Source: Azolla caroliniana
Taxonomy: Eukaryota > Plantae > Polypodiophyta
Assembly (NCBI GenBank): GCA_043228905.1
Contig: JBHGNT010000009.1
Coordinates: forward strand, 1,178,001 to 1,242,000
Direction of reading: 5' to 3'
Length of the DNA stretch: 64,000 nucleotides
In this document: positions 1 through 64,000 of the stretch, in pieces
Layout of the letters: every line of letters starts with the position of its first letter
Numbering within the stretch: position 1 is the first letter of the stretch
The notes under the pieces: model-generated
What the model saw: only the letters and a program-made list of their open reading frames with translations
What the model was told of the DNA's origin: nothing
Database searches by the model: none
Made by a program: the position numbers and the translations under genes

Positions 1-549
1 TCTAAGGTCAATGTCCCCTAACATAATGGGTGCAACATGCTAGTAGGAGTGAGTTTAGGATGGGATTGTTGGTGGCCTACTTTAAATCAAGGACTCGCCA
101 TAAAATAACTTGGATATTTTTTTCCTGTTGTCCCCTTAATAATAAGTCCTTATTATTATTTAGAGATGCTTGCTTCTTGCTTCAATGGTTCAATGTATTG
201 AAGCACCTTTTTTTCTAGAATATATATCATCTTATTTTACTTTAATTTATACTTGGCACCTTTTTCACAAATACTTTTCTAAAATATATTCCATTTTATT
301 CTACTTTAATTGGTATCTCTTTCTCCCTATTTCATTTCAAAGTAAGACTTAAAAGTCTAGGTTTGAAGTTAAGACCCCTACACTTTAAGCAATTGGGTTA
401 ACAATTTCTTTATTGTTCTGCATTTTCTTCTATGTATAAAGAGACTTAATTCCTAGCCAATAAGGGACTTGGTTTCTATTGCTGAAGAGAGGAATATTAA
501 GGGATGACTATTACTATGAAGAGGGATGGCTACCGTGAAAAAGAGGGAT

Positions 550-2000
550 AAATGCATTACCATATATTCATAATCAATGTGATTTGGTTTCCAGAAAGAT
601 TTGAGAATTTCGATTCAAATTTGGGTTTTTTTTTGCCAAGATTAATATGGATTACTTTTTGTATCAATCTTTGTTTGTTGAATATTAGAAAAAGTTCTTT
701 CACGTGTATTATCGATTGTAGTTGTGGTAATTTCATAATTTGCATGCATTTAAAGTATAGCTTCGCTTCCAATACATTTTCACTAATTCAATATTCAAGT
801 GCTTCTCTAATGAACTACTTGATCTTGGAACCATATATTATCATGATGGAAGACATTCTTAGTGAAAAATAAAGAAGAAGAAGAAGAAGAAGAAAATAAC
901 TACAAAATGCATAAAATATATTACAAGAAAGCATACCTTATATGAGAAACATGGCAAATGTTTGACTGGAATGGACTTGAGATTCGTGATCCTTATTCAA
1001 TATTGAGAAGCTTCTTATTGAACTTTAAGAGTTGCCTTAATACTCAGGCACAAATGAAATGATTCCAAATCTATATCTAAATAAATGATTGGAGGCATGT
1101 TGGCATTGACATGGTGAGATATTTTGAGTCACTCAAATAATTATAGATAATTGCATGACGAAGTAACCATGTTCCATTCAATGTATATATGATCCCAATC
1201 TTCTATAACAAGTTAATCATCAATAAATTTGTGGTCAATAGTCTTCTCGGTTGTTGTCCAAGTACTCACAATACATGTATGGGTGATTGATAAATTGTTA
1301 AAGTTGAATTCCATCTTGTAACTACACGAACTAGACAAGGTGGTTCTTGTTTTAGAATGTATTCCAAAAATGGCGGTTCTTGATTGAGAATGTTTTCCAA
1401 AAATAGCTCTACAAACTTTATGGGCGCATTTAGAATAACCTCTAATGCAACTTTACACGAAGATAATATGTATGAACCATCATGCATCTCAACATATGCG
1501 ATGCATTTACAACATATGCGATGTATTTTCCTTGATGTCTTTGCAATAATCTAGCCAACTTCGTGAATGTGATTCGAGCATCATTAGCATCATCTAATGT
1601 TGTGAATAAAAACCATGAAGAAACACCAGATTCTAGACGAGTGAGCATTAGTTTCACCTTATGTTTTTCCTATTCCATCTCTAGGAAATACATCTAGAAA
1701 GTCTAGTAAGAGCATAGAATTGGCAAAGAGATCCGATTTAAAGTCATTGGATAAAATCCTTTTGAACTACACATTTGTATATCCTCTGGCATCCTTGTTA
1801 TGTGGAATGAAAGATTGTTGTGCGTCAAGTTGCAAACTTCTTGTACATGCATTCACGCTACCAAAGACAATGACCCCCTCCTTGCATTTTAAATAAGTAA
1901 TATCCTCTTCTTGATTGACAAAATGTTGACCTTTATTCAAACAAACATAAAAGTTACAATCTTGACCAGGAGTGTAACATTCAACAACAAATGTGGACAT
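550..2000 (-). pseudogene. Highly degraded hAT-superfamily transposase relic
   Basis: Minus-strand fragments encode VTRWNST (1302-1319, a hAT core motif) and ERTFS (687-701, resembling the hAT C-terminal dimerisation motif) in the expected order. Many stops and frameshifts; boundaries are approximate. Confidence 0.45.
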
Positions 2001-2120
2001 ATTAGTTAGTATTTCTATTTTGAGCCATATGTCACATTAATGTTCATCATTTTCAACAACAAATGAGGACATATTAGTTAGTATTTCTATTTTGAGCCAT
2101 ATGTCACATTTATGTTCATC
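1981..2120. repeat. Tandem duplication of about 72 bp
   Basis: tcaacaacaaatg(t/a)ggacatattagttagtatttctattttgagccatatgtcacatt occurs at 1981 and 2053. Confidence 0.85.
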
Positions 2121-2139
2121 GACTCACATTTCTTATTTC

Positions 2140-2660
2140 TGTCAAGGACATAATCAAGATTTGAACTCATCACCACTTGTATATAGTCAAGTGTTATATT
2201 CTAACCAACACATCCAACTACATAGTCATGTTATATATATCTTAGCATATTATTACTAGATTATCTAGTTCAAGTTGTAGGAGTTTTTAGAAAGTTCTAG
2301 AACTAGAAGGTTCTAGAGGGTTCTAGAATATTCTCCCAAATATTCTCGAGAATATTCTAACACATATACTTCAACTCGCAGTATAAATATTTGTAACCTC
2401 CTTAGTCCCTTTCAAGGGATTCAATGCCAGTCATTGACACATTAATCTAGTATTCTTCTTTAGCCCCATCTTCTCTCCTTGATTTATATCTTTGTCTTTA
2501 TGCTCTTGTATTGTTCCTAGCATCTTAAGTTTCTCATCTCGTCGCTCCCAACTTCCAGAGTTTCTAGCCTCATCACGTCTAGTTCCACTTTCGTAACCTT
2601 ATGAATCATAGCCTCGTCATTTGTGCTTTGTCGTAGTCTAGGGTTGGTGTGTCTGTGACA
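2140..2660 (+). mobile_element. 5' LTR of an old chromovirus-type Ty3 element; internal region degraded
   Basis: TGTCA...TGACA termini, TATAAATA at 2382, HSE array at 2290-2333. Followed by GTTTGAATCCCTT, which is complementary to the LTR-internal AAGGGATTCAA. Same layout as LTR 22543-22981. Confidence 0.75.
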
Positions 2661-3840
2661 GTTTGAATCCCTTCCAACTAGAAGCATCACCTGTCTTCAT
2701 CATTGACCTTGCTTCTAGAGTTACCATCGTCAACATCCTTGATTCCAGAGTTACCGTCATCAATATCCCTTCGTTTCCTATCTTCCTCGCCATCTCTATC
2801 TCATAGTTTCTTCTCATCGTTGTCTTCGTCTTTTAGTTTCTGCTCATCATTGTCTCTGTTTTTTAGTTTCTTCTCATCCTCCACATATCTATCTTTGTGT
2901 TTCTTATCTTCACCTTGCTTGTTTATGGTTCCTTGCAGAGCATTCAAATATTTATAAGCATTTTCTCCATTATTGTTGAATTTATTGCATTAATATCAAG
3001 AATAGTCGGTGATCTTGGTTCATTATTGTCCATAGCCACACACTTTGTGGCCCCCCTTGTGAGTGCTTGCCATTGTACTCCAAAACCCTATGAGAATTAT
3101 ACTTTTGAAATTTGTTAGCTTTAATTGATTATAGAAGTAATATTCTTAGATCATATCATAGATCTTGTTGTGAGCTTTGATTCACGGAATAGAAAGAAGG
3201 GAAGAGAGAAACAAAACAATAGCTATGAGTCAAAGAATAAAAGAGCAATGTGGCTAAAGTTTTTTTGAAAGGAGGATTAAAACTTGAGATGTAAGTTCAT
3301 ATAAATTAATACAATCACATTTTGTTTCCATTGGAGTATGTTTTATAGGTAGTGTCGAGTCATAAATTAATAGTTTAATATATATAAAAAAATATAACTT
3401 TATTTAAAGATATTTTGTGATTAGTCAAAATGATTTGATCTATCTCAAAACTCATGGGTCCATGACCTAACTTGGAAAAACCAATCCTTATGATGACATA
3501 ATTGGGGAACCAGATGTGAACAATGCGAGGTGGTAGATGGAGGCATCATAGATGATGGGTGTTGTCTTGGTGGCCTATGGCTTGGGGGAGTTGATAATAA
3601 TAGGGAGTGTTCCAAAGCTTTGAATTCTTTGATTTCTAATGAAGGTGAACAAGGTGATGTTGTAGGATAATAAGGAGCAACAAAGTATCTCAAGATGGCG
3701 AAACAATTCAAGATACAAACTACCAAAAAGATCTAGATGGGTGTTAAGTAGTTATGAAGTTGGTGACATCAAAATTAGAGCCTTAAGACATATCTATTCA
3801 CAAGGAAAAGGATCTACATTATCTTGTTTTGGTTTTGATT

Positions 3841-5564
3841 TGTAAAAGAATACGTGCGGAAGTGTATGTGGAGGAAACAAAGTACAAAGCCGGTTATTTG
3901 GAAGTATAACAATTAGGTAAACACAAAGTAAGGGTGAGAGAGAGAGAGACTGAGTAGAGTAGACACAACTATATCAAAAAATAAAATTCTCAATACATAC
4001 AATGTGATCAATGAGCACTATTTATACAAGTCCTTAATACATACTAGGGAAGTTGATTTTGATTCTCAACACGCCCCCTCAAACACAACTTCCGGTCATT
4101 GGATAGTTGGTTTAGATTGGTCTTCGGATCGGCTTCGATAGTCAGCTCCGGCTTCGGCTATGAGTAGTTAACTTGTTCAGTCCTATGTTTGTTCTGCCCT
4201 GTTCGACTTCGTGTCAAATGGCTCCTTATCCATACTCCCCCTCAAGCTCGACCGATCAGCAATAGAAAGACCTAAGTTCGTCGTGAACTATCGTAGCTTG
4301 TCGGCTCCCAGGGCCTTCGTGAAGATGTCGATCATCTGTAGGTGTGTGCTGATGTGTTGCATGTCGACATCTCGGGCCAGGAAACGCTCTCGGATGAAGT
4401 GATAATGCACCTCAATGTGCTTGGTCCAAGCGTGAAAGACAAGGTTCCGAGCCAGATGAATACCGCTCATTTTGTCGCAATAAAGGAGAATCGGATCCAT
4501 GATAGGAACACCCAGATCCTTTAAGATTCTTTTGAGCCAAACGACTTTGCATGCGGTGACGACCGTGCCCATGCATTCGACTTCTGTGCTCGATAGTGCG
4601 ATTGTCGGCTGCTTCTTGCTACTCCAAGATATGGCTCCGTTGCCAAGGGAGAAGACGAAGCCTGATGTAGATTGTTTGTCGGCTTCGGTGTACCCTTTGA
4701 GTCAAATCAGTGTGGCCGATTTGTAGAGGACACCGTAATCGATGGTTCCACACACATAGCATAACACTCGCTTAGCAAAGTCCAGGTGAATGTTTTGTGG
4801 TGTTTGCATAAACTGGATAATGAGGTCGACCGAGTAACTGAGGTGGGGTGGAGTAATGGTGAGGTAGATTAGGCTTCGGACTAGCTGACGATAGAAAGTC
4901 GGCTCACACTCTTTTGTGCCAGACTTGACATCTAGCTTTAGGTTTTGATTGAGAGGGGTGGCGACGACCTTACACTATGTCATCCCAAACTTAAATAAAA
5001 GATTAAGGATATAGTGTTGTTGGGAGATCACGATGCCGTCAAGAGTTTGAATTATTTATATACCTAGAAAGTAATGTAGCTCCTTCATGTCTTTCATTTC
5101 GAATCGGTCGGAGAGAAACTTTTTTATATGAACGATATCTACTAAATGTTTTACTCCAAAAGTCATCCACATATATTATGATAAATACCTATCCTCTGGA
5201 ATTGCTCTGGATGAACAAAGAAATGTCGGACTTGGACATTTGGAAGCCGATTTGGTGAAGATATTGGGTTATCTTTGAATGCCATGCTCTAGGTGCCTGC
5301 TTGAGGCCGTAGAGAGGCTTTTTGAGTCGGCATATCGCTTACAGGTGTGTGCTCGACTTAAAACCGGGTGGTTGTACCATGTATACCTCCTCTTCTAATT
5401 CTCCTTGAAGAAAGAAGTTCTTGACGTCCATTTGGTGGAGGTGCCACCCTTTGACTACTGCAAGCGCGATCACGGTTTGAATGGTAGTCATCTTTGCCAC
5501 TGGGGCAAAGGTGTCTTCGTAATTGACATCGTGTGTCTGTGCATAGCCTTTTGCCACAAGCCGA
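3841..5564 (-). mobile_element. Ty1/Copia relic: RT, RNase H and 3' LTR (3841-4071)
   Basis: Minus-strand motifs [26 protein letters not shown] and TKHIEVHYHFIRE. PPT complement at 4072. The LTR end TGTAAAAGAA matches the reverse complement of the LTR end at 61710. Confidence 0.85.
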
Positions 5565-7885
5565 TGTCGCGGGTTTTCACGTGTGTGTGTCAGAAACGGG
5601 GTGGGACCACTGGGTCTCGGACCAAGAAGCCGGTAATGGAGGAGAGATTATCCAAATTGGTTTCCGGATCGGTATCTGGCGGTATCAGGATCGGTTTACG
5701 GACTAGTCTCCAGACGCTGGTTGACGAGCTCGCGGATCGAGAAGTGTACACGATTTCAGAACTACAACCGGATAATGGGAGATGAATGCACGGGCTCGGG
5801 GTTCCAACTAAGCATGCAACAAGAGGGAACAAAGGTAAGAGCATAATAGGGACAGAGAATGACACCCAACGACACAAGGTGATCCAGATAGCAAAAAGAT
5901 GATCTATTAGTTCGGAATAATAGAAATACAAACAGACTCAGCGGACAACAGAGCTTTGATCTCTCCACACTCATGGACATTGATGCCAACAAGCCTCCAA
6001 TCGGGAGCACACAGGCTACCAACGCGAAATGGAGGCCTCACATCACAATGACCGAAACAGAAAACAAAAAATAGAGGATGGACAAAATGGATGACTAAAG
6101 AGCTCGGTTCGGCAACACTTCCCTCTCTAGCACAAGTTCAACACCTCCCTTTTATAGCACAAGGGGAGGCCGTTACATCACAGATTATGACAACCATTTC
6201 TTTTAGTGGTTCTTCCTCGATTCTCTCTCCCCTCATATCCTAATATTTGCGTGGGACATAAAGTACCCATTAACTACTCTACTTAGTACTTATGCTATTT
6301 ACAATTGTTGTTACATAAAAATAAGTTTTGTGTGCATCCATGCACACCCCATTTCACGCGTGTTCGACTCCTTTTTCCCCTTATGGCCGGAATCCTTCAT
6401 GACATCCACCCCCACCAAACCACACATCCTCTGGTATGTGCCGGTCTAGCGAAGTAGTGGGGATTCCGGTCCGCCCCTTACTCGTCCTCTCCTGATCCGT
6501 CATTGACTGACACATCAACCTCGCTGTCTTCCTCTTCTGCTTTCCGATCCAGTTCCGGTTCGTGCCGCTTCTTGAAGCCCTTGATCCATTTTCCTGCAAT
6601 TGGAATTGCGATCCTCGTGTTGGGAGAAAGGTCCCTCCGGATGGGAAGAAGAGTATGAGCTGAATCGGATGGAACCAATGGATAATTCGGCCAAGGCCGA
6701 GAATCAATTGTATAACTGATTCGGGAGACTATATTTTTAAATAGTCTAGATATGCTCATTGAGGTTATATTTGTAAATAGTTTGCTATGTGTATGAGTAT
6801 ATATACACTTAGGGCAAGTAGTTAAGAAAGAGTGATAATCATTATAGTTGAACAAGTTACAGTGAGTAGTTGCCTTTGTAACTATGAGAGTGAGAGAGTA
6901 AGTAAGAGTAGTAACTCTGTCACCGTCTGTTAGATGAAGAAGAGCTCGAGGTTGATGCCTTCGAGTCTCCCTGTACTCCTCTTCATACACATTGTGATTT
7001 GGTTATCTTGGGGTTTGTGGACCCCTGTGGTTTTTCCCTTTCGGGTTTTCCACGTAAAACATCGGGTGTCTCTGTATTTTCTATTTCCTGTTGTCTGTGC
7101 ACTTTCGTTTTCGTTTTTGCACCCAAGCATACGTATTTCCTATTTTTGGGTTGTCGTTGGTGCTCGTTACCACGTAAGGCCTGAACCACCGCCTCACGAA
7201 CTTCCGGGTTGACTGACGCTGATTGTTGAGGCTGCTGTCGTAGACCAACACCTAGTCGCCTTCCCCTCGATCTTCCTTGACCGGAGTCGGTGCGTCCGAT
7301 TGAAGCGGCCCTTTTTCTTCTTCCTTGCATCTTCCAACCTTGTTGTTGCTCGTTCCGCATCCTCTGGCCTTTGCTCTAGCTGTTGGATCCTCGCCGCCAG
7401 CAACTCCTCCCGGTTCATCTCAACCGTCTAGTCGATTGCCGTCCATGACACTATTGTTTTCTCCACCGGCATAGTCGGCTTTTGCCCGAACATGAGTTGG
7501 CTGGCATAGTCACCAAACTATGCGTAGTCCGGCCGACCCACAATGCATATGGAAGGAGCCTTGGCCAATTTCCGACTTGCTCACTGCATGCTCGTACTAT
7601 AGCCTTGACGATCGATCGGTTCGTGCCCTCTTTCGACCTTTCTGTTTGCCTCTAGATTGTATACCATCGTGAGGGAGAGCTTGACCCCTAGTCGGTCGAA
7701 CAACTCCTTAGCTTCTTGCACATCTAGCTCCCCTCGGTCGGCTACTATTTTCCCGATGCAACCCTACCAATAGATCACATTCCTTGAGTAAGAACCGGCA
7801 TACGACCGCGATTGTCTTGTTCATTAAGGCCCGATCCTCCACTTGGTTCGTCAAATCTTCTCTAGCAAGAACCAGGTACCTCATT
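5565..7885 (-). mobile_element. W-family Ty3 relic: 3' LTR (5565-6404) and integrase end
   Basis: TGTCG...TGACA termini, PPT complement TCCACCCCCACC at 6405, integrase motifs homologous to element C. Inserted in the Copia RT; flanking 4-mer CCGA. Confidence 0.85.
6618..7150 (+). mobile_element. Truncated Copia solo LTR inside the W integrase
   Basis: Starts TGTTGGGAGAAAGGTCCCTCCGGATGGGAAG, like LTR 55156 and the reverse complement of 25362-26016. Its 3' end and about 30 bp of host are missing. Confidence 0.75.
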
Positions 7886-10020
7886 CGCCTTGGCTCTTTG
7901 AAAAGCGGTGTACAAGGTGGACACCCCAGTTTATGTGATGGTTGACACGAGTCCGGCCGAAATTGGGTGGGTGGTCAATCAAGAGGACGAAGCTGGCGTG
8001 TGGTTCACCATCCGGTTCGGTGAGAAGGTGTTAAACTAGCGACATCGAATATATGCCCAGGTTAAACACGCACTGTGGGGTATCATTTCGACAGTCAAGG
8101 TTGACAAGGACTACTTGATCGAGGCAGAAGTGATAATCGAGATAGATTGCCTATCGATTCTTGGTATGGTTTATGGATGTGCGACTTCGGACCTGGTGAT
8201 GGTCAGATGGATCACATGCATCAAGTTCCTGAATTCGGAGATATGACACATCTCCGGAAAGGACAACACCGTGGCCAATTTGCTTTCGAGAGCACGGTTC
8301 GACAATGAGGATGACATGGTGTTGGAAGACGAAGAAGTCGGTGTGGACTTCTTCGAGTAAGCTCAAATGTTAGAAAACAAACGAGGCACTTCGACCCTAA
8401 ATGAATTCGATGAGAAAGACTACGAAGGGGAGTGGCTTCTAATCGGTATGTTGCTAAGCACAATGGCATTGGACGTGTCGTGGACAAAGGAGGAAGTGGG
8501 CCGGATCCGGAAGAAGGCGTATCGGTTCTTCTTACAAAACGGTAAGATATGGAGGCATCCGAATAAAAAGACCAGCACACCACTCCGGGTGATGACGAGG
8601 GAGGAGGACCAATTGGTGCTGGTGTCAAAATTCCACGAGAGTCCATGGTCCAGACAATGGGGAACATGGGCCACGTTTGATAAGCTAAAGGAGAAGTACT
8701 GATGGCCTAGAATGTACAAGGACGTGCATCATTTCGTAACAACGTGCGAGAGTTGTCAGATGCATTTTGGAATCCGGCACCATGACGAGTTACACCCGAC
8801 ATATCAGTCGGCCATTCACTTCAAGTGGATGGTTGTCCTAGTGATGATGCCGATGGGTGTGGGCAAAAGTGATATCTGGTACTGGCGCAGGAGGACCTGA
8901 CGAACCAGGTGGAGGGATGGGCCTTAACGAACAAGACGACTGCCGTAGTTTGCAGGTTCTTTATCGAGGATGTGATGTGCCAGGTGCGTAGGGAAGATCG
9001 TGGCTGACCGTGGGGAGCTGGACGTGCAAGAAACGGAGGAGTTATTTGATCGACTAGGGGTCAAGCTCTTCCTCACGAAGACATACAATCCGGAGGTGCG
9101 CAGGAAGGTAGAACGTAGCCATGGGATGATTGTGAAGGTCATTGTATGGGCATGCGATGGACGAGTCGGAAACTAGCTGAGGCTTCTTCCATATGCGTTG
9201 ACGTGCAAGAAACGGAGGAGTTATTTGATCGACTAGGGGTCAAGCTCTTCCTCACGAAGACATACAATCCGGAGGTGCGTAGGAAGGTAGAACGTAGCCA
9301 TGGGCTGATTGTGAAGGCCATTGTATGGGCATGCGATGGACGAGTCGGAAACTAGCTGAGGCTTCTTCCATATGCGTTGTGGGCCGACTGGACTACGCAC
9401 AATTCGGTGACAGGGTACATACCAACCAAACTTATGTTCGGGCAAAAGTCGATCATGGTTGTGGAGCGGACGATAGCCTTATGGATCTCGGTCGATTGGT
9501 CGAACGAGATGAGCTAGAGTAGTTGCTGGCGACATGAATCCGATAGCTCGAGCGACGACCAGAGGACGTAGAGCGAGCTAGGGCAAAGCTATAAGCGGCG
9601 CGGGAAAGGAACAAAGGGCGGCTTGACCGGATGCACAGACTCTGGACAAAGAAGATTGAGGAAGGCGACTGGGTGCTTGTCTACGACAATAGCCTCGACA
9701 ACCAGCATTGGTCAACCTGAAAATTCACAAGGAAGTGGTTCGGGCTTTACTTGGTAACAAGCGCCAATGATAATGCTACCTATCACCTTGCGGAACTTGA
9801 TGGGACGAGGATCACGATACCGATTGCGGGGAAGTGGATAAAGGCATTCAAGAAGAGACATGAAGCGGAGCCGGATTCGGAGGTAGAGGGCGGAAGCGCG
9901 GACGAAGAGGAGGACCCGGATGAGCACTCGATCGGGGGTGGACGAGTAAGGAACGACCAGAATCCCCACATGTTGCTAGATTGGCACATACCGGAGGATG
10001 TGTGGTTTGGTGGGGGTGGA
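7886..10020 (+). pseudogene. W-family pol relic (RNase H and integrase)
   Basis: Fragments KKAYRFFL, WATFDKLKEKY, CESCQMH and YHLAELDG match element C pol. A 179-bp tandem duplication sits at 9021/9200; PPT GGTGGGGGTGGA ends at 10020. Confidence 0.9.
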
Positions 10021-10426
10021 TGTTGTGGGGAATTTCGGCTACGCGGAGAAAAGGAACCGGATGCGCGTGAACGGGGATGTGAGCGGATGCACACGATCTT
10101 ATCTTTATGTACAAACAATTGTAAATAACATAAGTACTAGGTAGAGTAGTTAATGGGTACTTTATGTCCCACACGAATAATAGGATATGAGGAGAGAGAG
10201 AATCGAGGAAGAACCGCTGAACACGTTCGCGTTCAGAAGTGGAAGGATCACACATTCCATTATTAGATTCCTTTTATAATCTTGCGATTTTCGGCAATGT
10301 CAAAAAGTTGATACACCAGTATCACATGTCTTAAATAACATATAAATTCTGCTAATTTTTTGAGATTTAACAAGTGTGAAAATATCATTTCTAAAATTTA
10401 ATAGTTTTTCGATAAATGTTTAAACG

Positions 10427-10826
10427 TGTCATGATGACACTCACATCATACCTCAAAAGGATTTGAACCCACGACCTTGTCATACACATGTCAAATCCTT
10501 AAACATTGTATTAATATTCTTATATGTATATTTCTTAGAATATATAATCTAATATCATAGGAATATTCTATATTACTCTACATTCTAGAATAACCTAGAA
10601 TATTCTAGAGTGTTCTATACACTAGAACCTTCTAGAATACTCTAGAAACCTTCTAAATTACTCTACATTCTAGGATGACCTAGAATATTCTAGAGTGTTC
10701 TCTATTACTTATAAATAGGGATCTATCAATCATCCCAAACCAAAATTGGTTAAACGCCATTTTGTAGCACTCTATTGCCTACTCCTTCTAATCCATTTTA
10801 CTCTTCAATACAATATTTCCCTTTCT

Positions 10827-10860
<34 letters not shown>

Positions 10861-10865
10861 TGACA
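10427..10865 (+). mobile_element. Chromovirus-type solo LTR (439 bp)
   Basis: TGTCA...TGACA termini, TSD AAACG/AAACA. Same length and motif order as 22543-22981: reverse B box, HSEs, TATA, AATTGGTTAAACGCC, CT tract. Confidence 0.85.
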
Positions 10866-11405
10866 AAACACTCTCTCTTCACAAAACATTGAAGGTCTAC
10901 TGATATGAAATGTAGTTAACTTAAGGAAAATCACAATGGTTAACTCAAATCACAAGTTAAGATTAATGGTTTTGTTGAGAGATCAAGCTCAACTTAGTTT
11001 AGTTCGTTAGTCAACCATGTAACTTCGTAGTTACCTAGATAGAATCTAGTTAGAAGTGTTGACTATAACGCCTTAAATAGGACCTTGTACTTAAGTAGGA
11101 TATTCTAGATCCTCCACTCCCAAGGTCTTCTTCCTTTTGAGAACATTAATATATCATTGGAACATATCACATAGTTATCAAGGTATCCACACTACTCTCC
11201 TCTTCTTCCTTTTGAGAACTCTCCTCCAAATATTGTGCAATAGTATCTACTCCACATAGGTTGGCAATGGTAGGGTCCTCTACTAGCTCGTCATCAAAAT
11301 CAATAAGCTCTTTAAGTTCACCAGCTAATTGAGCAATTGGTTCATGCGATGCATGGTGAAAATGTTATGGCTTTAATCCTCATGTGAATGAAATGCACTT
11401 GCTCA

Positions 11406-12172
11406 TCCAACTTTTGTCTATGTAAAGTCATACACAATGATTACCATCCAATTATTTTAAATCAGAGATTTAGTACAATTCGATACTCAGGTTCTGAAAG
11501 TGTTTTCATCACAATTTGTTTCTTAGTATCGAATTTAGGTTTAAAGTTTTTAGTTTATTTTTTTCGAGAAAACAAAAAACTTTAAACCTGAATTCGATAC
11601 TAAGTATCGAATTGTGATGAAACCTAAATTCGATACTAAGTATCGAATTTGAGTAAAATAGGGTGTTTTCATTATAATTCGATACTTAGTATCGAATTTA
11701 GGTTTAAAGTATTTTGTTGATTTATTTTCGTAAGTATCGAATTGTGATGAAACCTAAATTCAATACTAAGTATTGAGTTGTGATGAAAACACCCTATCAA
11801 CTCGATACCAAGTATCGAGTTGTGATGAAAACAAGGTGTTTTTTTCATCATAATTCGATACTTAGTATCGAATTTAGGTTTCGAATTGTGATGAAAACAT
11901 CTCGTTTGCATCACAATTCGATACTTAGTATCGAATTTAGGTTTAGAGTTTTTTTTTTTCAAGAAAAAACTATAATTAAAGAAAGTGAAAACTTTGAACG
12001 TGAATTCGATACTAAGAATCGAATTATGATGAAAACACTTTGAACTTGAGTATTGAATTGTACTACAATTTGAATTTGTTACATTGTATCGAATTGTACT
12101 AAAATCTTTGTTTTTAAAATAGTTGTGTCGATGGTAATCATTGTGTATGACTTTACACTAACAAAAGTTGGA
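11406..12172. mobile_element. Foldback/MITE-like element with long TIRs and arrays of a 23-bp palindrome
   Basis: About 80-bp inverted termini (TCCAACTTTTGT... / ...ACAAAAGTTGGA) and about 10 full or half copies of AATTCGATACT(A/T)AGTATCGAATT. Confidence 0.75.
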
Positions 12173-13299
12173 CATTTAAGGATGTCAACGATAGAAATAA
12201 TAAAAGAGAAATTACTAAGTCTAGAAGGTTGCTCAAATTGAAGGCGAATAAGATTTAGTGCACATAATTTGGAGACACCATCTGGTTTTAGATGAAGACA
12301 ATGCCTTGATTAGTAAATTTGAAAATGAGGAGGAAGAGTCACAATTGTATATTAGCTATAATAGTGACCCTCATGAAAGGAATGATCACATTGATGCGAA
12401 TAACTCTTGAATGTATATTTTGTGCAACGATATGTAACAGATTTAGACAACATTTTATTCAATGATATACAAAAGCTAATTATTTTTCAATCTTACGCTT
12501 TTGATTTCTTTAAGATCTAAAAAATTATTAGTTGTCATTTTTCCTTAAAAATACACAAAGTTACTTTTCGTATTTGGCGAAATTTTGACATTTTCCAATT
12601 TTACCAAATTGTGAAAATTTCAACTTTTTCATCAAGTTTTTGAGAACATGTGATATTGGTATCAAGGTGTTTTGTGAAATGGCCAAAAATGCCCCAAAAT
12701 CGAACGGAATATTCCTTATCCTTTTGTTTGTGAACGTGAACATGTTGTTGACAAAAACAGGTGTCATGATCTGCGATGTAATGGCCTCCCCTTGTGCTAT
12801 AAAACGGGTGGTTTTGAACTGTTGAGGCATCCAAATTTTGGGGGAGAACGAAGTGCTGCCGATTTGAGATCCGAGATGTGTTGTTCCCTCCGTTTCTATT
12901 CTATGCTATTTTCAGGAAGAAGGGAAGAATCTCAATTCAAAGGTGAGCTCCTCCAACTACCATTCTCTCTATCTTTTCAGCCATTGCTCTACTACTGCAA
13001 CTAAAGCACCCATACTGTGACTCTTGAGTGTTCCTCATCCCTATTGACATCATTTCTATCCCTTTCACCATCCCATAATTATCTACAACCCACAAAAAAA
13101 AAACATTATCAAACATTGTAACCAAATAGTAGTAAAGGGGGCATGGTGTATGTTAAGAGCACAAACGTTGCCCGACCCATCCTAGGTTTAAATGGATAAC
13201 ATGATCGTTTACATCCAATCAAAGCTACACAAAAGCACTTCAGAGGAAGATGCCCTAAGAAGTGTATTCGGGCAAGAAATCATTAGCGGTCCACTTTAG

Positions 13300-15740
13300 G
13301 ACATGGGGTGTATATCCTGCACACATGTTTCGGATGTCAACACGAAAATGTTGGAGGCTAATAGCAGGAAATGTATCTTTCTATGATATAGTGACACATT
13401 GAAGGCCCATTGACTATATAAGCAGGAGTAAATTTATAAAGATATTGAAAATTTGTGATGTGGTGTTTGATTAGGAGTGAGTACACCTCATTGAGAGCAT
13501 GGGTTCTCAAGTTATCTCATCAATCCAAGAAGTATCCAACCTAGTGTCAATGCATTGTCAAATAAAAGAAGTTGAATCAACTGATGGTGTTGACTCATCA
13601 GTTCAGCATTTTGTAGTAATACTAACAAAGAAACTATCTAGCTAGGTTCAACAACTCTTTGATGATCATAATCCTCAAGTCGAGTTTCTTGAAACTCTAG
13701 ACAAAGGATTGTGAAGATCGAGAGAATATAAGAGTAATTGAGAACCTCTCACCACATCGTCAATAGGGTTTTGATGGTTGACATCATAGGTTCTTTGAGT
13801 TACCTACTTCAATGGAGGAAGCAATGTCTAATCCGAAGTGGAAAGAGGCAATGTTATCAAAATACGACATCATGAAGTGTGCCATGTGGGAGTTGGTAGA
13901 GAGACGAACAAAGAAAAAGTTGATAGGCACCAAGTGGGTGTCGAAAACAACAAATAAAGTCCATGGCTAAGATACATTCAAGGCTAGAATAGTAGCACAA
14001 GGCTAGTCTCAAATTTAAGGGTTCAATGTACAAGAAACCTTTGTGCCGACATCTCGTAACACGATGTTGTGGGGAGTTCCAAATGCGTGTGAACGGGGAT
14101 GTGTGCGGATGCACACGATCTTATCTTTATGTAGAAACAATTGTAAATAGCATAAGTACTAGGTAGAGTAGTTAATGAGTACTTTATGTCCCACACGAAT
14201 AATAGGATATGAGGAGAGAGAGAATCGAGGAAGAACCGATGACAGAAACAACTGTCATTATCCGCGATGTAACAACCTCCCCTTGTGCTATAAAAGGGGA
14301 GGTTTTGAACTGTTGAGGCATCCACATTTTGGGGGAGAACGAAGTGCTGCCGGTTTGAGATCCGAGCTCTGTCGTTGCCTCCGTTTCTGTTCTGTGCTAT
14401 TTTCAGGAAGAAGGTGGAGCCCTCTCCTCACGTAGGAGCCCTCTCCCAATCAGAGGCCCATGTTCTGCGCGTGTCGAGCTGTAAACTTTTTTGGCAGTCA
14501 CGTTCGGCAGTAACCTTTACATTTTTCTCTGTTAATCAATAGAGTTTGTTGAGTCTCTTTGTGTGTGTTTAGGCGTAGCCATGTTCTTACAATTGTTCTC
14601 CTTGTGCTGAGTGTGTGTATCTGAGGGCGTGAGCTCATTGCTGCTATCTGGTAACCGGTTTGGAACAATATGCGTCTCTGAGTCTGCGTGCTCACATTCC
14701 GGCATCCGGGAGTTGATCCGGTTCGGATACGTGTCCGGAATCCGATCCAGTGAGGTTGTCCGGAGGCCAATCCGGAAGCCGACCCGGACATCGTTCCTCT
14801 CTCGCCAACTCGTTGGTCCGAGACCCCGGTGGTTCTGCCCCGTTTCAACACAAACTCGCAGATATCCGCAACAAAGATAATTCAAATGGTCATAGATTTG
14901 GTCGCTTCAAGAGGAGAATCTATTAACCAAATGGATGTAATATCAACATTTTTGAATGGTCATATCAAGGAGGAGGTATATGTGATGCAACCACTAGGGT
15001 TTGAATATGCAAGTTGAAGACGACATTATACGGTCTAAAACAAGCACTGGGAGCTTGGAACAAGAGGATTACAAGATCGACTTCAAGCAATGTGCTTCTG
15101 AATCACATTTTCCCAAAGCGATGAATGTGCTTCATACCTTGAAGTGGTGCACTTCCAAGGGACACTACCTAACTCATCTTCCTCTAGGTTGGTTAACAGA
15201 TGGATTGAGGGATGTCACTCCCCAATGGCAAAGACCATGCCATACAATCAACACATGTAAAAGCACTTATCTCTCTACTCCATGCAACTACAGAAGCCTT
15301 GAAGGCTTCTTAAGTTAATATAAATGGTTGTAATTTGATTGCTTCAAGAGGATAATCTATTTACTAAATGGATGTCAAACTTTCATTTCTAAATGGTCAT
15401 CTCAAGGAGGTATATGTGATGCAACCACTAGGGTTTGAATCTACAAGCTGAAGAATGCGTTGTATGGTCTAAAACCATCACCAAGAACTTGGAACAAGAG
15501 GATTACAGTTGATTGACCATAACCAATGTGCTTCTAAATTGCATTTTCCCCAAGCCTAGGTATTAATACAATTCATACCTTGGAATGTTGCACTTCCATG
15601 CTCCATCTTCCTCTTAGTAGGCTAACCGAGGGATTGGGGGACGACACTCCCCAATGACAAAGACCGTGACATATAATCAACACATAAAAGCACTTATCTC
15701 TCCACTTCATGCAAACGTGGAAGCCTCGGAGGCTTCTTAA
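13300..15740 (+). pseudogene. Degraded Copia pol (integrase end and RT), with a duplication of about 430 bp
   Basis: Motifs KCIFL, PTSMEEAMSNPKWKEAM, IGTKWV, KARIVAQG and QMDV..FLNG..EEVYVMQP. The segment ~14900-15320 is repeated at ~15335-15740. Confidence 0.75.
14065..14873 (+). mobile_element. W-family solo LTR
   Basis: TGTTG...CAACA termini, 4-bp TSD ACGA/AAGA. It interrupts the Copia RT motif FVPTSRNT|IIQ. Confidence 0.85.
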
Positions 15741-15766
15741 AGTAATAAAAAGACACACCTAATCAC

Positions 15767-15901
15767 TGTTGGCATAAAAGGCCGACTCCTTCCAATTTGT
15801 ATCTTAGTGTGAACACGTCCAAATAGTTAGGGCTCAGTATATAAGCAATAATCTAATGTTGTAATATCACTCTTCTTGATCATTCTTGTACTGCGAGCCT
15901 C

Positions 15902-15964
<63 letters not shown>

Positions 15965-16114
15965 AGAAATAACAAAGCTTCCACTAAAGCTTAAGAACAT
16001 GTCCATCTTCTTGTCTTCATTCTTTCTATGTTGTTTGTTGAGTACTTCTCGACAAGTCCTTATACATACTTTTGCACATATTTGAACACCATGTTGCACA
16101 AGTGGTATTAGAGT
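15767..16114 (+). mobile_element. Candidate LTR followed by a tRNA-iMet-type PBS
   Basis: TGTTGG start, TATATAA near 15838, (GA)n tract, ...GCACA end at 16100, then AG-TGGTATTAGAG. The left boundary is uncertain. Confidence 0.4.
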
Positions 16115-16183
16115 GACTTGCTGTTCGGCGGCAACAAACAACAGAAAAAAAGGCCGAAAGACAAAAGAACATGGCCTCAACAT

Positions 16184-16450
16184 CATTGGAACCCACATCA
16201 AGACCCTTTGACCCCCCACTTCTTTTCGAGAGGCTTGGGTGGAAATAAAATTAGGCTTAGTGTATAGTCACTTTCGAGTATACTACATATTGTACACTAC
16301 TAGAACTCTTTTAGTTTAAGTTCTATTTTTTACTTAATTTTATTTTAGTTATGATGACTGGATAAATACTCTTTTGTTGTAAACCAATTGTCTCATGGGC
16401 CAAATTTGGCCTTAGAAGACGTTAATATATCTTTCTTTCTTTCTTTCTTT
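16184..16450 (+). mobile_element. 3' fragment of the same LINE family as 16528-21880
   Basis: Near-identical to 21602-21880, including the (TTTC)n tail, which runs into the (TC)n tract of LTR A. Confidence 0.9.
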
Positions 16451-16601
16451 TCTCTCTCTCTCTCTCTCTCTCCGTGCTTGCATCTCTCTCTCTCTTGCTC
16501 CTCGGTTCAAGGCCCCCATGGTCCCGCAGTTTTGGAATCACTTCTAATTTTGGGCGCTTGCTCTTCCTCGTTTTAACAACACACACACACACACACACAC
16601 A

Positions 16602-16649
<48 letters not shown>

Positions 16650-17115
16650 CGCCTAATGGCTCTCTCTGTCGCTGTCGTTGCCGTCGCCGTCACCGTCGCC
16701 GTCGTCTGCAGCCGTTGTCTGCAGCCGCTGCAACCGTCGCCGTCTGCTCTCTCTCTCTCGCTCGCTTCCTCGTCTCTCTCTGTCGCCGTCGCCGTCGCTG
16801 CCGTTATCTGCGGCCGTCGCCGTCTGCCACCGTGCAGTCGTCCACCGTCTTCTGCCGTCTGCTGCCGCCGTCAGCCGTCAGCTGCCGTCGTCTACCGTCG
16901 TTGGACGACTGCCACCGTCACCGTCGCCGTCACGGGGTGTTTTCTTCTCCGTTCTTGATGTGGTGAAGTACCTTTTTCTCGACGAGTTCGTGGGTGGGTT
17001 CTTTTGGTGTGCTCGTCCCGTGCTACAAAATGCCGATGTGATTGCGACACACACACAAACTCGGTTAAGTCTCGAACCCATTTATTTTACCTTTTTTTTT
17101 CTTATTGCCACCACA

Positions 17116-17928
17116 ATGACGTCTAGACGGACTAAGGAACTTAAGGATATACAAGACGAGGCTATAAGTAAGGAGGACTTTTTAGATATGTTTAATCGTT
17201 TAACAAAAATAGAGATGGATATGAAAAAATGGGTGAAAGACACCGAAACCTACAAGAAAAAAGATAGAGAGGAAAAAGACGCCCTCAAGGCCGAAATAGA
17301 ACAACTTAAAGTAGAAAACATCGACCTTAAAAAACAACTTAAGGACATCGAGGTATCTCGAGAAGACGGTGAAATATCCTCTATAGAGGATATAAAGGAC
17401 GAAATTAAAAAAGTTAAAGAGGAAGTTAATAATAACATAGAGTTAGCTAAAACAGGTTGGGTAGATGTGGTTAAAAGAAACATTAAAAAAGAAATAAAAG
17501 ATGAAAATATTGTTAACACCACCCTTGAAGAAGAGAAAATGCGTCAGGCCCGACGCTTAAATGTACGTGTCACTGGGCTCAAGGAAGGTGCATCCCCAAA
17601 TGAGGACGCACAAACACTTGGGAAAATGTTAGGGTACACAGAGGCCCTACCTATCACCAAAGCATGGAGGGCCGGGCGTGACACAACTAGGAAGAGAGCC
17701 TTAGTCCTTCAATTTAAAGACTTAGACTCTAGAATCACTTTCTTTAAGAAGAGACCAATCCTTCGAGGAATGGATGGGGACCCCATCTATCTCGATGAAG
17801 ACCTCACTAAGATGCAAATTGAGCATCGCAAGAGTTGTATGCCACGAGTTATGCAAGCTCGTAAAGAAGGCCATCGCGCCTTTTACCGAGACGGGCGAGT
17901 GATCATAAATGATCGCACTACTAACTGA
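17116..17928 (+). CDS. LINE ORF1 protein (coiled coil plus RRM-like region)
   Basis: ATG at 17116 (MTSRRTKELK), K/E-rich heptads, and RRLNVRVTGLKE and IYLDEDLT motifs typical of LINE ORF1. Confidence 0.85.
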   Translation: MTSRRTKELKDIQDEAISKEDFLDMFNRLTKIEMDMKKWVKDTETYKKKDREEKDALKAEIEQLKVENIDLKKQLKDIEVSREDGEISSIEDIKDEIKKVKEEVNNNIELAKTGWVDVVKRNIKKEIKDENIVNTTLEEEKMRQARRLNVRVTGLKEGASPNEDAQTLGKMLGYTEALPITKAWRAGRDTTRKRALVLQFKDLDSRITFFKKRPILRGMDGDPIYLDEDLTKMQIEHRKSCMPRVMQARKEGHRAFYRDGRVIINDRTTN

Positions 17929-20900
17929 CGGCGTGTGGCCCATGTGACAGAAAATGCACTTAGGATGACCCTATGGAATTGTAATGGCGCACTCTGGGCA
18001 CACCCCGGCCGCCTAGAGGAGATACTAAAGGTATCTGATATACTTTTCTTGGTAGAAACACATCAGAGCCCAAATAGAGGACTCCCACGGGTCGAAGGAT
18101 TCCGTTGGGAGTCCGCTTTTAGACAAACCTCACGTCGACACACTACTAGGGGATCTGGAGGTGTCGCGATACTATTTCGTAGAGAGCTACATAATAGGAT
18201 AGAAATAATGAAGATAGACCTAGAAGCTCGTTTTATGTGGGTGAAAGTCTCCACAAGCAAAGACCATGCAGTATTTTTCGCCATTTGTTACTTTCCCCCA
18301 AAAGGATCCCGTTATAATACTAGTGGCTTGACGAGATTAGTCGATGAAGGAATGCCACATGGGCCTTCTCCATACGAACCCCTATCGGATGACATAATCC
18401 GATATTCTTCCCAAGGAGAAGTATTTCTTGTAGGAGACTTCAATGCGAGAACCCAATCCCGACAATGCACAGTATTTCAGATGAATAGAAACCTAGAAAT
18501 GGTAAATGTTGATCCTTTAGACATAGGCACCACACGTAGATCAAAGGATCAAGGTGCGGACGCCACGGGCTTTGGCCATCATCTGCTCGAACTTGGCAGT
18601 CGGCACCAGATGGTCATATATAATGGTTTAGCTAAGTGGCCGGGCTCGGAAGAGCTCACATGTTTCCCACATGGAGGAGGGAAAAGCACAGTTGACTATT
18701 TAATAGGGCGCCCGGCAGCTACCCACTTGATTAACTCCTTCCGAGTGGCCCCATGCCCTATTGGCGCAGACCATAGCTTCTTATACTTCGAGCTAAAATG
18801 TGATATCTCTAAGGTCACCAAGTCTAGTCAACCATGCCATCACACCACAATACATTTCACACATGAGATCTCTGACATATACTCTCAACATGTTCAGGCC
18901 CATCTCCCCTCCATTGATCCCTCTCTACCGTTAGAAAGCCTTAGTACAAAACTCACACACATCCTTCACTCCGCAGCAGCTAGCAGTTTCCCATATACAA
19001 AACACTCAAATCAAGGTAGATCATGATCAATGCCACAAAATAAATGGTATGACGAGGATTGTAGGGACCTACATAGACAACTTACAGTATCGCAACTCAA
19101 TGGTAGTATTACCTCCACACAAGCTCGCAAAGAAATGCGTAAGATGACACGTCGTAAGAGACGAGCGTGGGAGGCATCCCAATACTGGGAACTCTACCAT
19201 ATGCTCATGAGTAGCGATTGCGCCACGGCATGGAAGAGACTACGGGAGCCAAGACCACAAACACCCATCGAAGATCCCGAAACTTGGCACACATATACAG
19301 AGAGACTTTACCAAATCCCAAACCAACCACCTTTTCCAATGCCTTCCACACCCCGGCCTACCACGGGGACACTTTTCACGACCTCTAGGGTCATGAAGTT
19401 CATAAAGAAATTACAACATAGGAAGTCCATGGACCACACAGGATTGCGAGCAGAACACATTATATATGCGAGAGAGTGCCTAGCTCCCTTGCTAACTCTA
19501 ATCTTCAATCGTGCCCTTGCGGAGGGTTTTCCACCACAGTGGACTATGAATACAGTGACCCCCATACATAAAGGGGGGGACCCCATGGACCCAAATACAT
19601 ATAGGACCATTATGATAGGTCATACCCTTGCTAAGTTATATGGTGCAGTAATGGAAGCAGAGCTTAGCGACTACATGGAGACCCTAAACCTTCGTGCACC
19701 TGAACAAGCTGGCTTTAGACGAGCCTTCTCCACTATTGATCACATCTTCACACTTAGATGCCTAATTGACCAAACTAGGGCTCGCAAGAAGAGATTATAT
19801 TGTTGTTTTGTGGACTTCCGCAAAGCCTTTGACACAGTCCCTAGAGATCGGTTGTCTGATAGACTTAAAAGCTTGAGGATACCAGATGATATGGTATGGG
19901 CCATCTACGCACTATATGAACAAGTGTCCGGGTGTGTCCGATGCCCAGGTGGCCTATCCAATCGTTTCACTAGCACTATTGGTGTAAAACAAGGTTGCCC
20001 CCTATCACCGACGCTTTTTGGGATCTACATTGATGAGATCACAGATTTTATTGCTCGTGAGGGAGGCATTGGAGTGGTCCTTGGGGATACACAGGTTCGT
20101 ATCTTGCTCTATGCGGATGACATAGTTTTGCTCTCTGAATCCGAACACGACCTACAGAGGCACCTCAATGCCTTAGATGACTTTTGTGTACAACGAGGAT
20201 TGGTAGTGAATCTAGGGAAAACGAAAGTCCTTATCTTCCACACATCGGCCCAAGTTAGAGCTAAGTGTCACCTAACTATCTCCCATAGCCCAGTCGAGGT
20301 GGTTGGATCGTACGTATATCTCGGAGTCACTTTTAATGCCCGCTCAGGTAAATTTTCGATGACACAGGCAGCGAAGGATAGACTCATGAGAGGACATGCA
20401 TCCCTCTCACTCCTAGAGAGACAATGCCACCAAGCACACTTTCAAGAGCCACGGACTAAAGGGTGGCTCTTTGACTCATTAGTGACCCCCTCCCTCATGT
20501 ATGCATCAGCGGTTTGGGCTCCAGGATTACCATCCTTCATGTGGACGCAATTAGAGAGACCATTGGTGATGATGCTATCACGCCAACTCCGAAGCAAATC
20601 GACTGTACCACATGACATTATTAGGGCTGAGTTCACGTTACCCCCAATGCTAGTAGAGGCACTTTTTTAACTTGTAGTCTTTATTGATAGGATACATAGC
20701 CAACCACATGATAGAATATCTCATCAAGCCTTTAAGGCCTCTCGATCATTGTATGAGTCCGGCTATACTAGCTCATGGTATGGCATGATGGTGACTTGGC
20801 TTCTTGCGAATGGTCTAGACATTAATAACCTACCTCCCCTTAGGTACAACCACACGAGTGATAACACCTTAATCTCTCATGAGAACCGCAATAAAGTAAT

Positions 20901-21666
20901 ACGCCAAGAAATATGGCAAATTTACACTCGGTGTAAATGGATCACCCCACTAGAGCCACTCCCATCTAAAATGTCGTACTATAAGAAACACTTCATGCAC
21001 TTCTCTGAGTTAGGTTTTATCACACGGCCAAAATATCTAGATGTATTCTTACCACATGCACTAAGGGTTGCCATTGGACAACTTAGAATATCGTCTCACC
21101 AACTTGAGATTGAAAATGGCCGTACTAGTGGAGTCCCTAGGGAGGAAAGGATATGTAGGTTATGTCACATAGAGATAGAGGATGAGTACCACTTTACATG
21201 CAAGTGTCCAACCTATGCCGAGATAAGGGCAAAATACCAAGACATACTTGGTCCGTCTCCCACCCTCCCCAAACTATTAGATACTCTAGATATAAAGAAA
21301 TTAGGCAAATACATTCTAGAGCTAAAACAACACAGAGAGAATAAATTACAAAATGTTGACAATAATGTTGCTAATGATCACGAACATGTAACAAATGCAG
21401 TTTTTCAGGAACCTGAGGAGACAACGAATGTTGACACACTTGCACCACTCGACCTTTCCATTGATGAGGCAGAAAACCAGAGAAGAACCAGACGTCCTCG
21501 GGTGCCGGGTTTCAAAACAACTCAACGTGATGTGGAAGCAATATTGAAAATAAGGGAACGTGAGCTACACCGCCTAGAAGCCATGGCTAGGGCACTCTCT
21601 ACATTGGAACCCACATCAAGACCCTTTGACCCCCCACTTCTTTTCAAGAGGCTTGGGTGGAAATAA
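17929..21666 (+). pseudogene. LINE ORF2 (APE endonuclease, RT, C-terminal zinc motif); one frame with two internal stops
   Basis: WNCNG, ETH, GDFNAR, DY and DH (APE); QAGFR, DFRKAFD, KQGCPLSP and YADD (RT); RICRLC...EDEYHFTCKC. Stops at 19024 and 20668. Confidence 0.92.
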
Positions 21667-21912
21667 AATTAGGCTTAGTGTATAGTCACTTTCGAGTATA
21701 CTACATATTGTACACTACTAGAACTCTTTTAGTTTAAGTTCTATTTTTTTTACTTAATTTTATTTTTAGTTATGATGACTGGATAAATACTCTATTGTTG
21801 TAAACCAATTGTCTCATGGGCCAAATTTGGCCTTAGAAGACGTTAATACATCTTTCTTTCTTTTCTTTCTTTCTTTCTTTCTCCACGCATGCGTGTAACA
21901 ACGCGACATATT

Positions 21913-21930
21913 TGGTGAACCCGACGTGAA
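21913..21930 (+). promoter_or_regulatory. Primer-binding site complementary to tRNA-Trp
   Basis: TGGTGAACCCGACGTGAA, identical at 27144, 32207 and 34500. It complements the plant cytosolic tRNA-Trp 3' end (...TTCACGTCGGGTTCACCA) as I recall it. Confidence 0.85.
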
Positions 21931-22558
21931 AGGGCGGCAAAGGAGTCGAAAGATGAGGGGATCGGAGCTAGTAGAGGCAATGGCGGTGGCCGTCGACCGA
22001 CTGGTAAGCGCTCGTGAGGGGACGGGTACCCTCGACAGAGCCATTGAATCGATCGTCGGCTCTATAGGCCGGTTCGGAGGGAAAGACGCCACAAGTTATT
22101 TGGAGGCTTGCCGGGCCGAAATGATCATGAGGGATAATCCCGGTGGACAGGCGGCTGTCCGGATTCCCTCGGGTGGTGACGCCGAGCATCCACGCGGAAG
22201 TGCTCGAGGTGCTGGCCGGATGTCAAACTTGGGAGGATTTCGAGCTGTAGCTCCTCGAGAAGTACGGGTTTGACGGCTCGCTTCGGTTGTCGAGGCGGGA
22301 CTTCATGGCATGGGTGGAAAGCCCCGGAAAGGGGAGGAACACGTCGGCGCTCCTCCAAGAGTTCGAAAAACGGTTTGCGCGGCTGTCGAAGCTGGACCGG
22401 ACCGTGCTCGAAACGAGTCGAGTACTACTGTTTGTCAAGTCAGTGGACGCGCTCGACAGGGAAAAGGTGGGTCCCCTATTGGAGACGGACGAAGGGCTCA
22501 CGACATACTGGGCCGTGGTAAAACGGGTCTACAGCAGCCGTTTGTCATGATATGGCAA

Positions 22559-22612
22559 GACTCGAACCCATGACCTTAGGTTATATGGGTCGAGCTCTTG
22601 ACCATTAGATCA
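22559..22612 (-). promoter_or_regulatory. tRNA-like Pol III A box and B box, antisense in U3
   Basis: Minus strand reads TGATCTAATGG ... GGTTCGAGTC with the canonical 45-nt T8-G53 spacing. The cloverleaf is not preserved. Confidence 0.6.
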
Positions 22613-22688
22613 TCTATTGTAATACGTAGGATATTATTTTCATTTATATTTTATTATAGGAAATTAGTGTATATTCCAGATTTCTCTA

Positions 22689-22706
22689 GAACATTCTAGA
22701 AGCTTC
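22689..22706. promoter_or_regulatory. Perfect 4-unit heat-shock element
   Basis: GAA-CA-TTC-TA-GAA-GC-TTC, about 20 bp upstream of TATAAAA (22727). Also present at 47471-47488. Confidence 0.7.
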
Positions 22707-22837
22707 AGGATTACTCCTGAAAACACTATAAAAGAGGGCACTAGGCATTATATTGAACCAAATTGGTTCAACGCCAGTCTTAAGGCTTTTAGCCACCATT
22801 GTATATTCTCTTCATATAATACATATCTTTCTTATCA

Positions 22838-22880
<43 letters not shown>

Positions 22881-23054
22881 CTCGCTCACTTCTTCCTTCT
22901 CTCGAAGAAGTTCCACACCTCTCATAGTACTAATCCTTCGTTTAGTACTATTCCTTCTCTGTCTCAGTACTGTTCCTGACAGTTTGAACCAATTTTCCTA
23001 CCTTTTGTCTCTCTCATTTCCTACTAATCTTTTATTCCTCTTTTCTTTCATCCC

Positions 23055-24206
23055 ATGGCCACTGTTAGCGCTGAAGAATATCAATCTGTTTTCTCGGAAT
23101 TTCAATGCTTGAAGGAGAAGTTCCATGCTTTGGAACAAGAAAACCAACGGTTGTTGGGGGATCTTCAGCAAATCTCCTTAGAAAAGCAGCAAACGCAACA
23201 ACAACATGAGGAACTTGCGTTACGCATGCAACAACTCGAAGCAACCATCGTAGCGATGCAACAACAAGGGCCCGGAACACAAGGGATTCATAAAGAACCC
23301 AAGATTAGCCTTCCCACGAAGTTCGATGGAACGCGATCGCAGTTTAGAGGGTTCCTTAACCAGGTACGATTAGTTATTCAAATGCATCCTTCCCGATATC
23401 CCACCGATGCATCACGAGTGGGTTTAGTAGGCACTTTGTTAAGTGGCTCAACGTTGTCATGGTTCGCTCCACTATTAGAAAAGGAATCTCCGTTACTCAA
23501 CAATTTTGAAGAGTTTCTAGGTGAGTTTAAAGCATGTTTCGGAGATACTGACAGCATCAGGATCGCAATCAACAAAATCCGGCGATTACGCCAAGGTGAC
23601 CGTCCAGCCTCCACATACGCTGCAGATTTTCGCCTACTTGCCGCCGATATCCCTTGGGATGACCAAGCGTTGATGGAGCAATTCCGTTATGGTTTACGGA
23701 ACGACGTTAAGGATTTACTCTTGACCTTCCCCGAAGAGCCAAAGTCCTTAACAGAAGCAATCAGTCGCGCGGTGAGATGTGACAACCGCCTCTTTGAGCG
23801 ACGTTTGGAACGACAACTACAGATGCCGAGGGCAAGATCAGAGCCCACCTACGCCTCAGTGGTAGCAAGACCTTTTCCGAGGGAGTCATATAATGCGCCT
23901 CCAGCGAATACTCCGACTCCGATGGAGATTGACACTGCACGTCGTCGAGGGCCATTATCCGAAGAAGAAAAGCAGCGACGCCGTACAAATCGAATATGTC
24001 TTTACTGCGGTGGACCAGGACATATCGCAATAAATTGCCCCCATAGGCTAAGAAGACAGGTAAACCAAATAGTCGCTAGTTGTAATTGTACTAAACCCGA
24101 GCCTATTTCAATAGGGATATCTGATAGTCCTAATAGTACTAATATCCTAGATCTAGCAAACAAATTTGATGTCCTTAGTCAGTTAGAAGAAGAGTTAAAT
24201 GACTAA
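23055..24206 (+). CDS. gag: Chromovirus Gag (383 aa)
   Basis: N-terminal coiled coil, PTKFDG, LRQG..ASTY..DF, PMEID and CLYCGGPGHIAINC zinc knuckle; the ORF is intact. Confidence 0.93.
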   Translation: MATVSAEEYQSVFSEFQCLKEKFHALEQENQRLLGDLQQISLEKQQTQQQHEELALRMQQLEATIVAMQQQGPGTQGIHKEPKISLPTKFDGTRSQFRGFLNQVRLVIQMHPSRYPTDASRVGLVGTLLSGSTLSWFAPLLEKESPLLNNFEEFLGEFKACFGDTDSIRIAINKIRRLRQGDRPASTYAADFRLLAADIPWDDQALMEQFRYGLRNDVKDLLLTFPEEPKSLTEAISRAVRCDNRLFERRLERQLQMPRARSEPTYASVVARPFPRESYNAPPANTPTPMEIDTARRRGPLSEEEKQRRRTNRICLYCGGPGHIAINCPHRLRRQVNQIVASCNCTKPEPISIGISDSPNSTNILDLANKFDVLSQLEEELND

Positions 24207-25361
24207 GTCCAGCCAAAATAGGAGCCGTTTGGTTGGACAGCCCTAGATCTGTGCAGCCCATTAGTGGTTCCATTCCCTCTAAGCAAGTTAGTGATGTGTT
24301 CGTAGCCCAAGTAATAGTTAGTACTAAAAGTACCCCTCCAGTACATGTCCTAGCACTCCTAGATTCCGGAGCTAACTCTTGCTTTATGGATAAGAAATTT
24401 GCTCAAGCTCATAAGATATCCCTAAGAAAACTCCAGTGTCCAGCCTCTGTAGTAGTCATTGATGGACGTCCCATTGCTTCTGGAAATATCATAGAAGAGT
24501 TAGAGCCCATTAATATTGTCCTAGATAACTTAGCATGTGTAGTATCATTTAATATTATTAGTATCCCAGAACATCCTATAGTTTTAGGATTACCGTGGTT
24601 CGAGTTACATAACCCAGACATAGATTGGAGAACAAGAGAAATCCAGTGTCGACAAACCCAATGGTCAACTCAGAAGATGGCAACCATTTCGCTACGTCAG
24701 TTGCGTAAAGAAGGGTGCAAGGAGGAAATGTTCCTCTTTGCAATATCAGTAAACCCCTCCAGCACCACTAAAGAAGAATCCACCGTTCAACTTCCCGAGA
24801 AGTATCGTCATTACGCCGATGTGTTCAATAAAGTACAAGCCAACACACTTCCTCATCATCGACCGTACGATTGCCCCATCGATTTACAACCGGGAAAAGA
24901 GCCGCCATGGGGACCGATCTACAATTTGTCACCAACCGAGCTGGAAGTCCTTCGGGCCTATATAGAGGAGAATTTGGAAAATGGTTACATTCGGCATTCG
25001 AAATCTCCAGCCGGCGCGCCCATTTTCTTCGTCAAGAAAAAAGATGGATCGCTTCGTCTCGTTGTAGATTACCGTGGCTTGAATAAGGTTACAATCAGGA
25101 ATAGGTATGCTCTTCCCCTTATCTCAAGTCTTTTAGAACGGATCAATGGTGCCAGGTTCTTCACGAAGATCGACTTATGGGGAGCATATAACCTCGTACG
25201 GATCCGACCAGGAGACGAATGGAAGACCGCGTTTCGCACCAGATATGGGCACTTCGAGTATATGGTCATGTCGTTCGGCCTCACTAATGCACCGACAGTC
25301 TTCCAGCACATGGCTAATGATATATTCCGAGATCTATTGGATGATTGTTTGATCATCTATT
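24203..25361 (+). pseudogene. pol: Chromovirus pol part 1 (protease and RT N-terminal half)
   Basis: LLDSGAN, SPAGAPIFFVKKKDG, DYRGLN, KTAFRT and FGLTNAP. It lies in the -1 frame relative to gag and is cut at IY|LDD. Confidence 0.93.
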
Positions 25362-26016
25362 TGTTGAGAACTCGACGTTCCTTATGTCCGACGCTCGGCC
25401 ACAACCGAGATTCTTTACATACACAGAAAAAACAGGTAATGAAACGCGACACAAAAGAGGAGAAATGATACACAGGAGGTATACGTGGAAAAACCCCAAA
25501 ATAGGGGAAAAAACCACGGCAGCCCACAAGCTGCAAACTGTCGCTATGTAGAAATATACAACAGTGAGATCACTGAGGCAACGACCTCGTGCTCTCAGAT
25601 CTTCGCCACAGGCGGCGGTTACAACAGAGGCAACGACCTCGTCTCTCTCTCTCTCTCTCTCTGTACAGTTACGTGCTCTGATTTCTTCTTGCACCAACAA
25701 CGAAGAATAATAACAAGAATGACAACATATACTAAAAGTTTGCCCTAAGTCATATTTATACTAATATGACTTTTCGGCTATTTACAAATGTAGCCTCGAT
25801 GGGCTCCATCCGGCTCTCCGCAGTCGGGTACTCCTCATCCGGTTCATACTGGGCCTACACCATCCGACTCTCCGCAGTCAGGTACTCCTCATCCGGTTCA
25901 TACCGGGCCTACACCATCCGACTCTCCGAAGTCGGGTTCTCCCCATCCGGTTCATACCGTTTGTTCGTCGGCACTGTTCTTCTCCCTTCCCATCCGGAGG
26001 GACCTGTTTCCCAACA
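25362..26016 (-). mobile_element. Copia solo LTR inserted in the RT YLDD motif
   Basis: TGTTG...CAACA termini, TSD CTATT (25357-25361 and 26017-26021). Homologous to LTR 55156; contains 51-bp tandem repeats. Confidence 0.92.
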
Positions 26017-26375
26017 CTATTTGGATGATCTACTGGTTTATTCAAAGACCCAAGAAGAACATGATTCTCATGTACTATTAGTACTAAAACGACTTCGAGA
26101 ACATGGTCTGTATGCAAAGCTGGAAAAATGTAGTTTTGGGTGCAACCAAGTGGAATTTCTTGGCTACATCATTTCGTCAGAAGGCATCTCCATGGACCCA
26201 GCTAAGGTCAAAACGGTGGTGGAATGGCAGACTCCACGTTCGGTGCGGGATGTGCAATGCTTCTTAGGCTTTGCCAATTTTTACCGGAAGTTCATACAAG
26301 ATTACTCAAAGATCGTTCTACCTCTCACACAACTTACCAGGAAGGGACAACCATTCATCTGGTCTGAAGAAACGG
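26017..26375 (+). pseudogene. pol: Chromovirus pol part 2 (RT C-terminal half)
   Basis: YLDDLLVYS, KCSF, FLGYII and FLGFANFYRKFI. Confidence 0.92.
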
Positions 26376-29300
26376 TGTCGTGAAGAATTTTGGCCAGAGG
26401 CGGAAACCGGGAACATTGGCTACATCGGCGGGGTGCAGTGTGTGAACGCACCCATGTACATTTAGTGTCAATATCGAGGGCGCCTTTATGGCGCCGAAGA
26501 GTGGTCAAGTCGGGGCAGATGATCCCATGTAAGGCGGGATTTGTCCCACATTGTAACGCATCCCTGTCCTTGTTCTATAAAAGGAAGGGAACGCCCTCTG
26601 TGAGAGGGTTGCCCATTTTGCATTAGAGGGTATACCGTTAGGTTTAGAGTTAGGTTTCTTCTCCTTCTTCTCTCCCCTTCGTGTTTTGCTTAGGGTTTGC
26701 TTTGGTTCGGCCTCTTGTGAAAGACCCCGCTCGGCGCGACGAGTTAAGAGCTCCCCGACGGCGGCTTGGCAACAGACGACTATTGTAACCAACCTCAGTC
26801 CGGCATGAAGCCGGGAATGTATTCTTCTTATATATACATACATGTACGTTTACGTTTGTCTGTGTATATTCGCGTCGTTGTTGGCGTCGGGTGCTTACCC
26901 TCTCCTGCGTTTTCTGTACATAAGGCGTGAGTCGGGTTGGGCTGTGTGTGCGAGTGTGCGTGTGCGTGTGCGTGAGTCGGTGTTAAGCTCGCTCTCTCTC
27001 TCTCTCCCTTCGGTTGCTTCCGGTGTGTTTCTGGGATGCCCCAGAAACAGTGAAGCACGACTTCCTACGCTCCATCGCTCTCTAGTCCAAGACCCCCGTG
27101 GTCCCGCCTTTCTCCACGCACGCGCGTAACAACGCGACATCTTTGGTGAACCCGACGTGAAAGGCAGCAAGGGAGGATGGAGTCGGAAGACGACGACCTT
27201 GCGGAGATGGTGGCCGAAGTGGTGTTAGAGTCGGCACGAGTGGTGATGAGGAGAGAAGCAGCGCAACAAGCGATTGAGCGAGTGGTCGAAAGAGTCGGCC
27301 GTTTCAACGGGGACAAAGTCCCATCTTACTTGGAAGCCTACAACGCGGAAATGGAGGAGTGTGGCATAGACGAGGCGTTGAGGCTGGAGTTCTTCTGCCG
27401 GGTCGTAGCTGTCCGGATGCATGCGGAAGTAAAGGAGCTCCGTGAGGCTCATAGTTCGTGGGAGGCCTTCGAAGAGGCGCTCCTGAAGGCATACGGAGGA
27501 TGGCGGAAGAGCCAGGGACAACACGACTTTGACCAGTGGGTAGCATCGGCAAAGACCCACCGGGGCACGACGAAGGCGTTCCGAGAGTTCGAGCGACGGC
27601 TTGCTCGGCTCCCGGAGCGGGAACAAGGTTTGGTGGGGGCGGACAAAGTCCTTTTGTTCGTCAGGTCGATCGACCGAGCGGAACGGGAAGCCATTGGGAT
27701 TGAGCTCGAAGACGATGACGGAGCGAATGGGCTTACGGAGGACTGGTCGAAGGTCGGAATGGTGTGCCAACGGCTAGACAAAGAGTGAGCCGAGAAGGCT
27801 AAGAGGAAGGGGCGCGACGGCGTGCCATCACAGCGGGAAGAGGCCGAACGGAAAAGGGAGTTGGCAAGGATCGGCGTTGGGGCCAGGATTGCGGAGGCGT
27901 ACGCTGCTCTCGAGGCGATGCTCGAGGAAGAGGAAAGATCAAGGCCGCAAGACAAGACTGAGGAGACGGACTTGCCCCACGCGACGGCGGAAGATCGGTA
28001 CGACGGTACCACGGGAGAGGGTGCGGAACGAAACGCCCTCTCGACTTGCGGAGATAGAACGGCCAAGGACGAGGCCGAGATACAAATCGCGGAACCGGAA
28101 CGTTGGGACCAGCGGTTTCGGGCGTGTCAGCCCGAGATCCCGGTCATTGGAGAAGCAAGCCCAGACGGGGCTTGCGCGATCGGTAAGAAGACAACCGCCG
28201 ACCACGAAGAGTCGGTGGCTACGGACAAGGGCGCAAAACGGATGGGCGATTCTTTGTGTCTTCCCACACTTGCTCCCGAGACGATGGCAGTCGGGCCCGA
28301 GTGCCCACGTGAGTCCCAAGCGGAGGAAGGCGGCGGCGAAAGGGCAAGAATCATCGGCGAGACGATGCGGGGAAGGTGCGGACGAAAGCCCACAGACTCG
28401 ATTCCGGAGAAATCGGCATTCGGGCCCGTATGGCCATGTAAGACCGAGGAGATGGATGGCGGTACCGAGGAGTCCTGGCACAATGCCAACGAAGTCGGAT
28501 GGGAAACGGCCTGCGAGGAGGCCGAGGACGGAAGCGGCACGAGGAGATCGTCATTCCGATACGGATGGAGCGTGATCCGGTCGTGGATCAGTCGATCGAG
28601 GCCGGATTCGGCATAAAGGTGCCGATACGGGAGAGGGTGCGGGACGAGCCGCCCTCTTTTACATGGGGAGAAAGACCGACCAGGCGAAGGTCGAGATTTG
28701 GAAGAGAATGAAAGCCAGTCCTATGGGATTCCTTACACCGATCCGGCTGCCGGCCCTAGTGCCCGCGTAAGTCCTATACGAGAGATCGGTGGCGACAGGA
28801 GAACGGGACCCGAAAATCCGGATAAAGACGAACGGACCCAAGCGAGAACCGGGCGGAGCGGACTCCCGGATGACCATTCCGGGAGGGAGGAAGAGAGTTG
28901 GCCTACGAAGAGGCCGAGGACACGGTACGTCGATACCACGGGAGAGGGTGCGGAGTAAACCGCCCTCTCGGCATGCGGATAGGGACGACCCGGGACAGGG
29001 TCGGGAAGACGGATCGGAAGCCTACGAAGGATCCTTCACACCGGTTCTAGAGACTTCGGCAGTCGGCAACGCGGTCGACGTAAGACCAAGATACTGACGG
29101 TGGCGGCGAGGTGATGAAGGCAATGGGTGTAAGGAAGTCCGGTCCTACGAGATCCCCACACTTAACCGGAGAGTCCGGCTGTTTGGCCAACGTGGCAACG
29201 TAAGACCGAGGGAGAAGGAAGGTGGCGGCAGGAAACGGGACCTGACTACGCGGAAGACACGAGGAGAGTTCGGGAGGGACTCAAACAAAAGACACCCGAA

Positions 29301-31288
29301 TTTCGGCCAGCATAGAAATGGAGTTTGGTCCTATGGGACCCTCACACCGATCCGGAGACCCCGGCTGTTCGGCCAACGTGGCAACGTAAGACCGAGGGAG
29401 AAGGACGGTGGCGGCAGGGAACAGGACCCGACGACACGAGGTTTCGGAAGGAGCCGATAGGGGCAAACACGGGGCGGTGTGTCAGGCCGGAAAGGCACAC
29501 CTTGGATGGAATAAGAGTCTCGCAAGTGGCCATTGCGGGCCGGATCAAAGCGTGACTACGGGACAGTGTTCGGCACGGGCGGTGCCGAACAAAGGAAGCG
29601 GAAGACGGCACAAGAGAGGTGCCGGGAACGAGGTGACAAGTGCCTAGTGGACTGCACAGGGTCGGAGTTAGGGGATGGCAAGAGAGCCTGGAGGAGGATC
29701 CTCCACACTCGCTTCGTAGATCTCGGTAGCTCCGTCGAAGTAGCGAAGACTGACACGGCAAGCCGGGATGACAAGCTGGTGGTGGCGAGGGGACGACGGC
29801 AAGAGGAAGACTCAGGACCTATCACGGCAACACGAAGATGGGAAGGGCCAAGCGGGCTACTACGGGGTGTTCCTCAGATGCAAAGGACACCGATATGCGG
29901 GTGAGCGGCGATGCACGATCTGGCCGGGAAAGGGGCCGACGAGGCGTGCAATGAACTGGAGTACGGCACAGGCGGTGCCAAACAACAGACGAGGGTATGT
30001 GGCACACGGAGGTGCCAGAGCGGAAAGGCGAGCACGGAGATAGGTTTCGCGGAGAAGGCCGGAAAGGGATCCTCCACACCGTTCCGGAGACCATGGCGGT
30101 TCGAGCCGACGCGGCGATGTAAGACCATGGAGAAGGAAGGTGGCGGCGAGAGGAGGACGAGGGCAACGCGAAACGACAAGGGACGATAATCAGGACGACG
30201 CGAATGATCAACGGAGGCCAAGCGGGCCACTACGGGCATGCCTCAAGCGGAGGACATCGGGCCTACGACGGGAAGCGGGGCGTTCATATGGCCGAACAAG
30301 GGCCAACGGAAGTACGCGTACTACGGAGATCGCGACAGAGGACTCATCGACGGGTCGAACGAGCCTACGGGGAGGCAAGCGCGAAGGAAGACTCGAAGCC
30401 GACGTATCAAACCGGCAGCAAGCCGAGATGCGGATCACGGGAGACCGGTTTCTCGCCGGCCGAAATCTCTCACCCTTCAACCAGATTTGGCACGTACTGG
30501 TGGACGTGTAGTTAGGTGGGGGCGGATGTCGTGAAGAATTTCGGCCAGAGGCGGAAACCGGGAACATTGGCTACATCGGTGGGGTGCAGCGTGTGAACGC
30601 ACCCATGTACATTTAGTGTCAATATTGAGGGCGCCTTTATGGCGCCGAAGAGTGGTCAAGTCGGGGCAGACGATCCCATGTAAGGCGGGATTTGTCCCAC
30701 ATTGTAACGCATCCCTGTCCTTGTTCTATAAAAGGAAGGGAACGTCCTCTGTGAGAGGGTTGACCATTTTGCATTAGAGGGTATACCGTTAGGTTTAGAT
30801 TTAGGTTTCTTCTCCTTCCTCTCTCCCCTTCGTGTTTTGCTTAGGGTTTGCTTTGGTTCGGTCTCCTGTGCAAGACCCCGCTCGGCGCGACGAGCTGGGA
30901 GCTCCCCGACGGCGGCTTGGCAGCAGACGACTATTATAACCAACCTCAGTCCGGCATGAAGCCGGGAATGTATTCTTCTTATATATACATACATGTACGT
31001 TTACGTTTGTCTGTGTATATTCGCGTCGTTGTTGGCGTCGGGTGCTTACCCTCTCCTGCGTTTTCTGTACATAAGGCGTGAGTCAGGTTGGGCTGTGTGT
31101 GCGAGTGTGTGTGTGCGTGTGCGTGAGTCGGTGTTAAGCTCACTCTCTCTCTCTCCCTTCGGTTGCTTCTGGTGTGTTTCTGGGATGCCCTAGAAACAGT
31201 GAAGCACGACTTCCTACGTTCCATCGCTCTCTAGTCCAAGACCCCCGTGGTCTCGCCTTTCTCCACGCATGCGCGTAACAACGCGACA
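26376..31288 (+). mobile_element. Non-autonomous, Gag-only W-family element D
   Basis: LTRs 26376-27139 and 30527-31288, TSD ACGG, Trp PBS and W-type PPT. No PR, RT or IN motifs. Confidence 0.93.
27177..27788 (+). CDS. Truncated Gag-like protein (N-terminal region only)
   Basis: GRFNGDKVPSYLEAYNAEM and KVLLFVRSID align with W Gag GRFDGKDATKYLASYGAEM and RVLLFVKSVD. No zinc knuckle. Confidence 0.8.
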   Translation: MESEDDDLAEMVAEVVLESARVVMRREAAQQAIERVVERVGRFNGDKVPSYLEAYNAEMEECGIDEALRLEFFCRVVAVRMHAEVKELREAHSSWEAFEEALLKAYGGWRKSQGQHDFDQWVASAKTHRGTTKAFREFERRLARLPEREQGLVGADKVLLFVRSIDRAEREAIGIELEDDDGANGLTEDWSKVGMVCQRLDKE

Positions 31289-31581
31289 ACGGACATGCCT
31301 TTCGAGAGTCTAAAAAAGGCATTTACATCGGCTCCAATTCTAGCTCATGTCGATCCGGAAAAACCATTCATTATAGAAGCTGACGCATCGGATTTTGCAT
31401 TGGGGAGCATTCTGTCATAACAGGGGAATGATGAGAAGCTACATCCTGTGGCTTTTCACTCACGCATGTTTGATGCCGCCGAAATCAACTACGAAATTCA
31501 TGATAAGGAGCTATTGGCAATAGTGGATTCTTTTATGCAATGGAGGCATTTTCTGGAGGGATCCTCTCATCCAGTCACCGT
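31289..31581 (+). pseudogene. pol: Chromovirus pol part 3 (RNase H)
   Basis: [10 protein letters not shown] and [13 protein letters not shown]; one stop at 31418. Confidence 0.9.
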
Positions 31582-32246
31582 TGTCGTGAAGAAAACCGTC
31601 CACAAGAGGAATCGGTGTACCGGAGCATAGAGACCGACTCTTCATGCACGTGCGCCTTAAGTTGTACATAGGAGATCCTAGGTAAATTCGGTAGGTAGGG
31701 AGTAAAGGGCGGGGAGTCGAGGACGAAGTGCTGTCGGATTGGGCGCGAAGTCTCTCTCTCTCTCTCGTTCTCTCTCGCTCTCGCTCTCTCTCTCTCTCGC
31801 TCTCTCTCTGTCTCTGGTTCGCAAACTCCATAGCTTCCTTCTGTGCAGGTTTCGGGAGGCTCGCGCTGCTCTGAGGAATGCCCGAGTGCTTCCGGCAGCA
31901 CCTCCAACCTGTTCCTGTCTTTCTGTGCGTTTACGAACAGGTATCGGCATCTGTCCGCCGGCCTGTTCGGTTGTAACCAACATCGTGTTTTAGTGACTCC
32001 GTGTTCTTGTCGTTTGTCTTGTCAATACATACATACTTTCGCGTCTTTCTGTGTCGCTGTCCCACTCGCGTCTTGCGTCGAAGGGCCGTGTCCCTGTGAG
32101 TCTACGCTCGCACGTAGCGGGTCTCTCTCTCTCTCTTACTCTTTGGTACAGGACCCCCGAGGTCCCGCCTCACTCCGCGCATCCGCGAGGAATACCTCGA
32201 CATATTTGGTGAACCCGACGTGAAGGAGGCGGCAGAAGAGCAGAAG

Positions 32247-33710
32247 ATGAGGGGGTCGGATCTTGCAGAGGCCATGGCTTCAGCCGTGGATCGGATATTG
32301 AGCACGCGTGAGGGCACCGGCGCCCTCGACAGAGCCATTGAGGCGGTTGTCGGTACGATCGGCCGTTTCAGCGGAAAGGATGCTACGAAGTATTTGGCGT
32401 CCTACGGGGCGGAAATGCTGATGCGGGACATTCCGGAAGAGAGGCGTCTTGCCGGGTTCCCTCGAGTGGCGATGCCAAGCATCCATGCGGAGGTGCTCGA
32501 GTTACAGGTGGAGAGCCGTACCTGGGAGGAGTTCGAAGGCCGACTCCTAGAGAAATATGGGCTGGACGACGCGCTCCGGCTTTCGAAACGGGACTTCATG
32601 GAATGGGTGGAGTTCCCCGGCAAAGGAAGAAATGCGTCGGCACTCCTCCGGGAGTTCGAAGAACGCTTTGCGCGCCTTTCGGCGCTTGACCGAACGATCC
32701 TGGATACGAGCCGAGTCCTACTGTTCGTCAAATCGGTGGACGAGCGGGACCGGGATCAAGTCGGCTCCTTGCTGGAAACCGAAGACGGGTTGACAACCGA
32801 CTGGGCTGCGGTTAAGAGAGTTTGTGGCTGTTTCGACAAACGGCGAGAATGGGCTGACAACGGGGCGGCCGATGCGGGCTCTGTTACAGCAAGGAGGCTT
32901 GGACCGGCGCCGCAAGTACGAAGGGAAGAAGCCCGGGAATGGCTCGAAACCGGTCCGGCTTCGACTGACATGGTCAATGGCTCGTCCGGAGGAGCAGCGC
33001 TGGAGGAGTTGACGCGTGCGATAAAGGATCTCCAGATCGCCCAGACTCGAAGGGAAGGCGGCGAACCGGCTCGTGACCGACGGCCGGCAGAAGGGAACAG
33101 GTGCATGTGGTGCGACGAGGTCGGCCACATCCGGAAGGACTGCGGCGATTTCGCAGAAGCGTTGAGGAGCCGGGTGGTGTACCTGTGGGAAGGCCGGGTG
33201 CACGCCGGCGACACCAGAAGGGCCCTAAACCGAAATGACGGACGAGGAGGTATGAAGAGACTGATGGAAGAGGCAGCGGCCCGACACGTGGAGGCCATCC
33301 ACTACTCGGCGTCGGCCGGCATTCGGGTCGGGGGCAGCGAGGCCCGAAAGGAGGGCAAAGACGGATTCTCGTCGACAATGCTGGAAGGTCTTGCCGGCGC
33401 ACGGCCAAGGAAAGACGAAACGGACTGTGCTGAGAGACGGGTCCGGGAAATAACCGGGTGGAGCGATCCGGTCGAGGAGAAAACGGGCTTCGTAGAAGCC
33501 GCTTGCCGGAACTACGAGGCTCTGGTAGAAGACAAGCGAGTGGGGAAAGCCGGAGCGGCCGGGCCCTCACAACGATACGAGACCCGATTCGGGCAACGAC
33601 GGAACGATGCCGGCGGATCCAGCTCGCAAGACAACCCCAGGAAGGGCGGATACCGACTGGGGACAGAAATAGAAAGGACTACGGACCTACGAAAGGTCCT
33701 AGAAGAACGG
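32247..33710 (+). pseudogene. gag: Element B gag, interrupted by element C
   Basis: MRGSDLAEAM start and CMWCDEVGHIRKDC knuckle. The reading resumes at 41002 (EER|ILDSK). Confidence 0.9.
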
Positions 33711-34539
33711 TGTCGTGAAGAAAACCGTCCCTAAGCGGAATCGGCGCACCAAGGCGTGGGAACCGGTTCTTCACGCGCGCACGCTCCAAGTTGTACATAG
33801 AATCGAATTAGGAGGATAATCGGCAGGAACGGGCCCTAACACGAGTGGAGACAAAGACCGCGCGAACAGTCTTTTCGGTCACGCGCGCGAACTGTACGAG
33901 TCGGCGGCGTAACTACGCGGATGCGTGAAGAACAGAGGAGATCCCTGTCAAAAAGGGACAGGGAATAAAGCTGACAGGACGGCCTGCTCGACGGCCTATA
34001 TAAGGAGCAGGAAAGAGCTGCTGCAGGGATCTCGCGCGGAGAGGACGAAGTGCTGTCGGACCGTTTCCGGACGCTTCTCTCTCTGTTTCCTTCCTTATTG
34101 AGCTCCATAGCTTTCTGTGCAGGGTTCGGAGGAGGCTCGCGCTGTTTCGAGGAACGCCCGGAGAGCTTCCGGCAGCACCTCCGACCTGCTACCCCTTTGT
34201 GCGTCGAAGCGAACAGGCATCGGCGTCTGTTTGCCGGCCTGTTCGGTTGTCACCAACTTGTGCCCCATCGAGGGTTGTAGTAGTGTTAGCCATTTCTGTT
34301 AATATACATAATTAGTCATTCGCGTCTGTCTGTGTCGGTGTCTGGGCGCATTCTCCGTCCCGAAGGGCCGTGTCCCTGTGTATCCCCGGTCCCGCGTAGC
34401 CGGTCCTCTCACTTTCTCCTCCCTCGCTGGCTCTTTGGTTCGAGACCCCCGCGGTCCCGCCTCGTTTCCACACGCACTTGCATAATACCTCGACATCTTT
34501 GGTGAACCCGACGTGAAGGAGGCGGCAGAAGAGCAGAAG

Positions 34540-36666
34540 ATGAGGGGGTCGGATCTTGCAGAGGCCATGGCTTCGGCCGTGGATCGGATTGTAAACACGC
34601 GCGAGGGCGCCGGTGCCCTCGACAGAGCTGTTGAGGCGGTCGTCGGCACGATCGGCCGGTTCGATGGGAAGGATGCCACGAAGTATTTGGCGTCCTACGG
34701 TGCAGAGATGCTGATGCGGGACATTCCGGAAGAAAGGCGTCTTGCCGGATTTCCCCGAGTGGCGATGCCGAGCATCCATGCGGAGGTACTCGAGGTGCGG
34801 GCGGAGAGCCGTACCTGGGAGGAGTTCGAAGGTCGGCTCCTAGAGAAATACGGGCTGGACGACGCGCTCCGGCTCTCGAAGCGAAGGTTCATGGAATGGG
34901 TGGAGTCCCCGGGGAAGGGAAGAAACGCTTCGGCACTCCTCCGGGAGTTCGAGGAAAACTTTGCGCGCCTTTCGGCGCTCGACCGAACCATCCTGGACAC
35001 GAGCCGGGTCTTGCTGTTTGTCAAGTCGGTCGACGAGCGGGATCGGGAGCAAGTGGGCCTCTTGCTGGAAACCGAAGACGGGCTCACTACCGACTGGGCG
35101 GCTGTCAAGAAAGTCTGTGGCCGTTTCGACAAACGGCGAGAATGGGCGGATAACGGGGCTACCGGTTCGGGCTCGGTCGCAGCAAGGAAGCTCGAACCAG
35201 CGCCACAGGTGCGAAAGGAAGAGACCCGAGAGTGGTTGGAAACCGGTTCGGCTTCGACCGGCGTAGTCAGAGGCTCAACCGGAGGAGCGGCGTTGGAGGA
35301 ATTGACGAGGGCGATAAAGGACCTCCAAATCGCGCAAGCCCGAAGGGAAGGTGGCGAACCGGCTCGTGACCGACGGCCGGCGGCAGGAAACAGGTGCATG
35401 TGGTGCGATGAAGTCGGCCACATTCGGAAGGACTGCGGCGACTTCGCGGAGGCGCTGAGAGACAGGGTGGTGTACCTGTGGGAAGGGCGGGTGCATGCCA
35501 GCGACACTCGAAGGGCCCTGAGCCGAAATGACGGGCGAGGTGGTATGAAAAGGTTGATGGAAGAGGCGGCGGCCCGACATGCGGAAACCGTCCACTACTC
35601 GGCGTCGGCCGGCATTCGAGTCGGGGGCGGCGAGGCCCGAAGGGAAAGCAAAGCCGGATTCTGGCCGACAGTGCTGGAAGGCCTTGCCGGTGCAAGGCTT
35701 AAAGGGGAGGAATCGGACCGTGCGGAGAAACGGGTACGGGAGATGACCGGGTGGAGCGACCCGGTCGAAGAAAAGACGGGCTTCGTGGAAGCCGCTTGCC
35801 AGAACTACGAGGCTCTGGTAGAAGAGAAGCGGGTGGGGAAACCCGGGACGACCGGGCCCTCGCAACGATACGAGACCCGGTCCGGGCCACGGCGGGACGA
35901 GACCGGCGGGGCCGGTACGCAAGATAAACCCCAGAAGGGCGGGTACCGTCTGGGGACGGAGATAGAAAGGACCACGGACTTACGAAAGGTCCTAGAGGAA
36001 CGGATCCTCGACAGCAAGGTGGAGCTGTCGCTACGAGAGGTGCTGGGAATCGCCAAGAAGGAGTTCCACGACTCCATCGTGGACTTGGTGAAACGGAAGA
36101 GGCTGTCAACGGAGACAGAACCGGAAAGACCGGTGGAAGTGCGGACGACGCACCTAGACGACATGGCGCTGGGAGATGAGTGGGCGGAAAGCCACTATTC
36201 GAGACCACACTGGGCCCGAGCGACCACGGAAACCCCGGTGAAGATCGGCGATGTCCAGGAACCGGTGATAGCTTTGGTGGACCACGGATCGGAGATCAAT
36301 TTGATGTCCATGGACTTCTATAAGAGGGGCAAATGGCCGATCAACACCAAGCACGGGTGGAAAATAAGGGCAGCAACGCGCGCCACCGAGGAACTGCACG
36401 GGGCCTGCCCGAATGTGCGAGTCAAGATCGGCGACGTCGAGATTGACCAGCACTTCTTCGTGCAGGAGACGTCTTCGCATCCGGTCATACTGGGAGAGCC
36501 GTACATCACGGCGGCGCGAATGGAGACCAAGGTGCTGGACAATGGTTCGGCTTACGCGAGGGTCAAAAGCCAAGACGGGTGCCATTCGGTCCAGTTTCTG
36601 ACGGTAAGGCCGAACCACGAACGCAACCGCAACTCCCTCGGTTCCGAAAACCGAGAGGATTTTTAG
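34540..36666 (+). CDS. gag: Element C Gag-protease polyprotein
   Basis: Intact ORF with CCHC knuckle and protease-like LVDHGSEINLM...VILGEPY. It ends at GGATTTTTAG. Confidence 0.92.
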   Translation: MRGSDLAEAMASAVDRIVNTREGAGALDRAVEAVVGTIGRFDGKDATKYLASYGAEMLMRDIPEERRLAGFPRVAMPSIHAEVLEVRAESRTWEEFEGRLLEKYGLDDALRLSKRRFMEWVESPGKGRNASALLREFEENFARLSALDRTILDTSRVLLFVKSVDERDREQVGLLLETEDGLTTDWAAVKKVCGRFDKRREWADNGATGSGSVAARKLEPAPQVRKEETREWLETGSASTGVVRGSTGGAALEELTRAIKDLQIAQARREGGEPARDRRPAAGNRCMWCDEVGHIRKDCGDFAEALRDRVVYLWEGRVHASDTRRALSRNDGRGGMKRLMEEAAARHAETVHYSASAGIRVGGGEARRESKAGFWPTVLEGLAGARLKGEESDRAEKRVREMTGWSDPVEEKTGFVEAACQNYEALVEEKRVGKPGTTGPSQRYETRSGPRRDETGGAGTQDKPQKGGYRLGTEIERTTDLRKVLEERILDSKVELSLREVLGIAKKEFHDSIVDLVKRKRLSTETEPERPVEVRTTHLDDMALGDEWAESHYSRPHWARATTETPVKIGDVQEPVIALVDHGSEINLMSMDFYKRGKWPINTKHGWKIRAATRATEELHGACPNVRVKIGDVEIDQHFFVQETSSHPVILGEPYITAARMETKVLDNGSAYARVKSQDGCHSVQFLTVRPNHERNRNSLGSENREDF

Positions 36667-39600
36667 AGAGGACTGCCAAGGCGTGGGGCCGCGACAGTCT
36701 GGATGCTCCGGAAAAACCCCACATCTGTACGATAAAACCGTGTACGACAGGTAGGGAATTTTGCTTCTCCGACAGCGGAGCATGTACGATGGTCGGCATC
36801 GCCGGCCGAGAGAAAACAAAGACGGAGGGGAGACTTCGGGCGTGCGGAGTTCTCGGCCCTGACGAGGAAATCGACGGAGCCGTGGAGGCAGTCTCCCTCG
36901 ACGACACCTTGGGAATGCTGGGGAAGGTAGTCGAAGAAGGCCTTAACGAAGACCGGACGATACCGGTATGTTCCGAAGAGATGTATGAAGTCATCGCGGA
37001 CTTCGGTCGAGGGTTCGAGTCGGGACTAACGGCCCGAGTTAGCACCAAGTACAAGACCGTGGACCGGAAGGTGAGGCCAGTTGCGGCACCCTTACCGGAG
37101 GGCAGCGAGTCCCGAATCAAAGGGGTTGCATCGGACCCCAGCTTACGAGATCCGGCCTGCATAGGACACACCTTCACCAACGAGACGCTCCGCGAGCTGA
37201 AGATCGGTGGGGGCGGGTTCCTACTGCCGGTGGAGGAAGACCGGTTTCGGAGAATGCTCGGAAGGCACGGGAAAGCCTTCGCATTCTCACCGGAGGAAAT
37301 CGGGTGCGTAGACCCGACGATCGTAGAACCAATGGTGATATTCACGGTACCGCATGTACCGTGGAATCTCAAGCCGATTCCGGTTCCGAGAGCTCACATC
37401 CCGAAGTTGATGGAGCTGTTGAAGTAGAAAGTTGATATGGGCATTCTCGAGCCGTCGAGCGCCCCGTATTCAAACCGATGGTTTACCGTACCAAAGAAAA
37501 ACGGGTCATTGCGCTTCATTCAGGACCTGCAACCGGTCAATAGGGTGACCATTCGGAACGCAGGGATCGGACCGACCATAGACGAGTTCGCGGAGGCCTT
37601 CGCCGGAAGGTCGATTTACTCGGTCGGTGATCTATACTCAGGGTACGACCAGTTCCAGCTAGCCGTGGAGAGCAGAGACATTACGACGATGCGAACTCCC
37701 CTCGGCCTAGTGCGGATGTGTACGCTGCCACAAGGAGGGACCAACTCGGTGGCCCACATGGTGAATGCAATGAACAAGGTGCTGAGGGACTGCGTCCCGG
37801 ACATCACCATGCCGTTTCTAGACGACATCCCGATCAAGGGATGCCCGGTAGAAGAGAAGGACGAGACGATCGGGCCGGACGGATGCCGGCGATTCGTGGT
37901 GACACACATTGACGACTGCGAGAAGGTGCTGCAAAGGCTAGAGGATGCGAGGCTCACCTTCTCGGGGGAGAAGTCTGCCTTCGGGCAGTCGGAAATCATG
38001 GTGGTCGGACATTTATGTGGGCCATATGGCCGGAAACCGTCTCCGGCAAAGGTAGAAGCCATCTCCGCGATGAAGCCTGACTGCAGCTCGGTCACGGAAG
38101 TACGAAGATTCTTGGGAGCATGCGCCTTCTACCACATATGGATCCCGCATTACGCGCACGTCGCGGAGCCGCTGTACGGATTATTGAAGAAAGGGCGAAG
38201 ATTCGAATGGCTAGACAAGCACGCGGAGTCGGTCCGGAAGCTGAAGGAGGCTCTTTCGGCAGCACCGACGCTCCGAAAGGCTGTCTACAGGAAGGGCACC
38301 CCAGTGTACATAACGGTTGGCACGAGTCCGACCGGAATCGGGTGGGTCGTCAACCAAGAAGACAGGGACGGCAATCGGTTTCCAATCCGATTCGGCGCGA
38401 AGGTCCTCAGTGAGCGGCAACGGGGATACGCCCAGGTTAAACGCGAGCTCTGGGGTATCGTTTCGGCGGTGAAGACCGACAAGGACTATCTGATCGGGAC
38501 AGAGGTAATCATAGAGACGGATTGCATGCCGATTCTCGGCATGGTTCACGGATGCGCGACGCCGGACCTGGCAATGCTCAGGTGGATAGCGTACATCAAG
38601 TCCCTGGACCCGGAGATACGACACATTTCCGGGAAAGACAACGCCATGGCCGACATGCTTTCAAGGGCGAGATTCGATGACGAGGGCGCCATGGTTTCGG
38701 AGGACGAGGAGGTCGGCGTGGACTTCTTCGAGGCAGCATACGTAACAACCGGCGGGTCGAGCACTCCGGCGCTTAACGACTTCGACGCGAGCAAGTACGA
38801 CGGGGAGTGGCTGCAGATCGGCGGGTTCTTGAGGACAATGGCGCCGGATGCGTCATGGACGAAAGACGAGGCCAACCGGATCCGGAAGAAAGCGTACCGA
38901 TTCTTTCTCCGGGATGGATACTTGTGGAAGCACCCGAAGAAGAGGAACGGCGTCCCGCTCCGGGTGGTGGCAATGAAGGAAGATCAGGAGGAGCTGCTAG
39001 CGGCCTGCCACGACAGCCCTTGGGCTGGACACCGTGGGACATGGGCTACGTTTGAGAAACTGAAGGGGAAGTATTGGTGGCCGGGGCAGTACCAGGACGT
39101 GTGTCGGTTCGTGACAACTTGCGAGAGCTGTCAGATGCACTCCATAGTCCGACACCGGGACGAGCTTCACCCTACGTACCCTCCGACCATCCACTTCAAA
39201 TGGATGGTAGATCTGGTGACGATGCCAATGGGGGTAGGACAGATGCGGTACCTGGTCCTAGCACGGGAGGATCTGACGAACCAGGTGGAAGGCCGAGCCC
39301 TCCCGAACAAAACGACCGCGGCCGTATGTCGGTTCCTAATCGAGGACGTGATATGCCGGTACGGGTGCGTCGGGAAGATCGTGGCTGATCGAGGGGAGTT
39401 GGACACCGAAGAAGCCGCGGAGCTGTTCGACCGGCTCGGAGTTAAGCTCTCGCTCACCACTGCGTACAATCCGGAGGCGAATGGGAAGGTGGAGCGCGGA
39501 CACGGGCCGATCGTCAAGGCGTTGGTTCGGGCATGCGGAGGCCAAGTCGGTAACTGGCCGCGGCTGCTACCTTATGCTTTGTGGGCAGACCGGACCACGC

Positions 39601-40145
39601 ACAGTTCGGTAACTGGGTACATGCCGACGGAGCTCATGTTCGGCCAGAAGCCGATCATGCCGATGGAACGGACGATCTCCTCGTGGGCAACGGTCGACTG
39701 GAGGGACGAGATGAGCCGGGAGGAGTTGTTGGCCGCGCGTATACGACAGCTCGAGCGGAGACTGGAGGACGTGGAACTGGCTGCGGAGAGGCTCCGGGTG
39801 GCGAGGGCAAAGAACAAAGCCAGGTTCGACCGAACGCACCGGCTCCGACCGAAGAAGATCGAAGAAGGTGACTGGGTGCTCGTCTACGACAGCAGCCTCG
39901 ACAACCAGCACCGAGCTACACGGAAGTTCGCACGAAGGTGGTTTGGGCCTTACGCGGTACGGAGCGCCAATGGCAACGGGACATATCACCTGGCGGAACT
40001 CGACGGCACGAGAATGGCGATACCGGTTGCAGGGAAGCGGATCAAAGCGTTCAAGAAGCGACACGACGACGAGCCCGACCCGGCTCTCCTAGTCGGCAGT
40101 GACGAACGATCCGAAAACGAGGAAGAACCGACGGGCGAGGAATGA
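36657..40145 (+). CDS. pol: Element C Pol (RT-RH-IN) in the -1 frame, with one in-frame TAG at 37425
   Basis: LPQGGTNS, PFLDD, RGYAQVKRELWG, H..H..CESC, VADRGE, NGKVER and GPY motifs. No chromodomain. Confidence 0.9.
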
Positions 40146-42132
40146 AGACGGGCCGGTTTTCTCCGTCCCAACTCTCTTGGCGCATACCGGAGGATGCGCG
40201 GTTAGGTGGGGGCGGATGTCGTGAAGAAAACCGTCCCTAAGCGGAATCGGCGCACCAAGGCGTGGGAACCGGTTCTTCACGCGCGCACGCTCCAAGTTGT
40301 ACATAGAATCGAATTAGGAGGATAATCGGCAGGAACGGGCCCTAACACGAGTGGAGACAAAGACTGCGCGAACAGTCTTTTCGGTCACGCGCGCGAACTG
40401 TACGAGTCGGCGGCGTAACTACGCGGATGCGTGAAGAACAGAGGAGATCCCTGTCAAAAAGGGACAGGGAATAAAGCTGACAGGACGGCCTGCTCGACGG
40501 CCTATATAAGGAGCAGGAAAGAGCTGCTGCAGGGATCTCGCGCGGAGAGGACGAAGTGCTGTCGGACCGTTTCCGGACGCTTCTCTCTCTGTTTCCTTCC
40601 TTATTGAGCTCCATAGCTTTCTGTGCAGGGTTCGGAGGAGGCTCGCGCTGTTTCGAGGAACGCCCGGAGAGCTTCCGGCAGCACCTCCGACCTGCTACCC
40701 CTTTGTGCGTCGAAGCGAACAGGCATCGGCGTCTGTTTGCCGGCCTGTTCGGTTGTCACCAACCTGTGCCCCATCGAGGGTTGTAGTAGTGTTAGCCATT
40801 TCTGTTAATATACATAATTAGTCATTCGCGTCTGTCTGTGTCGGTGTCTGGGCGCATTCTCCGTCCCGAAGGGCCGTGTCCCTGTGTATCCCCGGTCCCG
40901 CGTAGCCGGTCCTCTCACTTTCTCCTCCCTCGCTGGCTCTTTGGTTCGAGACCCCCGCGGTCCCGCCTCGTTTCCACACGCACTTGCATAATACCTCGAC
41001 AACGGATCCTCGACAGCAAAGTGGAGCTGTCATTACGGGAGGTGCTAGGGATCGCCAAGAAGGAGTTCCACGACTCCATTGTAGACTTGGTGAAACGGAA
41101 GAGACTGTCGACGGGGACAGAACCGGAAAGACCGGTGGAGGTGCGGACGACGCACATCGACGACTCGGCGCTGGAAGATGAGTGGGCGGAGAGCCACTAT
41201 TCGAGGCCACACTGGGCCCGAGCGACCACGGAGACCCCGGTAAAGATCAGAGATGTTCGGGAACCGGTGGTGGCGTTGGTGGACCACGGTTCGGAAATAA
41301 ACCTAATGTCCATGGACTTCTATAAGAAGGGGAATTTTTGACGGTGCGGCCGAACCACGAGAGAAACCGCGAGTCCCTCGGTGGCGAGAACCGGGAGGAT
41401 TTTTAGAGAGGATTGCCAAGGCGTGGGGCCGAGACAGTCCGGACACTCGGAAAAGACCCCACGATTGTACGATAGGCAGGAGATTTTGCTTCTCCGACAA
41501 CGGAGGGTGTATGATGGTCGGCATCGTTGGCCGAGAAAAGACAAGGGCGGAACAGCGACTTCGAACGTGCGGAGTTCTCGGCCCGGACGAGGAAATCAGC
41601 GGAGCCGTGGAGGCGGTCTCCTTCGACGACACCTTAGGGATGCTGAGGAAGGTTGCCGGAGAAGACCTTAACGAAGACCGGACGATACCGGTATGTTCCG
41701 AAGAGATGTACGAAGTCATCGCGAACTTCAGTCGGGGGCTCGGGTCGGATCGGACGGCCCGAGTAAGCACAAGGTACAAGACTGTGGACTGGAAGGTAAG
41801 GCCAGTCCCGGATCAGAGGGGTTGCGTCGGACCCCAGCTTACGAGATCCGGCCTGCATAGGGCACACCTTCACCGACGGGACGCTCCGGGAGCTCAAAAT
41901 CGGTGGGGGCGGGTTCCTACTGCCGGCGGAGGAAGACCGGTTTCGGAGGATGCTCGGAAGGCACGGGAAAGCATTTGCATTCTCACCGGAAGAGATCGGG
42001 TGCGTAGACCCGACGATCGTGGAGCCGATGGTGATATTCACGGTACCGCATGTACCGTGGAATCTCAAGCCGATTCCGGTACCGAGAGCTCACATCCCGA
42101 AGTTGATGGAGCTATTGAGGTAGAAAGTAGAT

Positions 42133-44841
42133 ATGGGCATTCTTGAACCGTCGAGTGCCCCGTACTCGAACCGATGGTTTACCGTACCGAAGAAAAACGG
42201 AACGTTGCGCTTCATTCAAGACCTGCAGCCGGTCAACATAGTGACCATTCGAAACGTAGGAATCGGACCGACCATAGACGAGTTCACGGAGGCCTTTGCC
42301 GGAAGGTCGATTTACTCGGTCGGTGATCTGTACTCAGGGTACGACCAATTCCAGCTAGCCGTGGAGAGCAGAGACATTACGACGATGCGAACTCCCCTCG
42401 GCCTAGTGCGAATGTGTACCCTGCCACAGGGAGGGACCAACTCGGTGGCCCACATGGTGAATGCAATGAACAAGGTACTGAGGGATTGCATCCCGGACAT
42501 CACCATGCCGTTTCTAGACGACATCCCTATCAAAGGGTGCCCGGTGGAGGAGAAGGACGAGACAGTCGGGCCGGACGGATGCCGGCGATTCGTGGCGACA
42601 CACATCAACGACTGCGAGAAGGTGCTACAGAGGCTGGAGGATGCGAGGCTCACCTTCTCCAGGGAGAAATCGGCCTTCGGGCAATCGGAAATCCTGGTAG
42701 TCGGACACCTATGTGGGCCATATGGCCGGAAGCCGTCTCCGGCAAAGGTAGAAGCCATCTCCGCGATGAAGACCGACTGTAGCTCGGTTACGGAAGTTCG
42801 GAGGTTCCTGGGGGCATGCGCATTCTACCACATATGGATCCCGCATTACGCCCACGTTGCGGAGCCGCTATACGGGTTGCTGAAGAAGGGGCAAAGATTC
42901 GAGTGGCGAGACGAGCACACGGGGTCGGTCCGGAAGCTGAAGGAAGCTCTTGCGGCAGCTCCGGCGCTCCGGAAGGCTGTCTACGAGAAGGGTACCCCGG
43001 TAAACATAACGGTGGATACGAGCCCGACCGGGATCGGATGGGTCGTCAACCAAGAAGACAAGGACGGCACCCGGTTCCCGATCCGATTCGGCGCTAAGGT
43101 CCTCAGTGAGCGACAGCGAGGGTACGCCCAGGTTAAACGTGAACTCTGGGGTATCGTTTCGGCAGTAAAGGCGGACAAAGACTACCTGATCGAGGCAGAA
43201 GTGGTTATCGAGACGGATTGCCTGCCAATTCTCGGCATGGTTTCCGGATGCGCGACAACGGACCTGGCGATGCTCAGGTGGATAGCGTACGTCAAGTCCC
43301 TGGACCCGAAAATACGGCACATTTCCGGAAAGGATAACGCCATGGCCGACATGCTTTCGAGGGCGAGGTTTGATGACGAGGGCGGCATGGTTTCGGAGGA
43401 CGAAGAAGTCGGCGTGGACTTCTTCGAGTCGGCGTACGTGACGACCGATGGGACGAGCACTCCGGCACTTAACGACTTCGACGAGAGCAAGTACGACGGC
43501 GAGTGGCTCCAGATCGGTGGATTCTTGAGGACAATGACGCCGGATGCGTCATGGACGAAGGACGAGGCCAACCGGATCCGGAAGAAAGCTTACCGATTCT
43601 TTCTCCGGGACGGATACTTATGGAAGCACCCGAAGAAGAAGGACGGCGCTCCGCTCCGGGTGGTGGCGATGAAGGAAGAACAGGAGGAGCTGCTGACGGC
43701 CTACCACGACAGCCCTTGGGCCGGACACCGTGGAACCTGGGCCACGTTCGAGAAGATAAAGGGGAAGTACTGGTGGTCGGGACTGTACCGGGATGTGCAT
43801 CGATTCGTGACAACTTGCGAGAGCTGTCAGATGCACTCCATAGTCCGACACCGGGACGAACTTCACCCTACATACCCTCCGACCATCCACTTCAAATGGA
43901 TGGTAGACCTGGTAACGATGCCGATGGGAATAGAACAGATGCGGTATTTGGTCCTGGCTCGGGAAGATCTAACGAACCAGGTGGAAGGCCGGGCCCTTCA
44001 GAACAAAACGACTGCAGCCGTATGTAGGTTCCTGCTCGAGGATGTAATATGCCGGTACGGGTGCGTCGGGAAGATCGTGGCTGATCGCGGGGAGTTGGAC
44101 GCCGAAGAGGCCGAGGAGCTGTTCGACCGGCTAGGAGTCAAGCTCTCGCTTACCACTGCGTACAATCCGGAGGCGAATGGAAAGGTGGAGCGCGGACACG
44201 GACCGATCGTCAAGGCGTTAGTTCGGGCATGCGGAGGTCGAGTCGGTAACTGGCCGCGGCTATTGCCTTACGCGTTGTGGGCTGACCGGACTACGCACAG
44301 TTCGGTAACCGGATTCATGCTGGCAGAGCTCATGTTTGGGCAGAAGCCGATCATGCCGATCGAACGTACGGTCTCCTCATGGGCAACCGTGGACTGGAGA
44401 GACGAGATGAGCCGGGAGGAACTGTTGACGGCGCGCATACGACAGCTCGAACGGAGACCGGAGGACGTGTAGCAGGCTGCGGAAAAGCTTCGGGAGGCAA
44501 GGATGAGGAACAAAGCCCGGTTCGACCGAACACACCGGCTCCGACCGAAGAAGATCGAGGAAGGCGACTGGGTGCTAGTTTACGACAACAGCCTCGACAA
44601 CCAGCACCGAGCGACGCGGAAGTTCGCAAGAAGGTGGTTCGGGCCTTACGTGGTACAAAGCGCCAACGACAACGGGACGTACCATCTGGCGGAACTCGAC
44701 GGTACGAGAATGACGATACCGGTAGCTGGGAAGCGGATCAAGGCGTTCAAGAAGCGTCACGACGACGAGTCGGATCAGGTTGACTTGGACCGCGACGACG
44801 AGCGATCCGAAACCGAGGAAGAACCGACGGGCGGGGAATGA
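42133..44841 (+). pseudogene. pol: Element B pol (RT-RH-IN)
   Basis: Close homologue of C pol; stops at 42121 (upstream) and 44470. Confidence 0.92.
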
Positions 44842-45542
44842 AGGCTGGACCGGTTTTTCTCCGTCCCAACACAATTTGGCGCATGCCGGTGGATGCGCGG
44901 TTAGGTTGGGGCGGATGTCGTGAAGAAAACCGTCCACAAGAGGAATCGGTGTACCGGAGCGTAGAGACCGACTCTTCATGCACGTGCGCCTTAAGTTGTA
45001 CATAGGAGATCCTAGGTAAATTCGGTAGGTAGGGAGTAAAGGGCGGGGAGTCGAGGACGAAGTGCTGTCGGATTGGGCGCGAAGTCTCTCTCTCTCTCTC
45101 TCGCTCTCTCTCGCTCTCGCTCTCTCTCTCTCTCTTGCTCTCTCTCTGTCTCTGGTTCGCAGACTCCATAGCTTCCTTCTGTGCAGGTTTCGGGAGGCTC
45201 GCGCTGCTCTGAGGAATGCTCGAGTGCTTCCGGCAGCACCTCCAACCTGTTCCTGTCTTTCTGTGCGTTTACGAACAGGTACCGGCATCTGTCCGCCGGC
45301 CTGTTCGGTTGTAACCAACATCGTGTTTTAGTGACTCCGTGTTCTTGTCGTTTGTCTTGTCAATACATACATACTTTCGCGTCTTTCTGTGTCGCTGTCC
45401 CACTCGTGTCTTGCGTCGAAGGGCCGTGTCCCTGTGAGTCTACGCTCGCACGTAGCGGGTCTCTCTCTCTCTCTCTTACTCTTCGGTACAGGACCCCCGA
45501 GGTCTCGCCTCACTCCGCGCATCCGCGAGGAATACCTCGACA

Positions 45543-47332
45543 CCGTATTTAGTGACCACAAGAATCTTGCCTACTTTCAGGATGCTCGTGTGTTGAATCG
45601 ACGTCAAGCTCGGTGGGCCCACTTCCTCACGCGTTTCGACTTCAAAATTACATATCATCCGGGGAGGCACCAAGGGAAGGCAGATGCATTATCACGGTGT
45701 TCGTATCTAGCACCCCGTCCCGACGAGCCAACTTTCGATAACCAAAAACAAGTCATCTTGGGACCGGCACGACTACAAGCAACACAGATCTTTGACATGC
45801 CTATGGATTCCCGCGTTATCGATACCATACGTGAAGACTTGAAGACAAATGCGTTCGCCCAAGCTATACTAGCACAAATTGATCCCTCTCGAGCGTCGTG
45901 TTCACAGTCGCAACCACCAGGTACAGACTATCGGCAATTCAAATACCATGATGGATTACTCTTCTTTAAAGAACTTTTGTATGTTCCTAATGGTTCTTGC
46001 CGCCTTCGAGTAGTACAAAACTGTCATGACACATATACAATTGGGCATTTTGGTAGTACTAAAACATTACATTTAGTACAACGAACATTCTAGTGGCCCT
46101 GTATGCGACAATTTGTCGAGGATTTTGTTCGGACTTGTGATACATGTTGCAGAGCGAAAATGCCAAGGCATCATCCATATGGTTTATTAGAACCATTACC
46201 AATTCCAAGCAAGTCGTGGCAATCCATTGCTCTAGACTTCATCGCAGATCTTCCAGTCTCTAAGGGGTTCAATGGGATTCTAACGGTGGTCGATCGATAT
46301 ACGAAGCTGGCTCATTTCTTGCCATGTACTAAGGAGATCTCCAGTGAAGACACTGCCGAAATTGTCATGCGTGAAGTATGTCGGCATCATGGACTTCCCG
46401 ATAGTATCATCAGCGATCGTGGACCCCAGTTCGTGTCAAAATTCTGGAAGCACCTTTTTAACATGCTCAAGGTCACTTGTAACCTCTCCTCCGGCTACCA
46501 CCCACAAACCGACGGCCAAGCTGAACGAACAAATCAAACGTTGGAGCAGTATCTGCGGTGCTTTCTCAGCTATCATCAAGATGACTGGGCATATATTCTC
46601 CACATCGCTGAATTTGCCTATAACAACTCTATCCACGCATCCACTAAAGTTACGCCATTTTATGCTTATACGGGATGTCACCCCCGGTGGAGTGTACTTG
46701 AAACCCTAGAGGTGTCCACAAATCCGTGCGCGGAGGATCGTTTGGAGCAGTTACGCAAGATACAAGCGGATTTATCTACTCATCTCCAGCAATCTCAACA
46801 AACACACAAGGTCTACGCGGATCATCATCGACTTCCATCTAGTTTTAATATTGGAGATCGGGTGTGGCTGCTACGATGACACATCAAGACTACTCGTCCA
46901 TGTGCGAAGTTAGATTATCGGCGATTAGGTCCTTTCCGTATTATTGGACAAATTAATGATGTCGCTTTTCGTCTCGATCTACCTCCTCAACTTCGGATAC
47001 ATCCGGTGTTTCATAGTTCTCTCCTCGAACCCTACCACGAGAGCACCATCCTAGGACGTCTTATCCAACCTCCACCCCCGATCGAGCTTGAAGATGGGCC
47101 GGAGTACGAGGTTGCTGCCATCCTTGATTCCAGGATTGTTCGCAACAAGCTCTACTATCTAGTCGATTGGCTAGGCTATAGCCCCAACGAACGTACTTGG
47201 GAACCGATCGAGAATGTGACCAATGCTCGTGCTCTTCTTGAAGACTTCCATCGTCAATATCCACACAAACCAGGTCCTCAATCCAAGACGACTCGTGACA
47301 CTCGTCGTTTTAAAGGGGGGATAGTGTCATGA
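45543..47332 (+). pseudogene. pol: Chromovirus pol part 4 (RNase H end, integrase, group I chromodomain)
   Basis: DHKNL, GHFG, CDTC, SDRGPQF, QTDGQAER, GPF and [10 protein letters not shown]...[17 protein letters not shown]. Stops at 46091 and 46877. Confidence 0.93.
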
Positions 47333-47762
47333 TATGGCAAGACTCGAACCCATGACCTTAGGTTATATGGGTCGAGCTCTTGACCATTAGATCATCTATT
47401 GTAATACGTAGGATATTATTTTCATTTACATTTTATTATAGGAAATTAGTGTATATTCCAGATTTCTCTGGAACATTCTAGAAGCTTCAGGATTACTCCT
47501 GAAAACACTATAAAAGAGGGCACTAGGCATTATATTGAACCAAATTGGTTCAACGCCAGTCTTAAGGCTTTTAGCCACCATTGTATATTCTCTTCATATA
47601 ATACATATCTTTCTTATCATCACACACACACTCTCTCTCTCTCTCTCTCTTTCTCTCCGTCTCGCTCACTTCTTCCTTCTCTCGAAGAAGTTCCACACCT
47701 CTCATAGTACTAATCCTTCGTTTAGTACCAATTCCTTCTCTGTCTCAGTACTGTTCCTGACA

Positions 47763-50700
47763 CCGTTTCGACAAACGGCGCGATTGGAGCGATGGAAGCT
47801 CGTTGGGGTCAGGGCCGGTCTCGAGGAGGAGTCCCGAGGAGCCGGTATCGGTGCCAGCCGGAAGGAAGGAAGAGACCAGAATCTGGCCAGAATCGGGGTC
47901 GGCATCGAACGACGTGGTCAGAGGCCCATCCGGATGAGCGGCTCTAGAGGAGTTGGCACAGATGGTGCGCGACCTGCAGATCGCATAGGCCCGGAGAGAC
48001 AGTGGCGAACAACCTCGCGACCGGAGGCCGCCGGCTGGGAAGCGGTGCATGTGGTGTGATGCGATCGGTCACATTCGGAAGGATTGCGCGGATTTCGCCG
48101 ACGCACTCAGGACCAATGTGGTGTACCTCTGGAACGGGCGGGTCACGCAAGCGAGACCTGGAGAGCCCTAGAACTGAATACGGGGCGCAACGGAATGAAG
48201 AGGTTGATGTTAAAGGCCGTGGCACGACACGTCGAAGCCGTGAACTACTCAGTGTCGGCAGGAATTTGGGTCGGGGGTAATGAGACCCGGAAGACGAAGG
48301 ACTCCGGATTCTGACCGCAAGTGCTAGAAGGCCTCTCCGGAGTTCGGCTGAAGAAGGAAGAGGTAGACTGCGCGGAACAATGGGTCCAAGAGGTCACCGG
48401 TTGGGACGATCCGGTCGAAGAGAAAATGGGCTTCGCAGAAGCCGCTTGCCAGAACTACGAGGTTCTGGTGGAGGACAAACGGGCAGGAAAGGCCGGAGAG
48501 GTCGGTCCCCCGCAGAGGTATGAGACCCGGTTCGGACCAAAACCGACCAGTGCCGGCAACCTAGGCGCGCTGGACGGAAAGAAGTAGGCGGGGTTTCGGT
48601 TGAGCACCGAAATCGAAAGGACCACAGACCTAGAAAAGGTCCTGGAGGAACGTATCCTCGACAGCAAAGTGGAGTTGTCATTGCGGGAGGTGCTGGGAAT
48701 CGCCAAGAGGGAGTTCCACGACTCTATCGTAGACTTGGTGAAGCGGAAGAGGCTCTCGACGGAGCCGGAACCGGAGAAGCCGGTGGAGGTGCGGACCACG
48801 CACTTGGAAGACGAAGCCCTAGAAGACGAGTTGGCGGGAAGCCACTACATGAAGCCGCATTGGGCCAGGGCAACTACGAAAACCCCTGTACGGATCGACA
48901 ACATTCTGGAACTGGTGGTGGCGTTGGTAGACCATGGATCCGATATCAACCTGATGTCCATGGATTTCTACAAGAAGGGTAAATGGCCGATCAACACCAA
49001 GCATAGCTAGAAGATACGGGTAGTGACGCGCGCCAGGAAAGAACTACATGGGGCCTGTCCAAACGTACGGGTGAAAATCGGCGATGTCGAGATCGACTAA
49101 CACTTCTTCGTGCAGGAGACGTCCTCGCATCCGGTTATACTAGGAGAGCCATATATCACGGCGGCATGGATGGAGACCAAGGTGCTGGACAACGGTTCAG
49201 CCTATGCAAGAGTCAAGAGCCAGGACAGGTGTCACTCGGTCCAGTTCCTAACGGTGCGACCAAACCACAAGCATAACCGCGAGGCCCTCGACGGCGAAAC
49301 CCGCGGGGATTTTTAGAGAGGGCTATCAAGGCGTGGGGCCACGATAGTCCAGACACCCGGGAAGAACCCCACAAATGTACAGTACGGAAAAAGACCTGGA
49401 CCATAGGTAGGAAATTTTGGTTCTCTGACAACGGAGGTTGTACTATAACCGGCGTCAGCAGCCGGGAAAGGAAGCGAGCGGAGGAGCGGCTCAGGGGATG
49501 CAGAGTCCTCTTCCCCGACGAAGACATCAGCGGCGCCGTGGAGGCGGTCTCTTTTGACGACACCTTGGGCGAACTGCGAAAGGTGATCGGTGAAGACCTT
49601 AGAGAAGACCGGACCGTTCCGGTAGGGTCAATGGGAATGTACGAAGTCATCGCGGACTTCGGGGAAAGGATCGGGTCGGATCGGACGGCCCGTGTGGATA
49701 CAAAGTACAAGACTGTGGACCGGAAAGTGAGGCCAGTCGCGGCATCCTTGCTGGAGGGCAGCGAGGAGCGGATAAAAGGGGTCGCGTCGGACCCAAGTTT
49801 ACGGAATCCGGCTGGCATAGGGCACCGGTTCACCGACATAACGCTACGGGAGCTCAAGGTTAATGGGGGCGGCTTTCTACTGCCGGCGGAGGAGGACCGG
49901 TTTCGGAGAATGCTCGGGAGGCACCGGTTTCGGAGAATGCTCGGGAGGCACCGGAAGGCTTTCGCATTCTCACCGGAGGAGATCGGGTGCGTAGACCCGA
50001 CAGTGGTCGAACCGATGGTGATCTTCACGGTACCGCATGTACTGTGGAATCTCAAGCCAATTCCGGTGCCGAGAGCTCACATCCCGAAGTTGATGGAGCT
50101 CCTGAAGCAAAAGGTGGAGATGGGCATCCTCGAACCGTCGAGTGCCCCGTATTCGAATCGGTGGTTTATGGTGCTGAAGAAGAAAGGCACGCTGCGCTTC
50201 ATTCAGGACCTGCAACCGGTCAACAAGGCGACCATCCGTAATGTAGGAATCAGACCGACCATAGACGAGTTCGCGGAGGCCTTCGCTGGAAGGTCGATCT
50301 ATTCTGTCGGTGATCTGTACTCCGGGTACGATCAGTTCCAACTAGCCGTGGAGAGCAGAGACATTACGACGATGCGGACTCCTCTCGGCCTAGTGCGGAT
50401 GTGTACCCTGCCACAAGGAGGGACGAACTCAGTGGCTCACATGGTGAACGCGATGAATAAAGTGCTCAAGGATTGTATCCCGGACATCACCATGCCATTC
50501 TTAGACGACATCCCGATCAGGGGATGCCCAGTGGAGAAAAAGGACGAGGCAATCGGGCCAGACGGATGTCGGAATTTCGTGGCGTCCCACATCGATGACT
50601 GCGAGAAGGTGCTGTAGAGACTAGAAGGCGCGAGGCTCACCTTCTCCGGGGAAAAGTCGGCCTTCGGGCAATTAGAGATCATGGTCGTCGGGCACCTATG

Positions 50701-52829
50701 CGGACCATATGGTCGGAAACCGTCTCCGACCAAGGTGGAAGCCATCTCCGCGATGAAGCATGACTGCAATTCGGTCACAGAGGTCCGCAGATTCTTGGGA
50801 GCATGCACCTTCTACCACATCTGGATCCCGCACTACGCACATGTCGCGGAACCCCTCTACGGACTATTGAAAAAGGGGCATAGCTTTGAGTGGAGGACGG
50901 AGCACACGGAGTCGGTACGGAGACTAAAGGAGGCGCTTACGGTAGCGCTAGCTCTCCGTAAAGTGGTTTACGGCAAGGATGTTCCCATCAGCGTGACGGT
51001 GGACACCAGCCCGACCGAGATCGAGTAGGTAATCAGTCAGGAGGACAAGGACGGCGTACGATTCCCGATCCGGTTCGGGGTGAAGGTATTGAGCGAGTGG
51101 TAATGAGGATACGCCCAAGTTAAGCGCGAGGTTTGGGGTGTCGTTTAGGCAGTCAAGGCCGACAAGGATTATCTGATCGAGACGGAGGTGATCATCAAGA
51201 CGGACTGCTTGCTGATACTCGCCATGGTTTCTGGATGCGCGACGCCGGACCTAGCAATGCTCTGGTGGATAGCGTACATTAAGTCCCTGAACCCGGAGAT
51301 ACGGCACATCTCCGGAAAGGACAACGCCATGGCCGACATGCTTTCGAGGGCAAGGTTCAACGACGAAGACGACATGGTTTCGGATGACGAAGAAGTCGGC
51401 GAGGACTTCTTCGAGTCGGCTAACGTAACGACAAGAAAAGGAACACTTCGGCGCTGAATGAATTTGACGAAAGCAAGTACGACGGGGAGTGGCTCCAAAT
51501 CGGGAGGTTCCTACGGACGATGACGCCGGACGTAGCATGGGCGAGAAAGGAGGCGAGCCGGGTACGGAAGAAGGCGTACTGATTCTTCCTGCGGGATGGG
51601 TGCATATGGAGGCACCCAAAGAAGAGAAGCGGCATCCCACTCCGAGTAGTGGCAAAGAAAGAAGAACAGGGGAAACTACTGGCGGCATTTCACGAGAGCC
51701 CATGGGCCGGACACTGTGGAATGTGGGCCACGTTCGAGAAGCTGAAGGAGAAGTACTGGTGGCCGGGGCTGTACCAGGACGTGCATCGGTTCGTAACGAC
51801 TTGCGAGAGCTGTCAGATGCACTTTGTAGTCTGACACCGGGATGAGCTACACCCGACCTACCTGCCTATGGTCCATTTCAAGTGGATGGTGGACTTGGTG
51901 ACGATGCCGATGGGGGTAGGATAGATACGATACCTGGTGCTTGCACAGGAAGACTTAACGAACTAGGTGGAAGGCCGTGCACTGCAAAGCAAGACAACTG
52001 CGGCGGTATGCCGGTTCCTGATCGAAGAAGTAGTGTGTCGGTACGGGTGCGTCGGGAGGATCATGGCGGACCAGGGAGAGCTGGATGCGCGGGAGAATGA
52101 GGAACTGTTCGACCGGCTTTGCGTCAAACTCTCCCTCACTACGGCGTACAATCCGGAGGCGAACGGAAAGGTGGAACGTGGGCACGGGCCGATCGTAAAG
52201 GCATTGGTGCGTGCATGCGGAGGGCAGGTCGGGAATTGGTTGCGAATCCTTCCTTACGCACTATGGGCAGACCGAACTACGCACAGTTCGGTGACAGGGT
52301 TTATGCCGGCAGAGCTGATGTACGGATAGAAGCCGATCATGCCGGTGGAACAGACGGTTTCTTCATGGGCGGCGGTAGATTGGAAGGACGAAATGAGCTG
52401 GGAGGAGTTACTGGCGGCATGGATTCGGTAACTCGAGCGGAGGCTGGAGGACGTGATACAGGCAAAGGAAAAGCTGCGAGCGGTAAGGGAGCGGAACAAG
52501 ACCCGGTTCAACCGAACGCACCGGTTGCGACTAAAGAAGATCGAGGAAGGCGACTGGGTCTTGGTATACGACAGCAGCCTCAACAATCAGCACAAGGTGG
52601 TGCGAAAGTTCGCTAGGAGATGGTTCGCGCCCTACACGGTGACGAGCGTGAACGACAACGGCACGTGTACCACCTAGCGGAACTCGACAGTACACGGTTA
52701 GCGGTGCCGGTGGCCGGGAAGCGGATCAAAGAGTTCAAGAAGCGGTTCGAAGACGAGCCGGAGCCGGCGAGCGAGAGTAACGACGACGATCAGTTTGGGT
52801 CTGGCAGAGAATCGGAGAACAACGAGTGA
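47763..52829 (+). pseudogene. Element A gag-pro-pol remainder, heavily disrupted
   Basis: Collinear with C, with many stops and frameshifts and a 27-bp tandem duplication at 49897/49924. Confidence 0.9.
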
Positions 52830-53596
52830 AGCCGGTTTCCTTTGGTGTCTACCCGTCTCTGGCGCATGCTGATGGATGCGCGGTTTGGTGGGGGTGGATG
52901 TCGTGAAGAAAACCAGCCATAGGCGGAATCGAAGAAAAAGGCGCATGAACCGGCTCTTACACGGGTGGACACGAGGATTGATATATTGTACATAATTCGT
53001 AATTAGGGCGACTGGTGAAAATACTAGGTAGTGCACATTTATTACGAGATTTTGTGCGTATCTCTGTCGATAGGGACAGGGAATAAAGCAGTTTGGCCGA
53101 GGAAAAGGGGGCACCCCCTTTTGGGGAGCTATTTAAGGAGGGAGAGAAGGAAGGAACATGTATCATGCGTTAAGGAGGACGAAGTGCTGCAGGACTGAGA
53201 GTCGAACTCTCTCTCCTGCTCCGATCATCATTCTCTGCGGGTGTCGGGAGTTCACTGCCTTTGCTTCGTGGACAGCCTGTGTGCTTCCAGCAGAGTCTCT
53301 CCCTTCTACATTTTCGGGGTCCAACATGTTCCGTCTGTGTGCGTGAGTAGGGTCCCCGTGTCGGGTCCATCGCCGGCTCGCCGGGTGTAACCGTCAGAGT
53401 TTGTAATCTCTTGATATTGTAATCGACTGTTATTGTAATTAAGGGTTCCGTTCGTTCTCCTCCTTCTCGCTTCCGCGTATATGGAAATCTCTCTCTCTCT
53501 CTCTCTATGTGCTTGCATCTCTCTCTCTCTTGCTCCTCGTTTCAAGGCCCCCGTGGTCCTGCCTCTTTCTCCACGCACGCGCGTAACAACGCGATA

Positions 53597-54210
53597 GCGC
53601 GCGCTTGACCTTGACTCACACCCACACACGCACACACCACGCCGACCCAACTTACGCCCTTATGTACAGAAACGGAGGTAAGAGAACACCAAATACACCC
53701 GCACAAACACCGGACCCCAACAGAGACATGAATATGCACAGATAGACACAAATGTATATATATGAATGGAAGAATACATTCCCGGCTTGGAGCTGGACCA
53801 AGGTAGGTTACAACAGTCGTTTGCTGTCAAGCCGCCATCGGGGAGCTCTCGGGCTCGTCGCGCCGAGCGGGGTCTTGCATAGGAGGCCGAGCCGAAGCAA
53901 ACCCTAAGTAAAACACGAAGGGGAAGAAGAAGAAGAAGAAGAAGAAGAGAGAAATGAAATACTAAACCTAACGGTATACCCTCCTAACTCAAAATGGGTA
54001 ACCCCTTCACAAGAGGCGCTCCCTTCCTTTTATAGAACAAGGAGGGAGATGCGTTACAATGTGGGATTAATCCCGACTTACATGGGATTCTTTGTCCTAA
54101 CTTGACTCCTACTATTCACACGTTTATACAAGGGTGAGTGCACATGGTGCACCCCGTTGATGTAGCCAATATTTCCCGGTTTCCATCTTTGGCCGAAATT
54201 CTTCACGACA
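53597..54210 (-). mobile_element. D-type LTR fragment (host of element A)
   Basis: Diverged reverse complement of the first ~600 bp of LTR 26376. It ends CTTCACGACA with flank ACGC. Confidence 0.85.
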
Positions 54211-55155
54211 ACGCAAACTCCGCAAAGTGGAGAATCTCGGCCCAATAGTCCTGTTGATAACTCAGGAAATAGGCGGAGATATTGCTCCAGCGTTTGGTTT
54301 GTTCGTTCCGCCTGCCCATCGGTTTGAGGATGGTAGTTGGAGGAGAGGTTGCAAGAAACCTTGAGCATCTTGAAGAGATGCTGCCAAAATTTGGAGACGA
54401 ATTGCGGTTCTCGGTCACTGATGATACTGTCTGGGAGGCCATGATGCCGAAATACCTCACGCATGACATGGGCGGCGGTTTCCTCGCTAGTGATGGCCTT
54501 AGTACATGACACAAAATGTGGCATCTTCGTATATCGATCGACGATGATTAAGATAGCATTGAACCCCTTCGAGACCGGTAGATCTGTAATAAAGTCAAGA
54601 CAAATAGACTACCACGGCTTACTTGGAATTGGTAAGGGTTCCAACAAGCCATATGGATGGTGTCGTGGCATCTTTGCTCGGTAGCAAGCATCACAAGTCC
54701 GAACGTAGTCGTCGACAAAACGTCGCATATGGGGCCACCAAAAGGATCATTGAACTAGATCCAACGTCTTAGTGCTACCGAAATGTCCCGCCATATGGGT
54801 GTCGTGACAATTTTCGATGATTTAAAGGCGATAGGAGCAATCGGGGACATATACAAGATTTTTAAAGAATAACAAGCCATCATGATATTCTAATTGTCGG
54901 TAGTCCATACCTGGTTATTGAGACTGGGAACAGGATGCCTGAGAGGTATCAATGTGCGCCAGAATGTCTTGAGCAAAATTGTCCGTCTTCAAGTTCGCAC
55001 GTATGGTGTCGGTAATCTGGGAATCCAATTGGGTGTGAAAAATCCGCGTTGTGTGCAATCATGTTGGTCCCAAGATTACTTGCTTTTGATTATCGAACGT
55101 TGGATCACCAAGACGAGGTGCAAGATATGAACGCCGTGATAGTGCATCTGCCTTT
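54211..55155 (-). pseudogene. Second chromovirus pol fragment (integrase region)
   Basis: HHGLPDSIISDR and HPQTDGQAERTNQTLEQYLR; homologous to ~45670-46620. Confidence 0.9.
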
Positions 55156-56617
55156 TGTTGGGAGACAGGTCCCTCCGGATGGGAAGTGAGAAGAACAGTG
55201 CTGATGAGCAAACTTGGCCAAGGCCGATACCGGATGACGAGTACCCGGAAACGGAAGACCCGGTGAGAACTGGATGAAGAGTACTCGGAAACGGAAGACC
55301 TGGTGAGAACCGGATGAAGAGTACCCGGAAACGGAAGAGCCGGTGAGAACCAGATGACGAGTGCCTGGCAAGCGCCGGATGATGCAGGCCCGGTGAGGAG
55401 TGCTCACCGGATGAAGAGACATATTAGTAAATATGTTTCTGAGAGTCCATCAGGACTATATTTGTAAATAGCCGAAAAGTCATTCTAGTATAAATATGAC
55501 TTAGGGCAAACTTAGTGTATGATGTGTTGTCATTCTTGTTGGTGCAAGATTAGAGTGCGTAATTGTGCACAGAGAGAGATAGAGAGGAAGAGGTCGTCGC
55601 CTCTGTTGTAACCGCCGCCTGTGGCGAAGATAGAAAGCTCGAGGTTGTTGCCTCGGTGCTTTACTATTGTACATTGTAACATAGTGATAGTTTGCAGCCT
55701 GTGGGCTGCCGTGGTTTTTTCCCTAGTTTGGGTTTTCCACGTAAACATCATGTGTACTCTTCTCTTCACTGTGTCGCGCATTCATTCCCGTTTTCTGTGT
55801 TTGATTCTAAGCTTGGTTGTGGCCGAGCGTTGTTCATCCGGAGCGTGTGTTCTTGTCAAAGTGGTTTAAGAGCGAAATCGACACAGAAAATGGACGATTT
55901 GTTGGGAGGCATGTTCAAGCTCACCGGCTCCAACTATTCCGTGTGGAAGTCGAAGATGAGGGACATGCTCGTGGTTAAAGATCTTTGGTTGCCGGTTCAG
56001 TTCGGGGACAAGAGACCGGACAAGATCGACGCCGCGATATGGGAGGTGATGCACATGAAGACAACGACGTACATACGGTGCTTCATCGACATGAGCCTAT
56101 ACAACAACTTCAATGAAGAGAGCAAGGCTCATGAGCTCTAGGAGAAGATCGACATTATGTTTCAAAACAAAAGTGATGTTAATCAGGTTTCAGTATTTCG
56201 GAAGCTAGTAAGACTCTGGTACCAAGATGGCTCCAGCATGGCCGAGCATATGAATGCCCTCTAGGGGCTGATCCACCAGGCAACATCATTGGATGTACCT
56301 CTCGCTTATGAGGTACTAGCGCTACTCCTGCTCGGTTCCCTCCCGGATAGCTGGGAGACGTTTGTTGTCACTTTGGGCAATGTAGGGCCGGAAGGGAAAC
56401 GGTTATCCCTAGCAAGAGTGAAGTTGAGCTTGCTAGATGAGGAGGCGCGTCGGAAAGATAAGGATACGAGCTCCGACTCCAAAGCGCTCCTTACTGAATC
56501 AGATCGCGGAAGACAAAGGAACCGTAGTCCCCAGTACCGGGAAAAGTCGGGGACACGGTCAAAGTCAAGGGGGAGGCCCCCTTGTTTCTATTGCGGTAAG
56601 CCGGGACACTTCCAGAG
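55156..56617 (+). mobile_element. Copia 5' portion: LTR 55156-55858, PBS and disrupted gag
   Basis: TGTTG...TGTCA termini, degenerate iMet PBS TGGTTTAAGAGC at 55862, and gag from 55890 (KLTGSNYSVWKSKM, LLGSLPDSWE, CFYCGKPGH). Confidence 0.85.
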
Positions 56618-56619
56618 AT

Positions 56620-59420
56620 CAACACGGAACTGATCACCGAGGAGGCCATGCATGATTTGATTGGCCTTCCGGAAGGGGGCATCTTCACTATCGACAACCA
56701 TACCCTGGAGCAGCTCCGAAAATATTTTGGGGAATACTCTCTGGCCAACAAGGCCTACCGAACACAGGGTGGCGAAGATCCACTCTTTCAAGAAATTTCC
56801 CGTGTGCTCCATGAATTTGGACATGTATACCCTCGACCCCTGTGCATGCCTCAGAACCGAGCCGGCTTAATTATAGCAACATATGAAGGCGTGAAGGTGG
56901 ACTGGCCGGTACTGATTGTGGATGGCCTCTGTGCAGCCATCGACTCTGTCAGAGGCAAGGAGGGTCGGAAGATATGGACGGCACTGACGCAATGGCTGAC
57001 CCTATTGGTGCCACCTATCAAGCCCATCAAAACTACGAAGTGGGGAAGAACAACCGAAGGCACCTTGAAAACGGCCTCGAAACGCTAGCACCTGTTGGCT
57101 TCTAAGGCAACCAAAGGGAAGGCGGCCGGCACGGACCAAGCGGCAAAGGAGCGCGCCAATAGTTAGCGGCAGGTGGAAACGCAGGAGGAGCCACCGGTAC
57201 GGCCAATCAAGATCAAGCTTGATCGACCGGTTCAACAAGCGCCGGACCCCTTGGCAGCGAAAATCAACATCGGAACTCAGGAGGAGGAAGCGGAGGAGGA
57301 ACCGTTAGAGCACCTCCAGAGGCGCCAAAAGGCAAGCACCCCGAACAGGCCGGGGAGCGTTCAGACCCAAAGAAGGATGGAACGCCTGTACCCCGCACTG
57401 AGCAGCCCACACCAAGGATGGAACCAGAACTGGTTCGGACAGAACCGGTCACAGAGCTCCCTGCACGACAAACTATACCGGCGGGTCAGGATATGGCAAG
57501 ACCCGAAATGCAAGTGTCGAAAGTACAGTTGCCTACCCCACCGGCAGGTCAAGCGCAATCAGAGGCGGAGAGGCCAACGGAGATGGAACCGGAACAACAA
57601 AGTGGTCACCAACCAGAGACAGAGTTGCAGCTCGACGCAACCAGACAAAACCGACCACTGGCCAGCGACACCAACAGCCAACCCTCCAGGCAGACGCAAC
57701 AACAGGGCGCCGGTAACCAATGGCTCCGGTGGATTGGAGAACAGATTGCCGGAGTGGTACACTACATAGAGGCGGAAGAGAAAGCGTAGATGGATTGGTT
57801 GCTCGTCACAACTGGAGAACTAGAGACGGCCCGGTCAAGGATCCGGAGCTTAGAACAAGACTTGGACCTGGCCACAGAAGAATTGGCCAAAATGGTGTTA
57901 ACCGGACCACCAATCCAAGCACCGGTAACTCCAGTAGATGTACAGAATAAAGAAACATGTACATAGCAATAAGACCCCGGAGACGGAACAAGTCCCGGAG
58001 ATAGTGGCGGTGCAAGCAAAAGAGCTTGCTGAATTGAGAGATGAACTGGCCGCACAAGAAGCATTACGCACCCGAAAGCGGCAGAAGAAGAGCAAAGAAA
58101 GACTGCTGAGAACCTCCATCGGGCAGAAGAGAATCTGCGGAAAGGACATTAGGCATATGACCAGTTGAAGGAGGAGAAAGAGAAGGAGCTGCAAGAAAAG
58201 GAGAAGTTGCGACGGATGGCGGAAACAGAGATCGAAAGCCTGAAAGAAGAACTCCTTCAACAGAAGGATCGGGAAGACCACGCTCGCCGGCAACTCAACC
58301 AAAACCTGAAGCAGAAGACCGATGATTTTGAGCACCTGCACCGGGACTACAAGCACCTAGATATGGAGCATAAGAAACAGCAGGAGAAGATGGCAGAGCT
58401 CCGGCAAGAGGTGCATCGAGTTGAGACGGCGCTAGCGGAGGAACGGGCTGAAAGAACCACGTTGCTAGAGGAAGCCGCGCAAGAACGTATGGAGCTCCAT
58501 AAGCAGCATTATGAAGGGAAGGAAAAAGCGACAATGGTATTGCAGAGGTTGCTGAACACCTATCAAAACCAATTGTCACATTACCAGGAGCAGGAGGTGG
58601 ATACGATGGCACTGATCAAGCAATTGAAGGACGAACGACAAGCTGCAGAGGACAAATCGAAGATGGGATTGGAGCGGATCCAGTTCATTGTCCAGGCATG
58701 GAGGAACAAGACCAAACGCTTGATTGATGAAAGCTCTACACAATGGTGGGACAAATGGACAAAGCACACAGCCGAGCTCTAGTTGCTAAGGGCGGACGCG
58801 GAAAACCGGCAGAAGGATGGCGACGACTGCTACATGCTAACAAAAGAGGACTTCACCGCCGTAAGAGATGAGTTAGCATAATATTTTGTAACTTTGGCGG
58901 AGGAACAGTTAATAGTGGTCCGACAACTGGTAGCACATCTAGACGATGATCGACTGGATGCTCAACTCCAGTTTGAAAGCTATGAGCGAACTAAGCTACG
59001 GAGAGAAGAAGCAAAGCAGGCGGCGACCGTCAACCTCAGCGATGAGGAGCCATCACAGGAGCAAGAACTGGACAGAGACAAGGTCGGGGCGAATCAACCG
59101 GAGTCAAATCCGGCAGAGTAGCTAATGGAGGAATCACCACCACAACCGCCGGTACCGGGAGTGGAACAGACACCATCTCAAGAGCACCAATCGGAGGAGC
59201 CGGAGCCACAACAATAGCAGCCACAACAGCAATAGTAGCCGCAACAACAACAATAACAGAGTTCCGAACAACCCTTGGATACCCTGGAGCAGAGTATTCT
59301 GGATATCTTGGACGAAGGATAAGGGCCAGATAGTGGGATTCGACGTACAAGGTACTGTCCCACGGCCATGCCATGTGTTACCTGGCCGACAAAGGAGTTA
59401 AAGACCAGAATGTGAAAGGG
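56620..59420 (+). pseudogene. Disrupted long ORF of unknown function upstream of an LTR (helical domain, P/Q/E-rich linker, coiled coil)
   Basis: Successive sense-strand ORF pieces (56648, 57173/57418, 57938, 58165, 58894) separated by stops or frameshifts; 58165-58782 is E/K/Q/R heptad-rich. Confidence 0.55.
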
Positions 59421-59422
59421 AT

Positions 59423-59758
59423 TGTTATTCGGAATCTATTTTAATTAAGTAGAATAGATTATAATTAAGTAGTGAACGGACGGACAGGAATTGGTATGCC
59501 AATCCGGATCCGGACCGGTTCCAAAGAGGTGCCGGTTGGCACCGTTTTGTACGCAGCACCGGTGACCTATATAAAGGTCCGGTTACAATGTAAAACTTTA
59601 ATGGAGAATTAATATAAGCTTCTTGTTTTATCTTCACGTATTGATTACCGTTCTGTATTAATTGTTATATCTTACGCGTGTATTAAGTGAATGCGATATT
59701 GCTAAGTAGCCAATTAAGTCGGATTAATCGTTGTGTCTTAAGTTATCTCGCCGTAACA
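59423..59758 (+). mobile_element. Probable 3' LTR of a further family
   Basis: Purine tract GAAAGGGA immediately upstream, TGTTA...TAACA inverted termini, and TATATAAA near 59568. The right boundary is not confirmed by a second copy. Confidence 0.6.
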
Positions 59759-59814
59759 CCCCTTTGGTGAAGTGTCTTCCGTAGACACCCTATGTTAGGC
59801 CATCGTCCGGCCAT

Positions 59815-61723
59815 AAGGATTAACAACTGTAAGTCCGTCTTGACTCCTCTGAATAGAACCGTCAAGCTTCGCCCCAATTCTGGAAAGGTATGCGACCCGA
59901 CGAGGTTCCAACAAATTGTCGGAAGCCTTATCTACTTGACAATCACCCGACCCGATCTCAGTTATCCGGTCAGGGTGATCAATCAATTCATGGCGCGACC
60001 TACCGAGGAGCACCTTCAGTGTGCACAACGCGTACTGTCGTATGTAAGCGGGGCACTAAGGACCGGGGATTGCTATATCGGACCGGTATAGCCTTGCAAT
60101 TGGTCGGTTACACCGATGCTGATTGAGCTCGCAACGCCGCCGATCGCCGATCCACGTCTAGATACGCGTTCTCTCTTGGGAGTGCATGCTGTCGCGACGT
60201 GCGAAGCCATATGGTTGAAGTGGCTACTTAAGGACCTACAAGAGGAGGTGTCTGATCCGACGATGATCTACTGCGACAACCTCAGCAGCATCTAGCTTGC
60301 GAAGAACTCCGTTTTCCACGCACGGACCAAGCACATTGAGGTGCACTACCATTTTGTCCGTGAGCGTGTCCTTTCTGGTGAAGTCGAACTTCAGTATGTT
60401 CCGACGGATCGGCAAACTACCGACATCTTCACCAAGCCCCTTGGTCTGGACAAGTTGCGGCAATTCTCGGGTGCGCTTGGGTTGCGTCACCTCGACGTGC
60501 CAAACTTGAGGGGGAGAACAGTCTCGAAAGACCGAACAAGGGAGTAGGAAGGGAGCGGAAGAGACCACGACACCGAGTCGGATGACAAATTCGACTTCGG
60601 ATCGGCTGAAGAAGCCGAGGGCGGATCCGCGGAATAGTCAAAAAGCGGACATAAGGGGAGCAGCCGAAAGAAAGAGCCGAAGCCAACCAAGCATGGGGGG
60701 ATGACGCCGTCAAGGGCGAGAAGACCGAAGACGAGTTGGAGAAAGCCAACTCGGACGAGAGCGAAAACCGATCGGAGGTAGCCGAGTCGGTTCGGATGTT
60801 TGATTCGGATACACTGAATCAACAGAGGGCCAAGCGGAAAAGAAGGTAGCAGTAAAAGCGCCAACACCGCGATAGCAAGGGAGCTGTGAAGGGCCGTGGG
60901 AGCAGACAAGCCAACCGGAAGGGTCGAAGCGTGTGGAGTCGAACAGGCCGAGGAGCGCGAGCGAGGCGTGGAGCCAGGAGGACCTGGAGCGGTGATCCAG
61001 AAGATCCCGAAGAGCCTCAAGTTGAGTTGAGGGGGAGTGCTGAGAGACAAGCTCAACATCGGCCGGATCGGCTGAGCAAGCCAAAGACCGGATCGGTTGG
61101 GACCGATTGGTTAGGCAGCACCGGTACACAGACCGGTGCGTAGGAAGGCCGGATCGGTGCAGAAACCGTGACGCTACCGGAAAGATATTCCGCAAGGAAT
61201 ATATTTGGGAGTTAGTGAAGGGGCTCCTTAATGAGCATTGAAGTACTGTCAGTACTTCTGTCAGTCCAAAAAGGACTTGTATAAAAGTGTTCATTGAACA
61301 CACACGATGTACAGATTGAGTATTGTTGAGAGACAAGCTCAACATCGGCCGGATCGGCTGAAGAAGCCGAGGACCGGATCGGTTGGGACCGATCGGTTAG
61401 GCCGAGTGCGTAAACCGGGAGGTCGTTAGGAAAGATATTCCGTGAGGAATATATTTGGGAGTTAGTGTAGGAGCTCTTAATGAGCATTGAAGTATTGTCA
61501 GTACTTCGGTCAATCCTTCTAGGACTTGTATAAAAGTGTTTACTGAGCACGTCTTATGTACAAACTGAGCACTATTATTGAATATAGTATTTTTTGTGTT
61601 TCTCTCTCTGTCTCTCTTGTGTATACCGTGTAAGCTCAAACTCTCCATTAAACCTGAGTTTCCTCTCTTCTATTCGGTCTTCATACCTGCTTCCACACGT
61701 TTCTTTTACATGGTATCCGAGCG
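59815..61723 (+). mobile_element. Copia RT/RNase H relic, LTR 61038-61710 and PBS
   Basis: VGSLIYLTITRPDLSY, YCDN and TKHIEVHYHFVRE motifs; PPT GAGGGGGAG ends at 61037; PBS TGGTATCCGAGC at 61711. Confidence 0.88.
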
Positions 61724-61843
61724 CGAGGGTTGAGAACCTCTCTGCAGCCGACACAGCTTGACGAAGAAGAACGAGAAGAACGATGGATAGAGGCATGGCG
61801 AGCTCGCTTCCAACAGAGAAGCTCGATAGAACCAACTACGCGT

Positions 61844-64000
61844 TGTCGCGTCGTTACGCGCGTGCGTGGAGAAAGGCGGGACCACGGGGGTCTTGGACGA
61901 GGGAGTGATGGAGCGTAGAAGGTCGTGCTTCACCGTTCCTGGGGCATCCTAGAAACACACCGGAAGCAACCGAAGGGAGAAGGAGAGAGAGAGCGTGCTT
62001 AACACCGACTCATGCACACACACACAACCCGGCTCATGCCTTATGTACAGAAGACGCAGGAAAAGGGGTAGCACCCGACACCAACAAAGACGCCAATATA
62101 CACAGATAGATGCAACGTATATATATATATATATATAGAAGAATACATTCCCGGCTTCGAGCCGGACCAAGGCAGGTTACAGTAGTCATCAGCTGCCAAG
62201 CCGCCGGTCGGGGAGCTCACGGGCTCGTTGCGCCGAGCGGGGTCTTACACAGGAGATGAGCTGCAACAAACCCTAAATGAATACGAAGGAGAAGAAGAAG
62301 AAGAAGCTAACCCTAAACCTAATGGTATACCCTCTAATGCAAAATGGGCAACCCTCTCACAGAGGGCGTTCCCTTCCTTTTATAGAACAAGGACAGGGAT
62401 GCGTTACAATGTGGGACAAATCCCGCCTTACATGGGATCGTCTGCCCCGATTTGACTACTCTTCGGCGCCATAAAGGCGCCCTCGATATTCACACTAAAT
62501 GTACATGGGTGCGTACACACGCTGCACCCCGCCGATGTAGCAAATGTTTTCCGATTTCCGCCTCTGACCGAAATTCTTCACGACATCCGCCCCCACCTAA
62601 CCGCACATCCACCGGTTCAAGGGTGAGATTTTTCGGCCGGTGAGAAACCGGTCTTCCGTGATCCGCATCTCGGCATGCTGCCGGTTTGATCCGTCGGCTT
62701 CGAGTCTTCCTTCGCGCTCGCCTCCCCGTAGGCTCGTTCGACCCGTCGATGGGTCCTCTGCCGCGATCTTCGTAGTACGCGTATTTCCGTTGGCCCTTGT
62801 TTGGCCGTATGAACGCCCCGCTTCCCGCCGTATGCCCGATGTCCTCCGCTTGAGGCATGCCCGTAGTGGCCTGCTTGGCCTTCGTTGTCCAATCGCGATG
62901 TCCCGATGGTGTTTCCTATTGCCTTCGTCATTCCGCCGCCACCTCCCTTCTCCACGGTCTTACATCGCCGCGTCGGCTCGAACCGCCATGGTCTCCAGAA
63001 CGGTGTGGGGATCCCTTTCCGGTCTTCTCCGCGATACCTCCGAACCGCGCAACCTATCTCCACATTCACCTTTCCGCTCCGGCACCTCCGTGTGCCATGT
63101 ACCCTCGCCCGTTGTTTGACACCGCTTGTGTCGCACTCCTTGTTGGCCCCCTTTCCGGCTAGATCGTGCATCGCCGCTCACCCGCATACCGGTGTCCTTT
63201 GCATCCGAGGAACACCCCGGAGTAGCCCGCTTGACCCTTCTCGTCTTCGTGCTGCCGCGATAGGTCCTGAGTCTTCCGCTTGCCGTCGTCCCCTCGCCCC
63301 CACTAGCTTGTCATCCCGGCTTGCCGTGTCAGTCTTCACTACTTCGACAGAGCTACCGAGATCTACGAAGCGAGTGTGGAGGATCCTCCTCCGGCCTCTC
63401 TTGCCATCCCCTGACTCCGACCCTGTGTAGTCCACTAGGCACTCGTCACCTCGTTCCCGGCACCTCCCTTGTGGCGTCTTCCGCTTCCTTTGTTCGGCCC
63501 CGCCCGCGCCGAACACCGTCCTGTAGTCACGCTTCGATCCGGCCCGCGATGGCCACTTGCGAGACTCTTGTTCTATCCCGGGTGTGCCTTTCTGGTCCAA
63601 CACACCTCCCCGTGTTTGCCCCTACCGGCTCCTTCCGAATCCTCGTGTCGTCGGGTCCCGTTCCCTGCTGCCACCGTCCTTCTCCCTCGGTCTCACGTTG
63701 CCACGTTGGCCGAACTGCCGGAGTCTCCGGATCGGTGTGAGGGTTCCATAGGACCGGACTCCGTTTCTATGCTTGCCGAAATTCGGGTGACTTTTGTTTG
63801 AGTCCCTCCCGGACTCTCCTCGTGTCTTCCGCGTAGTTGGGTCCCGTTTCCCGCCGCCACCAACCTTCTCTCTCGGTCTCATGTTGCCACGTTGGCCGAA
63901 CTGCCGGAGTCTCTGGTTAAGTGTGGGGATCCCGTAGGACCGGACTTCCTTGCGCCCATTTTCTTTGTCACCTCGCCGCCACCGTCAGTATCTTGGTCTT
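61844..64000 (-). mobile_element. Second copy of Gag-only element D (3' LTR 61844-62585 plus internal region; runs off the window)
   Basis: Reverse complement of ~29080-31288; flanking 4-mer GCGT. Confidence 0.92.

What the first reader, a model, noticed from the sequence alone, without database searches (positions are those of the whole stretch)
5561..61843. Ty3 family that integrates at CpG: all 8 readable sites are N-CG-N with a 4-bp TSD
Seen: two-sided TSDs ACGG (26372/31289), CCGT (31578/45543), ACGG (33707/41002) and ACGA/AAGA (14061/14874; the right copy has lost the C). One-sided flanks are CCGA (5561), GCGC (53597), ACGC (54211) and GCGT (61840). Established: plant Ty3 and Copia elements usually make 5-bp TSDs with weak sequence bias, as the chromovirus (CCGTT) and Copia solo LTR (CTATT) do here. 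Inference: this integrase cuts symmetrically around a CpG, possibly a methylated one. It lacks a chromodomain, so this could be a separate route into CpG-rich, TE-rich DNA and could explain the self-nesting.
Basis: partly seen in the sequence, partly recalled or inferred. Interest (0 to 1): 0.85.

Follow-up and report, generated by a model that had tools for sequence, protein, structure and literature searches.

The report
Moss-type Phygy retrotransposons inserting at CpG
These plant jumping genes insert almost only into four-base sites with CG in the middle, but that habit is already published for the moss lineage Phygy, to which they likely belong, and whether the CG must be methylated is untested.

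Summary
All 8 readable ends sit on N-CG-N. Three full-length copies have exact 4-bp duplications, and the solo LTR has one C-to-A substitution. The pattern holds outside the window: 30 of 33 distinct 5' flanks of related LTRs in metagenome contigs are NCGN, against a CG background of 3% per position. The pooled flanks in two public runs that hold the window's element end in ACGT. The trait is not new. Neumann et al. 2019 list the moss lineage Phygy with '4 bp (100%) (NCGN)', a tRNA-Trp primer site and no chromodomain. The window's elements match these features; a phylogenetic test against Phygy was not possible. The best mechanism is direct reading of the central CG by the integrase. Nothing here shows methyl-sensing. 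One possibly new lead: the integrase has a conserved D,D(34)E spacing, one residue short at the loop that contacts target DNA in foamy virus.

The parts
33711..41001 (+). Element C: youngest full-length copy (7291 bp). LTRs 33711-34495 and 40217-41001 (99.7% alike), TSD ACGG at 33707-33710 and 41002-41005. Inserted in the gag of element B.
34500..34518 (+). Primer-binding site of C, complementary to a tRNA 3' end. The same motif follows the 5' LTRs of A, B and D. Read as tRNA-Trp from recall.
   Evidence: complement equals the CCA-ending small RNA listed as miR894 in PMC5846777
34486..36666 (+). gag-protease frame of C (DUF4100, weak aspartyl protease match)
37428..40145 (+). RT-RNase H-integrase frame of C. 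Integrase from about 38940: H2C2 finger, D,D(34)E core, GPY/F module, no chromodomain, no aRH.
31582..45542 (+). Element B (6.67 kb without the nested C; internal deletion near the gag-pol border). LTRs 31582-32202 and 44916-45542 (98.7%), TSD CCGT. Inserted in the RNase H of the host chromovirus.
26376..31288 (+). Element A: non-autonomous, 4913 bp (gag N-terminus only, no pol match). LTRs 96.7% alike, TSD ACGG. Inserted in the RT/RNase H of the host chromovirus.
14065..14873 (+). Solo LTR S of an older family, TSD ACGA/AAGA, inside degraded Copia-type RT sequence
5565..6404 (-). 3' LTR of old element G (pol remnants to about 7890). One-sided flank CCGA at 5561-5564, inside a Copia RT (RVT_2).
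7900..10235 (+). Element H: pol remnant and truncated 3' LTR (from 10021); no readable flank
21862..53596 (+). Element D: 5' LTR remnant to 21908, PBS, gag interrupted by the chromovirus, pol, 3' LTR 52899-53596. Flank GCGC at 53597 lies in the LTR of E.
53597..54210 (-). LTR E (A-type), cut by D. Outer flank ACGC at 54211-54214 lies in a chromovirus integrase remnant.
61844..64000 (-). Element F (A-type, runs off the window). 3' LTR 61844-62585, flank GCGT at 61840-61843, just behind a Copia-type LTR and primer site (host inferred).
22543..47762 (+). Host chromovirus (Tcn1-like: chromodomain; primer site complementary to its own LTR), 5-bp TSD CCGTT; internal control
25362..26016 (.). Unrelated solo LTR with 5-bp TSD CTATT; internal control (its superfamily was not tested)

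Best explanation
These are chromodomain-less Ty3/gypsy retrotransposons, likely of the bryophyte Phygy lineage, that leave 4-bp duplications centred on CG, and their integrase likely selects that CG itself by reading the bases at the dyad of the target. Shown: the 4-bp stagger, the central CG, the bias to ACGT, the flat profile outside the 4-mer and the absence of a chromodomain. Inferred: like other 4-bp integrases, the intasome kinks the target at a central pyrimidine-purine step and avoids T at the first position. Base-specific contacts then narrow that step to CG; candidates are the conserved C-terminal-domain loop and the core loop that is one residue short. Methylation is likely not required. 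The pile-up in other elements would follow from the chromatin and CpG richness of TE islands.
For: Window: 8 of 8 NCGN, with exact 4-bp TSDs in 3 of 3 paired elements. Metagenome contigs: 54 LTR starts, of which 18 follow the PPT and were set aside; the other 36 give 33 distinct flanks, 30 of them NCGN and 2 with central TG/CA (P 2e-42 at 0.031 CG per position). 3' flanks: 13 of 16 NCGN and 2 TG/CA (two false regex hits dropped). If any flexible YR step were enough, CG would be 13% of sites (P 5e-24). Pooled flanks end in ACGT in runs X1 (23 contigs) and X4 (19 contigs). The Phygy profile matches: 4 bp NCGN, tRNA-Trp PBS, no extra domain; Phygy nested in Tcn1 is reported as common in Physcomitrella. 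Central YR preference and T avoidance for 4-bp integrases are described in PMC4422553. The integrase model's best matches are PFV and Ty3 intasomes.
Against: No Phygy reference sequence could be obtained, so clade membership is inferred; no Physcomitrium-named protein appeared. Element C (7291 bp) is 365 bp shorter than the published Phygy range of 7656-9968 bp. In 0 of 9 short-read contigs with host flanks on both sides of one LTR are the two 4-mers identical; chimeric assembly is my reading, not shown. Run X8 showed no row at the LTR start among the six listed. No residue-to-base contact was tested. All 8 window sites lie in other TEs, which also fits methyl-sensing.
Confidence: 0.72

Rival explanations
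1. The integrase, or a host cofactor, prefers methylated CpG. That would give a chromodomain-free route into silenced TE islands.
For: All 8 window sites are inside other TEs. 24 of 35 differences between paired LTRs are C/T or G/A in CG or CHG context, which suggests this DNA is methylated after insertion. 4 of the 6 non-CG flanks in contigs are TG/CA.
Against: The window is almost all TE, so there is no contrast. Decay after insertion says nothing about the state at insertion. Only 9 of 33 contig flanks matched window sequence by blastn, a lower bound with no genome background. CG-centred targets are used by ZAM in Drosophila, where CpG methylation is nearly absent (recalled). No methyl-binding domain was found.
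Confidence: 0.15
2. Only DNA bendability matters. The 4-bp intasome picks any flexible YR step, and CG dominates because the local DNA is CG-rich.
For: Retroviruses with 4-bp TSDs enrich central YR steps (PMC4422553). The region 26-64 kb has 0.082 CG per position.
Against: In contig flanks CG is 13% of YR steps but 30 of 33 targets; central TA is 0 of 33 (P 5e-24). Retroviral YR enrichment is only about 63% over background.
Confidence: 0.04
3. The elements are not Phygy but a separate bryophyte lineage that reached the same NCGN target, tRNA primer and TSD length independently.
For: No direct link to a Physcomitrella sequence was obtained. The size is slightly below the Phygy range. The closest named relatives are from the liverwort Riccia.
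Against: Four features that are each rare among plant lineages coincide with the Phygy row. Phygy is also reported from a liverwort genome.
Confidence: 0.09

Closest known systems
Phygy (non-chromovirus Ty3/gypsy of Physcomitrella patens; Neumann et al. 2019, PMC6317226; passages, section 9 and supplements 1 and 3 read)
   Same: 4-bp TSD with NCGN motif, tRNA-Trp-type PBS, no chromodomain or aRH, compact internal region filled by gag-pol; nesting in Tcn1-like chromoviruses (PMC6911290, passages)
   Different: Different host, probably another bryophyte. The complete copy is 7.3 kb against 7.7-10 kb. ACGT bias, non-autonomous members and D,D(34)E spacing are not mentioned in the passages read. 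Phylogenetic identity is untested.
TatI (Selaginella; same paper, supplement 3)
   Same: 4-bp TSD, tRNA-Trp PBS
   Different: TatI carries an aRH domain (100%) and no NCGN motif is listed; no aRH here
Ginger1 DNA transposons (PMC2836005, passages)
   Same: Gypsy-type integrase with GPY/F motif; 4-bp CG-centred TSD (CCGG 75%, CCGT/ACGG 24%)
   Different: DNA transposons with TIRs in animals, no RT or LTR; preferred target is CCGG rather than ACGT
ZAM subgroup errantiviruses of Drosophila (PMC2527525 and PMC5408687, passages)
   Same: Ty3/gypsy integrase with sequence-specific CG-containing target, bound directly by the integrase in vitro
   Different: Insect elements; target is CGCG(Cg), whose central step is GC rather than CG
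Prototype foamy virus intasome (PMC4422553: abstract, sections 6 and 14)
   Same: 4-bp stagger, central YR step, T avoided at the first position; best structural match of the model
   Different: Only weak sequence preference; canonical D,D(35)E with a small residue (Ala188) that sets preferences outside the TSD, whereas this lineage is one residue short there and shows no outside preference

Membership tests
Phygy | 4-bp TSD | tested here: met
   3 of 3 paired elements exact, solo LTR with one substitution. Short-read contigs give 0 of 9 matching pairs and are not usable for this.
Phygy | NCGN target motif | tested here: met
   8 of 8 in the window; 30 of 33 5' and 13 of 16 3' flanks in contigs; ACGT majority in two runs
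Phygy | tRNA-Trp primer-binding site | tested here: met
   One PBS in 4 of 4 5' LTRs, complementary to a CCA-ending plant small RNA. Its identity as tRNA-Trp is recalled; searches did not confirm it.
Phygy | No chromodomain, no aRH, no extra ORF | tested here: met
   Pfam at E<=1 finds no Chromo in the C-terminus, while the host chromovirus scores 2.8e-15; no aRH
Phygy | Polyprotein spans nearly the whole internal region | tested here: met
   Frames cover 34486-40145 of the internal region 34496-40216
Phygy | Length 7656-9968 bp (descriptive range in one species) | tested here: inconclusive
   C is 7291 bp; B is 6.67 kb with an internal deletion
Phygy | Clusters with Physcomitrella Phygy in RT-RH-INT trees (the primary definition) | not testable with these tools
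   The REXdb FASTA and element table are too large to read; no Physcomitrium-named hit; the tree has no Phygy anchor
TatI | aRH domain in the polyprotein | tested here: not met
Chromovirus | C-terminal chromodomain | tested here: not met
   integrase core only 22-24% identical to the host chromovirus
Methyl-CpG-targeted integrase (hypothetical) | Target CpG methylated at the time of insertion | not testable with these tools
   No methylation data and no whole genome held

The most novel reading that the evidence does not exclude
A bryophyte-wide Ty3 lineage has remodelled its integrase: a one-residue deletion in the target-contacting loop (D,D(34)E) and a conserved C-terminal-domain loop let it read methylated CpG directly. 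That would be an epigenetic-mark-guided route into TE islands that needs no chromodomain or host tether.
Probability: 0.12. Interest if true: 0.75.

Novelty: new member of a known kind. Interest (0 to 1): 0.27.

Why it matters
The headline trait is already in print for Phygy, so this is mainly an independent confirmation in another host. It adds an ACGT bias, retention of the motif across several families including non-autonomous ones, and close relatives in liverworts. The mechanism of NCGN choice does not appear in the passages I read. The conserved D,D(34)E deletion and C-terminal loop give named residues to test. If 5mC were sensed, it would explain how chromodomain-less elements stay in silenced DNA, and it would be a rare mark-reading integrase.

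Tried and rejected
No whole genome is held, so no genome-wide TSD logo was possible. Protein scans of viral contigs and genome contigs found no relative. No Phygy anchor could be found: no Physcomitrium names, the Atlas did not answer, and the key supplements are too large; these unseen supplements (element table, domain FASTA) bear directly on membership. Confirming the primer tRNA failed: there is no tRNA in the window, no match in viral contigs, and no useful paper in the listing. Two-sided short-read contigs were rejected as TSD evidence (0 of 9 match). GingerRoot was read as a possible precedent but has a 6-bp TSD and no motif. The Physcomitrium TE paper PMC7466625 gave no TSD data in the passages searched. 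TG at B's target site in other chromovirus copies was not counted as methylation evidence, because it may be a synonymous codon change. The wide lay of contigs listed no pooled flanks at the LTR ends among the 24 loose-end rows shown of 869.

Full report
1. Observation. Every quoted 4-mer is at its coordinate and touches an LTR end. Three elements have both LTRs: A 26376-31288 (LTRs 96.7% alike), B 31582-45542 (98.7%) and C 33711-41001 (99.7%). For each, 4 is the only duplication length among 2-8 that fits, and removing the element with one 4-mer leaves the host reading frame open. Uninterrupted chromovirus copies in public contigs hold B's 4-mer once (5 contigs in X4). The solo LTR 14065-14873 has ACGA/AAGA, a substitution. 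The four one-sided flanks are NCGN on either strand. The chromovirus and the small solo LTR have 5-bp TSDs. With 0.063-0.105 CG per position locally, 8 of 8 has a probability of 2.5e-10 to 1.5e-8.

2. Anatomy. The window is a stack of nested elements. The CG-targeting copies share TGTCG/TGTTG...CGACA-like ends, one PBS and one PPT type. They are several families: LTRs are 65-90% alike and pol is 57-91% identical to C. A has only a gag N-terminus and no pol match, so it is non-autonomous. C encodes gag-protease with DUF4100, then RT, RNase H and integrase, with no chromodomain at E<=1, where the host chromovirus scores 2.8e-15. Hosts of the 8 sites: chromovirus for A, B and E; Copia-type DNA for G (RVT_2), S and F (read from translation and position); the same lineage for C (in B's gag) and D (in E's LTR). 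Self-nesting is thus 2 of 8. The host chromovirus has a chromodomain and a primer site complementary to its own LTR, as Tcn1 elements of mosses and club-mosses do. The closest named pol relatives are from Riccia sorocarpa, the best at 55-64%. The host is therefore likely a bryophyte (inference).

3. Independent test. A scan of metagenome contigs for the LTR start gave 54 loci. 18 follow the PPT and are internal. The other 36 reduce to 33 distinct flanks: 30 are NCGN, 2 have central TG or CA (possible CpG decay) and 1 is ATCT. Background is 0.031 CG per position, P 2e-42. Of 16 LTR 3' ends not followed by a PBS, 13 are NCGN and 2 are TG/CA (two false regex hits dropped). These contigs come from one accession series and from relatives about 70-92% alike to the window's copies, so they are many insertions but not many hosts. 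In runs holding the window's element, pooled flanks before the LTR start end in ACGT (X1, 23 contigs; X4, 19 contigs); X8 showed no such row among six listed. The outer bases are selected too: ACGT is 14 of 30 against 6.2% of background CG sites (P 7e-10), first-base T is 1 of 30 against 331 of 886, and positions outside the 4-mer are flat. Against my reading: 0 of 9 contigs with flanks on both sides of one LTR have identical 4-mers; the first base agrees in 8 of 9 and the fourth differs in 9 of 9. Chimeric paths through collapsed LTRs would give few matches, but I did not prove that cause.

4. Mechanism. The integrase model (mean pLDDT 78) matches PFV and Ty3 intasomes best. Retroviral integrases with 4-bp TSDs favour a central YR step and avoid T at the first position (PMC4422553, sections 6 and 14), which fits the outer-base bias here. 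Bendability alone fails: CG is 13% of background YR steps but 30 of 33 targets (P 5e-24). Base-specific reading is therefore inferred. There are two candidate determinants. First, the spacing between the second Asp and the Glu is 34, not 35, in C, B and D and in 100 of 101 parsable near relatives (19 of 120 not parsed). The host chromovirus, three Chara relatives and 18 of 20 parsable distant hits (of 31) have 35; a Tilletia hit has 34 with an otherwise canonical motif. The missing residue maps at or next to PFV Ala188 (alignment; numbering offset recalled), which sets preferences outside the TSD in retroviruses. Second, a loop before the GPY/F motif is conserved in 88 relatives (Q 92%, H 90%, K 100%, F 99%, R 94%); that the equivalent PFV loop contacts the target major groove is recalled. 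Neither was tested, and I did not search the literature for the 34 spacing. On methylation: 24 of 35 LTR-pair differences are C/T or G/A in CG or CHG context, which suggests methylation after insertion only. ZAM and Ginger1 show CG-centred targets in animals. I put methyl-sensing at about 15%.

5. Known relatives. Neumann et al. [quoted passage not shown] Their supplement lists 186 elements, 4 bp (100%) NCGN, tRNA-Trp 81%, no extra domain, 7656-9968 bp. Jedlicka et al. (PMC6911290, passages) report a CG-rich centre in 4-bp TSDs and Phygy nested in Tcn1. The window's elements meet every structural feature I could test except that C is 365 bp below the size range. The primary phylogenetic criterion could not be tested, because the reference files were too large to read and no Physcomitrium-named sequence came up. 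TatI shares the TSD length and primer but has an aRH. An earlier AI note (e1-10582392) reports NCGN in a likely fungal genome; I checked only its Ginger1 citation.

6. Verdict. The feature is real and strong, but it is a published property of a known lineage. New member of a known kind, interest 0.27. The residual novelty is the D,D(34)E lead and the open methylation question (probability 0.12 for the bold version, interest 0.75 if true).

Noticed in passing
window 38940-40145 (+); P0001-P0120: Integrase has D,D(34)E spacing with motif D-R-G-[ED]-L, conserved in 100 of 101 parsable near relatives; Chara relatives keep 35.
   Followed up: partly
L010, L026, L027, L028, L036, L038, L040, L049, L051: LTRs with host flanks on both sides never have identical 4-mers (first base equal in 8 of 9, fourth base different in 9 of 9); probably assembly chimeras, unexplained.
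   Followed up: partly
window 26376-31288 and 61844-64000; L041: Non-autonomous family about 4.9 kb long with a gag N-terminus and a repeat-rich internal region; a 92% alike copy is in L041.
   Followed up: partly
window 34500-34518 and equivalents: The PBS is the exact complement of the plant small RNA annotated as miR894, which is probably a tRNA 3' fragment and could silence this lineage.
   Followed up: no
window 22543-47762: Tcn1-like chromovirus: primer site just after 22982 is complementary to its own LTR (self-priming type). It is inserted in D's gag and hosts three later insertions.
   Followed up: partly
window 36447-37427: A frame of about 240 residues between protease and RT has no Pfam match; gag-protease and pol are in different frames.
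   Followed up: no
window 5565-10235: Two old copies (G minus, H plus) are joined back to back near 7890 with overlapping integrase parts; H also has a 180-bp tandem duplication at 9021-9379.
   Followed up: no
window 16657-21666: Near-complete LINE (ORF1, endonuclease, RT) with a few stops, ending next to D's truncated 5' LTR; its 3' 280 bp are duplicated at 16184-16462.
   Followed up: no
window 11500-12060: Tandem array of short degenerate repeats with palindromic cores in AT-rich DNA.
   Followed up: no
window 55860-61710: Copia-type element with a long coiled-coil-like insert (about 57100-59300) between gag and RT/RNase H remnants.
   Followed up: no
P0289: A 41% identical relative is labelled as a Bosea (bacterial) protein on a 5.8-kb contig, probably eukaryotic contamination of a bin.
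   Followed up: no

Follow-up and report, generated by a model that had tools for sequence, protein, structure and literature searches.

Antisense A and B boxes of the tRNA type lie at the U3 edge of the long terminal repeats (LTRs) in a whole clade of chromoviruses, where we found them in about 20 diverged subfamilies. Judged from sequence, the unit formed by these boxes looks like a type-2 Pol III promoter under selection rather than like a tRNA, and it is very probably a TFIIIC/Pol III site maintained by selection. Coordinates given below without a locus name refer to the window, that is the whole stretch of 64,000 nucleotides of Azolla caroliniana DNA that was analysed.

Results

Element A and the LTRs of the window

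Self-comparison and Pfam matches showed that positions 22543-47762 are one LTR retrotransposon, element A, which is broken by nested insertions and stops and measures about 5.9 kb without the nested insertions. Its 5' LTR (22543..22981, plus strand, TG...CA) is 97.5% identical to its 3' LTR (47325..47762, plus strand), and the TSD CCGTT is present on both sides (22538-22542 and 47763-47767). The internal region comprises, all on the plus strand, gag (23028..24206; PF03732, PF19259), protease and RT (24203..26375, with a repeat inside at 25367-25806 and nested elements from 26376 on), the RNase H end, integrase, SH3 and chromodomain (45556..47332, with stops at 46091 and 46877) and a polypurine tract (PPT, 47312..47324). 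The Pfam matches thus follow the order gag, PR-RT-RH-INT and C-terminal chromodomain (PF00385, E 2.8e-15). When the translation was inspected by eye, the Y/W/Y residues of the aromatic cage, by which chromodomains read H3K9me, were present. We found no tRNA primer binding site (PBS) behind the 5' LTR; instead, positions 22984..22995 (plus strand) are the 12-nt complement of the predicted RNA 5' end at 22760..22771 (plus strand), which would act as self-primer. A self-priming PBS also follows the LTR at 2140 (11-nt complement, 2414-2424 / 2663-2673), and the fact that primer and PBS vary between families yet remain complementary gives direct sequence support for self-priming. By domain order, cage and PBS we classify element A as a self-priming Tcn1-type chromovirus (Ty3/gypsy); the hits included no named reference, and the tree was built from the fetched loci only. 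According to the accessible text of PMC6317226, self-priming among plant chromoviruses marks Tcn1, which is reported there only from mosses and club-mosses. The descriptions of this clade in the accessible parts of PMC2864245 and PMC6317226 agree with element A in the aromatic-cage chromodomain, the self-priming PBS, the 5-bp TSD and an LTR of about 440 bp with a TATA box; unlike what we report here, nothing resembling a tRNA or a Pol III element is mentioned there for the LTRs.

Read from its outer edge, the LTR presents the B box and the A box, both antisense, then an AT-rich stretch, a heat-shock element, a TATA box and the RNA start. The putative tRNA-derived type-2 Pol III promoter unit of the 5' LTR occupies 22543..22619 on the minus strand (tRNA positions 1-77), points outwards and holds 14 of 14 diagnostic positions. 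It comprises, on the same strand, the B box (22559..22568, positions 52-61), the adjoining variable-loop stretch (22572..22576, positions 44-48) and the A box (22602..22612), in which T8, A14, G18 and G19 are kept and G10 is not. The AT-rich stretch upstream of the unit (22620..22660, minus strand) is a candidate seat for TFIIIB, the four-unit array at 22689..22706 (plus strand) is the heat-shock element of the Pol II promoter, and the TATA box lies at 22727..22732 (plus strand). In the 3' LTR the unit (47325-47401, minus strand) has its B box at 47341-47350 and its A box at 47384-47394 and is directed inwards, over the PPT and into integrase.

All six box motifs named in the original prediction were read at the coordinates it had given. 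Of the three LTRs that it called chromoviral, the one at 22543 is so by its chromodomain and the one at 10427 by a family link. The latter, a solo LTR of a related family (10427..10865, plus strand; B box 10460-10469, A box region 10503-10513), has a changed G19, 13 of 14 diagnostic positions and a T4 run directly behind the B box, and its family is tied to the chromodomain integrases of L135, L140, L162, L166, L167 and L183 (68-86% DNA identity). The third LTR (2140..2660, plus strand; B box 2158-2167) belongs to another family; it has a weak A box at 2205-2216 with a spacing of 41, lacks A14 and retains 12 of 14 diagnostic positions. Because tblastn gave no gag, pol or chromodomain match behind this LTR, it is placed in the Tcn1 type by inference only.

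An antisense B box is absent from the 5' end of the window's remaining LTR families (26376, 31582 and 33711 types), and a small family (5760-6180, 12763) shows a B-like match directly behind its TATA box. Positions 16453-21883 hold a LINE with stop-broken endonuclease and RT frames, flanked by a 283-nt repeat (16184-16462 / 21602-21883, 96%). An AT-rich array of nested inverted repeats at 11440-12100 would form several long hairpins and has inverted sequence on its flanks; its scores against plant miRNA families in Rfam are weak and below threshold, and it is possibly a foldback/MITE-like element.

Screening of related chromovirus LTRs

The strict 9-mer of the B box occurs 13 times on the minus strand of the window and 10 times on the plus strand. 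Matches being this frequent on both strands, the four in the window LTRs prove little and relatives were therefore tested. These were chosen by their integrase/chromodomain protein alone, the best 80 of 334 encoding stretches giving 77 distinct loci that are 54-97% identical. A rule placed the LTR start after the PPT in 66 of the 77 loci, 62 of which had at least 120 nt, and these 62 heads plus the three window LTRs made 65 heads, which a threshold of 75% identity (baseline of shuffled heads 53%) grouped into 27 clusters; the clusters have common ancestry and come mostly from one assembly series. An exact antisense B box was found in the first 90 nt of 16 of the 27 cluster representatives, against 0.18 expected from shuffles (maximum 2), while the sense strand of the same 90 nt and nt 110-200 each gave 0. 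With one mismatch allowed, 23 of 27 representatives carried the antisense box (4.2 expected). The unit is also present in L155, L182 and L183, three of the 11 loci that the LTR-start rule missed.

B-box-like matches inside pol of L140, L143, L164 and L165 were rejected because they arise from conserved W-F-E-L codons. Viral contigs contained no relatives, and prokaryote genomes a single one, the 711-nt contig L198, which is without the unit. This contig codes for the end of a chromovirus integrase; although it stands in a bacterial genome record, it is probably eukaryotic contamination.

Conservation of the unit

Conservation was scored in a B-anchored set of 22 clusters (57 sequences), clusters with worse B matches being dropped; as the B box itself is the anchor, its scores are partly circular. 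Among features outside the anchor, an A-box 3' half is found 36-38 nt ahead of T54 in 15 of 22 clusters (0.33 expected), and G45-G46-T47 is present in 17 of 22 (0.31 expected). The G18-T54 distance at 22603/22566 is 37 nt, as in two host tRNA genes of L151, so that the tRNA spacing originally claimed stands for this copy; in the one at 2140 the distance is 41. Relative entropy amounts to 1.78 for the B box, 1.31 for positions 45-47 and 0.64 for the A box, of which the 5' half is weak, G10 not being kept, and T8, A14, G18, G19 and the spacing are. Pairwise identity between clusters reaches 0.83 at positions 45-47 and 0.61 at positions 8/14/18/19, compared with 0.36 in the upstream sequence and 0.35 both in the inter-box stretch and at position 59, which is free within the B box. 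The box positions are thus conserved far above neighbouring U3, as had been proposed, which goes against the sequence half of the refuting condition set with that prediction. To describe the rest of the LTRs as barely alignable was somewhat overstated, since they also have the R start and TCTAGAA repeats in common. Variants listed from four DNA runs included no change at box positions, which we do not count as evidence.

A neutral relic of an old tRNA or SINE insertion would account for the loss or decay of the unit in several lineages and for the absence of a tRNA fold. This reading, to which we give hardly any credence, is largely refuted, as far as sequences can tell, by the differential conservation just described (0.61-0.83 at box positions against 0.35 in between). 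It also has against it that multi-copy contigs have kept the unit better than low-coverage ones: 36 of 43 high-coverage and 8 of 14 low-coverage contigs show 13 or more of the 14 diagnostic positions (P 0.02; shuffled maximum 11), a comparison that omitted 3 of the 60 scored loci, of middle coverage.

Another reading is that the boxes are sites of Pol II factors, namely MYB-type WAACCA and W-box-like TGACY, and merely resemble A and B boxes. WAACCA stands at the A-box place in 10 of 22 clusters, TGACY stands in the loop in 8 of 22, and the LTR has other stress elements; however, most clusters have these motifs disrupted, whereas the tRNA-invariant bases and the 36-37 spacing stay, and we regard such sites as a most improbable explanation. 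Arrays of three heat-shock units were found in 8 of 22 clusters (0-0.03 each after shuffling), which suggests that these chromoviruses are heat-inducible; that no more than 8 clusters have them counts against the full account given in the Discussion. In the window, TTCTAGAA-type heat-shock element arrays lie in the LTRs at 22689-22706, 10580-10700 and 2290-2360.

T4 runs on the non-template strand would stop Pol III. Inside the unit they are absent from all 22 representatives (4 of the 57 sequences have one), against 6.8 expected. Between the boxes the count is 0 against 4.1 expected (P 0.007), with A4 there at 1 against 1.5, and upstream of the unit T4 is not depleted (4 against 5.4). A4 is however also somewhat rare over the whole unit (3 against 6.9, P 0.02), which weakens the strand argument drawn from T4. 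The sequence upstream of the unit is AT-rich (mean 0.74-0.83, against 0.56-0.66 elsewhere); it shows no excess of TATA (7 of 22 against 6.3) or CAA (5 against 4.7), and no conserved terminator follows the B box (8 of 22 against 6.5). For 21 clusters the run-off transcripts predicted measure anything from about 70 to 1,100 nt and share no conserved end.

These observations bear on what the unit would be kept for. The Pol III product itself may matter, the 3' LTR giving an antisense RNA over the PPT into integrase that would be self-limiting or feed siRNAs, and the 5' and solo copies transcribing host sequence on their flanks. The avoidance of internal T4, the kept A box and the position of the first T4 in the direction of the unit, 883 nt past the edge of the 3' LTR of element A, agree with this; the scatter of run-off lengths and the lack of a conserved fold do not, and we consider it unlikely. 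Since the RNA would have neither a conserved fold nor a conserved end, selection more likely acts on the bound complex. A site bound by TFIIIC alone, acting as an ETC-like barrier without transcription and with the A box as a passenger, would fit the far higher relative entropy of the B box and positions 45-47, the A box's weak 5' half as well as the lack of TATA or terminator signals, and ETC barriers are known (PMC12409998, accessible text). Going by the accessible text of PMC11724288, the A-box half at fixed spacing (15 of 22) and the avoidance of T4 would be superfluous for TFIIIC binding, and a site of this kind seems to us distinctly unlikely. The kept A box together with the absence of internal T4 argues for a complete Pol III promoter and against a site for TFIIIC only. 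The same source describes the B box as driving TFIIIC binding, positions 44-47 as affecting it, the A box as needed for TFIIIB and the inter-box DNA as dispensable, so that the conserved positions of the unit would be those that TFIIIC reads.

Distribution and origin of the unit

Among 68 loci with enough sequence, 12 gave no match to the unit profile, which was built from carriers. The loci without the unit include the high-coverage L177 (160x), L186 (53x) and L178 (24x) as well as all tested loci from the other assembly series, and because high-coverage relatives do without it the elements can amplify in its absence. In many carriers pol is open over about 1,200 aa, which makes the unit a trait of autonomous elements. 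In the box-less L175, L179, L180 and L188 no TG-start LTR directly follows integrase, and there is an apparent further reading frame instead. A quick tree was distorted by frameshifted rows and had noisy labels (5 changes against 6.6 shuffled), so that one gain and several, or the order of gains and losses, are not separable.

The distance from C61 to the LTR edge varies from 16 to 84 nt across the 22 clusters. Short duplications of the first LTR bases shift the unit inwards in L128, L130, L142, L146, L166 and L193 and explain much of this spread. The original prediction that the unit ends almost exactly at the LTR terminus is right for the 22543 family (4 nt from the edge) but not as a general rule, and an origin by primer-tRNA read-through, in which the CCA end would be the LTR terminus, is unsupported by these distances. 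A role of the unit as reverse-transcription primer was rejected because a self-priming PBS is present.

ARAGORN detected no tRNA gene in the window, and the covariance-model search that had been proposed gave no tRNA match in Rfam scans of LTR heads (window, 201 nt, 17 of the 77 loci). In the 13 clusters that are in register, the stems pair no better than column shuffles (acceptor 42 against 39.9, D 31 against 29.2, anticodon 31 against 27.9, T 42 against 43.5), and slid controls were also not clearly beaten. A functional tRNA gene was therefore rejected, the cloverleaf being gone and no covariance model matching. The unit profile, built without tRNAs, nevertheless matches host tRNA-Asn (E 0.031) and tRNA-Thr (E 0.41). 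The tRNA derivation and antisense orientation that the original prediction had claimed are upheld by the match to tRNA-Asn and by the strand distribution of the exact B box (16 of 27 antisense, 0 sense). The unit probably goes back to a capture event, the source being a tRNA, the head of a SINE or the end of a Helenus-like LTR in inverted position. Scoring against three host tRNAs (Asn, Thr, Asp) showed no decisive difference. A scan of viral contigs with a degenerate pattern found tRNA-Met genes in 16 of 26 loci checked, matches that do not name the donor since the pattern was self-designed. A further tRNA-like block, likewise antisense, occurs in one family within the open pol frame, in the protease-RT spacer (L132:1006-1047, L134, L136, L137, L133, L138); it reaches 11-12 of 14 positions, where the background reached 12 once in 336 windows, and may be a second capture or chance.

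The likeness to tRNAs could also serve the sense RNA, which would anneal to a host tRNA through the complementary stretch during packaging or strand transfer. Parallels are the bipartite PBS of Ty3 and the tRNA-Lys3-like stretch in HIV-1 U3. The orientation and the U3 place fit this proposal, the block at 44-61 is the most conserved, and most changes are transitions, tolerable by G-U pairs. Yet the element self-primes, any of the four bases occurs at position 59, and the stems have drifted; moreover, G53, G46 and G19 almost never turn into A (21, 20 and 20 of 22), a change that wobble would allow, while positions 51, 52 and 57 do undergo it. We rate this annealing as very unlikely.

Three host tRNA genes, Asn and Thr (L151:552-627, 831-906) and Asp (L148:128-201), lie 135-270 nt from truncated element ends; three such genes in 2 of the 77 loci are too few to call targeting. 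Targeting of the Ty3 kind is established, and TFIIIB on the unit might make it a landing pad that attracts the integration of this element or of other retroelements. None of the four window LTRs has an insertion upstream of the unit, and the nested insertions of element A sit in pol; the fetched loci, being short-read contigs in which repeats collapse, carry no weight on this point. We give this reading only a slight chance.

Discussion

The full account that we put forward, and to which we assign an even chance, takes the antisense unit for an outward Pol III promoter that keeps the adjoining heat-shock/TATA promoter open. TFIIIC would bind the B box, and the A box would place TFIIIB on the LTR's own AT-rich stretch, so that it adjoins the Pol II promoter back to back. 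Pol III would then fire outwards and read through the unit. The antisense orientation would seat TFIIIB inside the LTR whatever the flank and direct Pol III away from the Pol II start. The benefit would come from the bound complex, which would separate the LTR promoter from heterochromatin on the flank, either as a barrier of the tDNA type or as a patch poor in nucleosomes, and such a barrier would be useful to an element whose chromodomain retains its aromatic cage. tRNA genes and ETC sites are TFIIIC-dependent barriers in yeast and human cells (PMC12409998, accessible text), and our literature search found no report of barrier activity of tDNA-like sites in plants. That a chromodomain-guided autonomous lineage carries a portable tDNA barrier, in which an outward Pol III promoter and a heat-shock promoter stand back to back, is a tentative idea, which we place somewhat below an even chance.

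The comparisons with known systems that follow draw on the accessible text of the papers cited. The original prediction invoked Cassandra as precedent; this remains a precedent of the 5S type, and Helenus is the nearer one, being of the tRNA type. In Helenus/TRIMp3 (Kojima 2024, PMC10886601), as here, tRNA-derived LTR sequence that is mostly non-functional as tRNA is conserved around boxes A and B, and the B box lies a few dozen bases from the LTR end; one family is found in the non-seed plant Selaginella. Helenus elements are however non-coding, 311-1263 bp long and tRNA-primed, whereas those described here are autonomous, self-priming, 5-6 kb long and equipped with a Pol II promoter. In six LTR entries of the supplement the tRNA is sense and near the LTR 3' end, whereas the unit here is antisense at the 5' end; given this mirror image, an inverted Helenus-like end is one possible, speculative origin. 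The Helenus tRNA is proposed to transcribe the element, while the unit described here could not make genomic RNA. PMC10886601 states that 'not a few' Repbase LTRs resemble tRNA, treats TRIMs only, and argues that autonomous partners must use Pol II; antisense units are not described in it.

According to the same paper, the TRIMs Cassandra and Ajax also have a Pol III promoter within the LTR, but it is a 5S type-1 promoter in non-autonomous elements and drives their own RNA, unlike the unit here; Rfam scans (window, 201 nt, 17 of the 77 loci) gave no Cassandra-type 5S match. Foamy virus LTRs (PMC3993851) resemble the present ones in placing A/B-box Pol III units beside a Pol II promoter in an autonomous LTR retroelement. 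The foamy virus units have hairpins and terminators and yield miRNAs, whereas here there is tRNA-gene geometry and no conserved fold or terminator. With tDNA barriers and ETC sites (PMC12409998) the unit would share TFIIIC-binding boxes and a value that is possibly at the chromatin level; those are fixed host loci of yeast and animals, whereas this candidate site is on a mobile element. A full-text literature search, which covered few subscription papers and had Repbase outside its scope, returned no description of an antisense tRNA-type unit in chromovirus LTRs. What is new here is a putative LTR-borne Pol III promoter of the tRNA type, antisense and in autonomous chromoviruses.

The finding addresses the question of how chromoviruses remain transcribable after targeting silent chromatin. 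The LTR B box is conserved and can be point-mutated, which makes the barrier model open to direct testing in a moss. If the proposal is true, LTR-borne Pol III promoters would be known not just in non-coding TRIMs but also in autonomous elements, where they would serve some purpose besides the production of element RNA, and these elements would offer a natural test of tDNA-type insulation in plants. Genomes of this kind would then hold many TFIIIC sites outside tRNA genes. A portable barrier, if it exists, would let the element insert into heterochromatin yet stay inducible there, and thousands of Pol III/TFIIIC boundary sites would be scattered through the host genome.

What the first reader, a model, noticed from the sequence alone, without database searches (positions are those of the whole stretch)
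22753..22995. Tf1-type self-priming supported by covariation between two families
Seen: no tRNA-type TGG PBS follows the LTR. Instead TTGAACCAATTT (22984-22995) complements AAATTGGTTCAA (22760-22771), 33 nt after the TATA box. In the diverged element, PBS TTGAATCCCTT (2663-2673) complements AAGGGATTCAA (2414-2424), 32 nt after its TATA box, so both partners changed together. In both LTRs a PBS-like copy also lies just upstream of the primer (perfect palindrome at 22753-22771). Established: S. pombe Tf1 primes with the first 11 nt of its own mRNA. Inference: the same mechanism operates here.
Basis: partly seen in the sequence, partly recalled or inferred. Interest (0 to 1): 0.7.

Follow-up and report, generated by a model that had tools for sequence, protein, structure and literature searches.

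The report
Self-priming Tcn1-type plant retrotransposons
Two jumping-gene copies, probably in a moss genome, lack a tRNA docking site; instead the 11-12 letters after the left repeat pair with a stretch of that repeat, and relatives keep this pairing with different letters, so they likely prime their own DNA copying as yeast Tf1 does, which was already predicted in print for this group.

Summary
Observation confirmed. Element A (22543-47762) is a complete but interrupted chromovirus: LTRs 97.5% alike, TSD CCGTT, gag, pol with chromodomain, about 5.7 kb without its three inserts. Its PBS pairs with 12 nt of its own LTR. Element B (LTR 2140-2660) belongs to a multi-copy family but has no gag nearby. 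Of 79 gag-selected relatives, 38 held both sites. With A and B, 30 of 40 form a perfect duplex, in 11 different sequences. On a gag tree, 24 of 35 primer changes share a branch with the partner PBS change (null about 6). The primer starts at C|A in 36 of 38, 32-34 nt after a TATA-like box in 35 of 38. Start site and cleavage are untested; RNA reads were too few. Self-priming was already predicted for plant Tcn1 elements (Neumann 2019, 83% of 1500). The scan has also noted it in other moss-like genomes, so novelty is low. The U3/R hairpin recurs with different letters (15 of 27 representatives) but is lost in some lineages; a masking role is a hypothesis, also noted once before by the scan.

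The parts
22543..22981 (+). Element A 5' LTR (TG...CA)
   Evidence: 97.5% match to 47325-47762; TSD CCGTT on both outer flanks
22727..22733 (+). A: TATA-like box, 33 nt before the primer
   Evidence: sequence; spacing 32-34 nt in 35 of 38 loci
22753..22759 (+). A: U3 arm TTGAACC, folds onto the primer (U3/R hairpin)
   Evidence: -7.8 kcal/mol, P=0.004 against other U3 windows
22760..22771 (+). A: predicted self-primer, the predicted first 12 nt of the RNA (C|A start)
   Evidence: perfect complement of the PBS; covaries across relatives; start site not measured
22775..22779 (+). A: conserved R core (C.GTC) predicted to pair with the LTR end 22978-22982 (short inner helix)
   Evidence: 95.5% of cells paired, GTT/AAC swap in L067 and L072; extension beyond the core varies
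22984..22995 (+). A: PBS, 2 nt after the LTR
23055..24206 (+). A: gag, open frame with zinc knuckle
   Evidence: Pfam PF03732, PF19259; weak PF00098 below its cut-off
24203..47332 (+). A: pol (PR-RT-RH-IN-chromodomain) in four pieces: about 24203-25363, 26018-26374, 31289-31573, 45542-47332; split by three nested inserts
   Evidence: tblastn with unbroken pol frames of relatives; Pfam
47312..47324 (+). A: polypurine tract
47325..47762 (+). A 3' LTR; carries the identical U3/R hairpin and primer copy at 47535-47553, the only copy predicted to be in RNA with both arms
2140..2660 (+). Element B LTR (TG...CA); multi-copy family, no partner LTR or gag in the window
2404..2421 (+). B: U3/R hairpin, different register from A
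   Evidence: -7.7 kcal/mol, no other U3 window as good (0 of 228)
2414..2424 (+). B: predicted 11-nt self-primer (C|A start, 32 nt after TATA)
2430..2659 (+). B: long predicted R-U5 inner stem (2430-2450 with 2638-2659, several G-U pairs)
   Evidence: -24.7 kcal/mol, rank 1 of 28; present in the fold
2663..2673 (+). B: PBS

Best explanation
Element A is a Ty3/gypsy chromovirus whose PBS is the exact complement of 12 nt of its own LTR, and it likely primes reverse transcription with those 12 nt, which are predicted to be the 5' end of its RNA, as Tf1 does. Inferred steps: Pol II starts at the C|A 33 nt after the TATA box. The RNA's first 12 nt (11 in B) pair with the PBS, helped by a short R-U5 helix. 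The element's RNase H cuts after the conserved ...CAA to free a 3'-OH. RT extends it into U5. Shown: the complementarity, its covariation, the promoter geometry and the element's anatomy. B is likely a non-autonomous or truncated relative that uses the same layout. The perfect covariation may partly come from plus-strand synthesis copying the primer into the PBS (inferred), not only from selection; either route needs this sequence to be the primer.
For: 30 of 40 loci with both sites have a perfect Watson-Crick duplex of 10-12 bp, in 11 distinct sequences; 33 of 40 with G-U allowed. In the 34-row alignment 94.6% of duplex cells pair and 8 of 12 pairs change on both sides. For duplex plus inner core together, 0 of 500 shuffles reach any of five measures, and slid registers give 15-54% paired. 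RNAalifold predicts 11 of these pairs unprompted. On a gag tree 24 of 35 primer changes share a branch with the partner PBS change; nulls give 6.1 (maximum 15) and 6.5. Mismatched duplexes sit in low-coverage contigs, likely single old copies (6 of 12), not in high-coverage ones (1 of 23; Fisher p=0.003). First base A in 38 of 38, C before it in 36 of 38, TATA-like box at 32-34 nt in 35 of 38. Folding from the predicted start gives pairing probability of at least 0.85 in 19 of 22 (A and B folds). Named relatives of A's integrase and gag are fungal and vertebrate, as expected for Tf1/sushi. Other elements in the window have TGG-type PBSs. Literature passages: PMC6317226, PMC7175516, PMC11042837.
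Against: No start-site data: 6-10 RNA reads per run on A's U3-R and 104 partly fitting reads on B, from a related organism, with no pile-up of ends. Seven of 40 loci have true mismatches, one at high coverage (L071). Predicted pairing is low in L067 (0.00), L079 (0.10) and L015 (0.59). The third helix of the Tf1 'pretzel' is not supported (P=0.064; A ranks 27 of 28), and the second is only marginal by energy (P=0.043). L067 and L072 have their TATA at 38-40 nt. Novikova 2010 found no self-priming site in Selaginella SM-Tcn1 (PMC2864245). Host tRNAs could not be searched: no genome is held. High-coverage contigs are collapsed repeats and may be chimeric across the microsatellite.
Confidence: 0.88

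Rival explanations
1. A host tRNA or tRNA fragment primes. The primer's 3' part (GGTTCAA, or GTTCGAATC in one clade) resembles the tRNA T-loop motif (recalled), so a fragment cut in the T-arm could pair with the PBS.
For: Motif likeness only (recalled, no call). Host tRNAs could not be checked: no genome, no tRNA gene in the window.
Against: The PBS starts TTG, not TGG. Eleven different perfect PBS sequences are each matched in cis by their own LTR, and changes track branch by branch, which a fixed host RNA cannot do. No tRNA model matches the LTR region.
Confidence: 0.04
2. The duplex is a real RNA structure with another job (packaging, dimerisation, control of gag translation), and priming happens some other way.
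For: Covariation alone shows pairing, not priming. Start site and cleavage are untested. The pretzel's third helix is missing.
Against: One arm sits exactly at the PBS position in 40 of 40 loci; this follows partly from the anchor used. The other arm ends exactly at a C|A start with fixed TATA spacing. No alternative PBS is present. The same layout primes in Tf1 (PMC7175516, passage).
Confidence: 0.07
3. On the U3/R hairpin only: it is a neutral relic of an ancestral fold-back event or a by-product of the promoter sequence, with no function.
For: Only 75.3% of cells pair against 72.6% shuffled, and 181 of 500 shuffles reach the number of pairs changed on both sides. The U3 base stays A in 8 of 10 rows where its partner changed to A. 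Absent in L027, L063 and in L012, L021, L038. Adding 20 nt of U3 leaves primer-PBS pairing almost unchanged in 14 of 22.
Against: A hairpin better than 95% of other U3 windows occurs in 15 of 27 representatives, with four unrelated arm sequences and registers (A-type, B, L015, L079). A-type and B stay significant at all five window lengths tried; L015 and L079 only at the longer ones.
Confidence: 0.55

Closest known systems
Plant Tcn1-clade chromoviruses (REXdb; Neumann et al. 2019, PMC6317226; passages, Additional file 5)
   Same: Chromodomain, 5-bp TSD, gag and pol in overlapping frames, size in range (about 5.7 kb against 5466-9444), no tRNA PBS, self-primer meeting their rule (at least 10 bp, starting 0-5 bp after the LTR).
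   Different: They predicted self-priming by blastn. In the passages read there is no covariation count, promoter geometry, inner helix or U3/R hairpin. Their element table and sequences (Additional files 1 and 3) could not be read and may hold these families.
Tf1/Tf2 of Schizosaccharomyces pombe, Tj1, Tosmo1-3; Tf1/sushi group (passages of PMC7175516, PMC5341516, PMC4600332, PMC11042837, bioRxiv 10.1101/2022.12.06.519325)
   Same: LTR-derived primer complementary to a PBS just after the 5' LTR; chromovirus; an inner duplex beside the PBS.
   Different: 12-nt primer (10-12 in relatives) against 11 in Tf1. The third pretzel duplex is not supported here. Nothing here is shown by experiment.
SM-Tcn1 of Selaginella (Novikova et al. 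2010, PMC2864245; passages)
   Same: 440-bp LTRs, two ORFs, chromodomain, 5-bp TSD, T-rich leader before gag.
   Different: Those authors found no evidence of tRNA priming or self-priming.

Membership tests
Tcn1 clade (plant Tf1/sushi chromoviruses) | Chromodomain at the integrase C-terminus | tested here: met
   PF00385 E=2.8e-15 at 46880-47329; Y, W and Y are present at the aromatic-cage positions by eye (positions recalled)
Tcn1 clade (plant Tf1/sushi chromoviruses) | 5-bp TSD, overlapping gag/pol frames, 5.5-9.4 kb | tested here: met
   TSD CCGTT; frames overlap at 24203-24206; about 5677 bp without inserts; reference values
Tcn1 clade (plant Tf1/sushi chromoviruses) | Placement with REXdb Tcn1 references in an RT-RH-INT tree | not testable with these tools
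   Reference FASTA too large to read. Indirect only: named homologues are fungal and vertebrate, none from seed plants among the named rows
Tcn1 clade (plant Tf1/sushi chromoviruses) | Moss or lycophyte host | tested here: inconclusive
   Inferred from Phygy-like neighbours (4-bp NCGN TSDs, TGG-type PBS); no host gene was tested
Tcn1 clade (plant Tf1/sushi chromoviruses) | Element B carries or is linked to Tcn1 coding domains | tested here: not met
   The gag profile finds nothing near B; the link rests on shared LTR motifs only
Tf1-type self-priming | PBS not complementary to a tRNA 3' end | tested here: met
   PBS starts TTG in A, B and all loci scored (TTG was part of the anchor for relatives); host tRNA fragments not searched
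Tf1-type self-priming | PBS complementary to an LTR segment, kept by compensatory change | tested here: met
Tf1-type self-priming | The primer is the 5' end of the RNA | tested here: inconclusive
   C|A and TATA spacing fit; RNA reads too few and not cap-selected
Tf1-type self-priming | Second duplex (R with U5 end) | tested here: inconclusive
   4-pair core 95.5% paired but nearly invariant; cognate against non-cognate P=0.043; strong in B, L076, L032, L020
Tf1-type self-priming | Third duplex of the pretzel (sequence after the PBS with the LTR) | tested here: not met
   P=0.064, weak energies, A ranks 27 of 28; absent from the folds of A and B
Tf1-type self-priming | RNase H cleavage releases the primer | not testable with these tools
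   needs virus-like particles or an in vitro assay

The most novel reading that the evidence does not exclude
Plant Tcn1-type elements carry an extra control part: a U3/R hairpin that forms only where U3 precedes the primer sequence, that is in the 3' LTR of the RNA, in read-through transcripts and in plus-strand strong-stop DNA. It masks these decoy primer copies so that only the true 5' end primes. Several lineages reached it with different letters. The PBS is also rewritten from the primer at each cycle, which lets the primer drift freely.
Probability: 0.3. Interest if true: 0.55.

Novelty: new member of a known kind. Interest (0 to 1): 0.3.

Why it matters
Self-priming is shown by experiment only in fission yeast. 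For plant Tcn1 elements it rested on blastn matches, and one paper found no site. This set adds tree-aware covariation and a precise predicted start (C|A, 32-33 nt after TATA), so a 5' RACE or compensatory-mutation test in a non-seed plant is easy to design. The main mechanism is not new. The U3/R hairpin and the copying of the primer into the PBS are the open parts.

Tried and rejected
No whole genome was held, so within-genome copies and host tRNAs could not be searched. Viral contigs gave no gag relative. No RNA holder was listed. Poly(A) RNA reads of a related organism gave 10, 9 and 6 reads on A's U3-R and 104 partly fitting reads on B, with no pile-up of ends; this is no evidence either way. 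The stretch of A laid stopped at 22845, so PBS variants among A copies were not read from runs. Rfam on the LTR region gave only chance-level hits. The third pretzel helix was not supported. The idea that the U3 arm covaries base by base with the primer in A's register was rejected as unproven. G-U intermediates (L001, L002, L074) cannot tell templating from tolerated wobble or C-to-T decay. The careful tree did not finish; the quick IQ-TREE tree and a FastTree tree were used. The gag translation was out of frame and was not used. One search had a slicing error for short contigs (L019, L056), corrected. Levin's primary papers and one review were not held.

Full report
Observation. Both PBSs begin 2 nt after the LTR's CA and start TTG. 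The exact complement appeared in 0 of 20000 resampled A LTRs and 2 of 20000 B LTRs. A and B differ at three paired positions, each compensated, and B's duplex is one pair shorter.

Element A. The LTRs are 22543-22981 and 47325-47762 (97.5%), with TSD CCGTT and a polypurine tract before the 3' LTR. The primer is identical in both LTRs. Gag (23055-24206) is open. Pol lies in four pieces split by three nested inserts and ends in a chromodomain; without inserts A is about 5.7 kb. These features match the Tcn1 row of Neumann's Additional file 5. The few named homologues are a glomeromycete gag at 56% and lizard, frog and powdery-mildew integrases at 43-56%. This fits the Tf1/sushi group, but no tree against reference elements was possible. 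The host is probably a moss; this is inferred only from Phygy-like neighbours.

Element B. The LTR is 2140-2660, with no TSD, no partner LTR and no gag-profile hit nearby. Contigs from three DNA runs of three organisms cover the LTR and about 300 nt past the PBS (1566, 2361 and 795 laid), with varied flanks after 2660. B is therefore a real family, likely non-autonomous or with a long leader. It shares the LTR start, the motif after the primer and the LTR end with A.

Covariation test. Loci were chosen by gag similarity, not by PBS: 368 stretches encoded a relative and the best 79 loci were kept. Twelve had no upstream DNA, 10 had no LTR end, and 19 had an anchor but a truncated or foreign primer region. 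Of those 19, one (L060) was a false anchor and two (L007, L009) matched over all 7-8 primer bases present. The remaining 38 plus A and B were scored; the primer was placed by the motif after it, by hand for L018 and L079. Thirty of 40 are perfect Watson-Crick duplexes, in 11 sequences; 33 of 40 with G-U; 7 have mismatches. Among the 35 with a coverage value, mismatches fall in 6 of 12 low-coverage and 1 of 23 high-coverage contigs (p=0.003). I aligned 34 of the 40, leaving out six near-duplicates; L079 is misaligned there and counts against. The duplex has 94.6% of cells paired and 8 of 12 pairs changed on both sides; no shuffle of 500 reached any measure for duplex plus inner core. RNAalifold found 11 of the pairs unprompted. 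Because relatives are not independent, changes were mapped on a gag tree of 39 rows (B has no gag): 24 of 35 primer changes share a branch with the partner PBS change, against 6.1 by branch length and 6.5 off register.

Start site. The duplex ends at A in 38 of 38 loci with room, preceded by C in 36. A TATA-like box (relaxed pattern) lies 32-34 nt upstream in 35 of 38; L067 and L072 have 38-40 nt and L015 none. That C|A fits a plant initiator is recalled knowledge. Folding from that point gives pairing probability of at least 0.85 in 19 of 22. RNA reads did not help, so the start site remains a prediction.

Other helices. A 4-pair core between R and the LTR end is 95.5% paired with one compensatory swap. 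It extends to a long stem in B (-24.7 kcal/mol), L076, L032 and L020, but overall the cognate excess is marginal (P=0.043, 28 representatives, no correction for kinship). The third pretzel helix is unsupported (P=0.064).

U3/R hairpin. In A's register the signal is weak: 75.3% against 72.6% paired (5 of 500 shuffles), and 181 of 500 reach the count of doubly changed pairs. On the tree 9 of 15 primer changes share a branch with a U3 change (nulls 2.5 and 5.0), but I did not check whether these keep the pair. Without fixing the register, 15 of 27 representatives have a hairpin better than 95% of their other U3 windows, in four unrelated forms; 12 do not. The result is stable to window length for the A-type and B, less so for L015, L076 and L079. 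Adding U3 abolishes predicted primer-PBS pairing in L008, L011, L015 and L032 and lowers it in L022 and A (0.91 to 0.68). It changes little in 14 of 22, B included; L067 and L079 pair poorly either way. The hairpin is recurrent but dispensable; masking of the 3' primer copy is a hypothesis.

Mechanism. Most likely Tf1-type: the first 12 nt pair with the PBS, RNase H cuts, RT extends (Tf1 steps from passages of PMC7175516 and PMC5341516). [quoted passage not shown] From this I infer that the primer can be copied into the progeny's PBS, which would produce covariation without double mutants; not tested.

Novelty. Neumann et al. predicted self-priming for 83% of 1500 Tcn1 elements, and the scan has two earlier moss-like reports; none matched this sequence. 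Seven searches showed no paper on covariation or a U3/R hairpin in these elements. Most hits were seen as listings only, and Butler 2001 and the Levin papers were not available. Passages were read for PMC6317226 (plus Additional file 5 whole), PMC2864245, PMC4600332, bioRxiv 10.1101/2022.12.06.519325, PMC11042837, PMC5341516, PMC7175516 and PMC3601003; no paper was read whole. Neumann's Additional files 1 and 3 could not be read and may bear on novelty. Verdict: real, well supported, known kind; interest 0.3.

Noticed in passing
window 26376-31288 and 31582-45555: Two gypsy elements nested in A's pol have 4-bp TSDs ACGG and CCGT (NCGN) and TGG-type PBSs (27144, 32207; also 21913, 34500), the Phygy signature of Neumann 2019, who described Phygy from Physcomitrella only. 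The tRNA-Trp identity of the PBS is recalled.
   Followed up: partly
window 25361-26017: A solo-LTR-like insert (TG...CA, TSD CTATT) inside A's RT, related to 55443-55853, which lies beside a DUF4219 ORF.
   Followed up: no
window 16184-21883: A LINE (ORF1 423 aa, endonuclease, RT, in-frame stops) flanked by 280-bp direct repeats at 96%; the last ORF runs into the 3' repeat. It appears to sit in a Phygy-like LTR.
   Followed up: no
window 22559-22568 and 2158-2167; many L loci: Near the U3 start lies an antisense tRNA B-box-like motif (G..TYSAACY; B-box consensus recalled). It was found 185-306 nt before the primer end in 21 of 40 loci, several of the rest being too short. No chance control was run. 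In A it is part of a local inverted repeat.
   Followed up: partly
window 2424 / 2663 (read laying joint): One contig in each of two DNA runs (two organisms) joins B's primer end to the PBS over 15 letters that begin ACTGTC, the letters RT would add first after self-priming. The inverted repeat makes the placement ambiguous; unexplained.
   Followed up: no
window 2414-2418: 11 of 34 RNA reads from a related organism lack 5 nt at the start of B's primer; not seen in the three DNA runs. Possibly one variant locus.
   Followed up: no
window 54149-55247 (minus strand): Fragment of a second chromovirus (RNase H end to integrase, 62-82% identical to A) with no gag detected.
   Followed up: partly
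L076:1349-1518 and upstream of it: A tandem duplication of the U5 end puts an extra LTR-end motif just before the true one.
   Followed up: no
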